Below, piece after piece: positions 1 through 64,000 of a stretch of DNA of 64,000 bases. Under the pieces are notes generated by a model. It worked only from the letters and a program-made list of their open reading frames with translations, ran no database searches and was not told where the DNA came from. This DNA is from a virus (taxonomy: Duplodnaviria > Heunggongvirae > Uroviricota > Caudoviricetes), in the IMG/VR virus record IMGVR_UViG_3300044613_002694, positions 30,376 to 94,375 of that record; one strand, written 5' to 3'. The translations under genes were made by a program, and so were the position numbers. Numbering within the stretch: position 1 is the first letter of the stretch; each line of letters begins with the position of its first letter.

Positions 1-97
1 CCAATTGCTTTTACTCCTTCATTACCTACCCCAAATTTATTAACAACTGATTTTTTAAATCAACAATTATTAACAAACAATATCGAAGAGAACTCTA

Positions 98-355
98 ATG
101 ACTAATTGGTTATACATATACGAAGGTAAAGTTGTTCATATTATTGATCAAGAAGAAACCCCATCGTCAAATGATTATGCAGACGGTATTCATGATACCG
201 TTGCCCAAGATGATTCTAAAACTTTTAAAGTTGGTGATGATTTTACTGCTGAGTTACAGTTACAATATAATAAAGATCTATGGATTGAAAAAGGGTGGAT
301 TGATATTCAACCAACTGATATTCAAACCTTACAAGATGGACAAACAACTGAATAG
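98..355 (+). CDS. hypothetical acidic protein
   Basis: 85-aa ORF from track; no recognisable motif. Confidence 0.35.
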   Translation: MTNWLYIYEGKVVHIIDQEETPSSNDYADGIHDTVAQDDSKTFKVGDDFTAELQLQYNKDLWIEKGWIDIQPTDIQTLQDGQTTE

Positions 356-398
356 TGATGTAGCATTCGTCAATTTTTAATAACTGTTATGGATTTCT

Positions 399-434
399 AA
401 AAATTAACCCCAGATAGATTAGGCTATACTGGGG
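399..434 (-). terminator. putative rho-independent terminator (minus strand)
   Basis: CCCCAG...CTGGGG stem followed on the minus strand by a T-rich run; downstream of the small minus-strand ORF. Confidence 0.3.
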
Positions 435-443
435 TAGTTTCAA

Positions 444-575
444 TTAAAACGAATTCCACCAAACTGGTTGCATAGGTACAAAATACCCAATGGTCAACAT
501 AAAGACCAATCCAATAAATACCGATACACTGATAATAGCAGTGATGTTTTCTTGCGTAAATAATTTTTCTAACAT
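444..575 (-). CDS. small hydrophobic membrane peptide (43 aa)
   Basis: Manual translation MLEKLFTQENITAIISVSVFIGLVFMLTIGYFVPMQPVWWNSF; SD-like AAGGAGAA upstream. Confidence 0.3.
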   Translation of the reverse strand: MLEKLFTQENITAIISVSVFIGLVFMLTIGYFVPMQPVWWNSF

Positions 576-993
576 AGTGTGTTCTCCTTTGTGTGTTTAA
601 ACTATAACTTTATTTAGATTTTAGTATAACACAAAATGTATAAAAATCAAGCATTTAGGCGCTCCTCTCATGAAAATTATTATCAACAAATAAGAAACAA
701 TCAGTAAGAAGAGGCGGTATTGTATATGGAAAAGATACTATTAATAATGATGCTAACTTCGCCTGTTGAACGACCAGATTCGGCTAAAGAAAAAGCTGAA
801 CAACGTAAATCAATTCAACCACCCCCTATTGAACGTCGTGAATTTTCCAGGATATGCAGTAAGAATGAAAAGCCTATAGATTGTAGACCGCTTACACAAG
901 CTGAAATCTCATCGGGTGCAGTTAGGGGTAATAAAGAATATGTTGACAATCCACAGCCATAATGGTAAGATATATACAACATTAGGAGGAATC

Positions 994-1488
994 ATGTCTG
1001 AAAAAGCTAAACTATTCGCAACACAAAAACATTCAGGTCAATACAGAAAAGTGTCAGGTGAACCTTATGTCAATCATGTACTGCATGTTGGTGAATTGGT
1101 ATCTACCTTTAAAATATCAAAGAAGTTGCCACAATTAGTTGAAGCAGGTATCTTACATGATACCCTCGAAGATACTGATACTACCTTTGTCGAACTGGCA
1201 TCAGAATTTAGTCCATTAGTGGCTAGTCTAGTATTGGAATTGACTAGTGATCCAAAATTGGTTCAACAATTAAGTAAGAAAGAATATCTCAAACGAAAAA
1301 TGCTAGGGATGAGTAGCTATGGATTATTCATCAAACTATGTGATAGATTAAGCAATGTTATGGATCATCCAACCGACAAAGCTATTATCTCCACAAGAGA
1401 AATAATTGAATTTCTACGTGAAAACCGTAAGTTGTCCCAATCACATCTATCAGTGATTCACGAAATTGAAAAATACATCGGAGTGTAA
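994..1488 (+). CDS. HD-domain (p)ppGpp pyrophosphohydrolase (SpoT/MESH1-like hydrolase domain)
   Basis: AGGAGG RBS 7 nt upstream of ATG at 994; motifs HVLHV...GILHDTLEDTDTT typical of the RelA/SpoT HD hydrolase domain; track ORF 916-1488 trimmed to the internal start. Confidence 0.7.
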   Translation: MSEKAKLFATQKHSGQYRKVSGEPYVNHVLHVGELVSTFKISKKLPQLVEAGILHDTLEDTDTTFVELASEFSPLVASLVLELTSDPKLVQQLSKKEYLKRKMLGMSSYGLFIKLCDRLSNVMDHPTDKAIISTREIIEFLRENRKLSQSHLSVIHEIEKYIGV

Positions 1489-1593
1489 TATGAAAACACC
1501 AAATAACCCAGTGGCTAAACATTGCCACAAATTCAATCGACCGAACGTCGAAGAAGATAAGAAAAAAACGTATCAACGTAAATCAAAACACAA

Positions 1594-1617
1594 GGGCCAA
1601 GATTTTGGCCCTTTTTC
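1594..1617 (+). terminator. rho-independent terminator
   Basis: GGGCCAAgattTTGGCCC hairpin followed by TTTTTCT. Confidence 0.6.
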
Positions 1618-1620
1618 TAT

Positions 1621-1872
1621 TTGACACCTATGAATAACACTGATATAATGTACTTTGCAACAGTTAAATATACCGACACCCATCAAGCGATTTCATGGTG
1701 TCAAGATGTATTTGGTTATGATGAATTAGCTATTACTCATGAAATAAAGATTAAAGTATCAAAGAAAACTGATAGGTGGAATTTCGTGGGTCGATCATTA
1801 TTATCAGATGAATACTCATTTGTGTTTTGTAATGAATCCGATCGTAACTGGTTTTTATTAAGATGGACATGA
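1621..1872 (+). CDS. family A small paralog (C-terminal ...SDRNWFLLRWT)
   Basis: Track ORF; conserved C-terminal WFxLRW motif; stop overlaps next start. Confidence 0.55.
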   Translation: MTPMNNTDIMYFATVKYTDTHQAISWCQDVFGYDELAITHEIKIKVSKKTDRWNFVGRSLLSDEYSFVFCNESDRNWFLLRWT

Positions 1873-2066
1873 TCAAACTGGATATTAGAAAATATCAAAA
1901 ATTTAGACAAGAATGCTATAATAATTCTAAATTTGATAACGCATATACTTGGGTTGAAGCACTTCGAATTGCTGGATTTAAAACAGCAATATCATATGAT
2001 GGTTCATCTACTGGTATCCACCTCAGTGAAGAAGAATATACCTGGTTTGTAATAAGATGGAGTTAA
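1863..2066 (+). CDS. family A small paralog (...EEEYTWFVIRWS)
   Basis: Track ORF; motif; overlapping coupling. Confidence 0.55.
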   Translation: MDMIKLDIRKYQKFRQECYNNSKFDNAYTWVEALRIAGFKTAISYDGSSTGIHLSEEEYTWFVIRWS

Positions 2067-2067
2067 A

Positions 2068-2304
2068 ATGAAACACACACTAAACTCAGATAATCGCGAT
2101 AAGATATGGAGGCAATGGAATATAGAGAATGGATCTCCGCGATTCTACCATTCATATAACCGAGTCACCCGTGCATATACCGGTAAAAAATTTGAGGATT
2201 GGTTATTTGATAAAGGTGGTGTAATCAAACAACACTCCAGAAAACGTTATATCGAATTTATGACGGGTGAACAAGCAAATTGGTTCATACTAAAATACTT
2301 ATGA
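2068..2304 (+). CDS. family A small paralog (...EQANWFILKYL)
   Basis: Track ORF; motif. Confidence 0.5.
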   Translation: MKHTLNSDNRDKIWRQWNIENGSPRFYHSYNRVTRAYTGKKFEDWLFDKGGVIKQHSRKRYIEFMTGEQANWFILKYL

Positions 2305-2540
2305 AATTTAAATCATTTACAGCTACCAGAAAACGATACTTTAAACATGCGGTGGAAATACAACTTTCAACAATCAATTCCTATTCAATGTTTTATGAAT
2401 ACTCATGTTGGTGCATTGAAAATATGGGAAAATATAAGGGACGATGGTATTGGAAAAGTGGTGATGTATCAAAATGCCGAACTTATTATTTTAGAAATGA
2501 AGCCGACCGAACATGGTTTTTAATGAGATTTGCACAATGA
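2280..2540 (+). CDS. family A small paralog (...ADRTWFLMRFAQ)
   Basis: Track ORF; motif. Confidence 0.5.
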   Translation: MVHTKILMKFKSFTATRKRYFKHAVEIQLSTINSYSMFYEYSCWCIENMGKYKGRWYWKSGDVSKCRTYYFRNEADRTWFLMRFAQ

Positions 2541-2740
2541 AAGAATTTAAACTAGACGATTATCCAAAGTTTTACGCCATATTAAAACAAAAATATAGAG
2601 AAACTGGAAAACTGTATGTAGAAACATTTGCCGAGTATGGCTTTAAATCAGCATCCTATCATGAAAACATCAATGGCACTGGATGGAAATGGACATTGGA
2701 TGATTCCGAGTTTACATGGTTTACAATACAATGGACCTAA
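2513..2740 (+). CDS. family A small paralog (...SEFTWFTIQWT)
   Basis: Track ORF; motif. Confidence 0.5.
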   Translation: MVFNEICTMKEFKLDDYPKFYAILKQKYRETGKLYVETFAEYGFKSASYHENINGTGWKWTLDDSEFTWFTIQWT

Positions 2741-2988
2741 TTATGACAAAACGAATAATATTATCACCTAATAACAGCTTCGATCTAACTCCCACGTGGT
2801 GGAAAAATTTAGTCTATAATACTAATGGATCTTATGGTATTTCCGATAGGGACAATATCATGAACGAATATCACGCCAAAATAGTACGAGATTCGAACAA
2901 TATCATACAGTTCATTGAATTTGAAAAAGAACAATACTATACTTGGTTCCTTCTTAATATTAATTCTGACCCACACTTTCTATCATGA
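2716..2988 (+). CDS. family A-like small protein (divergent, ...YYTWFLLNINS)
   Basis: Track ORF; partial motif. Confidence 0.45.
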   Translation: MVYNTMDLIMTKRIILSPNNSFDLTPTWWKNLVYNTNGSYGISDRDNIMNEYHAKIVRDSNNIIQFIEFEKEQYYTWFLLNINSDPHFLS

Positions 2989-3413
2989 TTCAAGTAGTTG
3001 TATTAGAAGCATCGGATATAGTCCTAGCAACCGATTATTGCCGACCATTATCTTTATCATCCGGGTATGATGATGGGTATTCATTCACCAGTATGTATAG
3101 TGGTAGACCCATCAACAATGTTAAATGGACTCGGGTAGAACAAGTATTCGGACCAGTATGGTTTAACAAATCGGTTGAAACACTTAATGAAGCATTGGGG
3201 CTACATGAATTCATTCGTGGCAAATTACCAGAAACACATTTATATGGTAAGACCAAGGAAGAACAAGCAGCAGAGTATGATGAATATCTAAAATCAAATG
3301 TGTTCCCTTATGGTAAACATAAAGAACTAACATTCTATGAAGTTAGATATAAATTTCCTGACTATTTCAATTGGGCAGTTACCAAAGGAATTATTAAAGA
3401 TGAAATATATTAA
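2985..3413 (+). CDS. hypothetical protein (142 aa)
   Basis: Track ORF in the same operon; no motif recognised. Confidence 0.4.
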   Translation: MIQVVVLEASDIVLATDYCRPLSLSSGYDDGYSFTSMYSGRPINNVKWTRVEQVFGPVWFNKSVETLNEALGLHEFIRGKLPETHLYGKTKEEQAAEYDEYLKSNVFPYGKHKELTFYEVRYKFPDYFNWAVTKGIIKDEIY

Positions 3414-3636
3414 ACGACATATCAAAACATCAAAATTCCCATATGCAATTGAATTCATGTTTGATTCATCTGACCAAATAACCGAATCGGATGTATACCA
3501 ATGGTGTACAGAAAACTTTGGTGTGCCATCACCAGATGGTGATGAGATGGGATATAAATGGATCAAAAGCTTATTTGGATTACGATTCAAAGATGAAGCA
3601 CATTTAAATTGGTGTATTATGAGATTTTCATCATGA
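3400..3636 (+). CDS. family A small paralog (...AHLNWCIMRFSS)
   Basis: Internal ATG (MKYIKRH) overlapping the upstream stop; motif. Confidence 0.45.
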   Translation: MKYIKRHIKTSKFPYAIEFMFDSSDQITESDVYQWCTENFGVPSPDGDEMGYKWIKSLFGLRFKDEAHLNWCIMRFSS

Positions 3637-3818
3637 CTGTACTAGATATTCGAAACTTCCCGAAATTTGCAGACTATTGCCTCAGCAAATACACACCATA
3701 CGTAACATGGGAGATATGTATCAAATATGAAGGATTTGATGTAATTAGGGTTCGTGATTATCATTACGAGTTTCAAGATGTCGATGCAACCTGGTTCATT
3801 CTTAAATGGAGTAGTTGA
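3609..3818 (+). CDS. family A small paralog (...DATWFILKWSS)
   Basis: Track ORF; motif. Confidence 0.5.
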   Translation: MVYYEIFIMTVLDIRNFPKFADYCLSKYTPYVTWEICIKYEGFDVIRVRDYHYEFQDVDATWFILKWSS

Positions 3819-3863
3819 CACTACTTCCAACCTATGTTATACTTTTTATTTTAAGGAACAATT

Positions 3864-4385
3864 ATGCCAAACACCCAACACATTTTTTTCTGGACTGGTC
3901 CATTTTCTCAATGGTATCATTCTAATTTTGTATTAGATGGTATCAAATACAATACTGCCGAACAGTATATGATGTATCATAAAGCACGATTATTTTCTAA
4001 TCCATTCAATGATGCAATTGCAGAACAAATTTTAGCATCAACCAATCCAAAAGAACAAAAAGCATTAGGCCGTAAAGTTCGTGATTTTGATATGGTCTGG
4101 TGGAATGAGAATGCAATTCAAATCGCATTTCGTGGTAATCATGGCAAGTTCTCACAAAACAAAAATCTGTATAACCGATTAATGAACACCGGTAATTCAT
4201 TATTAGTAGAGGCATCGCCATTTGACAGTATATGGGGAGTCGGGTTAAATGAAGAAGATGCAAAAAAAATTCCGCCAGAGCAATGGCCAGGTAAAAATTG
4301 GTTAGGTATTGTACTAACTGATTTACGTGAACATTTTAAGAACGAAGAACGTATAGCAATGGAGAACAAACATGCGAAAATTTAA
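3864..4385 (+). CDS. NADAR/YbiA-family (DUF1768) N-glycosidase-like protein
   Basis: N-terminal FFWTGPFSQWYHSNF...AEQYMMYHKARLF resembles the YbiA/NADAR signature; sigma70-like promoter upstream. Confidence 0.6.
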   Translation: MPNTQHIFFWTGPFSQWYHSNFVLDGIKYNTAEQYMMYHKARLFSNPFNDAIAEQILASTNPKEQKALGRKVRDFDMVWWNENAIQIAFRGNHGKFSQNKNLYNRLMNTGNSLLVEASPFDSIWGVGLNEEDAKKIPPEQWPGKNWLGIVLTDLREHFKNEERIAMENKHAKI

Positions 4386-4409
4386 AACTTCATCCTCAAC
4401 CGATCATAG

Positions 4410-4438
4410 TTGACAAATTAAAATCATCTTGCTAGACT
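4410..4438 (+). promoter_or_regulatory. sigma70-like promoter (TTGACA-17-TAGACT)
   Basis: Read directly from sequence. Confidence 0.45.
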
Positions 4439-4467
4439 ATTAACTTTCAAACACACATGAGATTATT

Positions 4468-5289
4468 ATGACAATTACAGCTCAAGATTGCAGAACCGCT
4501 ATCAAAAATAGCAAATCAATTAGTCCATTACTCACTTATGCTTCTGATTGGAAACAAGCACGTAAGTATAAAGCCAACAACGGTGATAATGTGCGAATCT
4601 TTAACAGCAGTATTATGAATGAAACTGTTTACGTAATCGAACGTGGGTATGGATTGGAAGTTACTCTCACTAAACCAGATATGCAATGGTCATTCGAAAT
4701 TCAACCCTATGCACAATGGGATGAATATGATACTGTTAAGTTTCGTGTATATGGCAATGAACAATATGAATCTGGTTTTGTAGCCAATCATGTTAAAGGG
4801 TTGCCGCCTGGCTCAACCGAGGTATCAGAAGGTATGTTCAATAATTCAAACTTTACTGAATACAACTTTGTTGAAATGATGGAGTCTGCAAACTTCAATA
4901 ATATGACACCTGATCTTGGTGAGAAACCTGAAAAACCTGAAAAACCTGAAGAAGGGTGTGGCGCAGATGAATGTTGCGGTGGTTCTTGTAGTTCTGGAAT
5001 ATCACTTTCAAGTGATGACGACTCGGATTTAGTTGAAGATTTCTGGTATTATGAAATCATAACAGATGAAGCGGATGGAGAGTATATAAACATTACTTCT
5101 AAAGCATACTGGGAGAAATATGGTTATCTTGATGATAAAATTGCCAGTGATGCATTGAATCAAGCATTGCCACTTGGGTTTTCTGAATTAGCTGAGAGTA
5201 CATTTGACTACAATGGAAATATGGCTGCTGCCAAAACAGCATTGGATGCCACTGGAAATTTTCAAGAGTTTTGTTTTGGATTTTATTGA
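4468..5289 (+). CDS. hypothetical protein with PEKPEKPE repeat and Cys/Gly-rich patch
   Basis: Track ORF 273 aa; GEKPEKPEKPEEGCGADECCGGSCSSG. Confidence 0.45.
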   Translation: MTITAQDCRTAIKNSKSISPLLTYASDWKQARKYKANNGDNVRIFNSSIMNETVYVIERGYGLEVTLTKPDMQWSFEIQPYAQWDEYDTVKFRVYGNEQYESGFVANHVKGLPPGSTEVSEGMFNNSNFTEYNFVEMMESANFNNMTPDLGEKPEKPEKPEEGCGADECCGGSCSSGISLSSDDDSDLVEDFWYYEIITDEADGEYINITSKAYWEKYGYLDDKIASDALNQALPLGFSELAESTFDYNGNMAAAKTALDATGNFQEFCFGFY

Positions 5290-5313
5290 CACACCAGTAA
5301 AATCTGCTATAAT
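5286..5313 (+). promoter_or_regulatory. sigma70-like promoter (TTGACA-16-TATAAT, extended TGCTATAATACA)
   Basis: Read directly. Confidence 0.5.
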
Positions 5314-5341
5314 ACAACCAACTTAAACAAAGAGGACAACA

Positions 5342-5731
5342 ATGAGTATCGCATCTGAACAAGAACAACTGAATTATTTTTATAAACGTGTTGAAACTAT
5401 CAAACAACGTAAGTTATTGATTAAAAATGCATGGAGTACTGAACCACAACATATTGTTATTACACACAAAGATGTGGTTCAAGCATTAATTGATGGTTCT
5501 GCTACACTGCGTAATACAGATAACACTGGGCCTATTTATATTAGTGAGTTAGATTGGCCGGATTTAACAATAAAAGCACAAGAGCGTAAAGAACAAGTTG
5601 CAAAGGCACAAGATGAGTATGATGCATACCATATCGCATTAAGTGAATCTATCTCAAAAATTGTGGATAAGGTGGTATTAGGTAAACTAAAACTATTAGA
5701 AGCAATTGAACAGATTGAACAATTAGCTTAA
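5342..5731 (+). CDS. hypothetical protein
   Basis: Track ORF 129 aa; RBS AAGAGGA. Confidence 0.45.
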   Translation: MSIASEQEQLNYFYKRVETIKQRKLLIKNAWSTEPQHIVITHKDVVQALIDGSATLRNTDNTGPIYISELDWPDLTIKAQERKEQVAKAQDEYDAYHIALSESISKIVDKVVLGKLKLLEAIEQIEQLA

Positions 5732-5752
5732 TTTAACAACAAAGAGTAAACA

Positions 5753-5983
5753 ATGAAAATGAAAGGTTTTACACTAATCGAGATAGTTATTACTATTGCT
5801 ATCATCTGCATTATTGGCGGTATTATACACACCAACAGTAACAATGTATCAGTTGGTATCAATGGTATGGTGGAAACACGATGTATCAATAATTTACAAT
5901 TTGTAATAGGCGAGAAAGGCAGGGTCACACAAGTCCTTGATACCAATGGCCATGGCGTTTCTTGCACCAATTCAAACATTTAA
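5753..5983 (+). CDS. small protein with type IV prepilin-like N-terminus (MKMKG/FTLIEIVITIAII)
   Basis: G-FTLIE hydrophobic segment directly after a short basic leader is the hallmark of the prepilin cleavage/methylation domain. Confidence 0.45.
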   Translation: MKMKGFTLIEIVITIAIICIIGGIIHTNSNNVSVGINGMVETRCINNLQFVIGEKGRVTQVLDTNGHGVSCTNSNI

Positions 5984-5997
5984 CAAAACATAAAAAT

Positions 5998-6666
5998 ATG
6001 ACAACTTATACAGCAACAAAATCAAATGCGATGACACGTGTTTATCGCAATATGGCCTTATCAGTATTCACTACTATGGTAGTAGCGTATATCGTTAGCC
6101 AAAGTCCAACATTAACTGCATTCTTTTTAACTGGCCCAATGAAATGGGTAGTGCTATTAGTACCACTGGCAATGGTTTTTGTTTTCCATGCAGTTTTGCA
6201 ATCAACCGAATCGCCAATTGTAGCTCATGGACTATTACAGATCTTTTCAGCAACATTTGGTATTTCCATGTCGGTGATCTTTCATCAATATAGTGCAGGG
6301 TTGATTACCAGTGCGTTCTTGGGTGCAACGGTATTGTTTACCACTATGGCAATTTACGGGATGACAACTAAACGAGATTTAACATCGATTGGTGCCTTCT
6401 TGATGGTTGGATTGATTTCTTTAATTATTGTTAGTGTTATCAATCTATTCATTGGTAATTCATTATTAGATTTGGCATTATCTGGAATTGGTGTTATCAT
6501 TTTCTTGGGATTTACCGCATATGATGCACAAAACATTCAAGAAATGGTTAGCTATGAAAGTAATACCAATCTTGAAGTAATGGGCGCTTTGTCATTGTAT
6601 CTTGACTTTGTAAATCTATTCCTGGATTTACTGAGATTATTTGGTGCTTTAGCATCCGACGATTAA
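5998..6666 (+). CDS. Bax inhibitor-1/YccA (TMBIM) family membrane protein
   Basis: ~7 predicted TM helices; C-terminal ...GALSLYLDFVNLFLDLLRLFG typical of BI-1/YccA; internal start MTTYTA. Confidence 0.6.
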   Translation: MTTYTATKSNAMTRVYRNMALSVFTTMVVAYIVSQSPTLTAFFLTGPMKWVVLLVPLAMVFVFHAVLQSTESPIVAHGLLQIFSATFGISMSVIFHQYSAGLITSAFLGATVLFTTMAIYGMTTKRDLTSIGAFLMVGLISLIIVSVINLFIGNSLLDLALSGIGVIIFLGFTAYDAQNIQEMVSYESNTNLEVMGALSLYLDFVNLFLDLLRLFGALASDD

Positions 6667-6668
6667 TG

Positions 6669-6709
6669 TTGACAAGAGTGTATTGTAGCAATATAATACA
6701 CTCTTTTTT
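6669..6709 (+). promoter_or_regulatory. overlapping terminator hairpin plus consensus sigma70 promoter (TTGACA-17-TATAAT)
   Basis: AGAGTGTATT...AATACACTCT perfect 10-bp stem followed by TTTTTT; -35/-10 embedded in the same stem. Confidence 0.5.
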
Positions 6710-6739
6710 AGCGTGATTTAAATTAGTAGGTATTAATTC

Positions 6740-6961
6740 ATGTCTTTTAAAGTAAAAATTATTCGAGTCCAATTCAAAACTTGGCGATCATGGAAAAACT
6801 GGGATGCTGGTAGACGGCAATGGGATGGTACTAATAAAAGTTATGGGCAGTATTGTGTTAAACATTATCCTATCTGCTTATCTGCTAACAGTGTATTTGG
6901 TGGAGTAGAATTTACGTTTGAATCAGAAGCACATTATCACTGGTTCTTATTACAACAATGA
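6740..6961 (+). CDS. family A small paralog (...FESEAHYHWFLLQQ)
   Basis: Track ORF; motif; ATGA overlap. Confidence 0.6.
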   Translation: MSFKVKIIRVQFKTWRSWKNWDAGRRQWDGTNKSYGQYCVKHYPICLSANSVFGGVEFTFESEAHYHWFLLQQ

Positions 6962-7194
6962 CTATTGAAATAATTGACAATTTTGGAGCCCCGATATCTA
7001 AATTTCCACTGATAAGTAAAGCTTGGTGCATGAATTATACACATTCTACCGATTTTGCCCAATGGGTTAAAGACACCTTTCCTGAAATTATAGATGTTAA
7101 CAGAATGGGTGGATACTATCTGAAAGATTACCCAGCTTACCGATATACATTTAAATCCGAAGCACATTTCACTTGGTTTTTATTACAACAATGA
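6958..7194 (+). CDS. family A small paralog (...FKSEAHFTWFLLQQ)
   Basis: Track ORF; motif. Confidence 0.6.
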   Translation: MTIEIIDNFGAPISKFPLISKAWCMNYTHSTDFAQWVKDTFPEIIDVNRMGGYYLKDYPAYRYTFKSEAHFTWFLLQQ

Positions 7195-7409
7195 TTTACC
7201 AACTAACAATACATAGCAGAATAGCTGGTAAATGGGCAACCACTAGAATGTACGTCCATGATTTCCAGTTCCAAGGTAAATTACCCAATTGGCTAATGCA
7301 CCACCATGACGAAATCATTCACGCCGAGTATCACCATGGGGATCGAATGTACCTAAACATAACCTTTAATTCAGAAGCACATTATCACTGGTTTTTATTA
7401 CAACAATGA
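7173..7409 (+). CDS. family A small paralog (...FNSEAHYHWFLLQQ)
   Basis: Track ORF; motif. Confidence 0.6.
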   Translation: MVFITTMIYQLTIHSRIAGKWATTRMYVHDFQFQGKLPNWLMHHHDEIIHAEYHHGDRMYLNITFNSEAHYHWFLLQQ

Positions 7410-7663
7410 CATTTCAAATAGAAGATTCTTGGGCAGCACCTTATTCTAGATTCACAGGGTGTTATAAAAAATGGTGTGAAATAGTAGATATCAGTTCCAG
7501 AAACCATCTCGATGCACCTGATTTTTTTACCTGGATTAAAGAAACATTCCCTGAGATAATAAAGATTGAAACAGTTGATGAACATGACTATGAATATTTA
7601 ACTTTTAAATATACATTTAAATCTGAAGCACATTACACTTGGTTTTTATTGAGGTGGTCATGA
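7406..7663 (+). CDS. family A small paralog (...FKSEAHYTWFLLRWS)
   Basis: Track ORF; motif. Confidence 0.6.
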   Translation: MTFQIEDSWAAPYSRFTGCYKKWCEIVDISSRNHLDAPDFFTWIKETFPEIIKIETVDEHDYEYLTFKYTFKSEAHYTWFLLRWS

Positions 7664-7881
7664 ATTACGAAATTATATTACCCAGCAACATATACAGAGC
7701 ATGGGATTCCTTCAAAGAATATACCAATGTAGCTGATATGTTGTCATTCAAAGATTTTATTATGGAAAACTACCAAGAATGCGTATCAGTAGCATATACG
7801 ATACCATCACCGAGGTTACTGGATATGACTTTTACATTTAAATCTGAAGCGCATTACACTTGGTTTTTATTAAAACAATGA
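7639..7881 (+). CDS. family A small paralog (...FKSEAHYTWFLLKQ)
   Basis: Track ORF; motif. Confidence 0.6.
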   Translation: MVFIEVVMNYEIILPSNIYRAWDSFKEYTNVADMLSFKDFIMENYQECVSVAYTIPSPRLLDMTFTFKSEAHYTWFLLKQ

Positions 7882-8078
7882 GTTATACAATCGCAGTCCA
7901 AGCTTCCACATTTAATTTTTTTGGTAAATGGCGAGAAGCTGGGTTCGTTGGTACTTTCTCTGATTTTGTATTTACTAGGTACCCTGATATACTGGATTTC
8001 AGGGTATGGGGGCATTCGGAGTATCTACTGACTTTTGAAACAGAAGCGCATTACACTTGGTTCTTACTAAAACAATAA
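7860..8078 (+). CDS. family A small paralog (...FETEAHYTWFLLKQ)
   Basis: Track ORF; motif. Confidence 0.6.
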   Translation: MVFIKTMSYTIAVQASTFNFFGKWREAGFVGTFSDFVFTRYPDILDFRVWGHSEYLLTFETEAHYTWFLLKQ

Positions 8079-8087
8079 GGTTAAATT

Positions 8088-8309
8088 ATGACACAGTATA
8101 GAGTATTAGAAGATACAGCAACTGGTAGTTTTTATCCACAGCGTAAACGTAGTTGGTATTTAGGGTGGGAATATTTTGAAACTAAAAGGCTTGGCCGGAT
8201 GTTTCATCATGACCTTAACAGTGCATATCGGTGGCTTGATAGATTCACAGACAATTCTAAACCAAATTCTATAATTCACGAGTACCCACCAAAGCAGTTT
8301 GACAAGTAG
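8088..8309 (+). CDS. hypothetical protein
   Basis: Track ORF 73 aa. Confidence 0.4.
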   Translation: MTQYRVLEDTATGSFYPQRKRSWYLGWEYFETKRLGRMFHHDLNSAYRWLDRFTDNSKPNSIIHEYPPKQFDK

Positions 8310-8326
8310 TTTTATTTTGTTATAAT
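8299..8326 (+). promoter_or_regulatory. sigma70-like promoter (TTGACA-16-TATAAT gcac)
   Basis: Read directly; followed by an AACACAACACAGAGAGACA leader shared with other genes. Confidence 0.5.
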
Positions 8327-8360
8327 GCACACAACTTAACACAACACAGAGAGACACAAC

Positions 8361-8732
8361 ATGATCGAATACACAGTACGAGTTGACAGAGATAGAACCG
8401 AATGGTATTTAAATGGCGAATTACATCGAGAAGATGGACCAGCTGTTGAATTTGAGAATGGTTACAAAGAATGGTGGTTAAATGGCAAGCGTCATAGAAC
8501 AGACGGACCAGCGGTTGAATGGATAAATGGTTCTAAATTATGGTATCAACATGACAAATTACATCGAGAAGATGGCCCAGCTATTGAACGTGCGGATAGA
8601 TCTAGAGAGTGGTATTTAAATGGTCAAGAATATTCAGAACAAGATTTTAACAAACTGATTAATTGCACAGAATTATCAATAGCTGAAATTGAACAATTAC
8701 TTGGTTATAAAGTTAAAATCGTTGATAAGTAG
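8361..8732 (+). CDS. MORN-variant repeat protein (WYLNGxLHREDGPAVE repeats)
   Basis: Three to four tandem ~23-aa repeats EWYLNGELHREDGPAVEFENGYK... Confidence 0.55.
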   Translation: MIEYTVRVDRDRTEWYLNGELHREDGPAVEFENGYKEWWLNGKRHRTDGPAVEWINGSKLWYQHDKLHREDGPAIERADRSREWYLNGQEYSEQDFNKLINCTELSIAEIEQLLGYKVKIVDK

Positions 8733-8749
8733 TCTTATTCTGCTATAAT
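8722..8749 (+). promoter_or_regulatory. sigma70-like promoter (TTGATA-16-TATAAT acac)
   Basis: Read directly. Confidence 0.45.
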
Positions 8750-8777
8750 ACACCCAATTTAAACACAAGAGATTCTT

Positions 8778-9167
8778 ATGAACATTAAACAAGAAATCAA
8801 ACAAATTTACGAACGCCTTGCAGTTCTAGAAAAACAACTAGACGAAGAACAGTATGACTGGGATAATGCACCTGTCATTTACACATATAATGCAGTTGAA
8901 TACAGAATGGGTCCAAAAGCTGCAAAAGAAATGTCTTGGGAAGATGCAAAAGAATGGTGCAACTCAGTAGGCGGTGAATTGCCAGATATAGAGACAATGT
9001 TGGTTTGTCAAGTATTGAATATGCATAAAACTGGCGAATATTGGACTAACGTTTCAAGGGGCATTGACAACACGGCATGGATTCATAGATTTGAATGGAA
9101 CCAATCTTTTCCTATTGCAGTAGGTTGTCTCAGAAGTGTAATTGCTGTTAGACAGTACCGGTTGTAA
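8778..9167 (+). CDS. hypothetical protein
   Basis: Track ORF 129 aa. Confidence 0.45.
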   Translation: MNIKQEIKQIYERLAVLEKQLDEEQYDWDNAPVIYTYNAVEYRMGPKAAKEMSWEDAKEWCNSVGGELPDIETMLVCQVLNMHKTGEYWTNVSRGIDNTAWIHRFEWNQSFPIAVGCLRSVIAVRQYRL

Positions 9168-9260
9168 TATGTGTGATAACGAATTTGTCCCAGTAATTTT
9201 ATTCATTGTAATAATATATCTTATCTTTAAAAGATCAGCCAAAGATTGGAATAGATTAAA

Positions 9261-9485
9261 ATGACTGAACTTGTAATTGCCTACAAATCTAAACTTGATG
9301 ATAAGTTGTATGAATTATATACACAGCGCGGTTACCGTGGTGATTGCGGTTACCGTGGTGGTTGGTTTGGTTTTATTAGAAGTTTAGATCCAAAAATTAT
9401 AAGTGTATATAAACGTAATTGGGACACACATATTGCATTTGAAGGCGAAGAATATAGAAATTGGTTTATTTTGAGGTGGTCATGA
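9261..9485 (+). CDS. family A small paralog (...EEYRNWFILRWS)
   Basis: Track ORF; motif. Confidence 0.55.
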   Translation: MTELVIAYKSKLDDKLYELYTQRGYRGDCGYRGGWFGFIRSLDPKIISVYKRNWDTHIAFEGEEYRNWFILRWS

Positions 9486-9667
9486 AAAGAATAAAGTTTG
9501 ATACATATGATTTCCCAAAATTCATTGATGCAACGGATGATATTATTGGGTGGCATGAATCTTTTATTTCACAAGGGTATAAGACTTATAAAAATGATTA
9601 TAATAGTTATCCCAGACACAGTTTGAGTGAAGAAGAATATACTTGGTTTGTTTTGAGGTGGAGTTAA
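9461..9667 (+). CDS. family A small paralog (...EEEYTWFVLRWS)
   Basis: Track ORF; motif. Confidence 0.55.
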   Translation: MVYFEVVMKRIKFDTYDFPKFIDATDDIIGWHESFISQGYKTYKNDYNSYPRHSLSEEEYTWFVLRWS

Positions 9668-9954
9668 TGAAAGAATATTCTGTAAAATTTACTGCTTGGG
9701 AAGTTGTACAACCCGATGGTGGTGGCATAGGGGATGAACACCTTGCATACTTTTCATCTAGTTCCGAAGCTAACAAATTCAAAGCACAATACAAAGACCA
9801 TTGGCCTAGACGTGTTAGAAAAGTCGAGATTGACAAACGTTGGGTAGTATGCGATACTGTTGAAGAAATTAACCAAATGGAACTGCTTAATAAAAAAGCA
9901 GCAGCGTTGGCAAAATTAACTGAAGAAGAACGTAAACTATTGGGATTAGAATAA
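9643..9954 (+). CDS. hypothetical protein
   Basis: Track ORF 103 aa. Confidence 0.4.
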   Translation: MVCFEVELMKEYSVKFTAWEVVQPDGGGIGDEHLAYFSSSSEANKFKAQYKDHWPRRVRKVEIDKRWVVCDTVEEINQMELLNKKAAALAKLTEEERKLLGLE

Positions 9955-10178
9955 TGAGAGACGAAATTATTCCTATTTTTGCTATTTCAGCGATTATAGT
10001 AATTGTATGTGTTATGATGTATGACATGGCAGTTAAAGAGCCCAAGTACCAAGAATGGATAGTAAAATGTAGGGAAAATGGTGGTGTTCCATCAAAACAC
10101 CAATTTATGAATGGAAAGTATGTCAATACCGAATACCTATGTATTAAGCCAGAATCAATTATTGAGGTAAAAGAATGA
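9954..10178 (+). CDS. small membrane protein
   Basis: Track ORF; N-terminal hydrophobic helix. Confidence 0.4.
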   Translation: MRDEIIPIFAISAIIVIVCVMMYDMAVKEPKYQEWIVKCRENGGVPSKHQFMNGKYVNTEYLCIKPESIIEVKE

Positions 10179-10660
10179 AAATTTTAATTAGACCATTTAT
10201 TTGGTTTGCAGTATGGTTCCTGATCTTTGAAGAATGGTTATGGGATACCTTAAAATCATATGGTGCAGCACTAGCTAAAGCCCTGCACTTACAACGTGTA
10301 GAATGGTGGCTTGCCAATACTTCACCAACTGTAGCTTTGATCTCATTAGCTATTCCATCATTAATCATTACACCGTTTAACTTGTATGCATTGTTCATGA
10401 TTGCACATGGCATGGTTATTCAAGGCATTATCCTTGAGGTTGTGGCTAAACTAGTTGGTACATTATTGTTATCTAGGATCTTTGCATTAACCAAAACACA
10501 ACTATTGACATTTGGTTGGTTCAATTATTGCTATACTAAAATCATATTGACTTTAGACTGGGCACATGCTAAAATTAAAGCTACTAACACATACAAGGTA
10601 GCAGTTGAATTTAAGCAAACTGTTAAGCAACGAGTTAAACAACTATGGGCAACAATATGA
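10175..10660 (+). CDS. integral membrane protein
   Basis: Track ORF 161 aa; multiple hydrophobic segments. Confidence 0.45.
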   Translation: MKILIRPFIWFAVWFLIFEEWLWDTLKSYGAALAKALHLQRVEWWLANTSPTVALISLAIPSLIITPFNLYALFMIAHGMVIQGIILEVVAKLVGTLLLSRIFALTKTQLLTFGWFNYCYTKIILTLDWAHAKIKATNTYKVAVEFKQTVKQRVKQLWATI

Positions 10661-10896
10661 ACGAGAAAATTAAAGAACTTGCTGAACAGGCTAACATACC
10701 AAAGTATAACTTGGAATATGGTACCGAATTATGCATTGCACCTCATCTTGAAAAATTTGCCGAATCGATTATTAAAGAAACTATCAAAATTATTCAAGCA
10801 ACTGCTGCAGAATCGGTAGACTTGGATAGAACTTTAGTAGAAAATGTATCATGGACCGTAAATGATATCAAGAAAAATTTTGGAATAGAAAAATGA
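10645..10896 (+). CDS. family B small paralog (MNEKIKEL...NFGIEK)
   Basis: Shared N-terminus MNEKIKEL, central KFAExIIKE, C-terminal [HN]FG[IV][EK]; overlapping coupling. Confidence 0.55.
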   Translation: MGNNMNEKIKELAEQANIPKYNLEYGTELCIAPHLEKFAESIIKETIKIIQATAAESVDLDRTLVENVSWTVNDIKKNFGIEK

Positions 10897-11183
10897 ACGA
10901 AAAAATTAAAGAAATCATGTATAAAGTTGATGATATCAACATTTTAAATGAGGTTGGTACTGATGCTGATTTTTTAGCAGATATTGACCCACAGCGCCTA
11001 GAAAAATTTGCTGAGTTGATTATTAAGGAATGCATCGAACAGATAGAAACATGTTTTGCCGGTGGTTCAGTATCAATGGACGATAAACCAATATGGGGAC
11101 CTTCGGTTGATACTTTTAAAGCTTGGAATTGTGGCTTAAAATGCAGCAGAAAACATATCAGCGAAGTGTTTGGAGTAAAATAA
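10893..11183 (+). CDS. family B small paralog
   Basis: MNEKIKEIMYKV...KFAELIIKECIEQ...EVFGVK. Confidence 0.55.
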   Translation: MNEKIKEIMYKVDDINILNEVGTDADFLADIDPQRLEKFAELIIKECIEQIETCFAGGSVSMDDKPIWGPSVDTFKAWNCGLKCSRKHISEVFGVK

Positions 11184-11392
11184 TGAACGAACAACTAAAA
11201 CCCTTTATGGCTGGATTTTCGTTGTCTGGTGAAAGACAACGAAATGGAAAGATCAGACCGCACGTTTATCATGATAAAAATGTATTAGAAATCGATGAAT
11301 GGCCTAAAACTATCGAATTGTTCAACAATACATACGGACTTGAAAACGTAGTTTCGGGGGTTGATGGTTATGAGTGTGCCAATTATTGTTAG
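11183..11392 (+). CDS. hypothetical protein (MNEQLKPF...)
   Basis: Internal start at the taATGAacga junction, similar to the family B junctions. Confidence 0.35.
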   Translation: MNEQLKPFMAGFSLSGERQRNGKIRPHVYHDKNVLEIDEWPKTIELFNNTYGLENVVSGVDGYECANYC

Positions 11393-11402
11393 GAGTTGAA
11401 TA

Positions 11403-11819
11403 ATGAAAGAAATTGTTATAAATGGCCAATCTATTAGAAAGGTATTCTTTTATGATCATGAAGGGTGGCCAATTGAGTTAGAGTTTTCATCACTTGTTAT
11501 TGACGATAATAATTTAATTATAGACCCATACGATGATACAGATGATATAGTTGTTGTCGATGGCGATGAGTTTGTTGACACGATGTGTAATATCGTTGAT
11601 GGCTCTACATCAATTGCTCACGCATATGAATTAACCAGGGAATACTACGATAATGAATATGGTGGTGGAAATTGGGTATCGAGTATGCCATCAGAAGCCA
11701 TATTAGAATCTACTAATAAATGGGCATTAGAAGTGGCTGAAGACACCAAAAGTTTTAAAGGACGCAAAAGGTTTGTATATAAAGACGGTGAGATTTATGA
11801 TTTTTTTAATATAAATTGA
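11403..11819 (+). CDS. hypothetical acidic protein
   Basis: Track ORF 138 aa. Confidence 0.45.
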   Translation: MKEIVINGQSIRKVFFYDHEGWPIELEFSSLVIDDNNLIIDPYDDTDDIVVVDGDEFVDTMCNIVDGSTSIAHAYELTREYYDNEYGGGNWVSSMPSEAILESTNKWALEVAEDTKSFKGRKRFVYKDGEIYDFFNIN

Positions 11820-11873
11820 TTATCGAAAAGTTAACATTTAAGAAATTTTAAAACTACATTTTGGAGTTGAAGA

Positions 11874-12095
11874 ATGATTTTCCATAATAGTAATCCTAAT
11901 TCATTTGTTGTATTTGAAGCAAAACTACTGCGAAAGATTCCTGGTAGTGGAGTAAAAGTGGGTGGCACTATCTATGCATCATTGATGCCAGATAATTATT
12001 ACTACTTGAGTAAGAGTGGTACTGTTGGCAGTCGCATTCTAGGTAGAGTGTTTGAAACCGAAGCAGTCGAAAATGTTGATTTTGTGAGAGTATAA
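11874..12095 (+). CDS. hypothetical protein
   Basis: Track ORF. Confidence 0.4.
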   Translation: MIFHNSNPNSFVVFEAKLLRKIPGSGVKVGGTIYASLMPDNYYYLSKSGTVGSRILGRVFETEAVENVDFVRV

Positions 12096-12322
12096 TGAAC
12101 GAGAAAATTAAAGAATTATTTGAACAAGCTTATGGTGGGGAATGGCCAACTGACATTACAAACATTGCGCCATCAGAATTAGAACGATTTGCCAAGTTGA
12201 TTGTTAATGAATGTGTTCAAATTTGTAGAGATAATATTATGTGCGAGGAAACCGATCTCGATTATAATGATGCCGTAATCGATTGTGCTGTGATGATCGA
12301 ACGACATTTTGGAGTAAAATAA
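12095..12322 (+). CDS. family B small paralog
   Basis: MNEKIKELFEQAY...RFAKLIVNECVQ...RHFGVK. Confidence 0.55.
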   Translation: MNEKIKELFEQAYGGEWPTDITNIAPSELERFAKLIVNECVQICRDNIMCEETDLDYNDAVIDCAVMIERHFGVK

Positions 12323-12516
12323 TGAACGAGAAGATTAAAGAAATTTATAACAGAGCATTTACGGAATACTTCGGTGAAGAATATAAAGATTGCGAGTTAG
12401 ATATTCTCCCCGAGGATCAATATTTTGCAGAATTGCTTATTCGAGAATGTGCCAATTATGCGTTTTCAGATGATCAAGAACGTAATACGATGTTAAGTCA
12501 TTTTGGAGTAGAATAA
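12322..12516 (+). CDS. family B small paralog
   Basis: MNEKIKEIYNRAF...FAELLIRECAN...SHFGVE (internal start of track ORF 12283). Confidence 0.5.
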   Translation: MNEKIKEIYNRAFTEYFGEEYKDCELDILPEDQYFAELLIRECANYAFSDDQERNTMLSHFGVE

Positions 12517-12761
12517 TGCGTAATACCATAGAAGAACTACGAATACAAGCCGGTATTAACAAAACTATTGTACAAGATTTCCAAAATAGCAATACTGAAA
12601 TGATTACATATTCTGCGGATACACAAGCTCTTACTACCTTAATTAATTTGGTGGTAGAAAAAACTTTAGGTCATGTTGAATTTTTAGTTGATATTCAACC
12701 AGACTTTAGTATAATTAGAAAAGAAGTTGCACATGCTTTTGATTTTAATGGAGAAGAATAA
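12516..12761 (+). CDS. hypothetical protein
   Basis: Track ORF. Confidence 0.4.
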   Translation: MRNTIEELRIQAGINKTIVQDFQNSNTEMITYSADTQALTTLINLVVEKTLGHVEFLVDIQPDFSIIRKEVAHAFDFNGEE

Positions 12762-13069
12762 TGAATAATAAACTGGATATATTTTTAGGTATTTTAGGTA
12801 TTGGTATTTTGTTTGGTATGTGGTATATTACTAGTGATGGGTTTTCATATTCTCGATTATCTAATAAAAATATCGAAACTGCTCAATTGTTATATCAATC
12901 AAATGAATTTGACGAAGCATGTCTATATGCTAGAGTTGCAATAACAGAAGCAGCAGAATCTCATAATGTTGATCTTTTAAATACTATTAAATTGGAAAGA
13001 GACCGTATTTGTGGTAAAAAAGATGAACTAGATCAAGCAGCCAAACATAAGGTTGGAATAGAAAAATGA
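12761..13069 (+). CDS. hypothetical membrane-anchored protein
   Basis: N-terminal TM; ends GIEK. Confidence 0.4.
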   Translation: MNNKLDIFLGILGIGILFGMWYITSDGFSYSRLSNKNIETAQLLYQSNEFDEACLYARVAITEAAESHNVDLLNTIKLERDRICGKKDELDQAAKHKVGIEK

Positions 13070-13248
13070 ATAATAGAATTGAAGAATTGAAAAAACAAGC
13101 AATGTATACCGTGTATTCTCATGGTGCATTTGGTGAGCCAGAAAACTACGAACGATTGGATGTAAATAAATTTGCTGAGTTAATTATTAAAGAATGTTCT
13201 GTTATTACTAACAAAGCTGATCTTTTAAAACATTTTGGTATTGAATAA
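13066..13248 (+). CDS. family B small paralog
   Basis: MNNRIEELKKQA...KFAELIIKECSV...KHFGIE. Confidence 0.5.
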   Translation: MNNRIEELKKQAMYTVYSHGAFGEPENYERLDVNKFAELIIKECSVITNKADLLKHFGIE

Positions 13249-13249
13249 T

Positions 13250-13549
13250 ATGAACGAAAAGATTAAACAACTGTATAACCAAGCGATTAATGAAGCATCG
13301 GAAGAGATGCGAGAATGGCATACGCAATGGAATAACAAGCCACCATTGTTTGATTATGAGAAATGTTTATATGGCAAGTTCGGTGAATTGCTTATTAAAG
13401 AAGCAGAATCCAAGTATTTTAGTGAAGGCTATCTTGCCGGTAAAACTGATGGCATTAATGAAGGTATAAAAGATTGTATCAGCCATTTTGAAGAACATGG
13501 TGATATGGTTAGTGCAGGTAATCTACAATCGCATTTTGGTATTGAATAA
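13250..13549 (+). CDS. family B small paralog
   Basis: MNEKIKQLYNQA...QSHFGIE. Confidence 0.5.
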   Translation: MNEKIKQLYNQAINEASEEMREWHTQWNNKPPLFDYEKCLYGKFGELLIKEAESKYFSEGYLAGKTDGINEGIKDCISHFEEHGDMVSAGNLQSHFGIE

Positions 13550-13779
13550 TGAACTATAGTATTGCGAAAGACTTGAATATTATTGCGCGAGCAAATGCTG
13601 GTGCTATAATAGCCGACGCTCATAAAAATGGTCAATCGATTAATGTCGAAGCTGTTAAGATACATGAATTTGCCGAAATTATTATATTGGAATGTATCGA
13701 TGTAATTTTAAGTCATAGTGATCCGTTTGCTGAAAATTCATACATTAAAGTAATCAAAGAACATTTTGGTATCGAATAA
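13549..13779 (+). CDS. family B small paralog
   Basis: ...EFAEIIILECIDV...EHFGIE. Confidence 0.5.
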   Translation: MNYSIAKDLNIIARANAGAIIADAHKNGQSINVEAVKIHEFAEIIILECIDVILSHSDPFAENSYIKVIKEHFGIE

Positions 13780-14000
13780 TGAGCTTGATTACACCACACG
13801 AATATCATATAATGCAAGAGAAGAACAAACAGTTAGTTAATGTGATTGAGTATATTCAATTAATAGCAAAAAACGAACAAAAGAATTTAACGCATGATAT
13901 TGGTATCAGTCTTTACTATAAGAAAGCATTGCACCCATTATTGGTCGAACAAGCCGGATTACAAGCTAGGATCAAACGATATGAGGCAATAGGAAAATAA
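13779..14000 (+). CDS. hypothetical protein
   Basis: Track ORF. Confidence 0.4.
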   Translation: MSLITPHEYHIMQEKNKQLVNVIEYIQLIAKNEQKNLTHDIGISLYYKKALHPLLVEQAGLQARIKRYEAIGK

Positions 14001-14092
14001 CATGAACTCATCAAGAATAAGACACGCATTTCTATATCAGAATAAACGATTATTAGAACATTTCGGGTCTAATGCTATTTCAACATTGATAT

Positions 14093-14332
14093 ATGAAAAG
14101 CGTAAAGACTGGTGCTCATAACATGAACCAGTTTAAAAACTTATGGAATAAATTTAACAATTGGATAGATCCAAAAGTTGGAGTTCATATCTTTTGGATT
14201 GTTCCTGTATTTTGGACATTATTAGTGCTTGACTATTTCAAGGATAACCTTTATAATGCTTTTAAACGTGTTAAGAACTTGTTTCAAAAACGTGATATCA
14301 AAAACCTTAAAAAACTTTCAGGAATTAAATGA
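14093..14332 (+). CDS. small membrane protein
   Basis: Track ORF; one TM. Confidence 0.4.
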   Translation: MKSVKTGAHNMNQFKNLWNKFNNWIDPKVGVHIFWIVPVFWTLLVLDYFKDNLYNAFKRVKNLFQKRDIKNLKKLSGIK

Positions 14333-14523
14333 TGAACGATACCGTACAATATGAAATCACTGTTAAAATCCAAGTATCAATTGGTAAGGCTGAACATCAA
14401 GCCCAACACGATGAAGCTATGTTGATTGCTCAATACTATGCAGATATGGCTATTAAATATAAATCTATCGGAGCAGATAAGATACTTGAAGTTAAAGCGG
14501 AACCAATCTTGATCAATACTTGA
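14329..14523 (+). CDS. hypothetical protein
   Basis: Track ORF. Confidence 0.4.
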   Translation: MMNDTVQYEITVKIQVSIGKAEHQAQHDEAMLIAQYYADMAIKYKSIGADKILEVKAEPILINT

Positions 14524-14526
14524 AAA

Positions 14527-14853
14527 ATGAACGATTCAACTGAAAGTATACACAAAACAATGCTAGAATATTGCGAATCAAGTCGCAATGTATTTGCTAA
14601 AAGACTTACAGATGCCGAAACACTGGACTTTCAAGGCGGTGTAATGGCTGGACCAACAAAAATAAACGAGGCAACCATGATGGCTAAAAAAATTGACACA
14701 CATTTAGAAGAAAAACTTTTCAAACATCTCAATAAACTGAGAAAGAAAATCGATTGGATCGGTGATAAAGAACTTCGTCAAAAACTAGACGAACATGCTA
14801 CCGCAATTCATAACATTATTAAGGAAAATACTGAAAATGAAAATTCAAACTAA
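14527..14853 (+). CDS. hypothetical protein
   Basis: Track ORF. Confidence 0.4.
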   Translation: MNDSTESIHKTMLEYCESSRNVFAKRLTDAETLDFQGGVMAGPTKINEATMMAKKIDTHLEEKLFKHLNKLRKKIDWIGDKELRQKLDEHATAIHNIIKENTENENSN

Positions 14854-14870
14854 ATCTAACAGGGTTTGGC

Positions 14871-15251
14871 ATGGCATTAAGTGATTGCAACCATTGTTGG
14901 GAAACACCTTGTTCTTGTGGTTATGAATACAAATCATGGCCATTAGACAAAAAGTTGAAACTAGCAGCCGCTATTTTAGACGTAACACCAGATAAATTAA
15001 AGAATACAATATTACCGGCAGTTAAATCAGCTGATGGGGTTTCTGGATCATTATGTCGTGGAATTGGTGGCACCTATTTCTTTCGAGTATATCATGACCA
15101 TGAAAAGTTTACTGATTATGAATTACTCCATAGTGATTTAAATATCACAATCGAAGACTCGGATGCATTCTTCTATTCAACTAATGTTTCTGCAGTATTA
15201 GATCATTCACCAGAAACACTTCTTAACAACACACAGAGAGACATGACATGA
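14871..15251 (+). CDS. hypothetical protein (N-terminal CxxC..C.C)
   Basis: Track ORF. Confidence 0.4.
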   Translation: MALSDCNHCWETPCSCGYEYKSWPLDKKLKLAAAILDVTPDKLKNTILPAVKSADGVSGSLCRGIGGTYFFRVYHDHEKFTDYELLHSDLNITIEDSDAFFYSTNVSAVLDHSPETLLNNTQRDMT

Positions 15252-15538
15252 AAGACTATTCTAATTATTGCGGTACTGTTACTACTGAAACTATCGAAGA
15301 AGCTGTTGCTTATTGTAATCAAAAATTTCCCATGCAGGAAGTTCGGTTAGCTGATGACGAAGATTTTGGACAGATATTAGTACAGTCTGCTGAAAACCTT
15401 TCAGGCGTTACAATAACAGTATTTGATACAATGTTACATAAACAGGTAACCATTTGTGTGGATAGAGATTTGTATTACAAATTTTTAGCAAGATCAAAAG
15501 AAGTATTGAAAAAATCAAGAAAAAAGGAAATGGTGTAA
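15248..15538 (+). CDS. hypothetical protein
   Basis: Track ORF; preceded by an ACACAGAGAGACATGACATG leader. Confidence 0.4.
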   Translation: MKDYSNYCGTVTTETIEEAVAYCNQKFPMQEVRLADDEDFGQILVQSAENLSGVTITVFDTMLHKQVTICVDRDLYYKFLARSKEVLKKSRKKEMV

Positions 15539-15617
15539 TTATGTTTTGGCTTTCATTTTTATTTGCAACAATTATTGTAGCAACAGTTAGTTATCAAATT
15601 GAAAAAAGAGTAAAAAA

Positions 15618-16949
15618 ATGACATATATTCAAGAATTAATTGCCTATATCAATTCAATGACATCAGGTAACCAAATGGTTGCTGCTGCAATAAGTGCATG
15701 GATGTTGGCAGTTTTATCGTACATGCTTAAGAATATTCCTCGGACTATTATTAACTTTTTGTATAAGCAGGGTACAACCACATTAGAATTAGATAATGCT
15801 GGTGCTAATTTTCATTTATATTTTTCGTTCCTGGCATGGTCAGGTAAACATATGAATGAACATACCTCAAGAACAATGTTTGTACAGTCTCATAACTGGG
15901 ATGCCACATCATTAGCAATCGGTCCTAGTTACGGTAATCATTTTTTCTTTTTCAAAAAACGGTTATATTGGATGACCATGACTAAAATTGAAAATACAGG
16001 CGAAACGATTAGAAAACAAATCAAGATCACCACTTATGGACGTAGCCACAATGTATTTCATGCTTTGATTGATGAATTCAAACCAGTAAACAAAACAGCC
16101 GATACAATTTACATTCATAACTGGGATGGCAAAGGTTGGGAAAATCGTGTTGAACTTCACAAACGCCCATTATCATCAGTTGTACTGAATAAAACAGTTA
16201 AAAATAACGTAACCGCTGCAATAGAAAAATTTTATGCTGATAAACAATGGTATACTGAAAATGGTATCCCATATAAACTGGGTATCCTGTTACATGGTAA
16301 CCCAGGCTGTGGTAAAACTAGTCTGGTAAAAGCATTGGCTAGTCATTACAATAGATCTATCTACGTTATTAATATCAATGCAATGTCTGATAGAACACTT
16401 GAATCAGCTATTTCCAAATCAGAAAAAGGCTCATTTATTTTGATCGAAGATTTTGATTCATCGAAAGCAGTTACCAAAAGACAACGGGTTCAGGAATCTG
16501 TTGATAAAGCAAATGGTGAAGAAAAATCTGATCCAGGTAAACAAGTGATCATCGATAACCCAATGGGTGAGTATGAGATGTTAAGTTTGACTGGTGTATT
16601 AAATGCAATTGATGGTGTTTCTTCTTTACACGAAAATATTATCATCATGACTACCAATGATGTTGACAAAATCGATCCAGCTGTGTTAAGATCTGGTCGA
16701 TGTGATGTCAGATTGGAATTACCATACTTAACTGATCCTGAAATTCGTGAATACATCAGTATTAAGTTCCCAGATGCAAATTTAGATGATTACACATTTA
16801 AAAATATCGCGGGTTGTGATTTACAAGCAACATTGATAGAACACAAAGATAGCAGTGATGGATTTTTATCATCACTAGAGGTAAAAGGAATTGCGAAGAA
16901 AAAGTTTCATTTCATGGAAATTGAAACAAAAATTCTTGACGTAGCTTAA
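15618..16949 (+). CDS. BCS1-like membrane-anchored AAA+ ATPase
   Basis: N-terminal TM (AAISAWMLAVLSYML); Walker A GILLHGNPGCGKTS; Walker B ILIEDFD; TTNDVDKIDPAVLRSGRCD sensor/arginine-finger region as in BCS1. Confidence 0.7.
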   Translation: MTYIQELIAYINSMTSGNQMVAAAISAWMLAVLSYMLKNIPRTIINFLYKQGTTTLELDNAGANFHLYFSFLAWSGKHMNEHTSRTMFVQSHNWDATSLAIGPSYGNHFFFFKKRLYWMTMTKIENTGETIRKQIKITTYGRSHNVFHALIDEFKPVNKTADTIYIHNWDGKGWENRVELHKRPLSSVVLNKTVKNNVTAAIEKFYADKQWYTENGIPYKLGILLHGNPGCGKTSLVKALASHYNRSIYVININAMSDRTLESAISKSEKGSFILIEDFDSSKAVTKRQRVQESVDKANGEEKSDPGKQVIIDNPMGEYEMLSLTGVLNAIDGVSSLHENIIIMTTNDVDKIDPAVLRSGRCDVRLELPYLTDPEIREYISIKFPDANLDDYTFKNIAGCDLQATLIEHKDSSDGFLSSLEVKGIAKKKFHFMEIETKILDVA

Positions 16950-16963
16950 AAAGCTGATACAAT
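16936..16963 (+). promoter_or_regulatory. sigma70-like promoter (TTGACG-16-TACAAT)
   Basis: Read directly. Confidence 0.4.
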
Positions 16964-16995
16964 ATACATTTTACACAACAACATAAGAGAACTTT

Positions 16996-18063
16996 ATGAC
17001 TTATTATTTGAAATCTGGCAACACATACAAACCAAGTGCAGAAGCATCATTGGATCTTCACTACACACTGCCAGTTGGCAATTACATTATCAAAAAAGAT
17101 CCTTTCGAAAATCTGTATTTCGAAAAAATTGACAATTTCGAATTTTCTGGAAAACGCTATGGTGACAACCAGAAGAATACCGATCGGATTATCGATACCT
17201 TTATGGATCGTGAAGTTTCAACTGGCGTAATGTTGACTGGTGAAAAAGGTTCTGGTAAATCATTGTTAGCAAAATGCTTATCAATGAAAGCAGCAGAATT
17301 AAACATCCCAACTTTAATCATTAACGATCCATGGTGTGGTGACAAATTCAACCGTTTGATCCAAGAAATTCAACAACCTTGTATCGTGTTATTTGACGAG
17401 TTTGAAAAGGTATATGATCGTGATAGCCAGGAATCAATCCTGACATTACTCGACGGCGTGTTCCCAACCAAAAAATTGTTTGTATTAACTTGTAATGACA
17501 AATGGCGCGTTGACCAACATATGCGTAATCGTCCAGGTCGTATTTACTACATGTTGGACTTCAAAGGTTTGAGCATCGAGTTCATTGAAGAATATTGCAA
17601 TGATAACTTGAAAAACAAATCACATATCGATAACATTTGCAAAATTTCATCATTATTTGCACAGTTCAACTTCGATATGCTGAAAGCGCTGGTTGAAGAA
17701 ATGAATCGTTATGATGAATCACCACAAGAAGCATTGGCTATGTTGAATGCAAAACCTGAGTTCGACGAAGGTAACAAATTCAATGTTCAATTACAAATCA
17801 ATGGTGTTACTGTTGATCCAGATGATTACTACAACGGTGACAAATGGAACGGCAATCCATTACATGGCAGATTGCGAGTTGAATATCGTACATACGAAGA
17901 TGATCCAGAAGACGGTGATTGGGTATATGCGAATTTCACACAAACTGATTTGAAAAACGTGGATGCACTTAATGGCAAGTTCGTCTTCATGAATGAAAAA
18001 AATGAAATCATGACCTTGACCAAAGTGAAAGAAACACAATTCAACTTTCACGACGCATTTTAA
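16996..18063 (+). CDS. second AAA+ family ATPase
   Basis: Walker A GEKGSGKS; Walker B CIVLFDEFE; RNRPGR arginine-finger-like segment. Confidence 0.6.
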   Translation: MTYYLKSGNTYKPSAEASLDLHYTLPVGNYIIKKDPFENLYFEKIDNFEFSGKRYGDNQKNTDRIIDTFMDREVSTGVMLTGEKGSGKSLLAKCLSMKAAELNIPTLIINDPWCGDKFNRLIQEIQQPCIVLFDEFEKVYDRDSQESILTLLDGVFPTKKLFVLTCNDKWRVDQHMRNRPGRIYYMLDFKGLSIEFIEEYCNDNLKNKSHIDNICKISSLFAQFNFDMLKALVEEMNRYDESPQEALAMLNAKPEFDEGNKFNVQLQINGVTVDPDDYYNGDKWNGNPLHGRLRVEYRTYEDDPEDGDWVYANFTQTDLKNVDALNGKFVFMNEKNEIMTLTKVKETQFNFHDAF

Positions 18064-18072
18064 ATAACACAG

Positions 18073-18097
18073 TGGCGGGATTATCCCGCCACTTTTC
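18073..18097 (+). terminator. rho-independent terminator
   Basis: GTGGCGGGAttaTCCCGCCAC followed by TTTT. Confidence 0.6.
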
Positions 18098-18109
18098 ATT
18101 GAGAAGATT

Positions 18110-18727
18110 ATGAAACAATTATTAGTATTATCATTATTGCTGATGTCTTTTACCGCTACTGCAGCAGGTTTGGGTTCAAATGCTGCATCAAGTGCCGGAT
18201 TTGATAAATTGACAGAAGCACAGAAAGCCGATGTAATCAAAACCATCGCACAACAAGCTGAATCAAACAAACAAGCAGAATCAAACAAAAATGCGAGTTC
18301 TGAAAGTATTACTGCTAGTATCCCAGATCCAGAAGGTATCGAACGCTGGACTAAACTCGGCACTAGTATTGCATCTGGGTTAGGTGCAGCTGCTAAAGAA
18401 CTTAATGTTGGCGTGAATGAGTTTGCCAAATCACCAGTCGGTCAGTTAACCACTGTTATGATTATCTGGAAAATCATGGGTTCACAAATTGTTCATGTGA
18501 TTGGTGGATTTTTTGTGTGGGTTGTCGGGTTAAGTTCTATTAAAATAGCGGCTAATCGACTATCATCGGGTGACATCCAATACAGCAAAACCGAGAAAAA
18601 CATTTTTGGTAATTATGTGATTGTCAAACGTGAACAAAACCAATTAGATGGTGAGACAGTTGGTGGATTGTTATGTGCAGCAGGATTAGTAATTTTCTCG
18701 GGAATTGTTGTAATGTTTAGTGGTTAG
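18110..18727 (+). CDS. secreted/membrane protein (signal peptide plus C-terminal TM segments)
   Basis: MKQLLVLSLLLMSFTATAAG signal; QAESNKQAESNK repeat; C-terminal hydrophobic helices. Confidence 0.5.
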   Translation: MKQLLVLSLLLMSFTATAAGLGSNAASSAGFDKLTEAQKADVIKTIAQQAESNKQAESNKNASSESITASIPDPEGIERWTKLGTSIASGLGAAAKELNVGVNEFAKSPVGQLTTVMIIWKIMGSQIVHVIGGFFVWVVGLSSIKIAANRLSSGDIQYSKTEKNIFGNYVIVKREQNQLDGETVGGLLCAAGLVIFSGIVVMFSG

Positions 18728-18729
18728 TA

Positions 18730-18757
18730 TTGACAATCATACAACCTATGATATGAT
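18730..18757 (+). promoter_or_regulatory. sigma70-like promoter (TTGACA-16-TATGAT)
   Basis: Read directly. Confidence 0.4.
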
Positions 18758-18786
18758 ACATTTTTTAACATTTAGAGGAATGATTT

Positions 18787-19251
18787 ATGAAATTAATTTT
18801 ACTATTAACGATGGCTACTATGTTGATTGCTTGCTCAGATTCTGAACAAGACCGGTTGCGTAAACAGCAACAGCAATTAGCACAACAACAGCAATCATTG
18901 AATTTGCAACAACAGCAATTGGCACAACAACAAATGGCTCAACAGCAGTATCAACAACCTGCGTATGATCATCAATATCAACAACCACAATACCAACAAC
19001 CTATTGTTGTACAACAACCTGCACAAGCACCCGTTGTTGTACAACAGCCATCAAATGGTGGTTCTCATGTAACTGATATGTTAGTCGGTGGACTTGTGGG
19101 ACATGCTCTAGGTAATGCCATGAGCAATAATAACCGTTCATCATCTGGGTATTACGATAATCGACCACGTAATGTAACCAACGTGACTAAAAACATTACT
19201 ATTAATCGATCAGCCACATCAAGACCAAGTTCAGCAAGGTTACGAAAATGA
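18787..19251 (+). CDS. Q-rich lipoprotein
   Basis: Lipobox LIAC-S; long QQQ low-complexity region; GxxxG-like LVGGLVGHALG segment. Confidence 0.5.
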   Translation: MKLILLLTMATMLIACSDSEQDRLRKQQQQLAQQQQSLNLQQQQLAQQQMAQQQYQQPAYDHQYQQPQYQQPIVVQQPAQAPVVVQQPSNGGSHVTDMLVGGLVGHALGNAMSNNNRSSSGYYDNRPRNVTNVTKNITINRSATSRPSSARLRK

Positions 19252-19395
19252 TTTGGTTTGTTATCGGTAGGATTGTTATATTTGCGGCAATTGGGGTAGT
19301 ACTGGCACAGTTAGGTGTAAATTTTGGTGGAACACTACTAGTACTCCTACTATCTGCAATTGCATGTGTCATTAGTTATTTAGAAGGAGTGGAAA

Positions 19396-19566
19396 GTGCA
19401 AAACGAAACTGAAACAGTTACATTAAACTTACCTGATGAAATGTTATTCAAGTTGATGGTAATGGCACATGAAGAAGATGTTACTTTCAATCAATTTGTT
19501 AATAATATCTTGAAAGAAGAATTGGCAAAAGATGAACCATTTGCATTTCTTAATAAATCTTCTTGA
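19396..19566 (+). CDS. putative ribbon-helix-helix (CopG/Arc-like) DNA-binding protein
   Basis: GTG start after GAAGGAG; TVTLNLPDEMLFKLMVMAHEEDVTFNQFVNNILKEEL matches the RHH pattern. Confidence 0.35.
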   Translation: MQNETETVTLNLPDEMLFKLMVMAHEEDVTFNQFVNNILKEELAKDEPFAFLNKSS

Positions 19567-19590
19567 CAACCAATACAACCCTGATATAAT
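19563..19590 (+). promoter_or_regulatory. sigma70-like promoter (TTGACA-16-TATAAT)
   Basis: Read directly. Confidence 0.5.
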
Positions 19591-19623
19591 ACAATTTTTA
19601 AACACACAATAGAGAGTACTGAA

Positions 19624-19917
19624 ATGAGACCAAGCGTTAAATTCAATAAAAAAGGCCAAGCATTAGTTAAAGTCGCTTACAAACATGGTGAAGTAACTTG
19701 GGCATTAACTGGTATTAGCAATACCGGCAAGTTTGACTGGATCTTGTTTGAAAAACCTGATAACTATAATCCATATCGCGTAACCAATGATCACAAATAC
19801 ATTTTGTCTGGTAAAAAATTACGGGCACAATTGATTTCAACTGCCGCTGCGAGTCATAGCTTCATTGCATTAGATGCATTAAAAAAAGCATTAAAAACAC
19901 AACGTGCCGGAGTCTAA
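19624..19917 (+). CDS. hypothetical protein
   Basis: Track ORF. Confidence 0.45.
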   Translation: MRPSVKFNKKGQALVKVAYKHGEVTWALTGISNTGKFDWILFEKPDNYNPYRVTNDHKYILSGKKLRAQLISTAAASHSFIALDALKKALKTQRAGV

Positions 19918-19921
19918 TACC

Positions 19922-20383
19922 ATGGAATTAGCATTATTGATTTACGGTGTCAGTTTATTACCGCAGCTTTCTGCTTCACTTGGATGGCTTCTTTTTGTAT
20001 TAGTTATACCTATGATTATCTCTGGTGTAACATGGCTAGTTAACACTGATGATAGATACCTATCCGAGTCTGAAAAAGAACGTGCAAAAACTACTGTGGA
20101 TTCAGCACGAACATGGTTTAAACGATCTGTTATATGGTTTTTCATTGCGGGGGCTATGAACACTTTACTACCATCAGAAAAGACTGCATATATGATGGTT
20201 GGCGGATATGTATCGCAAACAATTGTTCAAAGCGATGCAATGGGTAGAGTTGTCAGTGAATCTAGTAAAATTTCTGGTAAAATCTTGGACATTATCAACA
20301 ATAAACTCGATGGCTATGTTGAAGAAACCGTGAAAGGTGCTGAAAAAGCAATTACTAATGACAACACTGCCACCAAGCCATAA
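19922..20383 (+). CDS. membrane protein
   Basis: Internal start MELALLIYG; two or more TM segments. Confidence 0.45.
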   Translation: MELALLIYGVSLLPQLSASLGWLLFVLVIPMIISGVTWLVNTDDRYLSESEKERAKTTVDSARTWFKRSVIWFFIAGAMNTLLPSEKTAYMMVGGYVSQTIVQSDAMGRVVSESSKISGKILDIINNKLDGYVEETVKGAEKAITNDNTATKP

Positions 20384-20393
20384 TTATTAATCA

Positions 20394-20428
20394 CATCATC
20401 CACTATTATAGTGGATGATGACTTTTTT
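20394..20428 (+). terminator. rho-independent terminator
   Basis: CATCATCCACtattataGTGGATGATG perfect hairpin followed by TTTTTT. Confidence 0.65.
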
Positions 20429-20439
20429 AAGGTATCACA

Positions 20440-20691
20440 ATGCTAACATTGTTATTTTTATTTTATGTGGTTCCTCTAACTATTTGTATAACATGCATAT
20501 TAGTAGCAACCAGAAATGAATCATTTGCAAAAGCTATAGACATGAAAGATAATAGCGATTTATCATTTGGATTGGGTATGGCTATTGCACCTTTTATTAA
20601 TATTGCTTTTTCCGGAGTTCTTCTGATAATCTTAATTGAACCGATTCTTAAGAAATCTGGTTTTTACAAACACCGTTATTATAAGGATTAA
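20440..20691 (+). CDS. small membrane protein
   Basis: Track ORF; hydrophobic. Confidence 0.4.
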   Translation: MLTLLFLFYVVPLTICITCILVATRNESFAKAIDMKDNSDLSFGLGMAIAPFINIAFSGVLLIILIEPILKKSGFYKHRYYKD

Positions 20692-20694
20692 CCA

Positions 20695-20910
20695 ATGTGT
20701 TTTTCAGAAATTGTATCACTAGGTTTTTACGCAATTCCTATAATTATTAATTTTACATTTTTTTATTTTATAAGTCGTAATGAACGATTAAAACGAAGGA
20801 TGGGTGATAATCTGGATTGTTCTATGTTCTTTTCATGTATACCAGTGGCGAACATTTGTGTTAGTATACCGTTAATATTTAATTATTTAAATTACAGGTT
20901 ATCTCGATAG
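20695..20910 (+). CDS. small membrane protein
   Basis: Track ORF; hydrophobic. Confidence 0.4.
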   Translation: MCFSEIVSLGFYAIPIIINFTFFYFISRNERLKRRMGDNLDCSMFFSCIPVANICVSIPLIFNYLNYRLSR

Positions 20911-21122
20911 TGAGTTACTCAGTAAACTTACGATTTAAAACGTATCGGCATTGGAATACTTTCAAAGAATGGTGTGAATCTACCTATCATCAACATACGA
21001 ATTATGCTATCTATCTTCAACATATGCATGAAGATTTGATTGAATCGGTTAATATTAATAATTCACCAGAAATAACATTTAAATCAGAAGCACACTACCA
21101 TTGGTTTTTATTACAACAATAG
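20910..21122 (+). CDS. family A small paralog (...FKSEAHYHWFLLQQ)
   Basis: Track ORF; motif. Confidence 0.55.
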   Translation: MSYSVNLRFKTYRHWNTFKEWCESTYHQHTNYAIYLQHMHEDLIESVNINNSPEITFKSEAHYHWFLLQQ

Positions 21123-21131
21123 CGATATAAT

Positions 21132-21491
21132 ATGAAAAAAGAAATTCTAGCTAAAAGCATTGAAGTATATGATCTAATTGAATCTGGTAATACCATAGAA
21201 CATGTTATTTCAAAATTATCTGATTTACAAAATGACTATTATATGTTCACTCGTCTAGCGTTTGAAAAAGAATATCCTGGATATGATGGTGGTTATTGTC
21301 TCAGTTTAAATTGTTATCGCATGGAAACAGATCAAGAAGAACAAGAACGTGAAGAAAGAGAACGTGCAATTATTGAAAAGTCCGAACGAAAAAAACTTGC
21401 ACTATTAGAAAAAAAGTTTGCTAAAAAAGCTGCTGAAGATGCATATGACCGAGCTGAACTTACACGTTTAAAAGCAAAATACGGCGATTAA
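21132..21491 (+). CDS. hypothetical protein (charged coiled-coil C-terminus)
   Basis: Track ORF. Confidence 0.45.
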   Translation: MKKEILAKSIEVYDLIESGNTIEHVISKLSDLQNDYYMFTRLAFEKEYPGYDGGYCLSLNCYRMETDQEEQEREERERAIIEKSERKKLALLEKKFAKKAAEDAYDRAELTRLKAKYGD

Positions 21492-21506
21492 CAATAACTA
21501 AAAAAG

Positions 21507-21788
21507 GTGAATAAAATGTTTATGAGAATAGTAAAATTTAATGATGGTACTTTTGGTATTCGTAAATTGACTTTTTGTGGGTTTGCATTTTGTGATTTTA
21601 GATCTAATTTTGCAGGGCAGTATTGGTGGACTTATGGTTTACCAGGGTCAAAATACTTATATGATGGATCATGTAGAACTACTGAAGAAACTGCTAAAGA
21701 AGTTTTTTGTAGATTATCTAAATTATCTAAACCTAAACCTAACGTGAAAGATAATGGTACAGCAATCAATTATACTTGCCAGGATTAA
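21507..21788 (+). CDS. hypothetical protein
   Basis: Track ORF. Confidence 0.4.
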   Translation: MNKMFMRIVKFNDGTFGIRKLTFCGFAFCDFRSNFAGQYWWTYGLPGSKYLYDGSCRTTEETAKEVFCRLSKLSKPKPNVKDNGTAINYTCQD

Positions 21789-21791
21789 CTA

Positions 21792-22112
21792 ATGAAACAA
21801 TTGTATATAAAGCTTTCAATGTTACTACCGATGAAATGGCAGAAAACATTGCGTAGAATTGAATACGCTATTAAAGATTACGAACGTGCAAATTATGTAA
21901 TATATCGTAAAGATGATGAATATCTGTACAGTAAAGGTAATGGATTTGTTAAACCTGTAATAACCAACTACACTTCATTTGAAGTATACGATAGCCTTGA
22001 ACAAGTCGATGTTGATCAAGCAATGTTAAAACAACAAGGGTATGAAACTGGTGTTTATGCGATAAGTTGTGTTCAAACCAATCAAGCTCACTTTATGATG
22101 TTTTTAGGTTGA
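21792..22112 (+). CDS. hypothetical protein
   Basis: Track ORF. Confidence 0.4.
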   Translation: MKQLYIKLSMLLPMKWQKTLRRIEYAIKDYERANYVIYRKDDEYLYSKGNGFVKPVITNYTSFEVYDSLEQVDVDQAMLKQQGYETGVYAISCVQTNQAHFMMFLG

Positions 22113-22136
22113 CAAATCGGTTTAAACTGATAAGAT
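22109..22136 (+). promoter_or_regulatory. sigma70-like promoter (TTGACA-16-TAAGAT)
   Basis: Read directly; followed by an AACACAACACAGCGAGACA leader. Confidence 0.45.
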
Positions 22137-22171
22137 ACACCCATCTTAAACACAACACAGCGAGACACCTC

Positions 22172-22687
22172 ATGATTAAATATAGAGTACGGGATTACCC
22201 TAAATGGTATTTAAATGACAACGTACATCGAGAAGATGGCCCTGAATGTGCAGAGGGCTATAAAGAATGGTGGTTAAATGGCAAGGCATACACAGAACAA
22301 GAATTTATCCAAATAACCCAAGGTAAAGAGTTATCAGTAGCTGAAATTGAACAATTACTTGGTTATAAAATTAAGGTGGTAAAAATGATCGAATACACAG
22401 TACAAGTTTACGAAGATAGAACTGCATGGTTTTTAAATGGCAAATTACATCGAGAAGATGGACCAGCTGTTGAATGGTCAAATGGTGAAAAACAATGGTA
22501 TTTAAATGGTCAAATTCATCGAGAAGATGGTCCAGCTGTTGAATATCCCAGTGGTAATAAAGCATGGTATTTAAATGGCAAGAAATTTACAGAACAAGAA
22601 TTTAACCAAATGACCCAAAGCAAAGAGCTATCAGTAGCTGATATTGAACAATTACTTGGTTATAAAGTTAAAATTGTTGACAAATAA
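22172..22687 (+). CDS. MORN-variant repeat protein (internally duplicated; paralog of 8361-8732)
   Basis: WYLNGKLHREDGPAVEW repeats; C-terminus LSVAEIEQLLGYKVKIVDK identical to 8361-8732. Confidence 0.55.
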   Translation: MIKYRVRDYPKWYLNDNVHREDGPECAEGYKEWWLNGKAYTEQEFIQITQGKELSVAEIEQLLGYKIKVVKMIEYTVQVYEDRTAWFLNGKLHREDGPAVEWSNGEKQWYLNGQIHREDGPAVEYPSGNKAWYLNGKKFTEQEFNQMTQSKELSVADIEQLLGYKVKIVDK

Positions 22688-22704
22688 CAATAAACTGTTA
22701 TAAT
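22676..22704 (+). promoter_or_regulatory. sigma70-like promoter (TTGACA-17-TATAAT gcac)
   Basis: Read directly. Confidence 0.5.
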
Positions 22705-22752
22705 GCACTAATAAAGATAGACTTTATTAAATTTAACTATAGGAGTTATAGT

Positions 22753-23775
22753 ATGAACAAAAAATATGACAATGCAGTAGTAATCATGCGTGGGCAACCA
22801 CTTCACAACGCTCATTTAGAACTAATCAATAGAGCAGCAGAATTGGCAAAAAATGTCATTATCTTGCTTGGCTCATCAAAACAACCAAGAACATTTAAGA
22901 ATCCATTTACATTCAGTGAACGTTGTGGAATGATCTTACGTTCAATTAAAATCGAACCAGCCGTTCAGGTTTATATCGAACCATTAGTGGATATTCCTTA
23001 TAATGATCAGGTTTGGGTTTTAAACGTTCAGGATATTGTTGCCGAATGTACGCATGGTAATAGTATTTGCTTACTCGGTCATAATAAAGACAGTAGCACT
23101 GGTTATTTAAAAATGTTTCCACAATGGTCATTTGAAGATTTTGACAATGTTGCAAATCAATTAAATGCTACTGATATCCGCGATCTTTACTTTAAGCGTC
23201 CATATAATCAGGATTATATCAAAGGTGTAGTTCCAGATAATGTATTAGAGTTTTTAAATGAATTCCATGATACACCAGATTACAATGATATTCTCGAAGA
23301 AAAAGAATTTATTGAAAAATATAAACAGCAATTTGCTGGATTGCAATATGCACCAGTGTTCGTGACGGTTGATTGTTTGATCATCCAATCTGGGCATGTT
23401 CTCATGATTAAACGAAGATCGAATCCTGGTAAAAATTTAATGGCCCTTCCTGGTGGCTACCTTAATGCCGGGACTGATCGTTCACTATTAGATGCTGCTA
23501 TACGTGAACTCAAAGAAGAAACCGGTATCAAAGTTCCTGAACCTGTATTACGCGGTAGCATTATTCAAAGTAAGGTATTTGATGCAATAGATCGAGATCC
23601 ACGTGGGCGTGTGATCACCCATGCCTTCCATATTGAGCTACCAGCTGGACCGTTGCCGAAAGTAAAAGGAATGGATGATGCGCTAAAAGCAAAATGGGTG
23701 CCGTTGTCTGAAATTACCAGTGAAAACTGTTATAGTGATCATGCAGAAATCATTAAAGTATTAGTTGGTATTTAA
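22753..23775 (+). CDS. natV: bifunctional NMN adenylyltransferase / Nudix hydrolase (NadM-Nudix, phage NatV-like)
   Basis: N-terminal nucleotidyltransferase HxGH-type motif (GQPLHNAHL); C-terminal Nudix box-like REL(K)EETGI. Confidence 0.7.
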   Translation: MNKKYDNAVVIMRGQPLHNAHLELINRAAELAKNVIILLGSSKQPRTFKNPFTFSERCGMILRSIKIEPAVQVYIEPLVDIPYNDQVWVLNVQDIVAECTHGNSICLLGHNKDSSTGYLKMFPQWSFEDFDNVANQLNATDIRDLYFKRPYNQDYIKGVVPDNVLEFLNEFHDTPDYNDILEEKEFIEKYKQQFAGLQYAPVFVTVDCLIIQSGHVLMIKRRSNPGKNLMALPGGYLNAGTDRSLLDAAIRELKEETGIKVPEPVLRGSIIQSKVFDAIDRDPRGRVITHAFHIELPAGPLPKVKGMDDALKAKWVPLSEITSENCYSDHAEIIKVLVGI

Positions 23776-24534
23776 TTAACAAAATTTCTTGCAATTTTCA
23801 CCGTGCCATCTTTTATATAAACCTATGCCCTTGCCTGTTTTACCACAGTAAGGGCATTCCCAAGGTTGCTGAAAATGATGGGTACCGTCCTTTACTTTTT
23901 TTCTACTCGGATTATTATCTCCTTGGAAATTGTGCGTTCCTGCTTTTATACGTCTATGAGTAATTTCACGAGAAATCACACCACCAATAAAATGGTGTAA
24001 TCCATCTTGTACTCGTTTATTAGCTGCAATTCGTGCAATTTCTCCACCTATAAAATGATGTGTACCATTTTCAACACGCTCTTTTTGTTGTTTTCGCTGA
24101 AAATCACCGCCAACCCAGTTATGAGTGCCATTCTTAATTCTTTGTTGATTAGATCTTCTACTGATTTCACCACCGAGAAAGTGGTGTTTTCCTTCAGCTA
24201 CTAATTTACGAGCAATATTTTTAGCATCTTCTGATGTATTGCCATCACTTCCTTTTTTATAATTCATGCAATCTGGGTTTTCAAAATGAATTCCTATATA
24301 ATATTCTTCAAGTCTGCAAAGTTCTTCAATTGAAGATGCTTCTGCTATAATTTCCCTAGATAACACCGATTTATCTTTTATACTTTTAACCCAGTTTCCG
24401 CTACCTAAATAGCCATCATTTATATTTTGTGTTGTATGGCGGCCAATATAAAATTTTCCGTTAACGTGTGATGTTTTATATACTAAATACATTGCTGATG
24501 TCCTCCCAGACGTTAGAGTAGTTAGGAACTCCAA
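23776..24534 (-). CDS. GIY-YIG homing endonuclease (Seg-like) with repeated DNA-binding modules
   Basis: N-terminal YLVYK...GKFYIGRHTT...YLGSG GIY-YIG core; repeated GTHHF(I/Q)GG modules. Confidence 0.65.
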   Translation of the reverse strand: MEFLTTLTSGRTSAMYLVYKTSHVNGKFYIGRHTTQNINDGYLGSGNWVKSIKDKSVLSREIIAEASSIEELCRLEEYYIGIHFENPDCMNYKKGSDGNTSEDAKNIARKLVAEGKHHFLGGEISRRSNQQRIKNGTHNWVGGDFQRKQQKERVENGTHHFIGGEIARIAANKRVQDGLHHFIGGVISREITHRRIKAGTHNFQGDNNPSRKKVKDGTHHFQQPWECPYCGKTGKGIGLYKRWHGENCKKFC

Positions 24535-24632
24535 TTCCGTGAACTACATTCTTATTTATCCATTTCTTCTTGACATTATCATATTCATCTGCTATTATAC
24601 TATTTTAATTCAACATTTTTTAGGAAACTAAT

Positions 24633-24857
24633 ATGCTACGAGCGGATGCTGAAAGAGTATTAACCGCCAATGGTTATAAAATTGAAACATTTCATAATAA
24701 ACGCCATGATAGATGGACTGCTTGTTTAATTTCACCAACTGGGAAATACGATTTACAAACACCTACTGCATCTGGTATTTCAGAACATGCAGCAGTTGTA
24801 AATCTATTCTGTTATTGGACTGGATATACTAAAATCAGAGAGCATTATGCGAATTAA
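24633..24857 (+). CDS. hypothetical protein
   Basis: Track ORF. Confidence 0.4.
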   Translation: MLRADAERVLTANGYKIETFHNKRHDRWTACLISPTGKYDLQTPTASGISEHAAVVNLFCYWTGYTKIREHYAN

Positions 24858-25143
24858 ATTTAAACACACAGTGGTTAATGATAATGGCGATACTATTACT
24901 GAAGGATTTGGGCGTGTTATAGAAATTTCTGACTACGATACTTCAACTATTAGAGTAATGGAGCTAATTCGAAAACAAGCTAAATTGCAGAATTGGGCTG
25001 GAGTTGCTGGTATTAAAGAATTCTGCAAAACTGAATATAATGCTACTATTAATTTTAGCACTAAAACAAACCATTGGACTAGTATAACATTTAAAGATCA
25101 AGAACATTTTAAACAATTTATTGAACAGGTGAACCATGCTTAA
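24847..25143 (+). CDS. family A-like small protein (divergent, ...ITFKDQEHFKQFIEQ)
   Basis: Partial motif. Confidence 0.35.
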   Translation: MRIKFKHTVVNDNGDTITEGFGRVIEISDYDTSTIRVMELIRKQAKLQNWAGVAGIKEFCKTEYNATINFSTKTNHWTSITFKDQEHFKQFIEQVNHA

Positions 25144-25408
25144 AGAAATTGGGTTTGTTCCTAAATCATTTGAACGAAAATATCGTGCAGTTATTACTGA
25201 TGGTGGGAATTTATCAGATATGAAACAATTCTGTAATCGATTTGATAGTGTTGTATACCATCGAACAAGACAAAATTATCATAATAGATTCGCACAACCA
25301 TTTAAGGAAATTAAAAGTTTTGATGTGTTTTATTTTAAAGAAGCCAAATACCAAGAATGGTTTATATTGGCATTTAGCGAATATATTATTCAATGGGAGT
25401 GGGATTAA
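25136..25408 (+). CDS. family A small paralog (...KYQEWFILAFSEYI)
   Basis: Motif. Confidence 0.5.
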   Translation: MLKEIGFVPKSFERKYRAVITDGGNLSDMKQFCNRFDSVVYHRTRQNYHNRFAQPFKEIKSFDVFYFKEAKYQEWFILAFSEYIIQWEWD

Positions 25409-25599
25409 TGGTTAGAGTAATTTCAACACAACCACATCCTAGTGTGGTTAAAGAAATCATTTGCAAACATTGCGGGGCAGTGTTAGAATATGTGCCAGCA
25501 GACATACAAACAAGAAAAGAACAGGATTATACTGGTGGAACAGATACTATACATTTTATTGTGTGTCCTCCTTGTGGACATAAAATTACAGTTAAGTGA
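25393..25599 (+). CDS. small zinc-ribbon protein (CxxC...CxxC)
   Basis: CKHCGAV...CPPCGH. Confidence 0.4.
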   Translation: MGVGLMVRVISTQPHPSVVKEIICKHCGAVLEYVPADIQTRKEQDYTGGTDTIHFIVCPPCGHKITVK

Positions 25600-25972
25600 A
25601 ATGAATTGGACTAGAATCTTTGCTAGAGCATTCGATCATTTAATGGGCGAAACTGACCACGATGAACCAACTGTTCCAATCTTATCACAACGTGAAGCTA
25701 ATATTAGTCTAGTATTAAGGACTTGCTGGGTTATGCTACACGTTATAACTTGTCTATTTGTAATAGCATCTAACATACATCATTGGTAATAACATGAATA
25801 GAGAAAAAATAAACAAAGAAGTAAATGAATGGGACAACATACGCCCTACTAAACAATCATCAGTGACTGAACATGAAAGTAATAAAGATATTACTCATGA
25901 AAAAGTACAAAATTTAATTCAAATGGGTAATGAATTATTAGCTAAAACTCTGAAATATTTGAAGGCCGACTA

Positions 25973-26263
25973 ATGAAAATTGATGAAGTTGTTATTCGGC
26001 CAGAACGAAAAACATGGGAGTTAATGCAGAATGATGCACTTGTCTCACCGATATATAATGCATACAATGAATTTTCAAGAAAGACTGCTAAATTTACTAT
26101 TGGTGCAAATACAATATTTGATGAGTATGCACTCACTGACCTTATTGTGAATTATCAAACTTATAAAAATGCACTACTAGAAGTGTTTAATGAAAAAGAT
26201 CAAGTAATTAAAATAATTGATAGGATTATTAGTTATTTGGAATATGGTGAACTAGATGAGTGA
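25973..26263 (+). CDS. hypothetical protein
   Basis: Track ORF. Confidence 0.4.
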   Translation: MKIDEVVIRPERKTWELMQNDALVSPIYNAYNEFSRKTAKFTIGANTIFDEYALTDLIVNYQTYKNALLEVFNEKDQVIKIIDRIISYLEYGELDE

Positions 26264-26573
26264 ACAACTATCAGTAAATGAAGCATGGGCTTTTTTAAAA
26301 GAAGTCACTAAAAGAGGAACCAATTCTTTATCAAAAGAAGAATTGGTCAAATACCATGAATGTCGTAAAATTACACTTAATGCAAGAAAACCACCATCGG
26401 TTCATACCAGACATCAAGTAGTTGATCATGAAACGTTTGGTGGTACAACTTATAGAATTACCAAGGAATTGGATATCACTATTACCGATATTTGTGATAT
26501 GAGTGACGATGATATCTTGCAACTGATTGATGTAAAATCAACATTGGCTTATATTAGATCTACTTTGATATGA
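26256..26573 (+). CDS. hypothetical protein
   Basis: Track ORF. Confidence 0.4.
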   Translation: MSEQLSVNEAWAFLKEVTKRGTNSLSKEELVKYHECRKITLNARKPPSVHTRHQVVDHETFGGTTYRITKELDITITDICDMSDDDILQLIDVKSTLAYIRSTLI

Positions 26574-26782
26574 TCATAGAAATTTTCGATGCAGGGATTG
26601 CGTTTAAATTTAAATTCGGTGCTGACGTTCTTCGTACTCATGATGAAATACGAAACACAAATCAACAAGAAATGGAGCTATGGTGTAAAGACCAATTTGG
26701 TAGCCAATTTACATCACGGTATAATCATTTTTACTTTGCCAACGAAGAACAACGTAATTGGTTTATTTTGAGGTGGTCATGA
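26570..26782 (+). CDS. family A small paralog (...EEQRNWFILRWS)
   Basis: Motif; ATGA overlap. Confidence 0.55.
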   Translation: MIIEIFDAGIAFKFKFGADVLRTHDEIRNTNQQEMELWCKDQFGSQFTSRYNHFYFANEEQRNWFILRWS

Positions 26783-26982
26783 GTGTTCTATATTTAAAAG
26801 GAGATACAGTAAACAAAAACATTACACAACTGTTTTGTAAAGCCGGTCCTCAACACCTATGGTATGATTTTGTTAAAAGTTTAGATCCAAATATCATTAA
26901 AGTTGAGTGCGTGAAAGGATTCACTCGGATTACCTTTAAGAGTGATGAACATAAGACTTGGTTTATTTTGAGGTGGTCATGA
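26758..26982 (+). CDS. family A small paralog (...SDEHKTWFILRWS)
   Basis: Motif; near-identical tandem duplicate of the next gene. Confidence 0.6.
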   Translation: MVYFEVVMSVLYLKGDTVNKNITQLFCKAGPQHLWYDFVKSLDPNIIKVECVKGFTRITFKSDEHKTWFILRWS

Positions 26983-27185
26983 GTGATCTAGATTTAAAAG
27001 AGGGCAGTACAGTAGGTCATAACATTACACTACTGTATTTGAAAACCGAGACTCACCAACGATGGCTTAATTTTGTTAAAAGTTTAGATCCAAATATCAT
27101 TAAAGTTGAGGGTGTGGATGGCATTACTCGGATTACCTTCAAGAGTGATGAACATAAGACTTGGTTTATTTTGAGGTGGTCATGA
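26958..27185 (+). CDS. family A small paralog (...SDEHKTWFILRWS)
   Basis: Recent duplicate of 26758-26982. Confidence 0.6.
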   Translation: MVYFEVVMSDLDLKEGSTVGHNITLLYLKTETHQRWLNFVKSLDPNIIKVEGVDGITRITFKSDEHKTWFILRWS

Positions 27186-27430
27186 AATTATATTTAGAAT
27201 ACGATGAATTTTTAGAAAGTCAACCAAGCTGGTGGCAGAATTTCATCAAAGATGTTGATACTCGGTTAAAATTAGAACCAGGCAAATTTTCAGAAGGTCG
27301 TTCTATCATCATAAAAAAAGAACTAAAATTAGCAGGTGCTGTTAAGGTGGATGATAAAGAATGCGAAGAATCATATTTAGAATTTTTTGATGATTCAAAA
27401 GCAACCTGGTTTATGTTGAAATACTCATGA
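27161..27430 (+). CDS. family A small paralog (...SKATWFMLKYS)
   Basis: Motif. Confidence 0.5.
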   Translation: MVYFEVVMKLYLEYDEFLESQPSWWQNFIKDVDTRLKLEPGKFSEGRSIIIKKELKLAGAVKVDDKECEESYLEFFDDSKATWFMLKYS

Positions 27431-27666
27431 AATTAACAACTATCAATACCAGTGATTTCGATTTTGTTCATGATTGTCCATATGGCTTGGAATTTATTTT
27501 AGCTGACATTATGACAATATCAGTAATGCGGGTCTGGTGTAAGAAAAATTTCCGTACCTATAATTATTATTGGGAATGGTCCCCTGCTGGAACTGTGAGA
27601 ACGTTTTGCTTTAGTTCAGAAGAAAACCGATCCTGGTTTATACTTAAATTTTCGGAGTACCTATGA
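27427..27666 (+). CDS. family A small paralog (...ENRSWFILKFSEYL)
   Basis: Motif. Confidence 0.55.
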   Translation: MKLTTINTSDFDFVHDCPYGLEFILADIMTISVMRVWCKKNFRTYNYYWEWSPAGTVRTFCFSSEENRSWFILKFSEYL

Positions 27667-27902
27667 ATGCGGTTATTGATAATATATTGGATCATGCACA
27701 TTGTAAATTCCCTGTAAAAATAAAAGACGATTACGGTATATTTTCAGAAATAATTTCAGAAATGACCCAATGGTGCAGAGACCATATTGGTACATATTAC
27801 TTTACGTGGGATTGGGTAGTATATCGTGGTGTAAAAATGTTTTATTTTGAAAAAGAACATCACCGAACCTGGTTTATCATTAGATTTTCGGAGTACTTAT
27901 GA
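27663..27902 (+). CDS. family A small paralog (...HHRTWFIIRFSEYL)
   Basis: Motif. Confidence 0.55.
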   Translation: MNAVIDNILDHAHCKFPVKIKDDYGIFSEIISEMTQWCRDHIGTYYFTWDWVVYRGVKMFYFEKEHHRTWFIIRFSEYL

Positions 27903-28099
27903 GCGATGGTTATAACGATCCATTCCCATGGAAAGTACAGTTTAAGCCAAGCCGATATTTTCCAAAATATTATAATGAAATGGCAGATTTTTGTAATAAA
28001 ATGACAGATCATTGGGGAAGTGTAGAGTATACGTTTATGTTTGCATACGAAGAACATATGAACTGGTTTATACTTAATTTTTCGGAGTACTTGGAATGA
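27899..28099 (+). CDS. family A small paralog (...EHMNWFILNFSEYLE)
   Basis: Motif. Confidence 0.55.
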   Translation: MSDGYNDPFPWKVQFKPSRYFPKYYNEMADFCNKMTDHWGSVEYTFMFAYEEHMNWFILNFSEYLE

Positions 28100-28344
28100 G
28101 TTTTTACATAGCAACCATACCATTTAAAGAATGGATAACTGATCCTATGCAACGCCCAATCGTTTACGTAAGTATGATTGAATGGTGCAAGGAAAATATA
28201 GAACCAAGACATCAACCAGAATCACCACACTACTGGTTCCCTAGAGCATTTCGTGGTAGAACTGGTGTGTATAAATTTCATTTTAGAGATGAACAAGACT
28301 ACAATAACTTTGTTCAACATTTTAAGTTAACAGGTGTGATATGA
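28096..28344 (+). CDS. family A-like small protein (divergent)
   Basis: Position in the array; weak motif. Confidence 0.35.
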   Translation: MSFYIATIPFKEWITDPMQRPIVYVSMIEWCKENIEPRHQPESPHYWFPRAFRGRTGVYKFHFRDEQDYNNFVQHFKLTGVI

Positions 28345-28571
28345 ATAAAATGATTAAATGCATTTATGAATCCGCGAAAACTGATGTTAACAGCGAAGAA
28401 GAACTAATCCAGAAATTTGCTGAAGGAATGCTTATGCAAATTGATGCAGTATTCAGATCACATTGCTATAACATAGATGATTACATGAAACTCAGTGATA
28501 ACGAACAGTTCTACTTGGTAGGAGCTGGTCTTTTACACACAAAAATAAAACGCCAGTTTAGTGAGGACTAA
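28341..28571 (+). CDS. hypothetical protein
   Basis: Track ORF. Confidence 0.4.
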   Translation: MNKMIKCIYESAKTDVNSEEELIQKFAEGMLMQIDAVFRSHCYNIDDYMKLSDNEQFYLVGAGLLHTKIKRQFSED

Positions 28572-28666
28572 ATGAAAGATAAAATTGTTTCATTTGCAAT
28601 TTACCTAGTACTATCATTTTTTGATTGGTTGTACAACGTACAAGCATGGATTAAGGAAAAATTTGA

Positions 28667-28695
28667 TTGACATTTTCTATTAATTGATCTATACT
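28667..28695 (+). promoter_or_regulatory. sigma70-like promoter (TTGACA-17-TATACT)
   Basis: Read directly. Confidence 0.4.
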
Positions 28696-28902
28696 ATGGT
28701 CATCTCAACATTAAAAAGGGTTAACATGACAACTTATGCATTATTTTTATATCTATCAACTGGTATTCTTCAGAACGCAACTGGTGGTCCGGCAGTAGTT
28801 GATGGATTTACAACAATGGAAAAATGCGAAGCAGCTAATCAAGCTGCAAAAGCACAATTGAAACAATATGATTGGGGTAAATGTATGAAGGTAGATAAAT
28901 GA
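28684..28902 (+). CDS. small secreted/membrane protein
   Basis: Hydrophobic N-terminus; Cys pair. Confidence 0.4.
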   Translation: MIYTMVISTLKRVNMTTYALFLYLSTGILQNATGGPAVVDGFTTMEKCEAANQAAKAQLKQYDWGKCMKVDK

Positions 28903-29084
28903 CAAATACACCAACTATTGCAGAACTACTCACCCGCATCGCAAATCTTGAATCACGATTGGAAGAATTACAAATTATGTATGATAACAAATGTGATGCA
29001 CTAGCAGATGTGAAAAAAGAATATGCCGAATATCGATCAGAAGTGGTATGGGGAAATGACAGAAACCAAATGGGGTGTTTTTAA
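28899..29084 (+). CDS. small coiled-coil protein
   Basis: Track ORF. Confidence 0.4.
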   Translation: MTNTPTIAELLTRIANLESRLEELQIMYDNKCDALADVKKEYAEYRSEVVWGNDRNQMGCF

Positions 29085-29085
29085 A

Positions 29086-29400
29086 ATGACATTCATTGAA
29101 CAAGTATTTAAAATTTCTGATTCAGTTAAAAACGACCGAACTGTGCTTGGTGTCCTCGGACATACTATGTCTGAACTGGGTGAACTAGCAGAAGAAGTAA
29201 CCATTGATCAAGGACAAAGTTATAAGAATCCAGGTGATGATGGTGTTATAGGCGAAGCGATCGATACGATTATATGTATTCTAGATTTGATACGAATCAC
29301 ATATCCAAATATAACCGAACAAGATTTGCAACAAATCGCTGAAATTAAATTACAAAAATGGGTTGATAAAACCAACAATAAAGGTGGACAAAATGGGTAG
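29086..29400 (+). CDS. MazG-like nucleoside triphosphate pyrophosphohydrolase
   Basis: LGHTMSELGELAEEV...EAIDTIICILDL all-alpha NTP-PPase (MazG) signature; internal start of track ORF 29023. Confidence 0.6.
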   Translation: MTFIEQVFKISDSVKNDRTVLGVLGHTMSELGELAEEVTIDQGQSYKNPGDDGVIGEAIDTIICILDLIRITYPNITEQDLQQIAEIKLQKWVDKTNNKGGQNG

Positions 29401-30346
29401 TTGGGCAGGTAGTTGTGCTATTAGTAATCTTCATATTAAAGATCAAGACGATGTAGTTGTATTTGCATTACTTAAAAATAAAGATGAACTCAATAATTTT
29501 ATTTACAATAATTCATTGTATTCAGTTTGCCCCCTACCATTTTATGCAACCTACAACGATTACGGAGCATGCATCAATGAGCATGGTGCCGGTTTCGATC
29601 CATTCATGAAATTACTTACTCAACGGATGGTTGAATTTGAAATTGGTGATAATAAGTACCATGATATCGAAGTAAAAAAAGAAGGATTCAATGCAGAAAA
29701 AATGTGGGATGCAAATCATGAAGAAAGATTGTATTTCAAACCATATGGAAAAGATCAACTTAAAGTAGAATTGATTATGGTTCATCGTGCGGTATTTGAT
29801 GCAATCATTGCCGAACGACATCAATACATGGCCAAAAATCAAGATGGTGAATATGTATATTTTTATTACACATTTCAAGATGTTGCTGACTTGGTTCCAG
29901 CATTTGTTGATACACTATATGATGCCATCTCTGAGATCAGTGCATTATCTGATACCATCACAAAGTGCGACGCAATATCTACTCAGCAGCTCATGATGAA
30001 AAAATATATGCTCCCAGTAACTGTATTCAACTATGATGAAAATAATAAATTATCAAGATACCTATCTAATGACTCATATAAATGGGCAATTGTCGATCGG
30101 CTTAAAGATTACATAATTCAATATGCTGAAAAATACAGTAAAGAAGAAACAATTGCATTAATTGTTGAATTATTGAAAGGTATCTTTGTCGATGATTTTG
30201 TTACTGATACCCGTAAATTATGGGTTCCACCAAGTGGCCGTGGTAGTCAATCACAAGCACATAGCCCATATAGAACTTTAATCAAAGCAATGTCTGAAAT
30301 TCTTGATAAAGAAAAAGAAGAATGGGATTCAGATGACGACGATTAA
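29393..30346 (+). CDS. hypothetical protein with acidic tail
   Basis: 318 aa; C-terminal EEWDSDDDD. Confidence 0.45.
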   Translation: MGSWAGSCAISNLHIKDQDDVVVFALLKNKDELNNFIYNNSLYSVCPLPFYATYNDYGACINEHGAGFDPFMKLLTQRMVEFEIGDNKYHDIEVKKEGFNAEKMWDANHEERLYFKPYGKDQLKVELIMVHRAVFDAIIAERHQYMAKNQDGEYVYFYYTFQDVADLVPAFVDTLYDAISEISALSDTITKCDAISTQQLMMKKYMLPVTVFNYDENNKLSRYLSNDSYKWAIVDRLKDYIIQYAEKYSKEETIALIVELLKGIFVDDFVTDTRKLWVPPSGRGSQSQAHSPYRTLIKAMSEILDKEKEEWDSDDDD

Positions 30347-30410
30347 CTCTAATTTCTAGTTGACACATTAAAAGAAAGTAGACATTATATCTACTTTCTT
30401 TGGAGGATTT

Positions 30411-30551
30411 ATGGTATATGTGATTATTATGATCGCCCAGTTAGCAACAGTTCTATTTACTTCATTATTATTTGGACGAGCTGGGTTTCTTGGTGCACTA
30501 ACCGGTGTTATTGTTTATTGGGTATTTCGTCTACTTGGGGTGGATTGGTAA
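30411..30551 (+). CDS. small membrane peptide (46 aa)
   Basis: GGAGG RBS; MVYVIIMIAQLATVLFTSLLFGRAGFLGALTGVIVYWVFRLLGVDW. Confidence 0.35.
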   Translation: MVYVIIMIAQLATVLFTSLLFGRAGFLGALTGVIVYWVFRLLGVDW

Positions 30552-30562
30552 CCAATCCAGCT

Positions 30563-30590
30563 TGACAAATATAAGTAATAGTGTATAATA
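30563..30590 (+). promoter_or_regulatory. sigma70-like promoter (TTGACA-16-TGTATAAT acac)
   Basis: Read directly; extended -10. Confidence 0.5.
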
Positions 30591-30640
30591 CACAATACAT
30601 TGATAGACAATGTATTAATTAATTTTTAAGGAGTTTAAAA

Positions 30641-32104
30641 ATGATAGAACATCTAAAACAACAAAATTTTATCCTACAAGCCGATGCCTACAAAGCTACA
30701 CATTGGAAGCAATTAAAAAGATCAACTAAAAAATCTTATTCGGTTATCGTCCCACGCAAAGTTAGCAAATATTCGGATATCATAGTTGCAATGGGGCAAT
30801 CAATGGTTGCTTCATATTTTGCATCTGTCCGTATCACCGATGAAATGATCGATGAAGCTGAATTGGAAATTACCGAACAAGGCTATGATTTCTACCGAGC
30901 TGGATGGGAATATATTGCACACGAATTAGACGGTAAATTACCATTAGCAATTTTTGGTGTTGAAGAAGGTCGTATCGTACAACCACAAACGCCTATTTTA
31001 GGCATTATTAATACCGATGACCGTTCAGCTTGGTTACCTGCATACTCGGAAACTATTGCACAAGATATTATCTGGACAATGAGTTCAGTAGCAAGTTTAT
31101 CGTTAGCAATTAGAAAAACATTTGCACATTATATCGAAGAAACTGGTGCTCACATGAATCAGTTGAACACCCGTTGTCATTTCTTTGGTGATCGTGGTGG
31201 TAGTTCTCCTGAATCTGCAGTACTTACTGCCATAGCACATGCCGTAATTTTTGATGGCAGTGATTGTTTACAAGCCAATCGTTATATCAAACGTTTGTAT
31301 AACACTTCAAAAGCATATACTTCAAGTATTGATGCAACTGAACACAGTACAATGTGTGATAATTCTGACGCAACTACCAAAGATGATTACGGTGCAGCAG
31401 TAATGGCAGTTGAATTACTGGAACAAGCAGTTGAACGCACTAAAACCCGTGGAATTGGTATTCCAATGATTAGTGCAGTTATTGACACATACGATAGTCG
31501 TAGATTTGTTAGAGATTATGTTGGTGGTCCTGAATTAAAAGAACGTGTTATCAATAGCGGTGGTACATTTGTGTTTCGTCCTGATTCTGGTGATATTACA
31601 GTAGAGCCAGGTATGGTCGGCAATGACATTGAATATGCATTTGGTGTAGAAGTCAATGAAAAAGGCTACAAAGTTATCCCTTGCTATACCGCAGTATTAC
31701 AAGGCGATGGTATTAAATGGAATACTTACGAAAGTGTAATTAAAGGATGGGTTGATGCTGGTTTCAGTATTGATAACTTTGCTATTGGTATGGGCGCTGG
31801 ATTATCAAATGGTACTTCAAGAGACGATTTCAGTTTCAGTATGAAAAGTATTGCAACATTTGATGGGCTGCGTTGGACTCGTAAATTAAAAGAACCAAAA
31901 ACCGATCTTGGTAAAAAATCATTATCAGGATTAGTTAGATGTCGTGAAGATGCCAATGGTAACTTGGAAGTATACGATGCTATACACGAAGGCAACGAGT
32001 ACGGTTTTATGTATCCAGGTGCTGGTTGGAAGTTATGGTTTGAAAATGGCCATAGAAAATATCGTCAATCTTTTGATGAAGTCCGTGAATGGGCTTCAAA
32101 GTAA
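30641..32104 (+). CDS. nadV: nicotinamide phosphoribosyltransferase (NadV/NAMPT)
   Basis: 487 aa; typical NAMPT length; motifs consistent with the NAPRTase family (GxGxP...DTYD... , FGVEEGR); strong RBS AAGGAG. Confidence 0.7.
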   Translation: MIEHLKQQNFILQADAYKATHWKQLKRSTKKSYSVIVPRKVSKYSDIIVAMGQSMVASYFASVRITDEMIDEAELEITEQGYDFYRAGWEYIAHELDGKLPLAIFGVEEGRIVQPQTPILGIINTDDRSAWLPAYSETIAQDIIWTMSSVASLSLAIRKTFAHYIEETGAHMNQLNTRCHFFGDRGGSSPESAVLTAIAHAVIFDGSDCLQANRYIKRLYNTSKAYTSSIDATEHSTMCDNSDATTKDDYGAAVMAVELLEQAVERTKTRGIGIPMISAVIDTYDSRRFVRDYVGGPELKERVINSGGTFVFRPDSGDITVEPGMVGNDIEYAFGVEVNEKGYKVIPCYTAVLQGDGIKWNTYESVIKGWVDAGFSIDNFAIGMGAGLSNGTSRDDFSFSMKSIATFDGLRWTRKLKEPKTDLGKKSLSGLVRCREDANGNLEVYDAIHEGNEYGFMYPGAGWKLWFENGHRKYRQSFDEVREWASK

Positions 32105-32131
32105 CATCTGAAAAACTATAGATGAGGAATT

Positions 32132-32374
32132 ATGTCAACAAAATATAGAATAACATCTGACATGGATGAACGTATGCGTATAAGATTTTCCATAGATCGC
32201 TATGAAAAACACTTCATATTGTTTGGTGAATGGATTAGGGTGAAATCATGGTTGGACTCATTAGAAGACGCTGAATCATATTTAAAACAGTTACTTGCAA
32301 AAGATACTGAAGCCATGATTATAGAAAAAGAAATTTCTAATTATGGTACGAAAGTACATAAGGTGATAGAATGA
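32132..32374 (+). CDS. hypothetical protein (paralog of next)
   Basis: M-KYRI-S-M start and SxEDAE motif shared with 32371-32619. Confidence 0.4.
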   Translation: MSTKYRITSDMDERMRIRFSIDRYEKHFILFGEWIRVKSWLDSLEDAESYLKQLLAKDTEAMIIEKEISNYGTKVHKVIE

Positions 32375-32619
32375 AACGAAAATATCGAATAATATCACGC
32401 ATGACCTATGGTAAAATCACGTACAGAGTAGAAGTGAAAACTTCTTACTTTTACTGGATACTAACCAGTGGTTGGGAATCAGCAACTAATAAATCTTTCG
32501 ATAGTCAAGAAGATGCTGAAAGATGGGTGGTTGATGAAATAACCGAATGGGCAGACTATTATAAAACCAAACTCATGGATGATGAGTATGGTGTTAAAAA
32601 ACACGGGGAATATGAATGA
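32371..32619 (+). CDS. hypothetical protein (paralog of previous)
   Basis: As above. Confidence 0.4.
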   Translation: MKRKYRIISRMTYGKITYRVEVKTSYFYWILTSGWESATNKSFDSQEDAERWVVDEITEWADYYKTKLMDDEYGVKKHGEYE

Positions 32620-32876
32620 GACATATTTATTGGATAGAAGTGATTGAGCGAGTGCCCGGTACACTTGATAGCAAGAAAGTGATCCAATCATATCCATTCC
32701 CAGATGTCCAAATCGATCCATTTGGATTTGATTTGTTAAATTTTAAAAGCCAAATTGAACTGATTGAAGATAAATCGTTGCGCGAATCAACCGCTAGACG
32801 GTATTCATTCATCACGGATATTTGGCATCCAACCCACTTTTTTCAAGTGGTATTGAAACCATGGAAATATGAGTAA
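32616..32876 (+). CDS. hypothetical protein
   Basis: Track ORF. Confidence 0.4.
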   Translation: MRHIYWIEVIERVPGTLDSKKVIQSYPFPDVQIDPFGFDLLNFKSQIELIEDKSLRESTARRYSFITDIWHPTHFFQVVLKPWKYE

Positions 32877-33249
32877 TAATATGGCAGTAATAACACTTGA
32901 CTCTTATCTGGATTTAATCAAATATAAAATCACAGAAGGTACTGACTACAATTGGCAATGTTATGGCAGTTCAGCATATATATTGACCAGATGGGATGAC
33001 CGACAATACGAATTAAACATCATATTTGATACAGTTGATAGAACTGTGTATCAGGTAGATTTTCATGACTATGTGAAGGATAAATCTTACATTTGGATTA
33101 ATCATGAGTTCCGCCAATCATTTATTGATGAATCAAACAGTCGTGGGCTTGATGCATTCAATGCATATGAGGACATGAATTTCATAGATCTATCATCAAA
33201 GACAGATGAACTGATTAATATCATCAGTAATATTGTAGACAGTGAGTAA
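32869..33249 (+). CDS. hypothetical protein
   Basis: Track ORF. Confidence 0.4.
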   Translation: MSNNMAVITLDSYLDLIKYKITEGTDYNWQCYGSSAYILTRWDDRQYELNIIFDTVDRTVYQVDFHDYVKDKSYIWINHEFRQSFIDESNSRGLDAFNAYEDMNFIDLSSKTDELINIISNIVDSE

Positions 33250-33252
33250 ACA

Positions 33253-33429
33253 ATGATTAGACTAATTATAGCTTTTGTAGTATTATATGGTTTTTTTCAT
33301 GTGGGGATTGATTTTTTACGTTTGTTAAATGAACAAGAAAAATTAAGCTTGACAAAGACTGTTGTATACAGTATTATATGCTCTCTCTTGACGGTTATCA
33401 CATTAACCATATTTGTAATTTTATTTTGA
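33253..33429 (+). CDS. small membrane protein (58 aa)
   Basis: Manual translation MIRLIIAFVVLYGFFHVGIDFLRLLNEQEKLSLTKTVVYSIICSLLTVITLTIFVILF. Confidence 0.3.
   Translation: MIRLIIAFVVLYGFFHVGIDFLRLLNEQEKLSLTKTVVYSIICSLLTVITLTIFVILF
33349..33377 (+). promoter_or_regulatory. sigma70-like promoter (TTGACA-17-TATTAT)
   Basis: Read directly. Confidence 0.4.
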
Positions 33430-33436
33430 GGTAAAC

Positions 33437-34228
33437 ATGAAATACACACTAAAATTGACAGCTTTAGCATTAGTCGCAGCCACTTTATCTGGTTGCGTTC
33501 GTGTAGAATCTGGTCACATCGGTATCCGTAGAGATATCAACAAACAAATCGTACCAACTGAACTACAACCCGGTTCATGGAATCAAGTTATTATTGGTGA
33601 TGTTTTAACAGTACCAGTTAAAGATGTTGCTGTGAAAATCGAAGATTTATCACCGGTTGCAAAAGACAATTCAACCATGAAAGATTTTGATTTGGTTGTA
33701 ATTTACAATGTGAATCCTAATTCAGGTGCAGAATTGTACACCACTAAAAACTCAGCATTCCATGCATATGACGGCAGTGATAGTTACTTAATGTATAACT
33801 ACATTGTCAATGTAGCAAGAAATGCGGTATACAAATCTGCTCGGAAATACGAGGCGTTGGAAATGAATGATGCACGACCAGCAATCGAGCAGGAAGTAAA
33901 AGAACTGATTGTTAAATCTCTCGAAGAAGAACATTTAGCAACTGATTTGACCATTAGCCAGGTCATGGTCAAAAGTATCGTTCCAGCTGATTCAATTGTA
34001 CAATCTGCAAATGAGTTGGTTCGTGCTAAAAACTCTTATAAACAAAAAGAGATTGAAGTACAAACTGCTAAACAAGAAGCCGAACGTATCTCAGTATTAA
34101 ATAGCAATTCTGGGGCTATTGAATATATGCGAGCAATGGCAATGATGAATATTTCAGAAGGTATCAAAGAAGGCAAGGTGCAAACAATTGTTGTCCCTTC
34201 CAATTTCACCGCTCTGATGATGAAATAA
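33437..34228 (+). CDS. SPFH/band-7 (prohibitin/HflC-like) lipoprotein
   Basis: Lipobox LSGC; domain architecture and C-terminal coiled-coil AKQEAERI consistent with SPFH. Confidence 0.5.
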   Translation: MKYTLKLTALALVAATLSGCVRVESGHIGIRRDINKQIVPTELQPGSWNQVIIGDVLTVPVKDVAVKIEDLSPVAKDNSTMKDFDLVVIYNVNPNSGAELYTTKNSAFHAYDGSDSYLMYNYIVNVARNAVYKSARKYEALEMNDARPAIEQEVKELIVKSLEEEHLATDLTISQVMVKSIVPADSIVQSANELVRAKNSYKQKEIEVQTAKQEAERISVLNSNSGAIEYMRAMAMMNISEGIKEGKVQTIVVPSNFTALMMK

Positions 34229-34235
34229 CACAACA

Positions 34236-34259
34236 AGGCCACTTCGGTGGCCTTTTTCT
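34236..34259 (+). terminator. rho-independent terminator
   Basis: AGGCCACttcgGTGGCCT followed by TTTTTCT. Confidence 0.65.
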
Positions 34260-34271
34260 ATTGGGGGAAAC

Positions 34272-34598
34272 ATGGAAGTAATAATACCAGAATATGTGGT
34301 TGGCACAAGAAATATTCGAGATTCACGTCAAATTCTCATGAGATTTCCAAATAACTATGGTGCATCGATAATACAAGGTCCATATACTTATGGTGGAGAT
34401 CAAGGATTATATGAAGTTGCTGTTGTACACTTTCCATCATGTGAGGACGAGTATATAATAGACTATGATAATCCAGTTAGTAATGGCGATGTTCTTGGAT
34501 ATCTCAGTATACCAGAAGTTCATGATACATTACGCAGAATTATTAATTTACCTATAATGGTGGAGAAACCAAATGAAACAAAACAGCTGGGATCATGA
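34272..34598 (+). CDS. hypothetical protein
   Basis: Track ORF. Confidence 0.4.
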   Translation: MEVIIPEYVVGTRNIRDSRQILMRFPNNYGASIIQGPYTYGGDQGLYEVAVVHFPSCEDEYIIDYDNPVSNGDVLGYLSIPEVHDTLRRIINLPIMVEKPNETKQLGS

Positions 34599-34827
34599 TG
34601 AAGATCCATATTGCTTAATACCAGTTAACAGTTATATTGATAATGGTAAAACTAAAATAACCGGCTTCTGCAGCCCAGTAGGAAAAAGGATATCTAGGTT
34701 AATGGTCCGAATTGAATATTCGGATGGTAGTACTACAACCCGTAGATATCTAGCTGTTCTTCAACAAACCAATCCAGAATTAGCGTCAAAACTTATAAAA
34801 AGGCTTAATAATGCAACTATCAACTAA
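34573..34827 (+). CDS. hypothetical protein
   Basis: Track ORF. Confidence 0.4.
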   Translation: MKQNSWDHDEDPYCLIPVNSYIDNGKTKITGFCSPVGKRISRLMVRIEYSDGSTTTRRYLAVLQQTNPELASKLIKRLNNATIN

Positions 34828-34999
34828 TGAATTAAACAAAATACAAAAAACCTTGGAAAACTTCCCTGAAGTTTCTACGTTCGTAATCAACAACATACCA
34901 GGACCAATCGGTAATATATTGACCATTTCATTTGAATATTACGTTAATGAAACTGTGTGTAATCTCACAGTTGAAATTACTGGGGTACAGGACTGGTAA
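34811..34999 (+). CDS. hypothetical protein
   Basis: Track ORF. Confidence 0.35.
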   Translation: MQLSTNELNKIQKTLENFPEVSTFVINNIPGPIGNILTISFEYYVNETVCNLTVEITGVQDW

Positions 35000-35182
35000 T
35001 ATGTACATTCTAATCCTGCTGACCTCTTTAAAGGCACAATTTCATCATCAGGTGGAATTACGACCAATACCAGGGTTGAAATCGGAAACACAATGTCTGG
35101 CATTGGGTAGAAGATTGGCATCCGAAATAAAACAAATTAATCCAGATATTGAAGTTAGATCATATTGTGAAGAGGGAAATAA

Positions 35183-35578
35183 ATGAAAATAGGCATAACC
35201 GGTACTCGTTCTGGTATGAACATTGAACAAAAAATGGCCGTGGTTGACTTTCTCGCCAATCACCCAACTGCAGAATTACATCATGGTGATTGTGTTGGAG
35301 TTGATGTTGAAGTTGCAGAGATTGCTGCCGATCTCGGGTTGAAAACAGTGTGTCATCCACCCGTGATTGCATCACTACGAGCATTTCATGAGTCAGATGA
35401 AGTACGTGAACCATTCTCATATTTTGAAAGAAATCGCCATATTGTTCACGAAGCTGATATACTGTTGGTCATCCCATGGGAGGATTCACCTCAGCCAACC
35501 GGTGGAACATGGTACACCCATGATTTTGCAAAGAAAGTTGGTAAAGAATTCAAAGTGATCTATCCAAACCGCCATTAA
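35183..35578 (+). CDS. SLOG/YpsA-like (DUF2493-type) Rossmann-fold protein
   Basis: MKIGITGTRSG...HHGDCVGVD pattern; call tentative. Confidence 0.35.
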   Translation: MKIGITGTRSGMNIEQKMAVVDFLANHPTAELHHGDCVGVDVEVAEIAADLGLKTVCHPPVIASLRAFHESDEVREPFSYFERNRHIVHEADILLVIPWEDSPQPTGGTWYTHDFAKKVGKEFKVIYPNRH

Positions 35579-35580
35579 GA

Positions 35581-35608
35581 AAAAAGCCCACATATGTGGG
35601 CTTTTTTC
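35581..35608. terminator. bidirectional rho-independent terminator between convergent genes
   Basis: AAAAAAGCCCACATATGTGGGCTTTTTT. Confidence 0.65.
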
Positions 35609-35614
35609 TATCTA

Positions 35615-35935
35615 TCATTCCACAAAAAATTTGGTATCAGGGAATCTAACAATAGCCTTCTCCAATGCTTCTTCGATAGTTAACCCTTGCCCAAGGAATT
35701 GCCCAGATTCAGTATTAAATAAATAGGTCAATGTTCCATGATATTCAACCCTGACAATTACATCGGGTTCTTTGGCATTAAATTTGTTTTGATCATTGAT
35801 CTTTTTTATTTCTTTGAGTTCTTCAATCATATCTTGCATTTTTTCTGGATGCTCGATCATATGGTACTTAAACATATAATGATTAGCTAACCAACCACAT
35901 GCGAATATGATTGAATATATTAAAAACTGTCCCAT
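35615..35935 (-). CDS. membrane-anchored protein (paralog of 36707-37054)
   Basis: N-terminal TM; C-terminal GQGLTIEEALEKAIVRFPDTKF shared with 36707-37054 (QGNTIEEVLKYASERFPGTEF). Confidence 0.45.
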   Translation of the reverse strand: MGQFLIYSIIFACGWLANHYMFKYHMIEHPEKMQDMIEELKEIKKINDQNKFNAKEPDVIVRVEYHGTLTYLFNTESGQFLGQGLTIEEALEKAIVRFPDTKFFVE

Positions 35936-35965
35936 GGATATATCCTCCGTTTATAATATTTAGTC

Positions 35966-35991
35966 AAAGAAAAACCCTCCGAAGAGGGTTT
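35966..35991 (-). terminator. rho-independent terminator (minus strand)
   Basis: AACCCTCcgaaGAGGGTT stem with T-run on the minus strand. Confidence 0.55.
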
Positions 35992-35997
35992 TGTAAA

Positions 35998-36273
35998 TTA
36001 CGGATTGGTAAGATCTACACTCAGTAAAGCTAGTGTGATAACTGTTTCATTTTTAACAAAGATCCGACATCGGAGCTTTTTGTTTATATACTTGCTGTCA
36101 CAAGTCCATGGATGATGTATTTTTTGTAGATGAGTATATGGCTCAGGGCCATATTTGGATGACAAAAATCTTGCTATTTTTCCAACAGCAGATTTATAGT
36201 CATCGAATTGGATAGCATGCGTGAATCCAAAGTTGGACATTGTATATCGTTTGTCTAATTTAATTACTTTCAT
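35998..36273 (-). CDS. hypothetical protein
   Basis: Track ORF. Confidence 0.4.
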   Translation of the reverse strand: MKVIKLDKRYTMSNFGFTHAIQFDDYKSAVGKIARFLSSKYGPEPYTHLQKIHHPWTCDSKYINKKLRCRIFVKNETVITLALLSVDLTNP

Positions 36274-36276
36274 TTT

Positions 36277-36498
36277 TCAACTCCATCTGATGATGGCTAA
36301 TGTTATTTTTACTGGATCACCTTGGTAAATTTCAAGATAAGTTTCGTCTGTTTCTGGACTTAATTTTGCATAGGTAACAATCATCCAGTTTGCACCGTCA
36401 TTGTGATAACCGAATTTTTTAGTCATCCATTGATAGACTTCAACATAATTACGTTTGGATATTTTAATTTTAGTCATGACCACTTGATTACAAACCAA
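36277..36498 (-). CDS. family A-like small protein (...VKITLAIIRWS)
   Basis: C-terminal RWS; divergent. Confidence 0.45.
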   Translation of the reverse strand: MVCNQVVMTKIKISKRNYVEVYQWMTKKFGYHNDGANWMIVTYAKLSPETDETYLEIYQGDPVKITLAIIRWS

Positions 36499-36707
36499 TT
36501 CCTGTGCTCTGCTTTTCTGAAGGCGAAAATATCACAATCATCAATCTCTGCATACGAATTGTACCACATTAGTTCACCAAACGTTGTATCACACCATTCA
36601 AACATATCTTGGAACACCTCGTCTTCACCATATCTATCATAAAGCTTTATTCTATCATCATGATAGAGTAAAGCCTGATAAACATATTCTTCTGTATGAA
36701 CTTGCAT
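36474..36707 (-). CDS. family A small paralog (...AEHRNWFVIKWS)
   Basis: Motif. Confidence 0.55.
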   Translation of the reverse strand: MQVHTEEYVYQALLYHDDRIKLYDRYGEDEVFQDMFEWCDTTFGELMWYNSYAEIDDCDIFAFRKAEHRNWFVIKWS

Positions 36708-37054
36708 TATTTTTTAGATTCAGCTAATCGATATGTAAATTCAGTACCAGGAAATCGTTCGCTTGCATATTTTAAAACTTCTTCAATTGTATTACCCTGA
36801 GAAACAAACATATCCGATTCAGCTGCCCATCCAATAAATTTTGCACCATGCTGCTCAATTAAGATTTCAATTGCATTTGCGGTGGGTTTTGCACTGATTG
36901 GGTTTTCATCATCATCTATACTGATCGATTTATCTAAAGCATCAATAACATCTTGTTTATTCATTGAATAAGCTGTCACAGTTAACCAGAAAAAGATATA
37001 TCCACCAATAAGTAACCCAATTACGAATGCAATAATAACTGCAAGTATCATCAT
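36707..37054 (-). CDS. membrane-anchored protein (paralog of 35615-35935)
   Basis: Start MMILAV after a GGAG RBS; overlaps the stop of the upstream gene (ATGA). Confidence 0.45.
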   Translation of the reverse strand: MMILAVIIAFVIGLLIGGYIFFWLTVTAYSMNKQDVIDALDKSISIDDDENPISAKPTANAIEILIEQHGAKFIGWAAESDMFVSQGNTIEEVLKYASERFPGTEFTYRLAESKK

Positions 37055-37509
37055 TTTTGTTTCTCCAATGTAAGTTTTGATAAAAGTTGAAAGTTGTCGT
37101 AGCTGATTTTCACAGCTGGGTTCTCTAACAGTTGAGCAGTTTGTTGTTCTAGATCTTTCATGATGGTCTCTGCTGCTTGGGCTGCACTCGGGTAAGATAT
37201 CATTGAAATATCTTCTTTTTTCATGGTTGCGACAAAAGCATCCCATGCAGCTTGTTGCTCAGTGTTTAATGTTATAGATGGTCTAGCAATAGTGCCTTCT
37301 ACAATAGCGGTGGCTAATTTATCGATAGCATATCTGCCAGCTGCAATCATTGGTGCAAAAGCTGGGTCAACATTGTATTTTGTACTAGTAGAACCAGGCT
37401 TGCAAACAACCAAATGTGCTCCATCTGGGTATGAACTCAGTAGTTTATCATCATACTCGCTGACTGGCTTGTATCTTCTGCCTTGTTTGGTATAAAAGGT
37501 GATTGACAT
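37051..37509 (-). CDS. hypothetical protein
   Basis: GGAG RBS 7 nt upstream of MSITFYTKQ. Confidence 0.45.
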   Translation of the reverse strand: MSITFYTKQGRRYKPVSEYDDKLLSSYPDGAHLVVCKPGSTSTKYNVDPAFAPMIAAGRYAIDKLATAIVEGTIARPSITLNTEQQAAWDAFVATMKKEDISMISYPSAAQAAETIMKDLEQQTAQLLENPAVKISYDNFQLLSKLTLEKQK

Positions 37510-37564
37510 TCTTAACTCCAAAATGATAAAAATTCATTATATCAAATTGAATTAAGAATGTCAA

Positions 37565-37765
37565 TTATGACAATTTGAGTCGGTAGAAAGTTGCATGTTC
37601 AGGGCGTTTAAAATAAAAACATGCTCTTTGTGGATAGGATTTTATTTCAAAATCAAAATCAATGCCTTGAATTAACCCGATATCACGTAATTCCCTGATA
37701 AAGATCATGATTTCTTTTGCGAATGTAAAATGTATGGTTACAATGTTATCGCGTATTTTTTTCAT
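37565..37765 (-). CDS. family A-like small protein (...PEHATFYRLKLS)
   Basis: Divergent motif. Confidence 0.4.
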   Translation of the reverse strand: MKKIRDNIVTIHFTFAKEIMIFIRELRDIGLIQGIDFDFEIKSYPQRACFYFKRPEHATFYRLKLS

Positions 37766-37830
37766 TTTTCACATACTCCACTAGTTCGTTAAACTTGTTC
37801 GCGTGATCTTGTTCTGTGAACTAACTCGCC
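37766..37830 (-). ncRNA. candidate omegaRNA (reRNA) / IS right-end region downstream of tnpB
   Basis: Established knowledge that TnpB guide RNAs derive from the 3' end of tnpB plus the right end; GC-richer segment CTCGCCCTAAAGGACGAG immediately 3' of the stop; boundaries not determinable by eye. Confidence 0.25.
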
Positions 37831-39012
37831 CTAAAGGACGAGGCTTCCTGATTCATTGATACCTAGTAATTGACCAATCATTACTAATTGATCATACCGG
37901 GGATCTCCACAGGCATTAAGTCGGGCAGTTCCTGCCCTATCAATATTAATCGCGGCATTTAAGTCGCGATCTATTACTTCTCCACATGACTTGCAGTCAT
38001 ATGTTCTACTTGATAACTCGATGTCTTGTATACTACCACAGTTTGAACAAGTCTTACTAGACGGGTAATAACGGTCAATTATTACCGTTTTACCACCGTA
38101 TAATTCAGACTTATATTCAATAAACTGTCGAAGCATAGCAAATCCGTTATCTTTGATTATATGACCATTCCATTGTTGTATTGATTTGACATTTAAATCT
38201 TCTAATGAAATGACATCATAATCATCGACAAGCTGACGAGAAAGTTTATGAAAGTAATCTAATCGTTTTAGTTTAACACGATAATTAATTTTAGCTAACT
38301 TCAACTGAGCTTTCAAGTAATTATGACTGCCTTTTTTCTTACGAGATAGCTTTCGTTGTAATTTCTTAATTTTCGCTTGGTTTTCACGAAGAAATTTAGG
38401 AATTAGGTAACGAATGCCATTACTTAACACGTATTCAGATGAATTGATGTCAATACCAACTGAATTAGTAGTAGTAGTTCTCGTAGGTAATTTTGGTTTT
38501 GTACATGTAACTACAACAAACCAATTATGGGCTTCTTGTTTTATTTGACATGTCTTGAAATCACTAGGTAATGCCCTATGATAACGGCATTTAATCCATC
38601 CGATATTAGGTATTTTAAATTTACCTGAATTGAAATCACAGTTTCTATCAGAATTGACCATAGCTAGAGTAAATGATCCGGAAAAGTTTCGTTTCTTTTT
38701 AAACTTTGGAAATCCTTTAGTAGCTTTAGAATTCTTTTTAAAACTAGCTTTCAATGCCACATCAAGATAGCGGATAGTTTGTTGTAAGCTCGTTGATGGT
38801 GAAGATTGCAACCATTCAGTAGCTTTTTTCAAACTGGTTAAATCTGCACTGTTTTTATTGAAAAACCTGAACTTGTTATCGATCTGGTATTGTTGCATTT
38901 CTTGATTTAAGAAATGATTCCAGACATAGCGATTGTTACCAACTACTTGGTTTAATAATTGGATCTGTTCCTGTGATGGGTACAATCGATATTTATATTT
39001 CAGGTTTTGCAT
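37831..39012 (-). CDS. tnpB: TnpB/OrfB RNA-guided-nuclease-like protein (IS605/IS1341 family)
   Basis: N-terminal YKYRLYPSQEQ...; C-terminal RuvC-III plus zinc finger CSNCGS...CKSCGEVIDRDLNAAINI; characteristic of TnpB. Confidence 0.75.
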   Translation of the reverse strand: MQNLKYKYRLYPSQEQIQLLNQVVGNNRYVWNHFLNQEMQQYQIDNKFRFFNKNSADLTSLKKATEWLQSSPSTSLQQTIRYLDVALKASFKKNSKATKGFPKFKKKRNFSGSFTLAMVNSDRNCDFNSGKFKIPNIGWIKCRYHRALPSDFKTCQIKQEAHNWFVVVTCTKPKLPTRTTTTNSVGIDINSSEYVLSNGIRYLIPKFLRENQAKIKKLQRKLSRKKKGSHNYLKAQLKLAKINYRVKLKRLDYFHKLSRQLVDDYDVISLEDLNVKSIQQWNGHIIKDNGFAMLRQFIEYKSELYGGKTVIIDRYYPSSKTCSNCGSIQDIELSSRTYDCKSCGEVIDRDLNAAINIDRAGTARLNACGDPRYDQLVMIGQLLGINESGSLVL

Positions 39013-39095
39013 TAGTTATTTAGTGGTAATTGCTTGACATGATTAAATTTTGGGTATATAATTCGCCTTTCATCCCCGCCTTAAAAGACAGGGTA

Positions 39096-39290
39096 TTACG
39101 GCTCGATTGATAAAATGGGAATTGAAGATTTAGGATTATTCTGTATTGCATATTCCCTGAATACTCTACACCCAATATGTCTTAAAATAGTAGCTAATTT
39201 AACCACCCACTTTAAATCATCTTCGGTTCGTTCAACACAAATGCAATGGACATGATCTGGGTATTTGGTTTTGAATTCATCTTCGGTCAT
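39096..39290 (-). pseudogene. possible truncated IS200-type TnpA remnant (HUH motif only)
   Basis: YPDHVHCICVE resembles the HuH motif (PDHVHLLV) of Y1 transposases, but the ORF is only 64 aa and lacks the N-terminal half. Confidence 0.25.
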
Positions 39291-39334
39291 GATATTCCTC
39301 CTATCATTATTTATTGGTAGGAGGAATTCAATCG

Positions 39335-39604
39335 TTATACTCGTTCTTCAATTGGGATTACTTCATAACTTTCGACTTTTCGGATTGGTACTAATCCCAG
39401 ACCTTGATGTAATGGTAATTTTAATGGTCTACCGTTAATATCCCATTCTAAAGGCATATTATAACAGTCAAAGCACACATACCCAACAATCTTGTCATCG
39501 GTGCATTTTTCATAATCGATAAGAACTGGATAACCAGCTGCTGATTTGAAGCCAAAAGCTTGCATTAGAAAACCGTGATGTAAATGTTTTTGAATAAATG
39601 TCAT
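39335..39604 (-). CDS. hypothetical protein
   Basis: Track ORF. Confidence 0.4.
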   Translation of the reverse strand: MTFIQKHLHHGFLMQAFGFKSAAGYPVLIDYEKCTDDKIVGYVCFDCYNMPLEWDINGRPLKLPLHQGLGLVPIRKVESYEVIPIEERV

Positions 39605-39966
39605 GGTGTGTCCTTGATTGGTGTTTTATTACCGTCTTTATCAATTGCTACAAATGTGATTTCTGTTGTGAATACTAATTCATTATTTCTGTTTAAACAG
39701 AATACATCAATGTTGAAAGTCGCTGATGTCGTGCCTTTTTTTATCAACTTTGTGTCAAATTCAAGGATAGAACCCGCTGGCATACTTTTATGAAATACAA
39801 CCTGGTTCAATCCAACTGTGACAAATTCGTGTCCTGGAAATTCAACATTGACTGCAACATATCCAACGGTATCGATCCACTTTAACATCTCGCCGCCAAA
39901 AAGAAACCCGTAATGGTTTAAATGGCTTTGTAAAACTAATTTGTGTTGTTTCATTGGTCTCCCCAT
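39601..39966 (-). CDS. hotdog-fold acyl-CoA thioesterase (YciA-like)
   Basis: HYGFLFGGEMLKWIDTVGYVAV...TVGLNQVVFHKSMPAGSILEF...KGTTSATFNIDVF. Confidence 0.55.
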   Translation of the reverse strand: MGRPMKQHKLVLQSHLNHYGFLFGGEMLKWIDTVGYVAVNVEFPGHEFVTVGLNQVVFHKSMPAGSILEFDTKLIKKGTTSATFNIDVFCLNRNNELVFTTEITFVAIDKDGNKTPIKDTP

Positions 39967-40157
39967 GTAAGTTGAAGTACGGTATATAATTCTTCATTGA
40001 TAGTATATGAAACCCCGTGATTAGAATGTTCAATATGATACCATAGTCTTTGTGGTTGTTTTACTATCCAGTGTATCAATTTATGATCCTGGACGTCTAT
40101 ACGATACCAATAATCATTCATTAAGCTGTTATAATGCTTATCTACTACTGTGAACAT
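39951..40157 (-). CDS. family A small paralog (...EELYTVLQLTWGDQ)
   Basis: Motif. Confidence 0.45.
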   Translation of the reverse strand: MFTVVDKHYNSLMNDYWYRIDVQDHKLIHWIVKQPQRLWYHIEHSNHGVSYTINEELYTVLQLTWGDQ

Positions 40158-40167
40158 ATAATCCCCA

Positions 40168-40437
40168 TTACTTTCCCCATTTCAATAAAAACCAAGTTTT
40201 GTCAGTTTCCGATAATTCTGCCATTACTTGGTATCTGTTGCAATCAAATGCATAATCGGCGACTCCTAAAACCCTAATTGATTTACTTCGTCGTTTCACC
40301 CATCGCCCAATTTCTGATTCATAGAATTTGTCGAGTATTTCGTTATATGGGTCATAATCTGGACCGTTCATAGTGGCTGGGTACATGTATGAAAGATTGG
40401 ATATTATAAACTCATGTACACACATTATTTCATTCAT
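40168..40437 (-). CDS. family A small paralog (...TDKTWFLLKWGK)
   Basis: Motif. Confidence 0.55.
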   Translation of the reverse strand: MNEIMCVHEFIISNLSYMYPATMNGPDYDPYNEILDKFYESEIGRWVKRRSKSIRVLGVADYAFDCNRYQVMAELSETDKTWFLLKWGK

Positions 40438-40628
40438 TTATCCCCCCACATTAATACATACCATGAAAAATCTGCTTCATTTTTGAAATAGATATAATTA
40501 TTTTTAATGAACCATCTAGTACCAAGATTTCCAAAGTTCTTGGCGCACCAATCATACTTTTCACCGGGTGAATTGCGAATTCGTAATCCATGGTACTCTA
40601 TAAGTTGCTGTGTTTCAATTTTCATCAT
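40434..40628 (-). CDS. family A small paralog (...EADFSWYVLMWGDK)
   Basis: Motif. Confidence 0.55.
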   Translation of the reverse strand: MMKIETQQLIEYHGLRIRNSPGEKYDWCAKNFGNLGTRWFIKNNYIYFKNEADFSWYVLMWGDK

Positions 40629-40899
40629 ATCCAGACCATTTTATATTAACCCAATTATACATTGCCCGAGCTGATTCTTCCGATTCTACCTTCCATGACA
40701 TTGGACCCAATGAATTAACTAACGAATTACATATAAAAAACTCTTTAATATCTGCTATTTCTTTTTCAGATAACCAAACCTTTGCAGTTGGTGTTAATGA
40801 AACCGCCCAATACTCTTTATTTTTAACACAACAATGCAAAAGTGTAAAATTCTTTGATTTTTGTAAAAGGGTATAATGGGTATGCATTATGCTTCCCAT
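40615..40899 (-). CDS. family A small paralog (...MYNWVNIKWSGYDEN)
   Basis: Motif. Confidence 0.5.
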   Translation of the reverse strand: MGSIMHTHYTLLQKSKNFTLLHCCVKNKEYWAVSLTPTAKVWLSEKEIADIKEFFICNSLVNSLGPMSWKVESEESARAMYNWVNIKWSGYDEN

Positions 40900-41126
40900 T
40901 TCAACACAAACATTGTGTATAGTTCTTCTTTAATAGCATAATCAACAATAGTCATGCATTCGGTCCTCTTCCATAATGACACATTACAAGTTTTAACCCA
41001 TCTACGTATTTCTGCTGAATATATGCGTAAATAGTACCATTTGTTATTATTCTTATCGGTTTCAATCTCATACATATTGAATTTCTTATTACTAGCAACA
41101 ATTGGTCTGATTATTTTATTGGTCAT
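40887..41126 (-). CDS. family A small paralog (...EELYTMFVLKWEA)
   Basis: Motif. Confidence 0.5.
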   Translation of the reverse strand: MTNKIIRPIVASNKKFNMYEIETDKNNNKWYYLRIYSAEIRRWVKTCNVSLWKRTECMTIVDYAIKEELYTMFVLKWEA

Positions 41127-41328
41127 GGTATCCCCATTTCAATACAAACCATGTATAATTTTCATCCGTAAATTCGATTTCGTAAAACCCATCAATTTCA
41201 ATGACAGTACATCTGTAAGTAGTTTCAAACTGATCAATGAACTTACCATCGGATAATCCTTTGTGTTCTATGAAATATCGATTCAAAATAGGCCATATAG
41301 TATGATTATTCAATTTAAGTCTAACCAT
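41116..41328 (-). CDS. family A small paralog (...DENYTWFVLKWGYHDQ)
   Basis: Motif. Confidence 0.55.
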   Translation of the reverse strand: MVRLKLNNHTIWPILNRYFIEHKGLSDGKFIDQFETTYRCTVIEIDGFYEIEFTDENYTWFVLKWGYHDQ

Positions 41329-41584
41329 GAGATCCCCATTTTAAAATAAACCAGGTGTAATCCTCATCTTTGAACGTCAATGTCCATTCACCAAATGAAA
41401 TTTCCTCAGTAGTGCATCTAAATGTTTTGTGAAACAATTCCATATATTCGTGAGTGAGGAGATCAGCATTGGCGTAATAAAATTCTTGAATTGAATGTCT
41501 TGCTTTATCTGGCAGTTCATATATCGCTTTAGTAATCATATTATCACACGTGTAACATAAACCAAGTAAACCGTTCTTTAACAT
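41321..41584 (-). CDS. family A small paralog (...DEDYTWFILKWGSHG)
   Basis: Motif. Confidence 0.55.
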   Translation of the reverse strand: MLKNGLLGLCYTCDNMITKAIYELPDKARHSIQEFYYANADLLTHEYMELFHKTFRCTTEEISFGEWTLTFKDEDYTWFILKWGSHG

Positions 41585-41686
41585 AGGCAGTCATTGTCAA
41601 TGACGGCTTTTCATGATCCCGTAGAGATATCAATCGCTCATATTGCGACGTGTTTAATTTAATACTCTTTTTCATAAAATCTCAAT

Positions 41687-41884
41687 TTAAGCTGACCATC
41701 GTATCGCAAATATCGTAAATAAATCTTCTCGGATGTCAAATGATGATATACCAGCAGTATCAACCCATTTTTCTGAAGATTGATTGCGTATCCACCGCCA
41801 TATATCTGAATCAAGGGTATGAATGGCGTACCAAACATACCCGTCATCACATAGACATGAACATAGAATTGTGTATTTCATCAA
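41687..41884 (-). CDS. family A small paralog (...EDLFTIFAIRWSA)
   Basis: Motif. Confidence 0.5.
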   Translation of the reverse strand: MMKYTILCSCLCDDGYVWYAIHTLDSDIWRWIRNQSSEKWVDTAGISSFDIREDLFTIFAIRWSA

Positions 41885-42093
41885 GCTTTTTTATTAATCT
41901 GATCAGTCCATCTCAAAATAAAGAAATCACGATGTCCTTCGTTTTTAAAACTCCAAAGACGATCAGTCATAAAAATACCACATTTTGAACTAACCGACCA
42001 TTCAATCATTTCGTCACGTAATTCGTCTGTCATTTCCTCTTTATCAAAAGATAAACCTGGAAGTTTGAATAAGCCGCACTGTACCATTTTCAT
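41881..42093 (-). CDS. family A small paralog (...GHRDFFILRWTDQ)
   Basis: Motif. Confidence 0.5.
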   Translation of the reverse strand: MKMVQCGLFKLPGLSFDKEEMTDELRDEMIEWSVSSKCGIFMTDRLWSFKNEGHRDFFILRWTDQINKKA

Positions 42094-42237
42094 ATTATAT
42101 TCCTAATTCAAAGATTGTGTTGTAAAGGTTGAATAATTCTTCATCTGATAAATTATACACATCAGTAACCCGTATGTCAAATATTTCTTCCAAGGATTCA
42201 TCCCAGTGGTTAGCAATCCGTTCTAGTATTAAATCTC

Positions 42238-42570
42238 TCATTTTAAAAACTCGCTGTATTTAATCAAGAAAAACGTGCGTTTAGCTTCATCGTAAAAATC
42301 TAATTTGATCATCTTTTTTGCCTCTTTTCTTTGAGGTTCATACAGAAATAATGAACTGAATGAAGACTGTTCAGCTTCCAGGTAACTCTTATATTCCGCT
42401 GCATATTTAGGATTATCAACCCATTCGGTATGTTCACGCGGAGTAAACCCAAGTACACGTTTTGTTTTTTCTCTGAGTGCTAGCACACTTGGAGGATAAT
42501 CGTTGTGTAATTCTAACAACAACTTTTTCCATTGTTCTTTTGTAATTGATATAGGTTTCATGCCATCCAC
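42238..42570 (-). CDS. family A small paralog (...AKRTFFLIKYSEFLK)
   Basis: Motif. Confidence 0.5.
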   Translation of the reverse strand: MDGMKPISITKEQWKKLLLELHNDYPPSVLALREKTKRVLGFTPREHTEWVDNPKYAAEYKSYLEAEQSSFSSLFLYEPQRKEAKKMIKLDFYDEAKRTFFLIKYSEFLK

Positions 42571-42824
42571 CTTAATTTAAACCATGTCATTTGCGCTCTT
42601 TTAACTATTCTGGCATCAAATTTCACATATATATTTTCTTTAATCACATACCCAGTATCATCGTCAAATACAGATTTTAAATATAATTCCCAATTATATC
42701 CTGCACGATACCATGTATTGGACAATTGCAATACTTCTGGACCTACATTTTTAATTAGCCACTCCACAAGTTGATTAGCCTCGTATGAGTGGACATCATC
42801 TAAATTTGTTATTTTTCTACGCAC
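42558..42824 (-). CDS. family A small paralog (...AQMTWFKLRWMA)
   Basis: Motif. Confidence 0.5.
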   Translation of the reverse strand: MRRKITNLDDVHSYEANQLVEWLIKNVGPEVLQLSNTWYRAGYNWELYLKSVFDDDTGYVIKENIYVKFDARIVKRAQMTWFKLRWMA

Positions 42825-43095
42825 TGGTTTTTAAAATGTACATTGTAACATATGGCCCATCAACTATCACTAAATCTTCAGGGTACTTATTGTGAGAGCC
42901 AGTATACCATGTACTAGTTTTCACATTCAACAATTGTACCTTAACCATTTTGGGATTCAATTTGGTGACTCTTGCTATCTTCATATTATTGTGTAAACTG
43001 ACTGCTACAACATCACCAATCTTTAACAAACGTCCCAAAATGTCTCGGTGTTCAATTAGTGGTTTAGGTGTTCTCGTTTTCTTCTCTGTTGTCAT
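42817..43095 (-). CDS. hypothetical protein
   Basis: Track ORF. Confidence 0.4.
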   Translation of the reverse strand: MTTEKKTRTPKPLIEHRDILGRLLKIGDVVAVSLHNNMKIARVTKLNPKMVKVQLLNVKTSTWYTGSHNKYPEDLVIVDGPYVTMYILKTSA

Positions 43096-43384
43096 ATACT
43101 TCCCATGTATTATTTAAATAATCCCAATGTCTACTATCATAGACTGATATTGCAAATTGATATCCTAAAATACCAATCTCTAACTTTGGACCTGCGTGAT
43201 CTTCACCTAACCAACTAATGACCAGGTTAAGTTCAAACAAGTTCCAATCATAATGCATCAGTTGTAATTCCCAATGCTTGTGTGGATTAAATGATCCGCT
43301 TTTGAACCATAAATTCTCAAAATTACTATTTTTGAAAAAAGGATTTTTTATTTGTAAATTAAATTTGATCATGAATGACTCCAA
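43064..43384 (-). CDS. hypothetical protein
   Basis: Track ORF. Confidence 0.4.
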   Translation of the reverse strand: MESFMIKFNLQIKNPFFKNSNFENLWFKSGSFNPHKHWELQLMHYDWNLFELNLVISWLGEDHAGPKLEIGILGYQFAISVYDSRHWDYLNNTWEVYDNREENENT

Positions 43385-43653
43385 CGTAAATTAAACCAAT
43401 TTGCCATTTCTGGTCTTTCAAACCAGAATTCATGTCGCAAAAATTTAATTTCAAAAGTGTTAGGATCGATCACCGGTTTGCCTTGATTAGCATAAAAAAA
43501 TGAATCACTATTTTGCTCACGACACCATGTAATCATGTCATCGTATACTCCAACAGGAACTGATCTATTGATGGTAATTTTGGTCCAAGAATCATGTTGT
43601 TTGATATCTACTGAACGTCTCATAAAACCATTCCTATATATCCAATATAACAC
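43369..43653 (-). CDS. family A small paralog (...EMANWFNLRWSHS)
   Basis: Motif. Confidence 0.5.
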   Translation of the reverse strand: MLYWIYRNGFMRRSVDIKQHDSWTKITINRSVPVGVYDDMITWCREQNSDSFFYANQGKPVIDPNTFEIKFLRHEFWFERPEMANWFNLRWSHS

Positions 43654-43964
43654 AATTGATGCGCCATCTGATCAAGTCCAAGATCTCGCCAAAATTTAGG
43701 ATTCTGGATATCTTGATTACCAAAGTTTCGTTTAGTCCAATCAATATGATAATGAAGAATAAAATCCAACAAACCAATATATGCAGCAAGATATGGGTTG
43801 ATCAATAGAATAATCAGACCAGTGGCAAAGCCATGTTTTAAACTATGCATTATACCAGGTAACTCACCATAATGTCCTTTGCTAATAACTTCAATATTCG
43901 TTTGATTAACAAAATCAATGTACCAATGTTTAAATTGTAACAGTACTAAAATTATAAATCCCAT
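43620..43964 (-). CDS. integral membrane protein
   Basis: Three hydrophobic segments. Confidence 0.45.
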   Translation of the reverse strand: MGFIILVLLQFKHWYIDFVNQTNIEVISKGHYGELPGIMHSLKHGFATGLIILLINPYLAAYIGLLDFILHYHIDWTKRNFGNQDIQNPKFWRDLGLDQMAHQLCYIGYIGMVL

Positions 43965-43967
43965 TTA

Positions 43968-44300
43968 TCACCCATTATTTTTTTCAAGCACTTCTTCAGC
44001 TTTGCATAGTTGCTTAATCATATCATATTGACCTTTGGCACTAGCTAATGCTGGATATTTTTCGATTAAAATTTGTTCTTCTTTTTCTTCAATCATTTTT
44101 TTACATGCCCAATCTAACGCCTGTTCAGCGTTTGACGTTAACCCAACTATCCCATTCTCAGATGCTATTGGTGTCCAACTATAACCAGTATATGCTTCTA
44201 AATGACCATCTTGTATTCGTAATGAACCGGATGTTATTGAAGAACTGCCATTTGAATGACACAATATATGTGAGCTATTACTTTGTATTCCATGTATCAT
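43968..44300 (-). CDS. hypothetical protein
   Basis: Track ORF. Confidence 0.4.
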   Translation of the reverse strand: MIHGIQSNSSHILCHSNGSSSITSGSLRIQDGHLEAYTGYSWTPIASENGIVGLTSNAEQALDWACKKMIEEKEEQILIEKYPALASAKGQYDMIKQLCKAEEVLEKNNG

Positions 44301-44478
44301 GTTTTTTAAGATTCCATTTTAATAATAAAAAAGTTAAATCTGACTCATTAGTTAAGTCAAGATATGTTAATTCTCGTAAATCCCATCGATCATTTAATCC
44401 AGGTGGACCCCAATGAGTACACATCCAAGTGAAAATTTCCATTGGTCGATCAAACTGATTTAAATCTACTGTTTTCAT
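44278..44478 (-). CDS. family A small paralog (...SDLTFLLLKWNL)
   Basis: Motif. Confidence 0.5.
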   Translation of the reverse strand: MKTVDLNQFDRPMEIFTWMCTHWGPPGLNDRWDLRELTYLDLTNESDLTFLLLKWNLKKHDTWNTK

Positions 44479-44774
44479 ATTCCATATTTTATTTTGAACA
44501 AAAAATATTTGTGTTCGTTTACTATTACTGCCGCATCTACATCAACTTGACCTTCACGCATTGGTATGTTCAACCCATAGGTGTCTTTAATATGTGATAG
44601 TAACGAAGTGATACTCCAGTTACTGTTACTATTTGCATAATCATCCCGTATTTCTCGTAATACCACAATCATTCGATTTCTAAAGGTTCGCTGTTTTTCT
44701 AACTCTTTTGCATACTGTTTAGTGTCATCAGCTAATTCTTTAAGTGTTTTTTCTGCTATTTTATTCATGACCAT
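44475..44774 (-). CDS. hypothetical protein
   Basis: Track ORF. Confidence 0.4.
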   Translation of the reverse strand: MVMNKIAEKTLKELADDTKQYAKELEKQRTFRNRMIVVLREIRDDYANSNSNWSITSLLSHIKDTYGLNIPMREGQVDVDAAVIVNEHKYFLFKIKYGI

Positions 44775-45037
44775 CTCAGTAAAAACCAGGTATAATTTGC
44801 ATCGTCCTCAAATTCTGCATATTTTGGCTCATCGTATGACGGCTTAATCTTACATTTATTTTCTTGTTCAAAATGCTTATAAACTAGTTCCATTTGTTTA
44901 GAGAATACCTGATCAAGATTGCCAGTGAATTCAACCATCGGCGAATGTGCAACCGAATATTTACTGGCTTTACGAACAGCGACATCCCTAGTAAGCGATA
45001 ATTTTTTCATCAAGCACCCCATCTTATAATAAACCAA
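44765..45037 (-). CDS. family A small paralog (...DDANYTWFLLRWS)
   Basis: Motif. Confidence 0.55.
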   Translation of the reverse strand: MVYYKMGCLMKKLSLTRDVAVRKASKYSVAHSPMVEFTGNLDQVFSKQMELVYKHFEQENKCKIKPSYDEPKYAEFEDDANYTWFLLRWS

Positions 45038-45366
45038 TTTCTGTCAGCTGCATTTCGGAAAATAAATCGATCATCAGGTACTAATTTCCACCGATCACCT
45101 AGAATTTCTCCGAATACTTCTTCACACCATTTAACGCAGTCTTGAACATGGATCTTACTACTTGGACTAACCCAATATACATAATCTTGGTAATCAGTAT
45201 AATCATCGCCTTGACGCAATGGTCTTGTATCATATCGCGTTCTCAATGAAAATATCTGACCAGCTTGGCTTGTCATTGGTTGAACCCCCACGATATTTTG
45301 TGCAATCAATTCTGGTTGTACTCTGCGTATCATTGACAAAATTGATTGTTTTGATAACTCTTTCAT
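45010..45366 (-). CDS. family A small paralog (...AADRNWFIIRWGA)
   Basis: Motif. Confidence 0.55.
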   Translation of the reverse strand: MKELSKQSILSMIRRVQPELIAQNIVGVQPMTSQAGQIFSLRTRYDTRPLRQGDDYTDYQDYVYWVSPSSKIHVQDCVKWCEEVFGEILGDRWKLVPDDRFIFRNAADRNWFIIRWGA

Positions 45367-45390
45367 AATCCACTCCTTGGATTTTAATAA

Positions 45391-45597
45391 TTATTCTGAT
45401 ATCCATCTTAATGTGAACAAAGTGCAATCCATCTCTCTATACAATGTGAGAATGCCACCTTGCATATTAAACTTCATTTTTCGTTCAGTGAGCCACTCTG
45501 CTACTTCATTCCATTCTCTCGTGTCTAATCCTTTATTGCCATTATCTTTGCTCAATATAAAACTATTGTGCTCAAACGGCATTTTTTTAATTCTCAT
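45391..45597 (-). CDS. family A small paralog (...MDCTLFTLRWISE)
   Basis: Motif. Confidence 0.5.
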   Translation of the reverse strand: MRIKKMPFEHNSFILSKDNGNKGLDTREWNEVAEWLTERKMKFNMQGGILTLYREMDCTLFTLRWISE

Positions 45598-45598
45598 G

Positions 45599-45844
45599 TT
45601 AACTCCATTTTAATAAAAACCAATTCCTATCAATCTCATTTGCGAACCATATATATGAAAATGTATATGACCATCTCTCATTTTGGGTCTCACACCAACC
45701 ATCACCACCAAATTGTTGTGATGCCCATTCAATTATTTCAGGATATTCGTCATAAAAACCATCCCCTAAATAAACTGCATATGGATGCACGTTTGCTGAA
45801 AAAAATTCAGTACTTATCTTATATTGTTTTTTCATCAGCCCCAC
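45599..45844 (-). CDS. family A small paralog (...EIDRNWFLLKWS)
   Basis: Motif. Confidence 0.55.
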   Translation of the reverse strand: MGLMKKQYKISTEFFSANVHPYAVYLGDGFYDEYPEIIEWASQQFGGDGWCETQNERWSYTFSYIWFANEIDRNWFLLKWS

Positions 45845-46146
45845 CGTAATGCAAACCAGTTCTTATCTTCTTCACTTTTTATAAGTATTCTAGCAGGAGT
45901 TCCCTCATATGGACTAGTCCAACACCATCTTTCATTGACTATTGGCTTGTTATGAATCATTAACTCCATGAATTCATTTAATGAGCAACTAGGACCAAAT
46001 GTTTCCCAACACCATTGACGCATTTCACAGAATTTTGCTGTTCGATCACCTTGTTGCCAAGAAGGTTGCCATCTGAAAACCATGCTGTATTTGAAGTATT
46101 GATGACCGGTGTATCGCTTGTCTAACTTTGATATCGCTATATTCAT
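45835..46146 (-). CDS. family A small paralog (...EEDKNWFALRWG)
   Basis: Motif. Confidence 0.55.
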   Translation of the reverse strand: MNIAISKLDKRYTGHQYFKYSMVFRWQPSWQQGDRTAKFCEMRQWCWETFGPSCSLNEFMELMIHNKPIVNERWCWTSPYEGTPARILIKSEEDKNWFALRWG

Positions 46147-46204
46147 GTATGAATTATACTCCTTCTTATGGTGGATGTCAATAAATAATTACAGAGGCAT
46201 ACAA

Positions 46205-47017
46205 ATGAGAATACTAGTCACCGGTGCCAACGGATTTGTTGGACGTAATATGCTCGAATGGCTATCCCAAGAAGAATTCTGGGAAATCGAGACATGGGAA
46301 TGGGATCCTAATAATTTACCTGATGTAAAAAAATATAAATGGGTCATACATCTGGGTGCTGTTACAGATACCAGTGATGCTGACGTTGATACGATTATAC
46401 ATAAGAACTATGAGTTCAGTCAATGGCTTTTTACTGAATGCAATAAGAATAAAGTGCATATGCAATATGCCAGTTCCAGCGCTGTTTATGGAAATAATAA
46501 GAATTTTTCGGAATTTGCTCCTTGTCATCCAGAAACACCATATGCGTGGTCGAAATACTTATTTGATAGATGGGTATTGCAGCAAGAGCATAACATCTAT
46601 GTTCAAGGATTTCGATACTTCAACGTGTATGGAAAATATATGCATACCAAAGGAGAACGAGCTGATATCTTATGTAAGTGGCGAGAAGAGGCCAAAAATG
46701 AAGGAAAGATCACTATTTGGGCAAATGCTGATCGCATCAAACGTGATTGGGTTTGGGTCGGAGACGTATGCAAATTACATATTGATTTCATTAAAACTAT
46801 CAATGGTTCAGGCATCTGGAATGTTGGCTCTGGACTATCACACAGTTATTTAGATTTAGCGGAAGAAATTGCAATTCAAGAAGGGGTACAAATTGAATTT
46901 GCCTCACCAAAACCAACTGAACAATATAATACAAAAGCCGACTTAACCTTATTGAAATCAACTATCGGAAAACGCAAATGGTTATCAGTTTACGAATGGA
47001 TTGATCGTGGATTGTGA
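46205..47017 (+). CDS. NAD-dependent sugar epimerase/dehydratase (short-chain dehydrogenase fold)
   Basis: MRILVTGANGFVGRN Rossmann GxxGxxG; YAWSKYLFD (YxxxK catalytic motif); track ORF 46109 trimmed to the ATG after a GAGG RBS. Confidence 0.6.
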   Translation: MRILVTGANGFVGRNMLEWLSQEEFWEIETWEWDPNNLPDVKKYKWVIHLGAVTDTSDADVDTIIHKNYEFSQWLFTECNKNKVHMQYASSSAVYGNNKNFSEFAPCHPETPYAWSKYLFDRWVLQQEHNIYVQGFRYFNVYGKYMHTKGERADILCKWREEAKNEGKITIWANADRIKRDWVWVGDVCKLHIDFIKTINGSGIWNVGSGLSHSYLDLAEEIAIQEGVQIEFASPKPTEQYNTKADLTLLKSTIGKRKWLSVYEWIDRGL

Positions 47018-47041
47018 TAAATACTTGACAGAGGAAGTAAC

Positions 47042-47401
47042 ATGAGAGCAAGTGAATTTTTAAATGAAGATAATTTTGGAGTAGGAAAAAAACGCCCTGC
47101 ACGACCTGGATCTCGCGAAGACCAAGTTGGTCCACGTGGTCACAAACCAGAAACGCAATATAGTGTGGATGAAGAATTCGAAATTGATGAAGCTGGAAAG
47201 GCTCCTAAAAAGCTGTGTCTTTCTAAAAAAACTGATGGTGAATTAGGTGCAAGCCAATTATCATCATGTCAAGCACAGGGCTTACGTAAAAGAAATACAA
47301 AACGAAAATTTAGAATTGGTAAGAAAGTTCAATCAATTGATGGTAAATATGTGCGTTCGGCTGACTACGGAGGCCCTTTGCCCAAATGGAAAGGTAACTA
47401 A
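47042..47401 (+). CDS. basic small protein with MRASEF N-terminus (candidate packaged internal protein)
   Basis: Lys/Arg-rich; N-terminal motif shared with 55387 and 62917. Confidence 0.45.
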   Translation: MRASEFLNEDNFGVGKKRPARPGSREDQVGPRGHKPETQYSVDEEFEIDEAGKAPKKLCLSKKTDGELGASQLSSCQAQGLRKRNTKRKFRIGKKVQSIDGKYVRSADYGGPLPKWKGN

Positions 47402-48024
47402 TGCGATTTCGTGAATTTTCAAAATTAACAGAATTTGATGCGGGTAGCGCGATATCATCTGCAGGTAATATTATTAGTATGTTATCTAATCCACTCGGTG
47501 CATTAGATAATATTACTGGTACTACTTCTACCGATTCGGCTGGTGCTGGATCATCGACTGCTGATATAGCAACTATTCAAGACCCAGATTTTAACAGAAA
47601 ATTAGAAAAGGTTGCAAATAAGTTAGGTGTTAGAGCTAATGATTTGCTTGCTATTATGAAGCAAGAATCAGGTGTTGATCCATCAAGAGTTAATTCAACA
47701 TCTAACGCAACTGGCCTTATTCAATTCATGCCAGATACTGCTAGAAGACTTGGAACTACTACCGATGCATTAGCTAAAATGTCAGCTGTTGAACAACTAG
47801 ATTATGTTTACTTATATTACAAAAGTGTTAAACTTAAACCTGGGTCCGATGCCGGTGATATGTATGTGGCAACATTTTATCCAGCCGCTGCAGGACAACC
47901 TGATAATTATGTAATCAGTTCACGCGGAAACAAAGTTTATAACCAAAATGCAGGATTAGATAGAAATAAAGATGGAACAATCACTGTGGGAGATGTAAAA
48001 AAATCTGTATCAAGGTTTGTATAG
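47401..48024 (+). CDS. lytic transglycosylase (SLT-domain) protein
   Basis: ESGVDPSRVNSTSNATGLIQFMPDTARRLG resembles the SLT catalytic region (E...GLMQ.MP.TA). Confidence 0.5.
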   Translation: MRFREFSKLTEFDAGSAISSAGNIISMLSNPLGALDNITGTTSTDSAGAGSSTADIATIQDPDFNRKLEKVANKLGVRANDLLAIMKQESGVDPSRVNSTSNATGLIQFMPDTARRLGTTTDALAKMSAVEQLDYVYLYYKSVKLKPGSDAGDMYVATFYPAAAGQPDNYVISSRGNKVYNQNAGLDRNKDGTITVGDVKKSVSRFV

Positions 48025-48036
48025 TTAAATAACTTT

Positions 48037-48585
48037 ATGAATTTAATAGGTAATTTAATTATATCCCCGCCATCAGTAAAAGGCAATTTCTGGTATAAAA
48101 CAGTCGCAATGATTGTTGAACATCATAATCAAGGAAGTATTGGTATAGTTCTTAATAAACGAAGTAACTATACTATAAATGAATTAGGTGATCAACTTGA
48201 TTTAGATTTTGATATACCAGGATATGTCTATATAGGTGGTCCAGTCAATCCGAATAGTATTAGTTTAATTCATTCTAATGAATGGAGTTGCGATAATACA
48301 CTTCGGCTTAATGAAAACTTCTCATTAAGCTCATCAAAAGAAATCATGCGACGATTTTCTAATAATGACTTACCAAAAAAGTGGAGGTTATTTTTTGGAA
48401 TTTGTGGATGGCCACCTGGTAAACTACATAAAGAAATTAATGGCATTGAACCAGAAGATAAGAACACTAGTTGGTGTTTTACCAATAGCGACACAGATTT
48501 AGTGTTTAATCATGACACCAAAGTACAATGGAATAAAGCATTAGAAAAAGCTGCAGAAGAATTTTCACAAAGCATATTATCATAA
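48037..48585 (+). CDS. YqgE/AlgH-family (UPF0301) protein
   Basis: PSVKGNFWYKTVAMIVEHHNQGSIGIVLNKRSN...IGGPVNPNSISLIHS pattern. Confidence 0.5.
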   Translation: MNLIGNLIISPPSVKGNFWYKTVAMIVEHHNQGSIGIVLNKRSNYTINELGDQLDLDFDIPGYVYIGGPVNPNSISLIHSNEWSCDNTLRLNENFSLSSSKEIMRRFSNNDLPKKWRLFFGICGWPPGKLHKEINGIEPEDKNTSWCFTNSDTDLVFNHDTKVQWNKALEKAAEEFSQSILS

Positions 48586-48594
48586 GGATATATA

Positions 48595-49005
48595 ATGAAA
48601 AATTGGTTATGGAAAATATCTGGATTCATATTACTAGGTATTGGGTATCTCGGTATTATAACCCCAGGATTGCCATTCAGTCCATTTATTGTCGGTTCTG
48701 CTATATGTTTTAGCAAAAGTAGTCCAGCTATGCATAAATGGTTATATAATCACAAATTTTTTGGTCCGTTTTTAAGTAATTGGGTCAATAATAAAGTGTT
48801 TCCAACAAAAATGAAATACATGATGTTAGCTGTCATGTCTAGTTCATTAGTTATTTTATGGTTTACTACACACAATTCTACCACAATCGCATATTCTGGT
48901 GGTTTTATGATATTAGTCTCAATATGGGCTTGGAGATTTCCTGGAAGTCTTAATGAATATTATGAAAGAGAATCATCTGGTAAGAAAATAGGCTGGTTCA
49001 AATAA
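48595..49005 (+). CDS. YbaN-like (DUF454) inner membrane protein
   Basis: GLPFSPFIVGSAICFSKSSPAMHKWLYNHKFFGPFLSNW signature and TM helices. Confidence 0.55.
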   Translation: MKNWLWKISGFILLGIGYLGIITPGLPFSPFIVGSAICFSKSSPAMHKWLYNHKFFGPFLSNWVNNKVFPTKMKYMMLAVMSSSLVILWFTTHNSTTIAYSGGFMILVSIWAWRFPGSLNEYYERESSGKKIGWFK

Positions 49006-49239
49006 TGTAAAAAGATAAATATTAGAATTACAAAAATAAGGTAGTCCTAATGAGAAATAATATTTTACCACCCGTAAAACGAGGCGATACTTGGACATTT
49101 ACGTTCTCGTGGAAAAATCAAAAACACACCAATTGACTTGACTGATTGCACTGTATTAATAGAAGCAATTAAAGAACAACAACTGCATATCGATAAATTA
49201 GATAAAGATATTGAACAATTGAAATTAAAAGGATAAATT

Positions 49240-49599
49240 ATGACAATTACATATACATGGGAAGTAACCAGTTTAAAAACTACTACAATTGGATCTACTG
49301 CAAATGTAGTAGTACAAGCCTATTGGAAAAAAATTGGCACTGATGAAAATGGTAATGAAGGCATCTTTAATGGTGCTACTCCATTTACCGCAGATTCTAC
49401 TGATAACTCAGGTCCTTTTATTCCATTTTCAGGATTAACTGAAGAAAATGTACTAGATTGGATTAAATCCACCGTCGTTGGACATTACGAAGAACATGTT
49501 AATGAACAAATTTTAAAGCAAATTATCGATAAGATTAATCCAGTTATAGATACAGCTATGCCATGGGTAACTCCAGAAATTTCTGATCATTTTGTGTAA
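49240..49599 (+). CDS. hypothetical protein
   Basis: Track ORF. Confidence 0.4.
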   Translation: MTITYTWEVTSLKTTTIGSTANVVVQAYWKKIGTDENGNEGIFNGATPFTADSTDNSGPFIPFSGLTEENVLDWIKSTVVGHYEEHVNEQILKQIIDKINPVIDTAMPWVTPEISDHFV

Positions 49600-49634
49600 C
49601 TCCATAAATAAAAATTTAAAACAAAGGATTAAAA

Positions 49635-49811
49635 ATGGATAAAACACTAGTAACAGTAACCCTTGATGTAAACCAAGTAAATTTAATATTTGCAGCATTA
49701 ACCGATCAGCCATATAAAAATGTTGCAAAATTAATTGCTGAATTGGATGAACAACTAAAAACACAGTTGCAACAACACCCATCTGGGCCATTAACCGATA
49801 AATTAGTATAA
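49635..49811 (+). CDS. hypothetical small protein (58 aa)
   Basis: Manual translation MDKTLVTVTLDVNQVNLIFAALTDQPYKNVAKLIAELDEQLKTQLQQHPSGPLTDKLV. Confidence 0.35.
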   Translation: MDKTLVTVTLDVNQVNLIFAALTDQPYKNVAKLIAELDEQLKTQLQQHPSGPLTDKLV

Positions 49812-49827
49812 AAACGGAGTATTATAA

Positions 49828-50643
49828 ATGAAAAAATTATTTGCATTAATCTTATTAATGTCATCAGGAATGGTGCATGCTTGGGAACAAGTTGCCCCAT
49901 ATCCAATTGAAAAATGTCAAGTACAATCACCGTATGGCTTTCCACAAACTTCTAAACAAGGTGTAGCAATATGTCGTGCTGGTTATGTTACATTAAACGA
50001 TACTACTGCAAAATTACCAGTTTGGGTTTCTTATACATTATATCCTGAATATGCGTTAGGATGTGTTCCACGTTCTAATGGCTTTGCCCCCGATCAAAGC
50101 TTACCAAAAGGTAGTAGGGCAGAGCTAATCGATTTTAAAGGCAGCGGCTATGATATTGGTCACGTAGTACCCAATGCAGATCAATCAAGGTTCGATCAAA
50201 CAGAAAAAGAAAGTTTCTTATTAACTAATATGGTGGCTCAATTACCAGGAACTAATAGAGGAATAATTAAATTGACCGAAACTAATATTCGTGGATGGGT
50301 AACACAGAGAAATCATCCATATGTAATTTATTCTGGTCCATTATATGGACCAGGTGATAAAACTATTGGTTTAAACCAAATAGTCGTTCCTCATGCATTT
50401 TATAAAATAGTAATTGACACAACAACTAATGAAGTTGCTGGATTTCTAATACCACATGTCGGAAATCAAGGAAATGACTTGACAAAAGTTAGAGCGCCAA
50501 TTGATCAAATCCAACAATTATCAGGAGTCCAATTTGCATACCCAGCGAATGCGGTTGAATTACCATTAAATTATTTATGGCCTGTTGATTATAAAGCATT
50601 AACCGAAGCGAAAAGAGCTGCATGCAAAGGCAACGCTAACTAA
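49828..50643 (+). CDS. secreted DNA/RNA non-specific endonuclease
   Basis: Signal peptide MKKLFALILLMSSGMVHA; GYDIGHVVPNADQ resembles the DRGH-type active site of NUC-family nucleases. Confidence 0.5.
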   Translation: MKKLFALILLMSSGMVHAWEQVAPYPIEKCQVQSPYGFPQTSKQGVAICRAGYVTLNDTTAKLPVWVSYTLYPEYALGCVPRSNGFAPDQSLPKGSRAELIDFKGSGYDIGHVVPNADQSRFDQTEKESFLLTNMVAQLPGTNRGIIKLTETNIRGWVTQRNHPYVIYSGPLYGPGDKTIGLNQIVVPHAFYKIVIDTTTNEVAGFLIPHVGNQGNDLTKVRAPIDQIQQLSGVQFAYPANAVELPLNYLWPVDYKALTEAKRAACKGNAN

Positions 50644-51611
50644 CCAGGTTTATATTTACAATTATCAAAATGCCAGCGTTTTGCGTTCGATGCATTGCTG
50701 GCATTACCACAATACGGACAAATCAATATTTCCTGTGGTGTTAGTTTTTTGCCCTTTCTTGACAAACTCATTTTCAATTTAGATTCTTCGGTATGTGTTC
50801 TACCGGCCATGGCCCCTACTTTTCCATACATTGGGTTATTTTCACCAGTGTTAGCTTCACTCAGTTTTTCCTTGAGCTCTTTTGCTCGTTCTACCCCGTA
50901 TATTTCATCGAAGGTCTTTCCTTTACGCAATGCAATCGTTTCCGGAGAATGTTTCTTACCCGTAAAAGCACCAGGTTTTCCATATCTATGATTTTTATCA
51001 CCTAACATTTTTATACGTTTTTTCTCAGATATTTCTTTAGCCTTTTCTTCACCGAATATTTCATTATAACTTCTCCCTAACCTAGATGTTTTGTGAATAA
51101 TCTTCATCGGTTTTAATGATTCTTTATAAATCCATGTCTTTTTTAATTTATTGATTTTTTCTAATGCTTTTTCTTCCCCATATAATTCAATATATGTTTT
51201 TCCCTTATTATTTGATAGTTGACCTTTATTTCGTATACTAATCATTTGTTTTTGCTTATCGGTCCATAATCTTCCTAATGTACCATCCCCACCGAGGGTC
51301 ATATTGTATCCAGAATGGTAACTATCATATAAATTGATAAAATATGTCTCCATTGCATTTTTTAAATAATCCCCTTCTAACGATTGATATATTATTTCAA
51401 AGGTAAATTTATCGATGCCATACTTTTTAATAGCATAGTATAAATGCGAATTTAGTTTTCTTGAGTTTCTAGTATGTTCTACGATCCTTCTTTCAAAGTT
51501 ATTTGTAAAACCTATATAAATTTTCTCATTAATTGTATTTGTAATTTTATAAATGGAATAAATATCCATGTTGATACTCCTTTTCAGTATTAAAGTAGAT
51601 GGGAACGCCAA
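50640..51611 (-). CDS. GIY-YIG homing endonuclease with repeated NUMOD-like modules
   Basis: IYSIYKITN...KIYIGFTNNFERRIVEH GIY-YIG core; repeated (E)IYGxE(R/K)AKE modules. Confidence 0.65.
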   Translation of the reverse strand: MAFPSTLILKRSINMDIYSIYKITNTINEKIYIGFTNNFERRIVEHTRNSRKLNSHLYYAIKKYGIDKFTFEIIYQSLEGDYLKNAMETYFINLYDSYHSGYNMTLGGDGTLGRLWTDKQKQMISIRNKGQLSNNKGKTYIELYGEEKALEKINKLKKTWIYKESLKPMKIIHKTSRLGRSYNEIFGEEKAKEISEKKRIKMLGDKNHRYGKPGAFTGKKHSPETIALRKGKTFDEIYGVERAKELKEKLSEANTGENNPMYGKVGAMAGRTHTEESKLKMSLSRKGKKLTPQEILICPYCGNASNASNAKRWHFDNCKYKPG

Positions 51612-51713
51612 TTCCGCGATCTACACCATTATTTATAAATATTACTATGAAAATATTATACTACATTTATTACGTATTGTCAAAATTTGGATGTGGATTA
51701 GAAGGAATCCTGT

Positions 51714-51935
51714 ATGAAGATTAGTGAATTAATAGAGACATCAAACTATCTAGCACAGTTAAAAAGTGATGCGAAAAAACACTATCCAGAAACAGATACT
51801 GAGGATGAATCATTATTACAGTTTTTAGCTAGAAGTGTACTTCATGCAAAAGATGATGATGCTAAACAAAATAATGATATAGCAATTCTAAAATCTAAAA
51901 TAAATAATATTGAAAGAATAATTAACAACAAATAG
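51714..51935 (+). CDS. hypothetical protein
   Basis: Track ORF. Confidence 0.4.
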   Translation: MKISELIETSNYLAQLKSDAKKHYPETDTEDESLLQFLARSVLHAKDDDAKQNNDIAILKSKINNIERIINNK

Positions 51936-51944
51936 GAAAATACA

Positions 51945-52229
51945 ATGGCATTACAAATTAATATTAATACTGAATTCGGTACTGAAGAATCACCAGTATA
52001 TGCTCAATATTGGAATATTGGCGCAGTACAAGAGGATTTCAAAGGAAAGGGCACTGAAATCACTATCTATGGATATGCATCCAAAGAAGCAAGAGATAAT
52101 GAAAAACAACCACTATCTGCCGGAAAATTTCAAATAACTGGTGAAGAATATGTTGCTGGTGCAGATCGTGCAACATTATATGAAATCATCAAGCAACGCC
52201 CAGAATTCACTGGTGCAGAAGACTGCTAA
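51945..52229 (+). CDS. hypothetical protein
   Basis: Track ORF. Confidence 0.4.
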   Translation: MALQININTEFGTEESPVYAQYWNIGAVQEDFKGKGTEITIYGYASKEARDNEKQPLSAGKFQITGEEYVAGADRATLYEIIKQRPEFTGAEDC

Positions 52230-52241
52230 CCAGTCATACTC

Positions 52242-52266
52242 GATATCCCTAATTGTTAGGGATATC
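52242..52266. terminator. bidirectional hairpin between convergent genes
   Basis: GATATCCCTAaattgtTAGGGATATC perfect 10-bp stem; no strong T-run. Confidence 0.4.
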
Positions 52267-52331
52267 ACCTCAATGGTTTTATTAACTGTTCAAAAGAAAC
52301 ATATTATAGTGTTTAAGAAGTACGTAAACAT

Positions 52332-53519
52332 TTACAAAATTGATTTTAATGCATCGATTAAATCTTCAATCATTCCATCATCATGAAACGGAGTTGGTGC
52401 AAATCGCAATCGTTCAGTGCCAACATCTACTGTTGGAGAATTAATTGCTTGTACGTAAATACTATAATCATTTAATAATCTATCACTAATTTCTCTAGCT
52501 CTTTTAGCATCACCAATCAAAACAGGTACGATATGTGTAACTGAATCCATCACTGGTATTCCAGCTTCCTTCATCATTTTTTTTAATTTACTAGCACGTT
52601 CTTGGTGTTTTTCTCTTAATTCATTATGAGCTTTTGAATATTTAACTGCAGCTAATGCGCCAGCGACAATAACTGGGCTCAATGACGTACTAAAGATGAA
52701 TCCATCCGCGATGCTTCGAATAGCATCAATTACTATAGAATCCCCTGCGATATAACCACCTTGTACACCAAATGCTTTGCCAAGCGTACCATTAACAATA
52801 TCAACTCGATCTTGCAAATCCATTTCTTCTAACTCACCAGCACCAGTAAATCCTCTAACTCCTACTGCATGAACTTCATCACAGTATGTAATAGCATTAT
52901 ATTTGTCAGCTAAATCACAAATTTCTTTAATAGGACTAATATCACCTTCCATACTGTATATGCTTTCAAATACAATACAGGGAATATTTTCATTTTGAAC
53001 CGATTTCTTCAAACAATTTTCCAACTCTACTAAATCATTATGCTTGAATATTTGTTTAGATGCACGACTATGAACAATACCCATTATTAGACTATTATGG
53101 TTTTTGCTATCACTTATAAATTCAATATTTGGGATAATTTTAGCCAATGCTATTAAACTTGACGTATTCGCTACATAAGCCGAAGTAAATAATAATGCAC
53201 TCTCTTTTTTATGCAATGATGCCAATTCATGTTCTAATGCAACATGATAATGGGTAGTACCTGATATATTTCTCGTACCACCGGATCCAGCACCTGTCAT
53301 ATCTAATGCTGTTCGCATTGCATCTAGTACTACTTTATGCTGTCCAAGTGATAGATAATCATTACTACACCAATTGACAATATTTTTAATGGCATATGGC
53401 CCATACCAGATTGCATTTGGAAATTTACCTTGTTCTCGTAGTATGTCATTGAAAACTCTATACTTTCCAGTTTCTTTTAAATCATTAATAAGTTTATTGA
53501 ATGGTTCTTTGTTAATCAT
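52332..53519 (-). CDS. hemA: 5-aminolevulinate synthase (alpha-oxoamine synthase family, PLP-dependent)
   Basis: YRVFNDI...NWCSNDYL...[11 protein letters not shown]...[14 protein letters not shown]...CDEVHAVG...GTLGKAFG (PLP lysine)...[26 protein letters not shown] match the ALAS signature closely. Confidence 0.7.
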
Positions 53520-53556
53520 ACCGATATTTAACTAAATATACAAAAGGAAAAAAATT

Positions 53557-53769
53557 ATGGCAGAAAATGGTATTTCAACACACATCCCAAAATCCGAACG
53601 TAGAGATTTAAAATTAGAATTGGCTGAATTAAAACGTCAAGGAAAACTTATTAATACTGATCCAGTTGATATTACTAAAATTGGTTATAGACCATATAAT
53701 GTTTATAATAGCCCAGGAACAGTTAGTCCAGCTACAGGACATCCATGGGAATTAGGTCCAGAGGTTTAA
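53557..53769 (+). CDS. hypothetical small protein
   Basis: Track ORF. Confidence 0.4.
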   Translation: MAENGISTHIPKSERRDLKLELAELKRQGKLINTDPVDITKIGYRPYNVYNSPGTVSPATGHPWELGPEV

Positions 53770-53770
53770 G

Positions 53771-55372
53771 ATGACATATATTCACCCAAACGATAATAAT
53801 TTAAAAAATCTGCATAAAGCTATGCAATATAATGAGTCTGGTGAACCAGTTGTTCGCACACATGTTGATGGAATATCATTACAAGGCGATGTTCTGGTTG
53901 ATAAGGTTAGAATTCAAATCGATACATTAGGGAATGTATGGGATGAAAATCATTCTGCACCAGTATCAATCGGTACTAATGGGCAAGTAACATTAAAAAC
54001 GAGTTCTGCAGTTATAGGAAAAGTTCAGCAAGATGGTGATTGGACTGTTAAACAAGGTACTACCCCATGGGCAATTAGTGATAATGGTGGTTCTATTACA
54101 GTGGATGGCAGTGTTTCAATTAGCAGTTTACCAGAAGTTGAAATAAAAAATGATAGTGGAAATCCTATCCCTATTTCATTTTCAACTGGTGCCCTAGATG
54201 CATTCGGTAGACAAAGAATTTCAGAACCTTTTACTTTAGGTGATTATAAGCACTTATATGGTATCGACCCCGCTTTTATTGATTATGCTGGAAATGGTGG
54301 TGCCATTGAATTTGTAAAAAATAAAGCATGTTGTACATTAACCACTACTTCTAATCCATCTAGTTTTATCATCCATCAAACAAAATTTTATCATCATTAT
54401 ATGCCTGGTAAATCTCAAGTAATTTTTAGTAGTATAAATTTTGGAGCAGCTACACCGAACGTAGTTAAACGAACTGGATACTTTGATGACAACGATGGAA
54501 TTTATTTCGAACAAGCAGGCGATGGGACTTTATCATGGGTAATAAGAAGTTTTGTTTCTGGCGCTCCCATTGAAGTCAGGAAAACTCAATCACAATGGAA
54601 TTTAGATACTGTATCATGGTTGAACATACTTAATACACAATTAGTAGCGATTGATTTCCAGTGGCTGGGCGTTGGTAGAGTTAGGGTTGGATTTGCACAT
54701 GATGGTGGTGTAGTTTATGTTCATGAATTTTTACATAGCAATAATTTACCAACTGTTTACATGAGTAATCCAAATCTTCCCGTTAGATGCGAAATAAGAA
54801 ATATTGGTACAACTACGGGTGGATCTATGGATCAAATATGTTCAACAGTATTCAGTGAAGGTGGCTATGTTGAAGCGGGACAGGATTGGGCTGCTACTAC
54901 ACCTACATTAAAAGTGATAAATGCTGGAATTACTGCGCCAGTTATGGCAATTAGATTAAAAAATACATTTCATACATATTCAAATAGAATGATTGTTCGC
55001 ATGGGTAATTTGAATATATTCAGTGATGGTGTTAATATTAAATGGAGACTGATAAAATTACCAGCACAAGCATTTCTAACAGGTAATTCATGGGTAGATG
55101 TGCATAATGATTCAGGTATTCAATATAATTCTACTGCTACCGCATGGACAGATGGGCAAGAAATGGATAGTGGATTTGTTGGTGCATCTACCCAAGGTAG
55201 TCAAAAAGCAGGAGGCGCACCGGCTAGTAACATCCCATCATCTGCAAAAAAGAATTATATTGTGCAAAACTTTGACAGTACGGATTCCGAGATATTTCTA
55301 GTAGTTGCAACTAATCTTGGCTCACAATCAACTAATGTTGGTGTTAGTATGCAATGGCGTGAAATCTATTAA
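53771..55372 (+). CDS. putative virion structural protein (533 aa)
   Basis: Start of a long co-oriented block with fibre-like proteins. Confidence 0.45.
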   Translation: MTYIHPNDNNLKNLHKAMQYNESGEPVVRTHVDGISLQGDVLVDKVRIQIDTLGNVWDENHSAPVSIGTNGQVTLKTSSAVIGKVQQDGDWTVKQGTTPWAISDNGGSITVDGSVSISSLPEVEIKNDSGNPIPISFSTGALDAFGRQRISEPFTLGDYKHLYGIDPAFIDYAGNGGAIEFVKNKACCTLTTTSNPSSFIIHQTKFYHHYMPGKSQVIFSSINFGAATPNVVKRTGYFDDNDGIYFEQAGDGTLSWVIRSFVSGAPIEVRKTQSQWNLDTVSWLNILNTQLVAIDFQWLGVGRVRVGFAHDGGVVYVHEFLHSNNLPTVYMSNPNLPVRCEIRNIGTTTGGSMDQICSTVFSEGGYVEAGQDWAATTPTLKVINAGITAPVMAIRLKNTFHTYSNRMIVRMGNLNIFSDGVNIKWRLIKLPAQAFLTGNSWVDVHNDSGIQYNSTATAWTDGQEMDSGFVGASTQGSQKAGGAPASNIPSSAKKNYIVQNFDSTDSEIFLVVATNLGSQSTNVGVSMQWREIY

Positions 55373-55386
55373 GGATAAATACATCT

Positions 55387-55593
55387 ATGAGAGCTGCAGA
55401 ATTTATGAGAGCGTTGGCTGATGTAATTGATACATTAGATGGCGACAAAGAAAATAAAAAAGACCCATCTGAATTAGAAGATAATCCAGTTTTTGTTCCA
55501 CCATTACAACAGAAGATCGAATTGATGAAAAAATCATCAGGTATTCAATCTGTCTTTGATCAGGCAGATGATGATGGTCCTTTTGAGGATTAA
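55387..55593 (+). CDS. small acidic protein with MRAAEF N-terminus
   Basis: N-terminus shared with 47042 and 62917; GGATAAATACAT motif before the ATG. Confidence 0.4.
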   Translation: MRAAEFMRALADVIDTLDGDKENKKDPSELEDNPVFVPPLQQKIELMKKSSGIQSVFDQADDDGPFED

Positions 55594-55595
55594 TC

Positions 55596-55946
55596 GTGGC
55601 CTTTACCCAAGATTTTTTTACTAGTTATCGCGGATATGATGACGGGGAAACTCGGATTGGTGATCGCAATCGTCTTTGGTACGATAGTAATACCAATACT
55701 ATACGAATATCGGATGGAGAAACTCCAGGTGGAATTATCATTGGTGGTTCAGGCGGCGGTACTTATATACTACCAACTGCCTCTACTACTATTAAAGGTG
55801 GTGTCAAAATTGATGGAAATACTATTACTATTAATAATGGAGTTATTAGTTCACTTGCACCAACTGATATTAGTCAATTAACAGATAACACAAATGTGTT
55901 ATTATCGCTTGGCAGCAATCAAAATTTAGATGGCGGTCATTATTAA
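55596..55946 (+). CDS. tail-fibre-like protein with LPTASTTIKGGVKIDGNTITINNGVISS motif
   Basis: Motif shared with 57298 and 61064 ORFs; N-terminal RISDGETPGG shared with the collagen-like ORF at 63364. Confidence 0.5.
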   Translation: MAFTQDFFTSYRGYDDGETRIGDRNRLWYDSNTNTIRISDGETPGGIIIGGSGGGTYILPTASTTIKGGVKIDGNTITINNGVISSLAPTDISQLTDNTNVLLSLGSNQNLDGGHY

Positions 55947-55955
55947 GGAATTTAA

Positions 55956-57227
55956 ATGAGTAACATTATTAGAATAAAACGTTCAGAAACATCAGGCAAT
56001 CCATCAACATTAGGTAATGGTGAATTAGCATATTCTGGATTAACAGATAATGGTAGTAATGGTGGTGATCGATTATACATTGGTATGGGTTCAGAAACTA
56101 GTGGAAATGCCGCAACCCATGTTGTTATCGGTGGTAAATTTTTTACCGATAGATTAGATCATACTGCTGGCACATTAACTGCATCGTCTGCTATTGTGGT
56201 AGATTCTAATAAAAAAATCGATGATTTATTAGTTGATAACATTGAATTAAATGGCAACACTATTAGCACTACTGATACTAATGGAAATTTATTATTATCA
56301 CCTAATGGTACTGGAAAAGTTTCTATTGCTGGTGCTTATACATTACCTAGAGTAGATGGTACTGCCAATTATGTTTTAACCACTAATGGAGCTGGTGTTG
56401 TATCTTGGGCCGCAATACCAGTTAGTGGCTCAATAACCATTGGCTCAACATCTATATCATTAGGCGCAACCTCCACTTCATTAGCTGGATTAACCGAACT
56501 AACAATTGATAATTTAAACTTCAATGGCAATATTATTTCATCCACAAATACAAATGGCGATATTTCATTAGACCCAAATGGGTTAGGGAATGTTGATGTC
56601 AATGGTGCGAAAATAACCAATGTTGGTACACCAGAAGTTGGTAGTGATGCTGCTAATAAAGATTATGTTGATAATGCAGTTACTGGGTTAACATGGAAAG
56701 ATGCTGCTAATTTATTAGCAGATTCTAATGTAGAATTAACTGGAACAACTGGGACTTTGGTTATTGATGGTCATGGTGCATTAACTCAAGCACACGGCGA
56801 TGGTTATAGAATTTTATTAAAAAATCAATCAACTGCATCAGAAAATGGTGTATATCTATACAGCGATGATGGTTCTAATTATACATTATCTAGATCAGCT
56901 GACGCAGATACTTATGCTGAATTAAAAGGTGCTTCAATATTCATATTAGAAGGTACCAATTATGGTAAATCTGGTTGGGTACAAGGTAATCATTATTTGA
57001 CCAATTTTTCAGGTCAGCAATGGGTACAATTCAATGGTGGTGGTGCGTATTCAGGCGGTGATGGGTTGACATTATCCGGTTCAACATTTATTGTTAATGT
57101 TGCAACTGATGGTGGTATTGAAATTGCAGCTGATAACCTACAATTAAAATCAACCATTGCTGGTAGTGGGCTATTATATTCATCAGGTGTGTTATCGGTT
57201 GGTGATATAGACGGCGGTACTTACTAA
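55956..57227 (+). CDS. tail fibre-like protein (Gly/Thr/Asn-rich, 423 aa)
   Basis: Low-complexity beta-rich composition; repeated LNGNTIS/FNGNIIS units. Confidence 0.5.
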   Translation: MSNIIRIKRSETSGNPSTLGNGELAYSGLTDNGSNGGDRLYIGMGSETSGNAATHVVIGGKFFTDRLDHTAGTLTASSAIVVDSNKKIDDLLVDNIELNGNTISTTDTNGNLLLSPNGTGKVSIAGAYTLPRVDGTANYVLTTNGAGVVSWAAIPVSGSITIGSTSISLGATSTSLAGLTELTIDNLNFNGNIISSTNTNGDISLDPNGLGNVDVNGAKITNVGTPEVGSDAANKDYVDNAVTGLTWKDAANLLADSNVELTGTTGTLVIDGHGALTQAHGDGYRILLKNQSTASENGVYLYSDDGSNYTLSRSADADTYAELKGASIFILEGTNYGKSGWVQGNHYLTNFSGQQWVQFNGGGAYSGGDGLTLSGSTFIVNVATDGGIEIAADNLQLKSTIAGSGLLYSSGVLSVGDIDGGTY

Positions 57228-57297
57228 ATAAAATATTGGGAAGAATTTCTATTCTACCCTTGCAATTATTGCAGAACTTTCCTCTATAGGATTTAAA

Positions 57298-57906
57298 ATG
57301 GCAAACAAAGTATTACTGAAAAAATCATCAGTAATCGGCAAAATCCCACTCGCTACTGATTTAGATTATGGCGAGATCGCGTTGAATTATGCCGATGAAA
57401 AATTGTATTTTAAAAACACATCTGATCAAGTAACCTTCATTTCGAATTATACATTACCAACTGCTAGTACAACAGTATTAGGTGGTGTAAAAGTTGATGG
57501 AACATCAATTACTATTGATAATGGTGTCATTAGTTCAGCAGGTGGAGGAGGTTCATCTGCGTATAATAGAACTTCATATACAGCACTTCCTGGACAAACA
57601 GTATTTAATGTAATATATACAGTTAATTTTATAAACGTATATATCAACGGAACATTATTAGATCCCGCATCCTATACCGCAACTAATGGGGCTTCAATAA
57701 CACTAAATACTGGTTGTAATGAAGAAGATTTAGTAGATATTTTTGCTTTTTCAAATGTTTCATTACAGTCTATGCCAACCGCTACTACATCAACCTTGGG
57801 CGGGGTTAAAGTAGATGGCACAACTGTTACAATTGATAACGGTGTGATAAGTAGTAATTCTCATATAGGAAAGAGTCTTATTATGACAATTATATTTGGT
57901 GGATGA
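57298..57906 (+). CDS. tail-fibre-like protein with two copies of the LPTASTTVLGGVKVDGTSITIDNGVISS motif
   Basis: Motif read directly (two copies). Confidence 0.5.
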   Translation: MANKVLLKKSSVIGKIPLATDLDYGEIALNYADEKLYFKNTSDQVTFISNYTLPTASTTVLGGVKVDGTSITIDNGVISSAGGGGSSAYNRTSYTALPGQTVFNVIYTVNFINVYINGTLLDPASYTATNGASITLNTGCNEEDLVDIFAFSNVSLQSMPTATTSTLGGVKVDGTTVTIDNGVISSNSHIGKSLIMTIIFGG

Positions 57907-57907
57907 T

Positions 57908-58324
57908 ATGGCTGTTCAAAATTTACTTAAAATGACCGCAATGAGATTAAAAACATCATATCTAACTCCTTCTACCACTGGTAACATTGTATTACTTTCA
58001 AATGGTTCGGATTGTGCAATTAAAATTGAATCAATACTTGCATCTAATATAAGTGAAGGCACCGCAATCTGTAGTGTCTATTTGGGTATTGGAGTTGGAA
58101 TTATAAAAAACCCATTCCCAGGAACTATGGTTGAAATGATGAAAGATATACCAATATATAGCTCATCATCGATGGTCTTTAGCGATAGAGCTACTAGCTT
58201 TTACCTACCAGAAAATAATTGTATAGTGGTATCATCATCAATTGCAAATTCAATAAAGTATACCATAACGTATGAAATAGCCGCTACGAGTATTAAATAT
58301 ATTAATATGGCAGAAAGCATCTGA
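57908..58324 (+). CDS. hypothetical structural protein (paralog of 58352-58747)
   Basis: C-terminal SSSIANSIKYTITYE vs SSIASTLVYVVSYE. Confidence 0.45.
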   Translation: MAVQNLLKMTAMRLKTSYLTPSTTGNIVLLSNGSDCAIKIESILASNISEGTAICSVYLGIGVGIIKNPFPGTMVEMMKDIPIYSSSSMVFSDRATSFYLPENNCIVVSSSIANSIKYTITYEIAATSIKYINMAESI

Positions 58325-58351
58325 GTATTAAAAATAAATTATGGAATAATA

Positions 58352-58747
58352 ATGGCAAATCCAAATATAGCAAATTTATCAACAATTAATGGGGTAACAA
58401 CATATTATAACCCATCAGTAACATCAGCGGTTGTATTAGTTGCAAATCCTGCAAATTCAGGACATGTTTATAAAATCAATGTTATAAACATATCTAATAT
58501 AAATACATCATCAAATATACCAACTTCAATAGCACTTTATACAAATGGTGATGTGTCACAAGGTTCTTCACCATCAGGTGGTGTTGCATATTCATTACTT
58601 TCTACAGTAGTGGTGCCATATAATGCTTCATTGGTTGCAATAGATAAGGCATCTTCATTCTACTTACAAGAAGGCATGTCCATCATTGTTACATCATCAA
58701 TTGCGAGTACATTGGTATATGTTGTTAGTTACGAGGATATGTTTTAA
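58352..58747 (+). CDS. hypothetical structural protein (paralog of 57908-58324)
   Basis: As above. Confidence 0.45.
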   Translation: MANPNIANLSTINGVTTYYNPSVTSAVVLVANPANSGHVYKINVINISNINTSSNIPTSIALYTNGDVSQGSSPSGGVAYSLLSTVVVPYNASLVAIDKASSFYLQEGMSIIVTSSIASTLVYVVSYEDMF

Positions 58748-59655
58748 TGGCTAGATTTGGTGGTAGTTTAATAGGGAAAACTATCACTGTAACTACTGAT
58801 GTAGCAAACGGAATTTGGTCGGTAAAAAATGCATATCAAAACACAAGCTGGCCGTGGTTTGAATTATATAAATTAGTTTTTCCTGTTACATTCGGTACAT
58901 CAAAAAATACTCAATTTGGATATATTCAAACTTCTAATTCATCCTATATACCACCAAATTCGGTCCCGCCAACAAAAGCCGAATTACAAACATATTATGA
59001 TAGTATTGGAACTGGGACAGGTACACTCTCATCAATACTAGCAGATAGTACGAATACATATTTTGAAGTACCATATAATGGGGTTCAAGTATGGACTGTA
59101 CCAAAATCAGGGTTATACACATTTGAAGTAGCCGGTGCCCCCAGCGGTAATGCTTCTGGGGGTAGCACCTTATATGGATATCCAGCAAAAATAACAGCAA
59201 CTTTTAGTTTATTAAAAAATGAGATAATATGGATGTTAATAGGCCATCGTGGAACACAGTCTGGTTATGGGACATCTAACAACGGGGGGTGTGGTGGATT
59301 TACATTAGTCGCCAAAGGTTCTGATATAACTAATATAGCAAATTTAACCGCATGTTTAGTGTGTGCAGGTGCAGGATTATCGTATAGTGATGGCACTGTT
59401 GTAAATGCTAGTTATACTGGACAATCATTGACTGCATATAATGCCGTTAAATCTTCATCCGGCTCATTAAATGGCTCTAGACATTCATATTATTATTCAT
59501 TTTTTTATTATATCAGTGCTGGTGGATTTCCTCTCGGGGGTACCATTAATGGCCCGAAGTATTCTGATTGTTATGTAGATACTACTGCAACAAATGTAAC
59601 CAGAGAATTGATGTCAACCTTGCAGGCTGGATACGTTAAAGTAAGTTATAGTTAA
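58747..59655 (+). CDS. hypothetical structural protein (paralog of 61696-62571)
   Basis: FEVPYNGVQVWTVPKSGLYTFEVAGAPSGNASGG vs FKVPVQGVQAFCIPETGNYKIVARGAPGGDSSYAGG. Confidence 0.45.
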   Translation: MARFGGSLIGKTITVTTDVANGIWSVKNAYQNTSWPWFELYKLVFPVTFGTSKNTQFGYIQTSNSSYIPPNSVPPTKAELQTYYDSIGTGTGTLSSILADSTNTYFEVPYNGVQVWTVPKSGLYTFEVAGAPSGNASGGSTLYGYPAKITATFSLLKNEIIWMLIGHRGTQSGYGTSNNGGCGGFTLVAKGSDITNIANLTACLVCAGAGLSYSDGTVVNASYTGQSLTAYNAVKSSSGSLNGSRHSYYYSFFYYISAGGFPLGGTINGPKYSDCYVDTTATNVTRELMSTLQAGYVKVSYS

Positions 59656-59666
59656 AGGGAAATATC

Positions 59667-61043
59667 ATGGCATCTGTCAATAAGTATTTTGGTAATATTA
59701 TTCGTTCATCTAAAATATCAATAAGTAAATTCAAAACATCAGGGATATTTAATATCAAAGATAACTATATCCAACGATTATCAGATCTATGGCCTAATGA
59801 AGGTGTATGGTGTGCATTTAAATCATCAATAACCACTAGCAGTAATACCTACATGTCAGGTGCAAATACATTGCACGTTTGTTCTGATGGTAGTATTTAT
59901 GCTACCTATACAACTGTTGTAACTGAAAGGGAATCATATATGGTTAAACACTCACCAAGTGGGACCGTATTATGGCAGAAAAAATTCCCTAGCCTTGAAA
60001 AAACAATTGATTCATGCATTGACTCATCCGATAATTGCTATGTTATGTCTGATTTTATTCAATCAGGGTATTATAACTATGTATTTATTTCTAAATATTC
60101 ATCAAATGGTACAATGCTATGGCGGAGATATATTTCTAGTTCATCATCAGCTGTTAATTCTGTTAATTGTTTTATTGGAACTGATGGTTACCTATATGCA
60201 TCTGTTAAAAAATATAGTAATACTACCGGGGTGTGTTACATTATCAATACTGATGGTGGTTTGATTTCTAAAAATAATATACCGTATGGCGGGGTAGTAT
60301 TTCAAAACAACTCTGGGACTTTTTATGTTTCATCATATTGGAACTCAACGCAATCTGTTTATAAATTTGGAAATTCATTATCCGGTCAATACACTTCAGC
60401 AATAGCTATATCAGGCCCATCTGGTGGTTATATTGGGTTGAATAATAAACCAACAGTTGATTCATCTGGGATAATATATCTACATGGTTCATATTGTACA
60501 ACTACCAGTACTACGAAACCATTAGGGGTTACTGTTAGACTCAATTCATCAGTTTCTTGGCTTTCTACAACAACATTTTCTGATCCAGGATCTACTTACA
60601 TTGGAAACGGATGTAGTACAAATAATTCTGTTATTTCTGGAAATTACATTTATACAATCAGCAGTGAATATACTCCATATAGTTATGTGCATTGCTATAA
60701 TATTTCTAATTTTTCAGTGGTATGGGTTATGCGCTTGAGTGGTAATAGTACAAATTTTCCACCGGATCTGTTGGAAAAAGACAATAAAGGCAACATATAT
60801 CTGTATCATGGATATTATGCAATGAAACTTCTTCCTGATCTCTATTTCGTTGGTTCTTATACACTTTACGATAAAACTATATCAATTATTAAAAAAACCG
60901 ATCTATCATATGCAGGACCAAGTATTACTCTGGCGGCTGCTTCATACACAATAACTACCAATACTGATGCGGATCTTTATTTTTATAACGCATCTGCATC
61001 TAGCACTAATAGTAATTTAACATTTTATAATATAATTATATAA
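59667..61043 (+). CDS. Ser/Thr/Tyr/Asn-rich putative receptor-binding/fibre protein (458 aa)
   Basis: Composition; position in the structural block. Confidence 0.4.
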   Translation: MASVNKYFGNIIRSSKISISKFKTSGIFNIKDNYIQRLSDLWPNEGVWCAFKSSITTSSNTYMSGANTLHVCSDGSIYATYTTVVTERESYMVKHSPSGTVLWQKKFPSLEKTIDSCIDSSDNCYVMSDFIQSGYYNYVFISKYSSNGTMLWRRYISSSSSAVNSVNCFIGTDGYLYASVKKYSNTTGVCYIINTDGGLISKNNIPYGGVVFQNNSGTFYVSSYWNSTQSVYKFGNSLSGQYTSAIAISGPSGGYIGLNNKPTVDSSGIIYLHGSYCTTTSTTKPLGVTVRLNSSVSWLSTTTFSDPGSTYIGNGCSTNNSVISGNYIYTISSEYTPYSYVHCYNISNFSVVWVMRLSGNSTNFPPDLLEKDNKGNIYLYHGYYAMKLLPDLYFVGSYTLYDKTISIIKKTDLSYAGPSITLAAASYTITTNTDADLYFYNASASSTNSNLTFYNIII

Positions 61044-61063
61044 AATATTAGGATAAATACATT

Positions 61064-61687
61064 ATGTCAAATAATAGAAATCTTGCTTTTTTTTCATCAT
61101 ATCTAACAAATTCAGGATATATTAATCCTTCTAGTGAGGTGATTCCAGCAGCCACTGCATCAACAATCGGCGGAGTAAAAATAGATGAAACTACTATTTC
61201 TATTAATGCTGGGGTTATTAGTTTAAATACTGCAAATTCTAATACATTCACTAATACACAAATATTTGCTGGTTCTGCAACTGCACTTGCTACAAAATTA
61301 GTTAACGCTAAAGAACGTGTTACTATATCAGCTACAGCAGCAACAGGAACTATAAATTTTGATGTCTCAACGCAATCTATTTTATATTATACATCGAATG
61401 CATCGGCAAACTTTACAATTAATATTAGATCAAATGCAAGTAATACACTTGATTCTGTCATGAATGTTGGTGAATCTGTAACAGTTGTGTTTATGAATAC
61501 AAATGGCGGTACAGCATATTATCCATCGGGAGTTAAAATAGATGCCGCTGCAGTAACTCCTAAATGGCAGGGTGGTTCAGCACCAACATCAGGTAATGCT
61601 AGCGCAATTGATGCTTACACTTATACTATTATTAAAACTGCTTCATTAACATATACCGTTCTTGCATCACAGTCTAAATTTGCATAG
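61064..61687 (+). CDS. tail-fibre-like protein with AATASTIGGVKIDETTISINAGVISL motif
   Basis: Shared motif. Confidence 0.45.
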   Translation: MSNNRNLAFFSSYLTNSGYINPSSEVIPAATASTIGGVKIDETTISINAGVISLNTANSNTFTNTQIFAGSATALATKLVNAKERVTISATAATGTINFDVSTQSILYYTSNASANFTINIRSNASNTLDSVMNVGESVTVVFMNTNGGTAYYPSGVKIDAAAVTPKWQGGSAPTSGNASAIDAYTYTIIKTASLTYTVLASQSKFA

Positions 61688-61695
61688 GAAATATA

Positions 61696-62571
61696 ATGCC
61701 ATTATTATCAACATTTTCAAGTGCAAGTGTGCGGGATTTCGGCAGAGGAAGAGGCGGCGGTGCTGGTCTATTTGATTTTACATCGGGAACTTTTACCAGT
61801 CCTTTATTAGCTGGCACATATGGATCTAATACCGTTAAAACATGGATGTATGGTCCAACAAATGCTCAATTACTGAGTATGTATACTGGAAATTTGTATA
61901 CTCTTTTAAATAACAACGTTTATTTTAAAGTTCCAGTTCAAGGTGTTCAAGCATTTTGTATACCAGAAACCGGAAATTATAAGATCGTTGCAAGAGGAGC
62001 ACCAGGTGGGGATAGTTCATATGCTGGTGGTCTTGGTGCATACATAGAGGCAACATTTGCATTTGAACAATCAGATATTTTATGGATGTCAATTGGCCAA
62101 GCAGGTGCAGCTGGACATACAACCTACAGTGATTATTGTAGTGCAGGAGGTGGTGGTGCAACGTTTGTAGCAAAGGGTACAAAAAATCAATGGCTATTTA
62201 ATCCTACCAATGTTGGAACAAATTTAATATGTGCAGCAGGAGGGCTTGGTGCTAAAGAAAATAGATTTGCAACTACAACCCCATCTAATAGTAGTACCTA
62301 TACAACGACAGCTGGGTCAGGTTGGACATCTTGGATAACACAAAGTATAAATGGTGCTCTTGGAGGGTTTAATGGGCTGTATTCAGCAGGTGGATATGGA
62401 TTAGGTAAGGGAACTGATGATCAATTTGGTGGTGCAGGTGGCAATGGTGGCACATATCAGACAACGCCGGAAAATTATATACATTCTAGTGCAACTAATA
62501 TAACTGTATCTGGGACTACTAGCATTAGTTCTAGAAGTAATCCTGGATATGTTACCTTGATTAAACTGTAA
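61696..62571 (+). CDS. hypothetical structural protein (paralog of 58747-59655)
   Basis: See 58747. Confidence 0.45.
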   Translation: MPLLSTFSSASVRDFGRGRGGGAGLFDFTSGTFTSPLLAGTYGSNTVKTWMYGPTNAQLLSMYTGNLYTLLNNNVYFKVPVQGVQAFCIPETGNYKIVARGAPGGDSSYAGGLGAYIEATFAFEQSDILWMSIGQAGAAGHTTYSDYCSAGGGGATFVAKGTKNQWLFNPTNVGTNLICAAGGLGAKENRFATTTPSNSSTYTTTAGSGWTSWITQSINGALGGFNGLYSAGGYGLGKGTDDQFGGAGGNGGTYQTTPENYIHSSATNITVSGTTSISSRSNPGYVTLIKL

Positions 62572-62580
62572 GGTAAAAAT

Positions 62581-62898
62581 ATGAATTATATCAAAGTATC
62601 AAAATCAAATGAAATAATAAAATATCCATATACATGGAATGATTTGTATAATGAAAATCCATTTTCTTTATATGATGATAGATATACATTATCAAAATGG
62701 TATGAAAAAACTGAAGAAGGAATATCGTCTGAAAACAAAATACTAGAAGTAACTATACAGGATTGTTCATCAATCGATCAAAGTAAATTCATAGTAGCAT
62801 ATGATAATATACCAATTTTTGAAAATGACCATTGGATTTTGAAATTTACAATAGAAGAAATGGATGCAGTTGTTTCAGTTAAACCGGCTGCAATTTAG
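62581..62898 (+). CDS. hypothetical protein
   Basis: Track ORF. Confidence 0.4.
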   Translation: MNYIKVSKSNEIIKYPYTWNDLYNENPFSLYDDRYTLSKWYEKTEEGISSENKILEVTIQDCSSIDQSKFIVAYDNIPIFENDHWILKFTIEEMDAVVSVKPAAI

Positions 62899-62916
62899 AA
62901 AAATAATAAATACATC

Positions 62917-63343
62917 CATGAGAGCTAAAGAATTTTTAATAGAGAACGCCAGCGGCAGCCCGGTGACCATAAACATACCAATTTCTATAACAATCCCATC
63001 GGATGGAGGTGGAATTGTTACGTCAACTAATGATCCTGTTGAAAAAGGTGAATTACCAGAAGTTCCAATTCATGTATTTCCACTACAACAAGAATTTGAA
63101 TTGAAGAAACATCAGGCCGGTGCTTCCAACCCTGTTATCAATCAAATATTGCATGACAAAGGTGCGTTATCTGACAAAACACAGTCAGAAACCGTGCAAC
63201 TTCCACCTACCAGAGATACATTATCTGAAAAAGATGTTTTTACTGATAAAAAAGTAATGGTTGAAAAAGAAAATCAATCATACGATTTTCTCGAAAATTT
63301 TGACTGGCTAGAACAAGAATTCAGAAATTCTAAAAAGCATTAA
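62917..63343 (+). CDS. small protein with MRAKEF N-terminus
   Basis: Internal start of track ORF 62864; N-terminus shared with 47042 and 55387. Confidence 0.4.
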
Positions 63344-63363
63344 TTTACATTTTTGGAAGTTAA

Positions 63364-64000
63364 ATGACAATTCATAAAATCAAATCGGGTCGTGTGACTT
63401 CGCTATCAGCCGACCAATATGTAGGCGAAAAAGGTACAATATTTTATAATGAATCAGTTGGTGATTTACGTATAAGTGATGGAAGAACCCCAGGCGGTAT
63501 CCCATTGAATACTGGTGCTGGTGGCAATGTTGGAGCAACTGGACCTGCTGGTATTGATGGTGCTACTGGACCTGCTGGTGTTGACGGAATTATTGGTGTT
63601 GATGGTGCTACTGGTCCTGCTGGTATTGACGGAATTATTGGTGTTGATGGTGCTACTGGACCTGCTGGTGTTGACGGAATTATTGGTGTAGATGGTGCTA
63701 CTGGACCTGCTGGTATTGATGGTGCTACTGGACCTGCTGGCGTTGACGGAATTATTGGTGTTGATGGTGCTACTGGACCTGCTGGTGTTGATGGTGCTAC
63801 TGGACCTGCTGGTATTGATGGTGCTACTGGTCCTGCTGGTATTGATGGAATTATTGGCGTAGATGGTGCTACTGGTCCTGCTGGCGTTGACGGAATTATT
63901 GGTGTTGATGGTGCTACTGGACCTGCTGGTGTTGATGGTGCTACTGGTCCTGCTGGTATTGACGGAATTATTGGTGTAGATGGTGCTACTGGACCTGCTG
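63364..64000 (+). CDS. collagen-like triple-helix repeat fibre protein (partial, runs off window)
   Basis: N-terminus ...GDLRISDGRTPGG then >40 Gly-X-Y triplets (GATGPAGIDGATGPAGVDGIIGVDG...) with no stop before the window end. Confidence 0.6.
   Translation, partial: MTIHKIKSGRVTSLSADQYVGEKGTIFYNESVGDLRISDGRTPGGIPLNTGAGGNVGATGPAGIDGATGPAGVDGIIGVDGATGPAGIDGIIGVDGATGPAGVDGIIGVDGATGPAGIDGATGPAGVDGIIGVDGATGPAGVDGATGPAGIDGATGPAGIDGIIGVDGATGPAGVDGIIGVDGATGPAGVDGATGPAGIDGIIGVDGATGPA

Follow-up and report, generated by a model that had tools for sequence, protein, structure and literature searches.

A complete tnpB gene lying among the genes of a phage raises the question of whether it belongs to an insertion sequence that arrived recently or to an RNA-guided nuclease that the phage has domesticated and, if the gene is mobile, by what route it spreads. 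We examined one such locus in a 64,000-nt stretch of viral DNA (IMGVR_UViG_3300044613_002694:30376-94375; hereafter the window). The window is phage DNA, encoding virion structural proteins, a head-decoration protein, NAD salvage enzymes and a GIY-YIG/NUMOD3 endonuclease. Since the contig of a near-identical relative (JGI 3300043415 Ga0451721_0000001) measures 367 kb, the phage is probably very large, and a megablast search of GenBank phages returned no close DNA relative of the region. The host of the element is a large freshwater phage. TnpB homologs (31-36% identity) occur in 423 phage records, so a TnpB within a phage is not unusual in itself. One further ORF considered as a second tnpB in the window (395 aa; 52332-53519) proved to be an aminotransferase.

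The tnpB gene (37831-39012, minus strand) encodes a protein of 393 aa. The Pfam domains PF12323, PF01385 and PF07282 (HTH_OrfB_IS605, OrfB_IS605 and Cas12f1-like_TNB) were recovered at E-values of 1e-12 to 8e-24, all three exceeding the curated gathering scores, and the protein also matches PHROG 506 (E = 4e-105). Alignment with structures of ISDra2 TnpB (8bf8/8exa/8h1j; E = 3e-59, residues 3-361) placed D188, E271 and D350 opposite the catalytic D191, E278 and D361, and the zinc ribbon CSNCGS...CKSCGE (CxxC..CxxC; C320-C323...C339-C342) is intact. The preliminary description of this DNA had called the gene a full-length TnpB with RuvC and a C-terminal zinc finger, and the intact domains, triad and ribbon bear this out; the alignment revealed neither a frameshift nor a lost RuvC residue. 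Measured against copies at other sites, tnpB has a dN/dS of 0.11-0.19, which argues that the protein is maintained by selection. Judged from its sequence, TnpB is predicted to be an active nuclease.

To delimit the element carrying this gene, we fetched the contigs of its relatives, whose proteins are 98, 90, 88, 82, 73, 69, 62, 60 and 54% identical to that of the window and are all metagenomic, and aligned both flanks of tnpB across loci. On the left, similarity among copies starts at a common TTTAT; on the right, it stops abruptly after ...GGGCGAGTTAGTTCAC, at window position 37816. Outside these limits each locus differs in sequence, and the limits given by blastn (39115/39114 to 37816) agree. 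The whole element therefore spans 37816-39109 on the minus strand, 1294 nt that comprise a left end, tnpB, an omegaRNA and a right end, with no tnpA. Just outside the left end, at 39110-39114 (minus strand), lies the putative target-adjacent motif (TAM) 5'-TTTAT, which precedes the left end in all six distinct alignable insertion sites; here the occupied left junction reads TTTAT+CAATCGAG. The last 5 nt of the element (37816-37820, minus strand) are TTCAC, the transposon-encoded motif (TEM), which is invariant in all copies.

Both ends also carry a subterminal hairpin. The left one, CCCTGTCT-TTTA-AGGCGGGG (39074-39093, minus strand), starts 16 nt inside the boundary, and the right one, CTCGTCC-TTTA-GGGCGAG (37825-37842, minus strand), lies 9 nt before the end and doubles as the terminal hairpin of the omegaRNA. 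The two have a common TTTA loop and stem core, and there are no inverted terminal repeats. The search for IS605-type ends thus yielded hairpins on both sides, with TTTAT on the left and TTCAC on the right. The element is a tnpB-only, non-autonomous member of the IS200/IS605 family.

The boundaries could be compared with an allele that lacks the insertion. The flanks of contig L029 are 99.8% identical to the window on both sides, and exactly 1294 nt are absent, the same segment being missing from contig L030; the site in L029 reads ...TGGTTTAT/AGAACAAGATCACGCGAAC..., that is, TTTAT/AGAACAAGATCACGCGAAC, the slash marking the point of insertion. In the empty allele TTTAT directly abuts AGAACAAG (TTTAT/AGAAC), with no target-site duplication. 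We also considered a 6-nt motif, TTTATC, which would restore the reading frame of a hypothetical ancestor bearing the patch described below; we prefer TTTAT because in the empty allele the guide match begins immediately after it and because it equals the tested TAM of ISGst2.

The empty allele also settles the nature of the 64-aa ORF beside tnpB (39096-39290, minus strand), which the preliminary description had taken for a degraded tnpA. Except for its last codons ((S)IEP and the stop), which are read from the left end, this ORF lies beyond the element boundary. Joining the left and right flanks restores an ORF of 83 aa, with a TAA that overlaps the ATG of the next gene at 37765. The rejoined ORF matches residues 1-83 of an intact gene in the IMG/VR contigs L029 and L030 at 90-92%, and the proteins P0121/P0123 are further evidence for the tail of the gene. 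The tail of the split gene (37746-37815, minus strand), which encodes ...EQDHANKFNELVEYVKNEKNTR and a stop, extends past the start of the next gene (37765). In a protein collection a single cluster contained the gene in four forms, the 83-aa and the 64-aa version each occurring with either C or W at position 18. The motif PDHVHCI[C/W]V resembles the HUH motif of IS200 TnpA. Genomes that lack the element also have it, in their unbroken 83-aa gene, and neither Pfam nor tblastn gave a Y1 transposase signal in the 64-aa ORF. We conclude from the motif's presence in the intact gene and the lack of such a signal that the ORF is no tnpA relic; it is the front of a phage gene truncated by the insertion and still whole in sister phages, which rules out a decayed IS200 tnpA.

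No Y1 (HUH) TnpA was matched by tblastn in the window or in 50 fetched loci, a search made with two TnpA queries, which a very divergent TnpA could escape. Since no TnpA was found, the element is filed as non-autonomous, and moves to new sites would need a transposase from elsewhere.

The spacer between the two ORFs holds a perfect sigma-70 consensus, TTGACA-17-TATAAT (12/12; 39034-39062), which had been proposed as a flanking promoter for tnpB. It lies in the left end on the plus strand, points outward and is antisense to tnpB; reading away from the gene, it cannot drive it. By our own estimate from base composition, about 0.2 perfect TTGACA-16/17-TATAAT sites would be expected in the window, and 12 are present; 11 of these follow the local gene direction, and the one at 39034-39062 alone opposes it. 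No site of this quality faces tnpB, which is therefore probably transcribed by readthrough from phage promoters farther upstream; the nearest perfect site on the minus strand is at 42180-42152. In L003, of the 90% lineage, a perfect promoter in the same spacer points in the sense direction and lies 7 nt ahead of the ATG. Elsewhere the element is in several cases antisense to its neighbours; there, we speculate, an outward promoter would allow the genes beyond it to be transcribed again. A complete IS605 unit whose tnpA had decayed into the 64-aa ORF and whose spacer carried the tnpB promoter would account for the HUH-like motif and for a promoter consensus between two ORFs; with the empty-site comparison refuting the first part and the strand of the promoter the second, we give this reading practically no credence.

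At its other end, tnpB runs into a predicted omegaRNA. The scaffold (37816-37940, minus strand; about 125 nt) would fold into three stems, local or nested, plus a terminal hairpin. The consensus structure derived from ten copies has four stems, with compensatory changes in 13 of 27 pairs, and the omegaRNA of the window alone folds in the same way (MFE -41.4 kcal/mol, z = -2.8). Conservation is much stronger over the last ~125 nt of the element than in the remainder of tnpB: synonymous divergence from the 90% and 82% copies is 0.06 over the final 45 codons, compared with 0.28-0.41 overall. The stop codon of tnpB, TAG, begins in the loop of the terminal hairpin and ends on the first base of that hairpin's 3' arm, and does so in every copy. 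Genome bins of proteobacteria and archaea also contain the terminal 25-mer, CGTCCTTTAGGGCGNGNTAGTTCAC; in two such bins with a full-length or C-terminal match in the fetched stretch, TnpB is only 32-40% identical to that of the window. The presence of the 25-mer in such distant bins indicates that the omegaRNA module is old and conserved.

The preliminary description had rightly expected an omegaRNA overlapping the 3' end of tnpB. Its confinement of that RNA to 37766-37830 did not hold, as the scaffold extends from about 37940 to 37816, mostly inside the ORF, and 37795-37766 is plain phage DNA belonging to the tail of the split gene. A structured RNA at the 3' end of the gene, on which that proposal turned, is indicated by the 13 compensatory pairs out of 27; Rfam, searched over 36500-40500 at E-values up to 1, holds no family for this omegaRNA and returned only chance miRNA and snoRNA matches.

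The position of the guide follows from the right-end boundary: the predicted guide, AGAACAAGATCACGCGAACA (37796-37815, minus strand), would be the first 16-20 nt of the right flank, forming the 3' end of the omegaRNA. The length of 16-20 nt is assigned by analogy with ISDra2 and ISGst2. This part of the flank differs at every insertion site. At the present locus the unbroken allele is TTTAT/AGAACAAGATCACGCG, which matches the predicted guide perfectly and falls in the coding sequence of the split gene itself. Sequence identical to the guide follows TTTAT in 8 of 8 empty alleles, where the TAM and the guide match are unchanged; in occupied alleles the element splits the two.

These features suggest a route by which the element may spread. 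Having inserted 3' of TTTAT in the 83-aa phage gene and left 64 codons of it, the element, with no promoter on its own strand, would have tnpB transcribed by readthrough from upstream phage promoters. The 3' part of the transcript, together with 16-20 nt of right flank, would yield the omegaRNA, and TnpB with this RNA would recognise TTTAT+AGAACAAGATCACGCG, the uninterrupted allele of sister phages. Where an element-bearing and an element-free phage meet in one cell, the free genome would be cut, and would then either be lost or be repaired from the element-bearing genome with the element copied in (homing). Jumps to non-homologous sites would be made by a Y1 TnpA acting in trans on the hairpins and end motifs that the element keeps. 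We think it probable that the element is a non-autonomous TnpB/omegaRNA insertion sequence, likely active, that spreads chiefly by RNA-guided homing with occasional transposition in trans. The further claim that it behaves as an RNA-guided gene drive in natural freshwater phages, cutting the intact allele of co-infecting relatives and being copied into it, we put forward tentatively, at somewhat less than an even chance.

The distribution of the element among phages bears on this proposal. Our comparison covered seven contigs with the element and eight without it; phages that are 97-99.8% identical differ in whether the locus is occupied. Across the seven occupied contigs, which represent two phage haplotypes, the element shows no difference at any of its 1294 positions. 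The haplotypes differ around it: L042 combines an L037-type left flank with W18, and the window type has C18. The exchange points between backgrounds are no more than 129 nt away on the left side and 140 nt away on the right side. The truncated protein appears in 35 indexed collection blocks and each of the two intact forms in 7. Elsewhere, relatives with 54-98% protein identity occupy at least nine unrelated phage-like sites, all as solo tnpB, and these sites have only the element in common. A copy in a different flank (L001) has 97.6% DNA identity, with identical ends and all 31 differences in the middle, and L010 and L015 carry the 25-nt right-end motif without tnpB. Within the window itself no further copies of the element ends were found with up to 3 mismatches allowed; the other copies that the preliminary description had thought might reveal mobility lie instead in those nine or more unrelated flanks.

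The phage population is strongly mosaic, with frequent recombination blocks, and mosaicism alone could give the two backgrounds. The element might accordingly be an inert passenger, placed by TnpA in trans and spread by ordinary recombination, with TnpB and omegaRNA irrelevant and its frequency set by drift or hitchhiking. It would also fit this account that our searches recovered an occupied/empty pair for one site only and no further pairs, IMG/VR holding no empty sites for three other copies (L003, L001 and L008). Yet purifying selection has kept the protein and its catalytic residues, the empty alleles all retain a perfect TAM and target, the occupied allele is the majority form despite truncating a gene, and related TnpB proteins act as homing nucleases in the literature. 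We therefore regard an inert passenger as unlikely. Because ordinary recombination could place one insertion on two backgrounds, we favour homing only as the route that we infer.

The sequence immediately left of the insertion carries a further trace. A 17-nt patch (39115-39131, minus strand) reads AAATCTTCAATTCCCAT in occupied alleles and CAATTTCATATCTATTGG in empty ones, the empty form being one base longer; none of the 8 empty alleles has it, and it accompanies the element. Compared over 1.5 kb on the left and 1.7 kb on the right, occupied contigs have no other difference specific to them: the right flank has none in its 1.7 kb, with occupied and empty contigs identical from +1 to +33, and on the left divergence continues as far as the TAM. 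This asymmetry agrees with a system in which the left side has to supply no more than a TAM and the right side a match to the guide. If the element is a drive, such would be its footprint: a left flank foreign up to the TAM, as only the TAM is needed there, and a right flank that is fixed and encodes the guide.

A clean TnpA insertion does not predict the patch, and other origins for it were considered. We rejected the idea that cleavage at an alternative upstream site had captured donor flank, since 18 nt of the empty allele have been replaced where capture would have kept them, and sequence comparisons rule out a small inversion or local duplication. A patch-bearing allele without the element (AAATCTTCAATTCCCATTTTAT followed by AGAACAAG) was not present in IMG/VR. 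A metagenome scan for the patch without the element returned one contig, which ends at the element boundary and is thus occupied, and a protein search for such an allele returned only one cluster. The window holds neither a second copy of the patch nor a TAM-flanked guide match elsewhere. Our best guess, which rests on one locus, is that the patch is the remnant of a divergent donor allele linked to the element.

The question of domestication can be taken up on the same evidence. A TnpB that had become a phage weapon or a TldR-like regulator and was no longer mobile would have the intact ORF that we see, and its guide, matching sister phages, could serve to exclude competitors; phage-encoded TnpB derivatives with regulatory roles are known. 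Against this stand the presence/absence polymorphism, the broken gene, the retained transposon ends with TAM and TEM, the occurrence of the same family at nine or more unrelated sites and a RuvC triad that is intact, unlike that of the nuclease-dead TldR; the exclusion of competitors, moreover, would be the homing cut with a different outcome. We judge domestication to be very improbable. Of the two possibilities raised by the preliminary description, recent invasion is upheld by the polymorphism and the broken gene, whereas domestication sits poorly with the transposon ends that the element retains.

TnpB homing has been shown in bacteria and plasmids, and for co-infecting phages it has only been proposed; a 2026 review lists non-restorative transposon homing as possible for phages. 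The present locus offers a natural test case, with both alleles in lake metagenomes, among them JGI 3300042556, 3300034283 and the Lake Mendota sets, an identical element on two backgrounds and empty alleles that are all perfect predicted targets. It also supplies a compact TnpB of 393 aa with a defined TAM, scaffold and guide, each as predicted here.

The locus reveals no new kind of system, and its parts can be set beside several known ones. The nearest in layout is ISGst2 of Geobacillus stearothermophilus, whose TnpB2 was shown by experiment to use a TTTAT TAM (Meers et al. 2023); ISGst2 includes tnpB-only, non-autonomous copies mobilised in trans, and most tnpB elements need an outside transposase. 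Common to both are the TTTAT/TTCAC pair, the end hairpins, an omegaRNA reaching to the right end and a target formed by the empty site or donor joint, a likeness drawn from motifs and layout. The two differ in that the host here is a freshwater phage and not a bacterial chromosome, that no cognate TnpA was found here, and that TnpB would here target a sister genome's allele (non-restorative homing), whereas ISGst2 targets the excision scar on a sister chromosome. By sequence, the best natural structural relative is the TnpB of ISDra2 from Deinococcus radiodurans, which has the same domain order, D-E-D triad, zinc ribbon and a 5-nt TAM; its TAM is TTGAT, however, it has a tnpA, and the proteins are homologous but distant. 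Palindrome-associated transposable elements (PATEs) and omegaRNA-only relics have the same right-end and omegaRNA 3' module, to which the element of the window adds a full TnpB. TldR, by contrast, is marked by an inactivated RuvC or a truncated C-terminus, a fixed locus and a promoter guide, none of which the TnpB of the window has. In their population behaviour the closest parallels are the free-standing homing endonuclease genes of T4-like phages (SegF, SegB and Mob), which cut the element-free allele, are copied in with short flank tracts and form presence/absence loci; GIY-YIG genes are also present in the same phage region as the TnpB element. Unlike those genes, the element described here would recognise its target by an RNA guide and a TAM, and its transposon ends would allow it to reach new sites.

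When we aligned the sister phages to the window over about 39300-42300 and 35500-37500, long tracts at 99-100% identity were found to be broken by blocks of 100-300 nt that were 30-40% divergent and had been reshuffled between contigs. The region around the insertion is strongly mosaic and made up of small ORFs. One further stretch, the 17 nt abutting the TAM on its left (window 39115-39131), showed no relation between any occupied and any empty allele, within surrounding sequence at 97-99.8% identity. A selfish nuclease gene was also found about 2.8 kb upstream of the element site, where a 1.2-kb insertion between window 42094 and 41982 carries a 323-aa GIY-YIG/NUMOD3 homing endonuclease gene (contig L031, 1755-2726, minus strand). 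This insertion is present in the element-free relatives L029/L031, L039 and L041 and absent from the window; the presence of selfish nuclease genes varies between phages around this locus. The window has a 323-aa GIY-YIG ORF of its own (50640-51611), which is not the L031 gene, the common part being the NUMOD3 repeats only.

Among the neighbouring phage genes, four small minus-strand ORFs (36474-36707, 39951-40157, 40168-40437 and 40434-40628) share a similar C-terminal tryptophan motif (endings ...FVIKWS, ...LTWGDQ, ...LLKWGK and ...LMWGDK) and look like a paralogous small-protein family. Auxiliary metabolic genes were also present: two for NAD salvage (NMNAT/NUDIX, 22753-23775; NAMPT, 30641-32104), a class I/II aminotransferase (52332-53519) and, two genes upstream of the insertion, a 4HBT thioesterase (39601-39966).

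Across the whole window we counted 12 perfect sigma-70 consensus promoters and ten matching at 11/12 positions, greatly exceeding the expectation from base composition (examples at 1621, 5286, 6669, 8299, 19563, 22677, 30562, 37564, 42180, 46181 and 51683). Their directions track the gene orientation blocks, and the phage apparently depends heavily on host RNA polymerase in this region. The sole perfect site against the local gene direction lies within the left end of the element (39034-39062, plus strand), reading outward and antisense to tnpB. In L003, a tnpB copy of a 90%-identical lineage in other flanks, the corresponding spacer ahead of tnpB instead contains a perfect promoter consensus sense to the gene (about 3960-3995); because this promoter stands 7 nt upstream of the ATG, the arrangement suggests a leaderless tnpB mRNA. 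The 97.6%-identical copy in L001, also in other flanks, sits immediately 3' of its phage's TTGACA-17-TATAAT promoter (about 3560-3600), from which its tnpB would be transcribed.

The 25-nt right-end motif of the element, which is also the 3' module of the predicted omegaRNA (CGTCCTTTAGGGCGNGNTAGTTCAC), was identical in genome bins L016-L028, assigned to Methanocella, Methanoregula, Hadesarchaea, Hermodarchaeota, Methylotenera and lake proteobacteria. Where the fetched stretch showed the adjoining TnpB (L021 and L024), that protein was just 32-40% identical; the omegaRNA 3' module is conserved far above the TnpB protein. Exact copies of the motif were also found in two IMG/VR contigs, L010 (4605-4629) and L015 (2383-2407), both on the minus strand. 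Neither has a tnpB upstream, and in each the motif closes an intergenic stretch of roughly 380 nt that looks structured, perhaps a PATE-like relic carried by a phage and consisting of the omegaRNA only.

Follow-up and report, generated by a model that had tools for sequence, protein, structure and literature searches.

A shared N-terminal leader resembling T4 capsid-targeting sequences on unrelated proteins of an uncultured jumbo phage

Four genes in a 64-kb stretch of DNA from an uncultured jumbo phage (the window, whose contig is 367 kb long) open with a common leader of 9–11 residues, MRxxEF…, which is probably a T4-type capsid-targeting leader. The T4 likeness is well supported by sequence comparison: the leader occurs on six or more unrelated protein families, usually ends as expected for a gp21-type protease, keeps the positions that are critical in T4, and belongs to a clade whose head modules carry it on the protein in the core position.

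Tagged genes in the window

A six-frame scan of the window for M[RK]xxEF returned four matches, all four of them at ORF starts. The tagged genes, a possible further member and the context genes are as follows.

47042..47401, + strand: small basic protein, tagged; 119 aa, pI 9.8; start MRASEFLNED
47401..48024, + strand: lytic transglycosylase, tagged; 207 aa; Pfam SLT 2.3e-9; N-terminus MRFREFSKLTEF
51714..51935, + strand: possible fifth member with the looser leader MKISELIE; 73 aa; a single ORF, weak
53771..55372, + strand: 533-aa virion structural protein, phrog_1645; shared with T4-like cyanomyophages
55387..55593, + strand: small acidic protein, tagged; 68 aa, pI 4.2; start MRAAEFMRAL; MRAAEFMRALAD…
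55956..57906, + strand: fibre-like genes 55956 (423 aa) and 57298 (202 aa), context genes
62918..63343, + strand: acidic protein, tagged, paralogue of ORF 55387; 141 aa, pI 5.0; start MRAKEFLIEN

The shared leader is real and far above chance. Dinucleotide-preserving shuffles (n = 200) contained M[RK]xxEF on average 0.58 times anywhere and 0.010 times at ORF starts, and even one such ORF start was seen in just 2 of the 200. The same tie to gene starts was found among relatives, which we collected using the 533-aa virion structural protein (53771..55372) as an anchor. Of 49 leader occurrences in 80 related loci, 47 are no more than 30 codons from a stop, and a general form of the leader pattern is present at 8.1% of gene starts, compared with 1.6% of Met residues inside genes (p = 7e-29).

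The initial annotation had listed ORFs 47042, 55387 and 62917 as three proteins starting with MRAxEFL/M. All three exist, although the last begins one base later, at 62918, and the neighbouring SLT gene 47401, noted there only as a neighbour, is tagged as well. The bodies had also been called otherwise unrelated. This holds for ORF 47042 but not for ORFs 55387 and 62918, which are paralogues (BLASTP E = 1e-4) with the common motif P-x-x-V-x-PLQQ-x-x-EL-x-K; ORF 47042 and the SLT enzyme are unrelated to each other and to this pair. Some gene callers start ORF 62918 at an upstream ATG (62864), and the MRAKEF start is used in most records and in all relatives.

ORFs 47042, 55387 and 62918 matched no PHROG or Pfam family, and a tblastn search with ORF 47042 against 50,697 phage records returned no matches. 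The AF2 model of ORF 47042 consists of a helical tag, a disordered linker and a small C-terminal domain, for which a search for a known fold gave no match. The start of SLT gene 47401 overlaps the stop of ORF 47042 (TAATG), and a low-complexity linker precedes its SLT domain. ORF 55387 always lies directly 3' of the 533-aa virion structural protein, with synteny in L009-11, L024, L055, L079, L081 and L085/86. The MKISELIE start of ORF 51714 fits the form MK[IV]xE[IL][IL]xE, which is common among relatives. As read from their residues, the tagged N-termini do not resemble Sec or Tat signal peptides, having one Arg followed by acidic or polar residues (MRASEFLNEDNFGVGKKR…) and no hydrophobic stretch such as the h-region of about 10-20 residues that comes after the twin-arginine or basic n-region of those peptides.

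Modularity of the leader and its predicted cleavage site

Across ~100 related loci, the leader takes the form M-R-[A/F/Y]-x-E-F and is found on at least six protein families that are unrelated. The bodies that follow it include SLT, PG_binding+SLT, M23, GH19, GDSL, HAD phosphatase, DUF6267 (a ligase-like protein, tagged in relatives) and small basic and acidic proteins, with cytidylyltransferases also among the tagged proteins of relatives. These families have different Pfam domains and no detectable mutual similarity. A variant, MR[FY]xEFK[LI]x(x)E, stands on the PG_binding+SLT, M23 and GDSL+SLT proteins of relatives. DUF6267 proteins are untagged in the cultured marine cyanophages S-RIM32 and P-HM1, where the protein begins at the conserved core, without the leader. 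At the level of sequence, the leader is a modular, detachable element: a short N-terminal stretch placed on unrelated mature parts, seen on four genes of the window and on 27 distinct N-termini. Sister lineages use a 10-mer (MKTFKEFILE, MKSFVEFITE) on the same families. The two forms are dialects of different lineages that largely exclude each other; counted per locus, 25 contain dialect D1 only, 47 D2 only and 6 both.

The motif [LIVM]-x-E, a candidate prohead-protease site, closes the leader in three of the four window genes (LNE9, LIE9 and LTE11). The predicted cuts fall after E9 of MRASEFLNE in ORF 47042, leaving a mature protein of 110 aa (pI 9.9), after E9 of MRAKEFLIE in ORF 62918, and after E11 of MRFREFSKLTE in the SLT enzyme. 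ORF 55387 and its orthologues were searched for [LIVM]-x-E downstream of the tag and lack it, and this protein may be packaged uncleaved. More broadly, 19 of 27 distinct tagged N-termini have [LIVM]-x-E by residue 14, versus 267 of 1025 controls (26%; p = 2.7e-6). In the basic family of ORF 47042 (32 cluster representatives), M1, R2, E5 and E9 never vary and all 32 have Phi-[LIM]-x-E9, while the next ~40 residues are variable. This motif, with which the leader usually ends, is the gp21 protease site of T4.

Correspondence with T4 leaders and the clade's head module

The T4 capsid targeting sequence (CTS) of IPI, IPII, IPIII and Alt was reportedly described by Mullaney and Black in 1996. The CTS of the internal proteins and Alt has been reviewed (PMC9026906, PMC3012670, PMC5694885), and mutagenesis has shown residues 4 and 7 to be needed for targeting and residues 8 and 10 for processing (PMC9026906). 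These critical positions are conserved in the window's leader with a one-residue offset ([A/F/Y]3, invariant F6, [LIV]7 and E9). The sister-dialect MKTFKEFILE matches them without an offset and is nearly identical to T4 MKTYQEFIAE, which is removed from IpII as residues -10 to -1. Both systems place a short N-terminal leader with a core E-F-[IL]-x-E on unrelated proteins, with hydrophobic or aromatic residues at both targeting positions, [IL] and E at the processing positions, a closing gp21 site, and hypervariable cargo families. They differ in that the window's leader is a 9-mer starting M-R-[A/F/Y] whereas the T4 leader is the 10-mer MKTYQEFIAE, and the mature window proteins are not homologous to T4 internal proteins (no PHROG/Pfam, fold or, for 47042, tblastn match). 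The cargo is also far broader and mainly enzymatic (wall hydrolase, ligase-like, phosphatase, cytidylyltransferase), and the hosts of the leader are uncultured jumbo (~367 kb) phages. The initial annotation's comparison of the tag with T4 is well supported by these comparative data. For the anti-restriction role that it named for the T4 proteins we found no evidence here; the recognisable cargo is mainly cell-wall hydrolases and nucleotide/RNA-end enzymes.

The T4 core and shell propeptides (gp22 MLKEQLIAE, gp21 MNEPQLLIE, gp24 MAKINELLRE, gp67 MEGLIE) are similar to the leader in length class (6-10 residues) and in their Phi-[LI]-x-E ending. However, the window's tagged genes are accessory and lie outside the head module, and the mature tagged proteins had no detectable homology to gp22, gp67 or gp68. 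The ejection proteins of phiKZ and SPN3US likewise belong to giant myophages that package many proteins, with a T4-related prohead protease that cuts after Glu. Their propeptides, which gp245/gp175 cut at A/S-x-E (PMC5694885), mostly exceed 100 residues and have no common short motif, in contrast to the sharply conserved 9-11 residues and [LIVM]-x-E of the window's leader. T7 gp16, a head-carried and ejected lytic transglycosylase with an SLT domain, offers a functional analogy for the tagged SLT enzyme, although it is a ~1300-aa podovirus structural core protein without a cleavable targeting leader and the window enzyme is a 207-aa myovirus protein. Wall hydrolases of myoviruses are normally tail or baseplate parts, which counts against regarding them as head cargo.

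The lineage groups with Atu_ph07/Phosso/Rak2-type jumbo relatives of T4, an assignment that for the window rests on its relatives; the DNA polymerase of one dialect-2 locus is 51% identical to that of Phosso and 46% to that of Atu_ph07. Judged from its gene content, this clade possesses T4-type head genes, with head modules of the gp20–gp23 type and a gp21-type protease and gp22-type scaffold in Phosso and 160 IMG/VR loci. In Phosso, the head-module gene after the portal encodes 80 aa with the start MRYNEFSKE, and the one after the gp21-type protease encodes 171 aa with the start MRASELFEF. Of 110 IMG/VR loci, at least 73 have M[KRNQ]xx[ED]-Phi-Phi, the skeleton of the window's tag, as the start of the small gene at the gp67 position, and capsid proteins of the clade keep L-x-E at the propeptide boundary. 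In one relative (L252), tagged genes lie 3-7 kb from the protease-scaffold-capsid module on the same contig. Neither the window nor any contig shown to belong to its genome yielded a gp21, gp22 or gp23 gene. The window does contain a gp23-like fragment that matches the clade's capsid N-arm in 117 loci, and in related jumbo phages the portal-protease-scaffold-capsid module is directly followed by homologues of the window's genes 55956 and 57298 (60% and 41% identity; L244, L248, L250, L255 and L316). In the wider jumbo clade, the broad leader pattern is not enriched beside the head module (1.1% versus 1.9%), which indicates that the expansion of the tag is lineage-specific.

The leader might instead dock proteins to a different part of the virion (baseplate, tail or neck) or to a chaperone, with the hydrolases acting as tail-tip enzymes. 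Many tagged proteins are indeed peptidoglycan hydrolases, and the tagged window genes sit amid fibre and structural genes. SLT gene 47401 has PHROG matches in the C-terminal region of phrog_196 'baseplate hub' (8.5e-39) and, weakly, in phrog_342 (3.4e-7; 'internal virion protein with endolysin domain'), and its SLT domain also resembles a large hub-region protein of S-RIM32. We nonetheless regard such docking as unlikely, since the leader is also found on ligase-like proteins, HAD phosphatases, cytidylyltransferases and small charged proteins, for which a tail role is not obvious, and since it has the length and the key positions of T4 head-core leaders, closes with the cleavage motif of the head protease and is borne by the gp67-position gene between portal and protease.

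The conserved [LIVM]-x-E cut site and the many potentially self-harmful hydrolases would also fit a signal for regulated proteolysis or activation outside capsids, such as a pro-peptide that silences lytic enzymes until a phage or host protease removes it in the cytoplasm. This is quite improbable: inhibition is unlikely from a 9-residue leader with a long disordered linker before the catalytic domain, the non-enzymatic small proteins and the core-position protein of the head module bear the leader too, and the T4 precedent ties exactly such a motif to core binding.

Codons, promoters and the proposed packaging route

Codon variation within the tag shows that the leader is selected as protein rather than as RNA. 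Arg2 is encoded by AGA, CGA or CGT and never replaced by Lys, and all four Ala codons occur at position 3, in the proportions seen across the genome. AGA, GAA and TTT are over-used inside the tag (AGA in 24 of 28, versus 38% genome-wide), which indicates some RNA-level selection at the start too. Three sites resemble T4 late promoters, whose consensus is TATAAATA.

47017..47023, + strand: ATAAATA, T4-late-promoter-like, 18 nt 5' of ORF 47042 and followed by the Shine-Dalgarno (SD) GAGGAAG; putative function
55375..55381, + strand: ATAAATA, 5 nt 5' of the ORF 55387 ATG; without SD
62906..62912, + strand: ATAAATA, 5 nt 5' of the ORF 62918 ATG

TAAATA lies within 45 nt upstream of 13 of 29 tagged genes versus 182 of 917 controls (p = 0.004), and in the acidic and several basic family members it ends 4-7 nt before the ATG, without SD; the ORF 55387 mRNA is possibly a near-leaderless late transcript. 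A search for gp55 did not find it. This proximity, together with the codon over-use, is what would be seen if the shared start served translation initiation at the RNA level, for example on late mRNAs that are leaderless or have no SD, with the peptide incidental. That explanation is very unlikely in view of the Arg2 codons, which are never the AAA of Lys, and the free choice of Ala3 codons. Moreover, the tag is found equally on SD-led or translationally coupled genes (47042, 47401), the untagged gene 61064 has the identical promoter and start arrangement GGATAAATACAT-ATG, and Phi7 and E9 are kept further downstream. Common ancestry within a small paralogous family, or chance, would suit the paralogy of ORFs 55387 and 62918 and is scarcely credible against dissimilar bodies in at least six families with distinct Pfam domains, the existence of untagged homologues and an expectation of 0.01 per window.

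If MRxxEF is a T4-type capsid-targeting leader, the tagged genes would be transcribed late from the T4-like ATAAATA promoters, and the leader (M-R-[A/F/Y]-x-E-F-[LIV]-x-E, 9–11 residues) would bind the assembling scaffolding core of the prohead by imitating the N-terminal residues of the small core protein and scaffold that the phage itself encodes. The gp21-type prohead protease would cleave after [LIVM]-x-E, at E9 (47042, 62918) or E11 (SLT), and the mature protein would be freed inside the head, then ejected with the DNA. A more speculative extension, which we advance tentatively, is that the leader marks out a sequence-readable 'injectome', in which the products of up to ~8% of the genes close to the structural region would be capsid-loaded and protease-released. 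The myovirus head, not the baseplate, would then deliver peptidoglycan hydrolases, the ligase-like, phosphatase and nucleotidyltransferase set would enter with the DNA, possibly for nucleic-acid repair or modification, and the two mutually exclusive dialects would reflect co-evolution with each phage's scaffold core.

Should the leader work like the T4 CTS, the packaged and ejected proteins of uncultured jumbo phages, which are the first phage factors to face host defences, could be predicted from sequence. The CTS principle would reach beyond the T-even phages to two large environmental groups, the freshwater relatives of T4-like cyanophages and the Rak2/Atu_ph07-type jumbo phages, with a cargo that is unexpectedly enzymatic. 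Such short tags might be engineered to load proteins into non-E. coli phages, and Sinorhizobium phage Phosso provides concrete cases in a cultured phage.

The leader in the window and in related phages

Four genes in the window open with the same short N-terminus, M-R-[A/F/Y]-x-E-F (the tag or leader).

47042-47401, tagged basic protein, 119 aa, MRASEFLNED
47401-48024, tagged SLT lytic transglycosylase, MRFREFSKLTEF, fourth M[RK]xxEF occurrence
55387-55593, tagged protein, 68 aa, MRAAEFMRAL
62918-63343, tagged protein, 141 aa, MRAKEFLIEN

A six-frame scan of the 64 kb found M[RK]xxEF four times, in all four cases opening an ORF. In 200 dinucleotide-preserving shuffles the pattern occurred 0.58 times on average and opened an ORF 0.010 times, which indicates that the shared MRxxEF starts are real and not due to chance. 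The initial annotation had described three MRAxEF ORFs with otherwise unrelated bodies. All three exist, with the third starting at 62918 rather than 62917, and the basic protein is indeed unrelated to the other two; these, however, are paralogous to each other (E=1e-4, PxxVxPLQQxxELxK common to both). The SLT enzyme likewise shows no kinship to this pair; its ATG shares bases with the stop codon of the preceding 119-aa gene. The basic protein returned no useful fold match from its AF2 model and zero tblastn matches against phages, and is found on many metagenomic contigs, the longest being Ga0451721_0000001 (JGI 3300043415) with 367,267 bp.

Among 50,697 phage records, megablast with 24 kb of the window turned up nothing closely related at the DNA level. 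The 533-aa structural protein encoded directly 5' of ORF 55387 is common to T4-like cyanomyophages (51% identity to the marine phage S-RIM32), and with it as query we collected 80 related IMG/VR loci (38-99% identity). These contain 49 instances of M[RK]xxEF, 47 of them at most 30 codons from the upstream stop. The tagged N-termini comprise 27 distinct sequences, all with M1, R2, E5 and F6 and with A, F, Y or L at position 3. Without their first 12 residues, the proteins group into six or more families that are unrelated to one another. Pfam assigned the bodies to SLT, PG_binding+SLT, GDSL+PG_binding+SLT, M23+PG_binding, GH19, HAD phosphatase and DUF6267, the last of which looks ligase-like on account of a KxDG motif, and later searches added cytidylyltransferase-like proteins and a tail-lysozyme-domain protein.

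The DUF6267 proteins of S-RIM32 and P-HM1, both cultured marine cyanomyophages, start right at a conserved HLEHxED core, whereas their environmental relatives carry 9-10 additional residues ahead of it, indicating that the tag is an add-on. The tag was not found in S-RIM32. Both cultured phages have the DUF6267 (KxDG) gene next to the cytidylyltransferase gene, and neither of the two carries a tag.

S-RIM32, L107 15652-17405, DUF6267 and cytidylyltransferase genes
P-HM1, L104 5980-9073, DUF6267 and cytidylyltransferase genes

In freshwater relatives both families have capsid-targeting-like leaders, which points to a possible recruitment of this conserved pair of enzymes as virion cargo.

Likeness to T4 leaders and a candidate cut site

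Reviews describe the T4 capsid-targeting sequence (CTS) as a stretch of 10-19 residues that attaches to the scaffolding core and is cleaved off behind a Glu by gp21 (PMC5694885, PMC3012670). In T4 IpII, the residues annotated as removed are -10 to -1, MKTYQEFIAE (GenBank X04567). In IPIII, residues 4 and 7 are the main targeting determinants, and residues 8 and 10 act in processing (PMC9026906). With a one-residue offset, the counterparts of these four positions in the new tag are [A/F/Y]3, F6, [LIV]7 and E9, and a gp21-type ending is present in three of the four window genes. The likeness to T4 internal-protein leaders proposed in the initial annotation is well supported. The leaders of T4 head proteins (gp22 MLKEQLIAE, gp21 MNEPQLLIE, gp24 MAKINELLRE, gp67 MEGLIE) are of equal length class and share the Phi-[LI]-x-E ending (Phi, hydrophobic). 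The tagged cargo is not homologous to T4 cargo.

A [LIVM]-x-E site ending by residue 14 is present in 19/27 tagged N-termini compared to 267/1025 controls (p=2.7e-6). The window sites are F-L-N-E9, F-L-I-E9 and K-L-T-E11; ORF 55387 has no such site after its tag. The basic-protein family, represented by 32 cluster members at 59-100% identity, has invariant M1, R2, E5 and E9; all 32 have Phi-[LIM]-x-E9, followed by about 40 highly variable residues. A T4 leader that cannot be processed is still able to target (PMC9026906), and we speculate that ORF 55387 could likewise still be targeted. A widespread 83-94-aa family starting M[RK]K[ST]TRS[IL]LQEL (L009 19233, L021 12860, L039 13145, L070 10724 and others) fits the leader pattern with L-Q-E at residues 9-11, yet the protein itself is conserved and might belong to the core instead of being cargo.

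Judged by sequence, the conserved leader of the window genes probably acts like the T4 CTS. Searches of the literature found no description of comparable tags outside the T-evens. The main alternative is a tail-docking leader, which the correspondence with the IPIII positions does not favor; wall hydrolases are usually tail parts in myoviruses, and this keeps the alternative alive. A repeated-DNA cassette is ruled out, since near the four tagged starts the DNA is conserved only in the codons and in an ATAAATA 5' of them. For Arg2 the codons are AGA (24), CGA (3) and CGT (1), and Lys never takes its place; all four Ala codons occur at position 3. AGA, GAA and TTT are over-represented in the tag, as is common at gene starts. 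The conservation of the tag does not stem from an artefact at the RNA or DNA level, and a Tat or Sec signal is ruled out by the sequences themselves.

A broader pattern, Phi-[LIVM]-x-E whose E falls at residue 9, 10 or 11, matches 111/1363 gene starts in the relatives (8.1%) versus 1.6% of internal Met (p=7e-29), and 1/248 starts in S-RIM32/P-HM1. It resolves into two dialects: a 10-mer class (MKTFKEFILE, MKSFVEFITE, MLKFNEFITE), almost identical to T4's own CTS, and a 9-mer class (MRAxEF[LI]xE, MKIREIINE, MRISEILSE). The same families, such as DUF6267 and the basic protein, carry either class. The 10-mer alone occurs in 25 loci, the 9-mer alone in 47 and both in 6. One dialect per locus is the outcome expected if the leaders of each phage co-evolve with a single recognition partner. 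The 10-mer loci are bona fide T4-like cyanophage relatives, as their gp41, UvsX and gp61 show 44-57% identity to S-RIM32.

Head genes of the wider clade

The DNA polymerase of the 9-mer locus L022 is nearest to those of jumbo T4 relatives, namely Sinorhizobium phage Phosso (PV764938; 51%), Atu_ph07 (46%) and GAP32/121Q/CBB (43%); the BCS1-like ATPase of the window is nearest to those of ~350-kb Rak2/121Q-type phages. Atu_ph07 has 16 T4 core proteins and 131 virion proteins by mass spectrometry (PMC6102473); names looked up in its virion-proteome supplement were not found, and its leaders vary too much for enrichment to be tested.

The Phosso head module encodes a gp20-type portal, an 80-aa protein (XYS97480, MRYNEFSKE…), a core protein, a gp21-type protease (45.5% identity to S-RIM32 gp21), a 171-aa protein (XYS97485, MRASELFEF…), a scaffold and a gp23-type capsid protein. 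The protease as query gave 160 IMG/VR loci, the largest contig being 524 kb. Of these loci, 110 have sufficient upstream sequence, and in at least 73 of the 110 the small gene in the place of T4 gp67 starts M[KRNQ]xx[ED]-Phi-Phi. L-x-E is kept at the propeptide boundary of the capsid proteins. Locus L252 (33% GC) has tagged genes (MKFKEIIDE…, MRIYEIFES…) at a distance of 3-7 kb from its protease, scaffold and capsid genes. Around head modules of the wider clade, the broad leader pattern shows no enrichment, indicating that the large expansion of the tag is lineage-specific.

45010-45366, minus strand, 118-aa gp23-like ORF, Pfam Gp23 at positions 5-48 only (N-arm), E=5.6e-13

In 117 loci this fragment has a match in the N-arm of jumbo-clade capsid proteins, with identities reaching 59%. 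Relatives keep it as a small stand-alone gene, and it could be a capsid-mimic, decoy or remnant. Contig walks, homology and overlap searches did not find the protease, scaffold and capsid genes of the window's own genome. The gp23-like fragment did not lead to the lineage's capsid gene, a word-based search returning two orthologues only; the S-RIM32 gp21 query did not find its protease, the 120 matches listed all being at least 83% identical to the query; the IMG/VR contig walk from L009 and L064 reached an exonuclease-nrdA-nrdB module and no head genes; and protease loci and window-lineage loci had no nucleotide overlap. Homologues of window genes 55956 and 57298 lie directly 3' of the capsid gene in L244, L248, L250, L255 and L316.

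Putative promoters and other features of the genome

ATAAATA lies 18 nt 5' of ORF 47042, which has a good Shine-Dalgarno sequence. For ORFs 55387 and 62918 the distance is only 5 nt, and for the fibre-like gene 61064 it is 4 nt. As the last gene is untagged, the promoter/start arrangement does not need the tag.

55375-55389, 61053-61066 and 62906-62920, GGATAAATACAT(C/T)(N)ATG, late-promoter-like ATAAATA 4-5 nt before the start, no Shine-Dalgarno

This spacing suggests that the three genes may be expressed from leaderless or near-leaderless late mRNAs, and it recurs before tagged genes of many relatives. TAAATA is found within 45 nt upstream of 13/29 tagged genes compared to 182/917 controls (p=0.004), as would fit late transcription of the T4 type.

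The window is AT-rich (34.5% GC) and phage-like, and encodes NAMPT, an NMNAT-Nudix fusion, AAA ATPases, TnpB, the SLT enzyme and virion structural proteins.

3864-4385, NADAR domain protein
22753-23775, NMNAT-Nudix fusion
30641-32104, NAMPT
52332-53519, minus strand, 5-aminolevulinate-synthase-like aminotransferase
23776-24534 and 50640-51611, minus strand, GIY-YIG/NUMOD3 homing endonucleases (also L001/L003/L006 ~10370-11134)
37831-39012, minus strand, TnpB/IS605 OrfB, Cas12f-like TNB domain
63364-64000, 5' part of a giant collagen-like (G-X-Y repeat) fibre gene continuing past the window end

The auxiliary metabolic set, with NAMPT, NMNAT-Nudix and NADAR, covers NAD salvage and ADP-ribose handling; further genes encode a BCS1-like AAA ATPase, an SPFH/Band-7 protein and a Bax1-I protein. 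TnpB is carried by the window strain and L005 and missing in other near-identical strains, thus marking a recently mobile element. The homing-endonuclease genes share an upstream element (ATAAATA and a GGAATTGG(A/C)GTTCC hairpin) and are presence/absence polymorphic among strains, some of which have a 254-aa NUMOD3 endonuclease inserted exactly between the tagged basic and tagged SLT genes. The collagen-like fibre gene encodes 2,872 aa in relative L090, and metagenomic contigs, including the 367-kb one, often break there. Finally, a ~310-315-aa acidic protein (MQI[KR]DLS.K.TS.KLNES…) had zero tblastn matches in 50,697 phage records and is always encoded 5' of an exonuclease-nrdA-nrdB-glutaredoxin block; it might be a ssDNA-binding-type replication protein.

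L064 13438-14358, L097 11149-12096 and 80 loci L109-L188 (including contigs of 364-383 kb), ~310-aa acidic protein

Follow-up and report, generated by a model that had tools for sequence, protein, structure and literature searches.

The first listing of 5-aminolevulinate synthase (ALAS) as a gene of large freshwater phages is that of Chen et al. (2020; bioRxiv 10.1101/2020.02.13.942896), and the names valaS/vAlaS were coined by Wegner, Roitman et al. (2024; Nat Commun 15:8783, PMC11480375), who found the gene in marine and freshwater phage contigs, either alone or together with hemO and pcyA/X. In the same study the phage homologue CB_2 vAlaS was demonstrated experimentally to make 5-aminolevulinate (ALA), and freshwater phage contigs from Grosse Fuchskuhle, mostly 318-374 kb in length, were described in which AlaS, HemO and a ferredoxin-dependent bilin reductase (FDBR) are all encoded but are not adjacent (PMC11480375). 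In a 2026 estuary study, viral alaS served as a marker auxiliary gene, and its transcripts were detected (PMC13390420). The enzymes ho1/hemO, pebS and pcyA/pcyX of cyanophages and pelagiphages have a common theme with valaS, namely phage control of tetrapyrrole flux; these enzymes consume haem, however, whereas valaS opens the pathway, and they are absent from the DNA analysed here.

The locus under study lies in a stretch of 64,000 nucleotides (64 kb) from IMG/VR virus record IMGVR_UViG_3300044613_002694, referred to throughout as the window. The gene adds to a class of phage auxiliary genes which has been described and validated experimentally before, and it comes from a type of freshwater jumbo phage that has likewise been described previously. 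The open reading frame (ORF) is best read as a functional viral ALAS (valaS) which would serve as an auxiliary metabolic gene of a T4-related freshwater phage of ~367 kb, a reading to which we assign a probability of roughly 0.88. The features of the region are as follows.

46109..50643, + strand: conserved block on the 3' side of valaS (Pfam on related contigs)
50640..51611, - strand: GIY-YIG/NUMOD3 homing endonuclease, a variable mobile gene (Pfam on a 99% identical contig)
51714..52229, + strand: two small ORFs (73 aa and 94 aa) downstream of valaS, a variable insert
52242..52266, no strand: perfect hairpin of 11 bp in the gap where the 3' ends of valaS and ORF 51945-52229 converge (fold)
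52332..53519, - strand: valaS, predicted 395-aa ALAS, a PLP-dependent alpha-oxoamine synthase (ORF and translation, TIGR01821, PDB matches, catalytic residues, trees)
53520..53556, no strand: divergent intergenic region of 37 bp, from valaS to the + strand gene 53557-53769 (inverted repeat)
53557..55372, + strand: 70-aa gene, then the gene for a 533-aa virion structural protein (phrog_1645, E 1e-98)

An earlier note on this DNA, made from the sequence alone, had placed a 395-aa ORF on the minus strand at 52332-53519, and both the position and the length were borne out exactly by the ORF and its translation. The start codon is ATG and the codon for the Schiff-base lysine, Lys248, occupies 52778-52776. 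The ALAS sequence blocks quoted in that note were all found in the translation, including GTLGKAFG with the PLP lysine (Lys248) and LRFAPTPFH.

The encoded protein was compared with profile models, solved structures and related sequences. A full-length match was obtained to TIGR01821, the NCBIfam model for ALAS (EC 2.3.1.37), at 563.3 bits against a curated cut-off of 338.55, while the sibling NCBIfam models all remained under their cut-offs (317 vs 460 for KBL, glycine C-acetyltransferase; 313 vs 426 for BioF; 229 vs 640 for SPT; and 169 vs 428 for the CqsA-type synthase). Pfam returned the generic PF00155 fold alone. The best solved structures were bacterial ALAS 7x98 (E 6e-128) and R. capsulatus 2bwn (E 4e-123), followed by mitochondrial ALAS, with KBL matches from E 5e-62 on. 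The protein was 52-55% identical over its full length to alphaproteobacterial ALAS/HemA (R. capsulatus 2BWN; 7X98) and 30-33% identical to KBL and BioF. In neighbour-joining (NJ) trees with Salmonella KBL and the BioF proteins of E. coli and Acinetobacter as outgroups, which also contained two unassigned AOS sequences, the ALAS clade holding the valaS protein received a bootstrap of 100/100; SPT, of which the tree contained no sequence, is excluded on its HMM score only. The identification as ALAS in the earlier note is thus upheld by the models and the tree together, and the placement among KBL or BioF for which that note had proposed a phylogenetic check did not occur.

Active-site residues were placed on R. 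capsulatus numbering using a MAFFT alignment, with 19 clade members and 23 cellular ALAS included. The window protein matched R. capsulatus ALAS at R21, N53(54), T82(83), N84(85), H141(142), S189, D214, H217, T245, K248, T278, T363(365) and R372(374), where the number in brackets is that of the R. capsulatus enzyme. These residues were invariant in all 23 cellular ALAS and in the 19 clade members, with the exception of S189 (18/19). In R. capsulatus ALAS, PLP is presumably bound by H142, S189, D214, H217, T245 and T278', while we take the glycine carboxylate to be bound by N54 and R374, and the carboxylate of succinyl-CoA by R21 and T83 (R. capsulatus numbering); the residues for PLP, glycine and succinyl-CoA are the same in the window protein and in the alphaproteobacterial enzymes. 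K248 has been named as the PLP lysine of ALAS (PMC11480375).

The window protein differs from R. capsulatus ALAS in being phage-encoded and at the two haem-feedback positions, since the haem-sensing His342 is replaced by Arg (R340) and the C-terminus stops short of the tail which bears Cys400. Many vAlaS proteins have been reported to be without the feedback residues His342 and Cys400 (PMC11480375). As His342 was kept in only 2 of the 23 sampled cellular ALAS, its loss is not specific to phages, and insensitivity of the valaS protein to haem feedback is therefore at most weakly suggested by these substitutions.

Published vAlaS sequences were rebuilt from Supplementary Data 5 of PMC11480375 for direct comparison. 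Identity to the window protein was 76.5%, 74.7% and 73.9% for three freshwater vAlaS from Grosse Fuchskuhle, 62.3% for a marine vAlaS and 55.6% for the experimentally tested CB_2 vAlaS, as against 54.8% for Caulobacter ALAS and 52.7% for R. capsulatus ALAS. In NJ trees the window protein fell in a viral clade (bootstrap 94/100 and 96/100) apart from all sampled alphaproteobacterial ALAS and, within it, in a freshwater jumbo-phage subclade together with the published GROS21 sequences (100/100). The window protein thus belongs to the same enzyme family, viral clade and Grosse Fuchskuhle subclade (74-77% identity) as the proteins of Wegner et al. (2024), and resembles published vAlaS both in keeping its catalytic residues intact and in lacking the His342/Cys400 haem site. 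The genomes are also alike, in that the 367 kb of the present phage is similar to the 318-374 kb of the Grosse Fuchskuhle contigs and the T4-related myovirus background is of the same type. Among the differences, valaS stands alone in the 64 kb of the window, without hemO or pcyA, and is only 55.6% identical to the CB_2 protein for which activity was tested; the window sequence and its contigs were absent from the tables of the paper, and none of the contig or sample identifiers of the window occurred in its supplements. The phylogeny suggested in the earlier note for tracing a donor lineage did place the protein in a viral ALAS clade, but this clade branches outside every cellular ALAS sampled, as the sister group of those from alphaproteobacteria, so that the tree points to no donor lineage.

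The phage origin of the gene, also claimed in the earlier note, was supported by virion genes, homing endonucleases, jumbo viral contigs and conserved synteny. PHROG and other annotation of the window identified virion structural proteins, NAMPT, a NadR-like NMNAT/Nudix protein, AAA ATPases and an IS605-type transposase. The gene for the 533-aa protein, the next but one to valaS, begins 252 bp past the valaS start codon, and its product was 51% identical to a virion structural protein of the T4-like cyanophage S-RIM32 and matched 157 phage records, mostly of cyanomyophages. With the exception of two small indel blocks, the window was ~99% identical to one end of a 367,267-bp JGI metagenome contig (Ga0451721_0000001). 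Homologues with 76-87% identity were found in the same neighbourhood on contigs of 105, 334 and 356 kb, on which the shared order is virion genes, ALAS, Endonuclease_NS, DUF454, DUF179, lysozyme and epimerase. The GC content of valaS (33.6%) is close to that of the window (34.5%), and dN/dS was 0.11 against an 87%-identical homologue and 0.125 between two marine relatives. Virion neighbours, synteny, phage-like GC and low dN/dS together indicate that valaS is an old and constrained resident, and not a recent capture or a contaminant; the gene is under purifying selection and has been long resident in the phage lineage.

The GenBank phage collection (50,697 records) was also searched, and contained no protein match at the level of ALAS, the best being 36%. 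The matches obtained there were all KBL or BioF, mostly contaminant or transduced host DNA, and the section of the window from 48 to 58 kb gave no nucleotide match in the collection. The gene is accordingly still known only from uncultured phages. Relatives of valaS were, in contrast, encoded on 414 IMG/VR viral contigs. The description of ALAS as an uncommon auxiliary gene of phages therefore applies to the GenBank records, and not to the IMG/VR contigs or to the literature, in which the gene has been published as valaS (PMC11480375).

Two alternatives concern the nature and the source of the gene itself. The protein could be another alpha-oxoamine synthase (KBL, BioF, SPT or CqsA), or a cyclising ALAS of the C5N-unit pathways, given that the alpha-oxoamine synthases all share PF00155 with it and match at E-values of 1e-50 to 1e-95. 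The cyclising enzymes, being closely related to ALAS, may not be told apart from it by an HMM alone, and are encoded in clusters with partner genes for an acyl-CoA ligase and an amide synthetase; no such partners were found in the Pfam annotation of the called genes covering the window. With the sibling models below their cut-offs, the gap between 30-33% and 52-55% identity, the 100/100 ALAS clade, the retention of R21 and T82, which bind the succinyl carboxylate, and the production of ALA by CB_2, a member of the viral clade, we regard a different synthase as very unlikely. Still less credence is given to a cellular source, by which valaS would be host DNA, a mis-assembly or part of a mis-binned bacterial contig. 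Such a source is suggested by genes of 67-68% identity on three GTDB contigs deposited as metagenome-assembled genomes (MAGs) of Neomarinimicrobiota, Alphaproteobacteria and Crocinitomicaceae. These genes fall within the viral clade, however, and one of the contigs (335 kb, binned as Neomarinimicrobiota) has, like the window, a DUF454-like neighbour, positioned directly after ALAS; the simplest explanation is that the three are mis-binned phage contigs. In the window itself valaS is flanked by virion and homing-endonuclease genes and has the GC content of the phage, and dozens of viral contigs, independent of one another and drawn from many samples, show the same synteny.

The immediate surroundings of valaS are in part conserved and in part variable. 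The block at 46109..50643 encodes an NAD-dependent epimerase, a 119-aa protein, an SLT lysozyme, DUF179, a DUF454-like protein of 136 aa and Endonuclease_NS, and its members recur in 28-61 valaS loci (best 80 of 414 in IMG/VR). Among the same best 80 of 414 relatives, the GIY-YIG/NUMOD3 homing endonuclease gene was present in 7 loci, and the 73-aa and 94-aa ORFs in only 6 and 3 loci. The earlier note had described valaS as standing between convergent genes, which is correct for its 3' end, where it faces the + strand ORF 51945-52229. At the 5' end, however, valaS and the + strand gene 53557-53769 are transcribed away from each other, their start codons 37 bp apart, so that valaS is a lone reverse-strand gene within a block of + strand genes. 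The segment 53557..55372 is the start of a run of virion or tail-fibre-like genes. No further tetrapyrrole gene besides valaS was found in the 64-kb window, either by Pfam annotation of the genes or by tblastn for hemO/FDBR.

A hairpin at 52242-52266, which the earlier note had assigned to valaS as its own, is a real stem-loop (GATATCCCTAA-CAA-TTAGGGATATC, a perfect 11-bp stem with a loop of 3 nt), but it is not conserved with the gene. A hairpin of at least 8 bp was found in only 6 of the 52 distinct 3' regions of relatives, with unrelated sequences, and the hairpin of the window is strain-specific. It has no T-run and was not called by a terminator scan; due to this and to the lack of conservation, a role as the terminator of valaS was ruled out. 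The hairpin adjoins the two small ORFs, which are found in few relatives (3-6 of the best 80 of 414).

On the other side of the gene, the 37-bp intergenic region contains an inverted repeat, ATATTTA-GT-TAAATAT, at 53524-53539, in which TAAATA stops 5 nt short of the valaS ATG; no Shine-Dalgarno sequence precedes valaS in this region. The pattern TATTTA-N1-6-TAAATA occurred in 42 of 49 distinct upstream sequences of relatives, compared to 0.01 expected from shuffles, and TAAATA ended within 14 nt of the start codon in 43 of the 49, mostly at 5-8 nt with a mode of 7. As the sequence around the palindrome has diverged, the motif is conserved against that background. Three sites with the motif are present in the window in all, and the other two are inside coding regions, for which reason a function as a general phage promoter was rejected for the window.

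TAAATA resembles what we take to be the core of T4-type late promoters, and a distance of 7 nt would likewise fit the -10 box of an mRNA without a leader. The palindrome could thus consist of back-to-back boxes like those of T4-type late promoters, from which a leaderless or nearly leaderless valaS transcript would be made at the same time as those of the virion genes; equally, it could be a putative operator for a haem- or iron-responsive regulator. It is a tentative suggestion, with the odds well against it, that the palindrome is a dedicated control element, or that the window represents a lineage without hemO/pcyA in which a Shemin-type enzyme operates in a C5-pathway host. With regard to the host, purine-rich Shine-Dalgarno sequences were enriched in the genes of the window, which argues against Bacteroidota, where Shine-Dalgarno sequences are not used, and such a host was rejected.

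The valaS product would be expected to act as a PLP-dependent homodimer which converts glycine and succinyl-CoA to ALA, the committed and normally rate-limiting precursor of all tetrapyrroles. That the window protein has this activity is inferred from the CB_2 homologue, to which it is 55.6% identical. Expression of valaS in the infected cell would supply extra ALA outside the controls of the host, that is, host transcription and probably haem feedback, and this ALA may maintain or increase the haem supply, and possibly that of cobalamin or bilins, while host expression is shut down. In a host using the C5 pathway, valaS would also spare Glu-tRNA. We infer a physiological benefit to the phage, and the proposed role in haem or cofactor supply agrees with the hypothesis published for valaS (PMC11480375).

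Two other views of what the enzyme is for were weighed against this. In one, which is a variant of the supply role and not exclusive of it, the ALA would mainly feed a phage route from haem to bilins through HemO and FDBR (PcyA/X), and not respiration, so that ALA would pass through haem and biliverdin to phycocyanobilin or phycoerythrobilin for use as a chromophore, as a signal or in iron release. Jumbo contigs from Grosse Fuchskuhle in the same vAlaS subclade each encode HemO, FDBR and AlaS, without a cassette (PMC11480375), and at least 7 IMG/VR contigs were found to have an adjacent hemO-FDBR pair ~30 kb 5' of a valaS with 74-76% identity. When published phage HemO and FDBR sequences were used in tblastn searches of the window and of the loci, however, neither gene was detected in the window or, for the best 80 of 414 loci, within 10 kb of valaS. 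The expected position of the pair, ~83 kb in window coordinates, is outside the window. Several long valaS contigs which should span that distance (356 kb, and 95.9 kb with a 90%-identical ALAS) were absent among the hemO matches listed, where two of the IMG/VR protein scans for hemO covered the best 80 of 144 relatives, and the 367-kb contig was likewise not among the matches listed in the hemO searches (IMG/VR proteins, protein database, metagenome and DNA pattern). A bilin route in this phage is considered possible but doubtful. In the other view, valaS would serve in counter-defence or in the manipulation of a haem-dependent process of the host, for example by flooding the cell with porphyrin precursors. 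The strong conservation of valaS and of its upstream element shows only that the gene is important to the phage; the annotated neighbourhood showed no recognisable link of valaS to defence or anti-defence genes, and an intact biosynthetic enzyme is most simply read as serving biosynthesis, making this the far less probable of the two.

Control of the committed tetrapyrrole step by the phage would imply that the supply of haem, cobalamin or bilins limits phage production in aquatic bacteria, a point already made and tested experimentally by Wegner et al. (2024; PMC11480375). To this the window adds one more member, from a freshwater phage of ~367 kb, along with the details that valaS is widespread in IMG/VR (414 contigs), long resident and strongly constrained. 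The conserved palindrome upstream of the gene could guide work on valaS expression and, if its reading as an operator is true, the first step of tetrapyrrole synthesis would be under the regulatory logic of the phage itself.

An inverted repeat of the form TATTTA-N1-6-TAAATA was identified at window 53524-53539, just ahead of the start codon of valaS, the phage 5-aminolevulinate synthase (ALAS) gene, and no Shine-Dalgarno sequence was found before this gene. The repeat was kept at the same place upstream of valaS, ending 5-8 nt ahead of the start codon, in 42 of 49 distinct relatives from related IMG/VR loci (L037-L116), compared with 0.01 expected from shuffled sequences. It may act as an operator, serve as the -10 box for a leaderless transcript, or make up a pair of late-promoter-like boxes.

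Two genes were noted on the 3' side of valaS:
48595-49005, plus strand, DUF454-like gene encoding 136 amino acids
50640-51611, minus strand, GIY-YIG/NUMOD3 homing endonuclease, 720 bp downstream of valaS

Among the best 80 of 414 related loci, the DUF454-like gene was the commonest neighbour of valaS (61/80), while the homing endonuclease was near it in only 7. On L007, a marine contig of 335 kb, the DUF454-like gene (6191-6631) comes directly after valaS in the same orientation, the two overlapping by 4 nt, which hints at a functional link between them.

Window 48597-49878 was compared with positions 13641-13737 and 14949-15701 of L001, a 367-kb contig to which the window is 99% identical. 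The window has two additional genes, the 136-amino-acid DUF454-like gene and one encoding a 119-amino-acid protein, while L001 lacks both and has an additional NUMOD3 homing endonuclease at another place. Small mobile genes drive these differences, which are strain-level indels.

ALAS proteins of the viral clade, 67-68% identical to that of the window, were also found on L007 (PBPT01000016.1), L006 (CALCTU010000161.1) and L029 (JBDNIA010000508.1), which were deposited in metagenome-assembled genomes of Neomarinimicrobiota, Alphaproteobacteria and Crocinitomicaceae. All three are probably mis-binned jumbo-phage contigs, a point likewise made for a 'Marinovum' record (Wegner et al. 2024, PMC11480375).

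Haem oxygenase (hemO) loci L172, L173, L188, L190, L191, L243 and L244, all from contigs which also carry valaS, were compared with published sequences. The hemO products showed 68-73% identity, whereas the adjoining ferredoxin-dependent bilin reductase was only about 42% identical to that of the published Grosse Fuchskuhle phages (GROS21); in these phages the reductase is thus far more divergent than its partner.

Besides valaS, the window holds a second cofactor-supply module, an NAD+ salvage pair:
22753-23775, plus strand, NadR-like cytidylyltransferase/NMNAT with a fused Nudix domain
30641-32104, plus strand, nicotinamide phosphoribosyltransferase (NAMPT)

Four further genes, assigned by Pfam on near-identical contigs, are predicted to be of host-physiology type:
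916-1488, plus strand, HD_4 (ppGpp-hydrolase-like HD domain)
3864-4385, plus strand, NADAR
5962-6666, plus strand, Bax1-I membrane protein
33437-34228, plus strand, Band_7/SPFH

The remaining features were as follows:
15618-16949, plus strand, AAA+ ATPase with a BCS1_N-like N-terminus
16996-18063, plus strand, adjacent second AAA+ ATPase
37831-39012, minus strand, IS605-family OrfB/TnpB transposase (HTH_OrfB_IS605, OrfB_IS605 and Cas12f1-like TNB domains)
45010-45366, minus strand, 118-amino-acid ORF

The ATPase pair belongs to PHROG families phrog_7485 and phrog_2376. The product of the 118-amino-acid ORF matches PF07068 (T4 Gp23 major capsid family) but is far too short for a capsid protein. 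The transposase is surrounded by small early-type genes within the phage genome; should some bacterial genome contain near-identical copies of it, these might connect the phage with its host.
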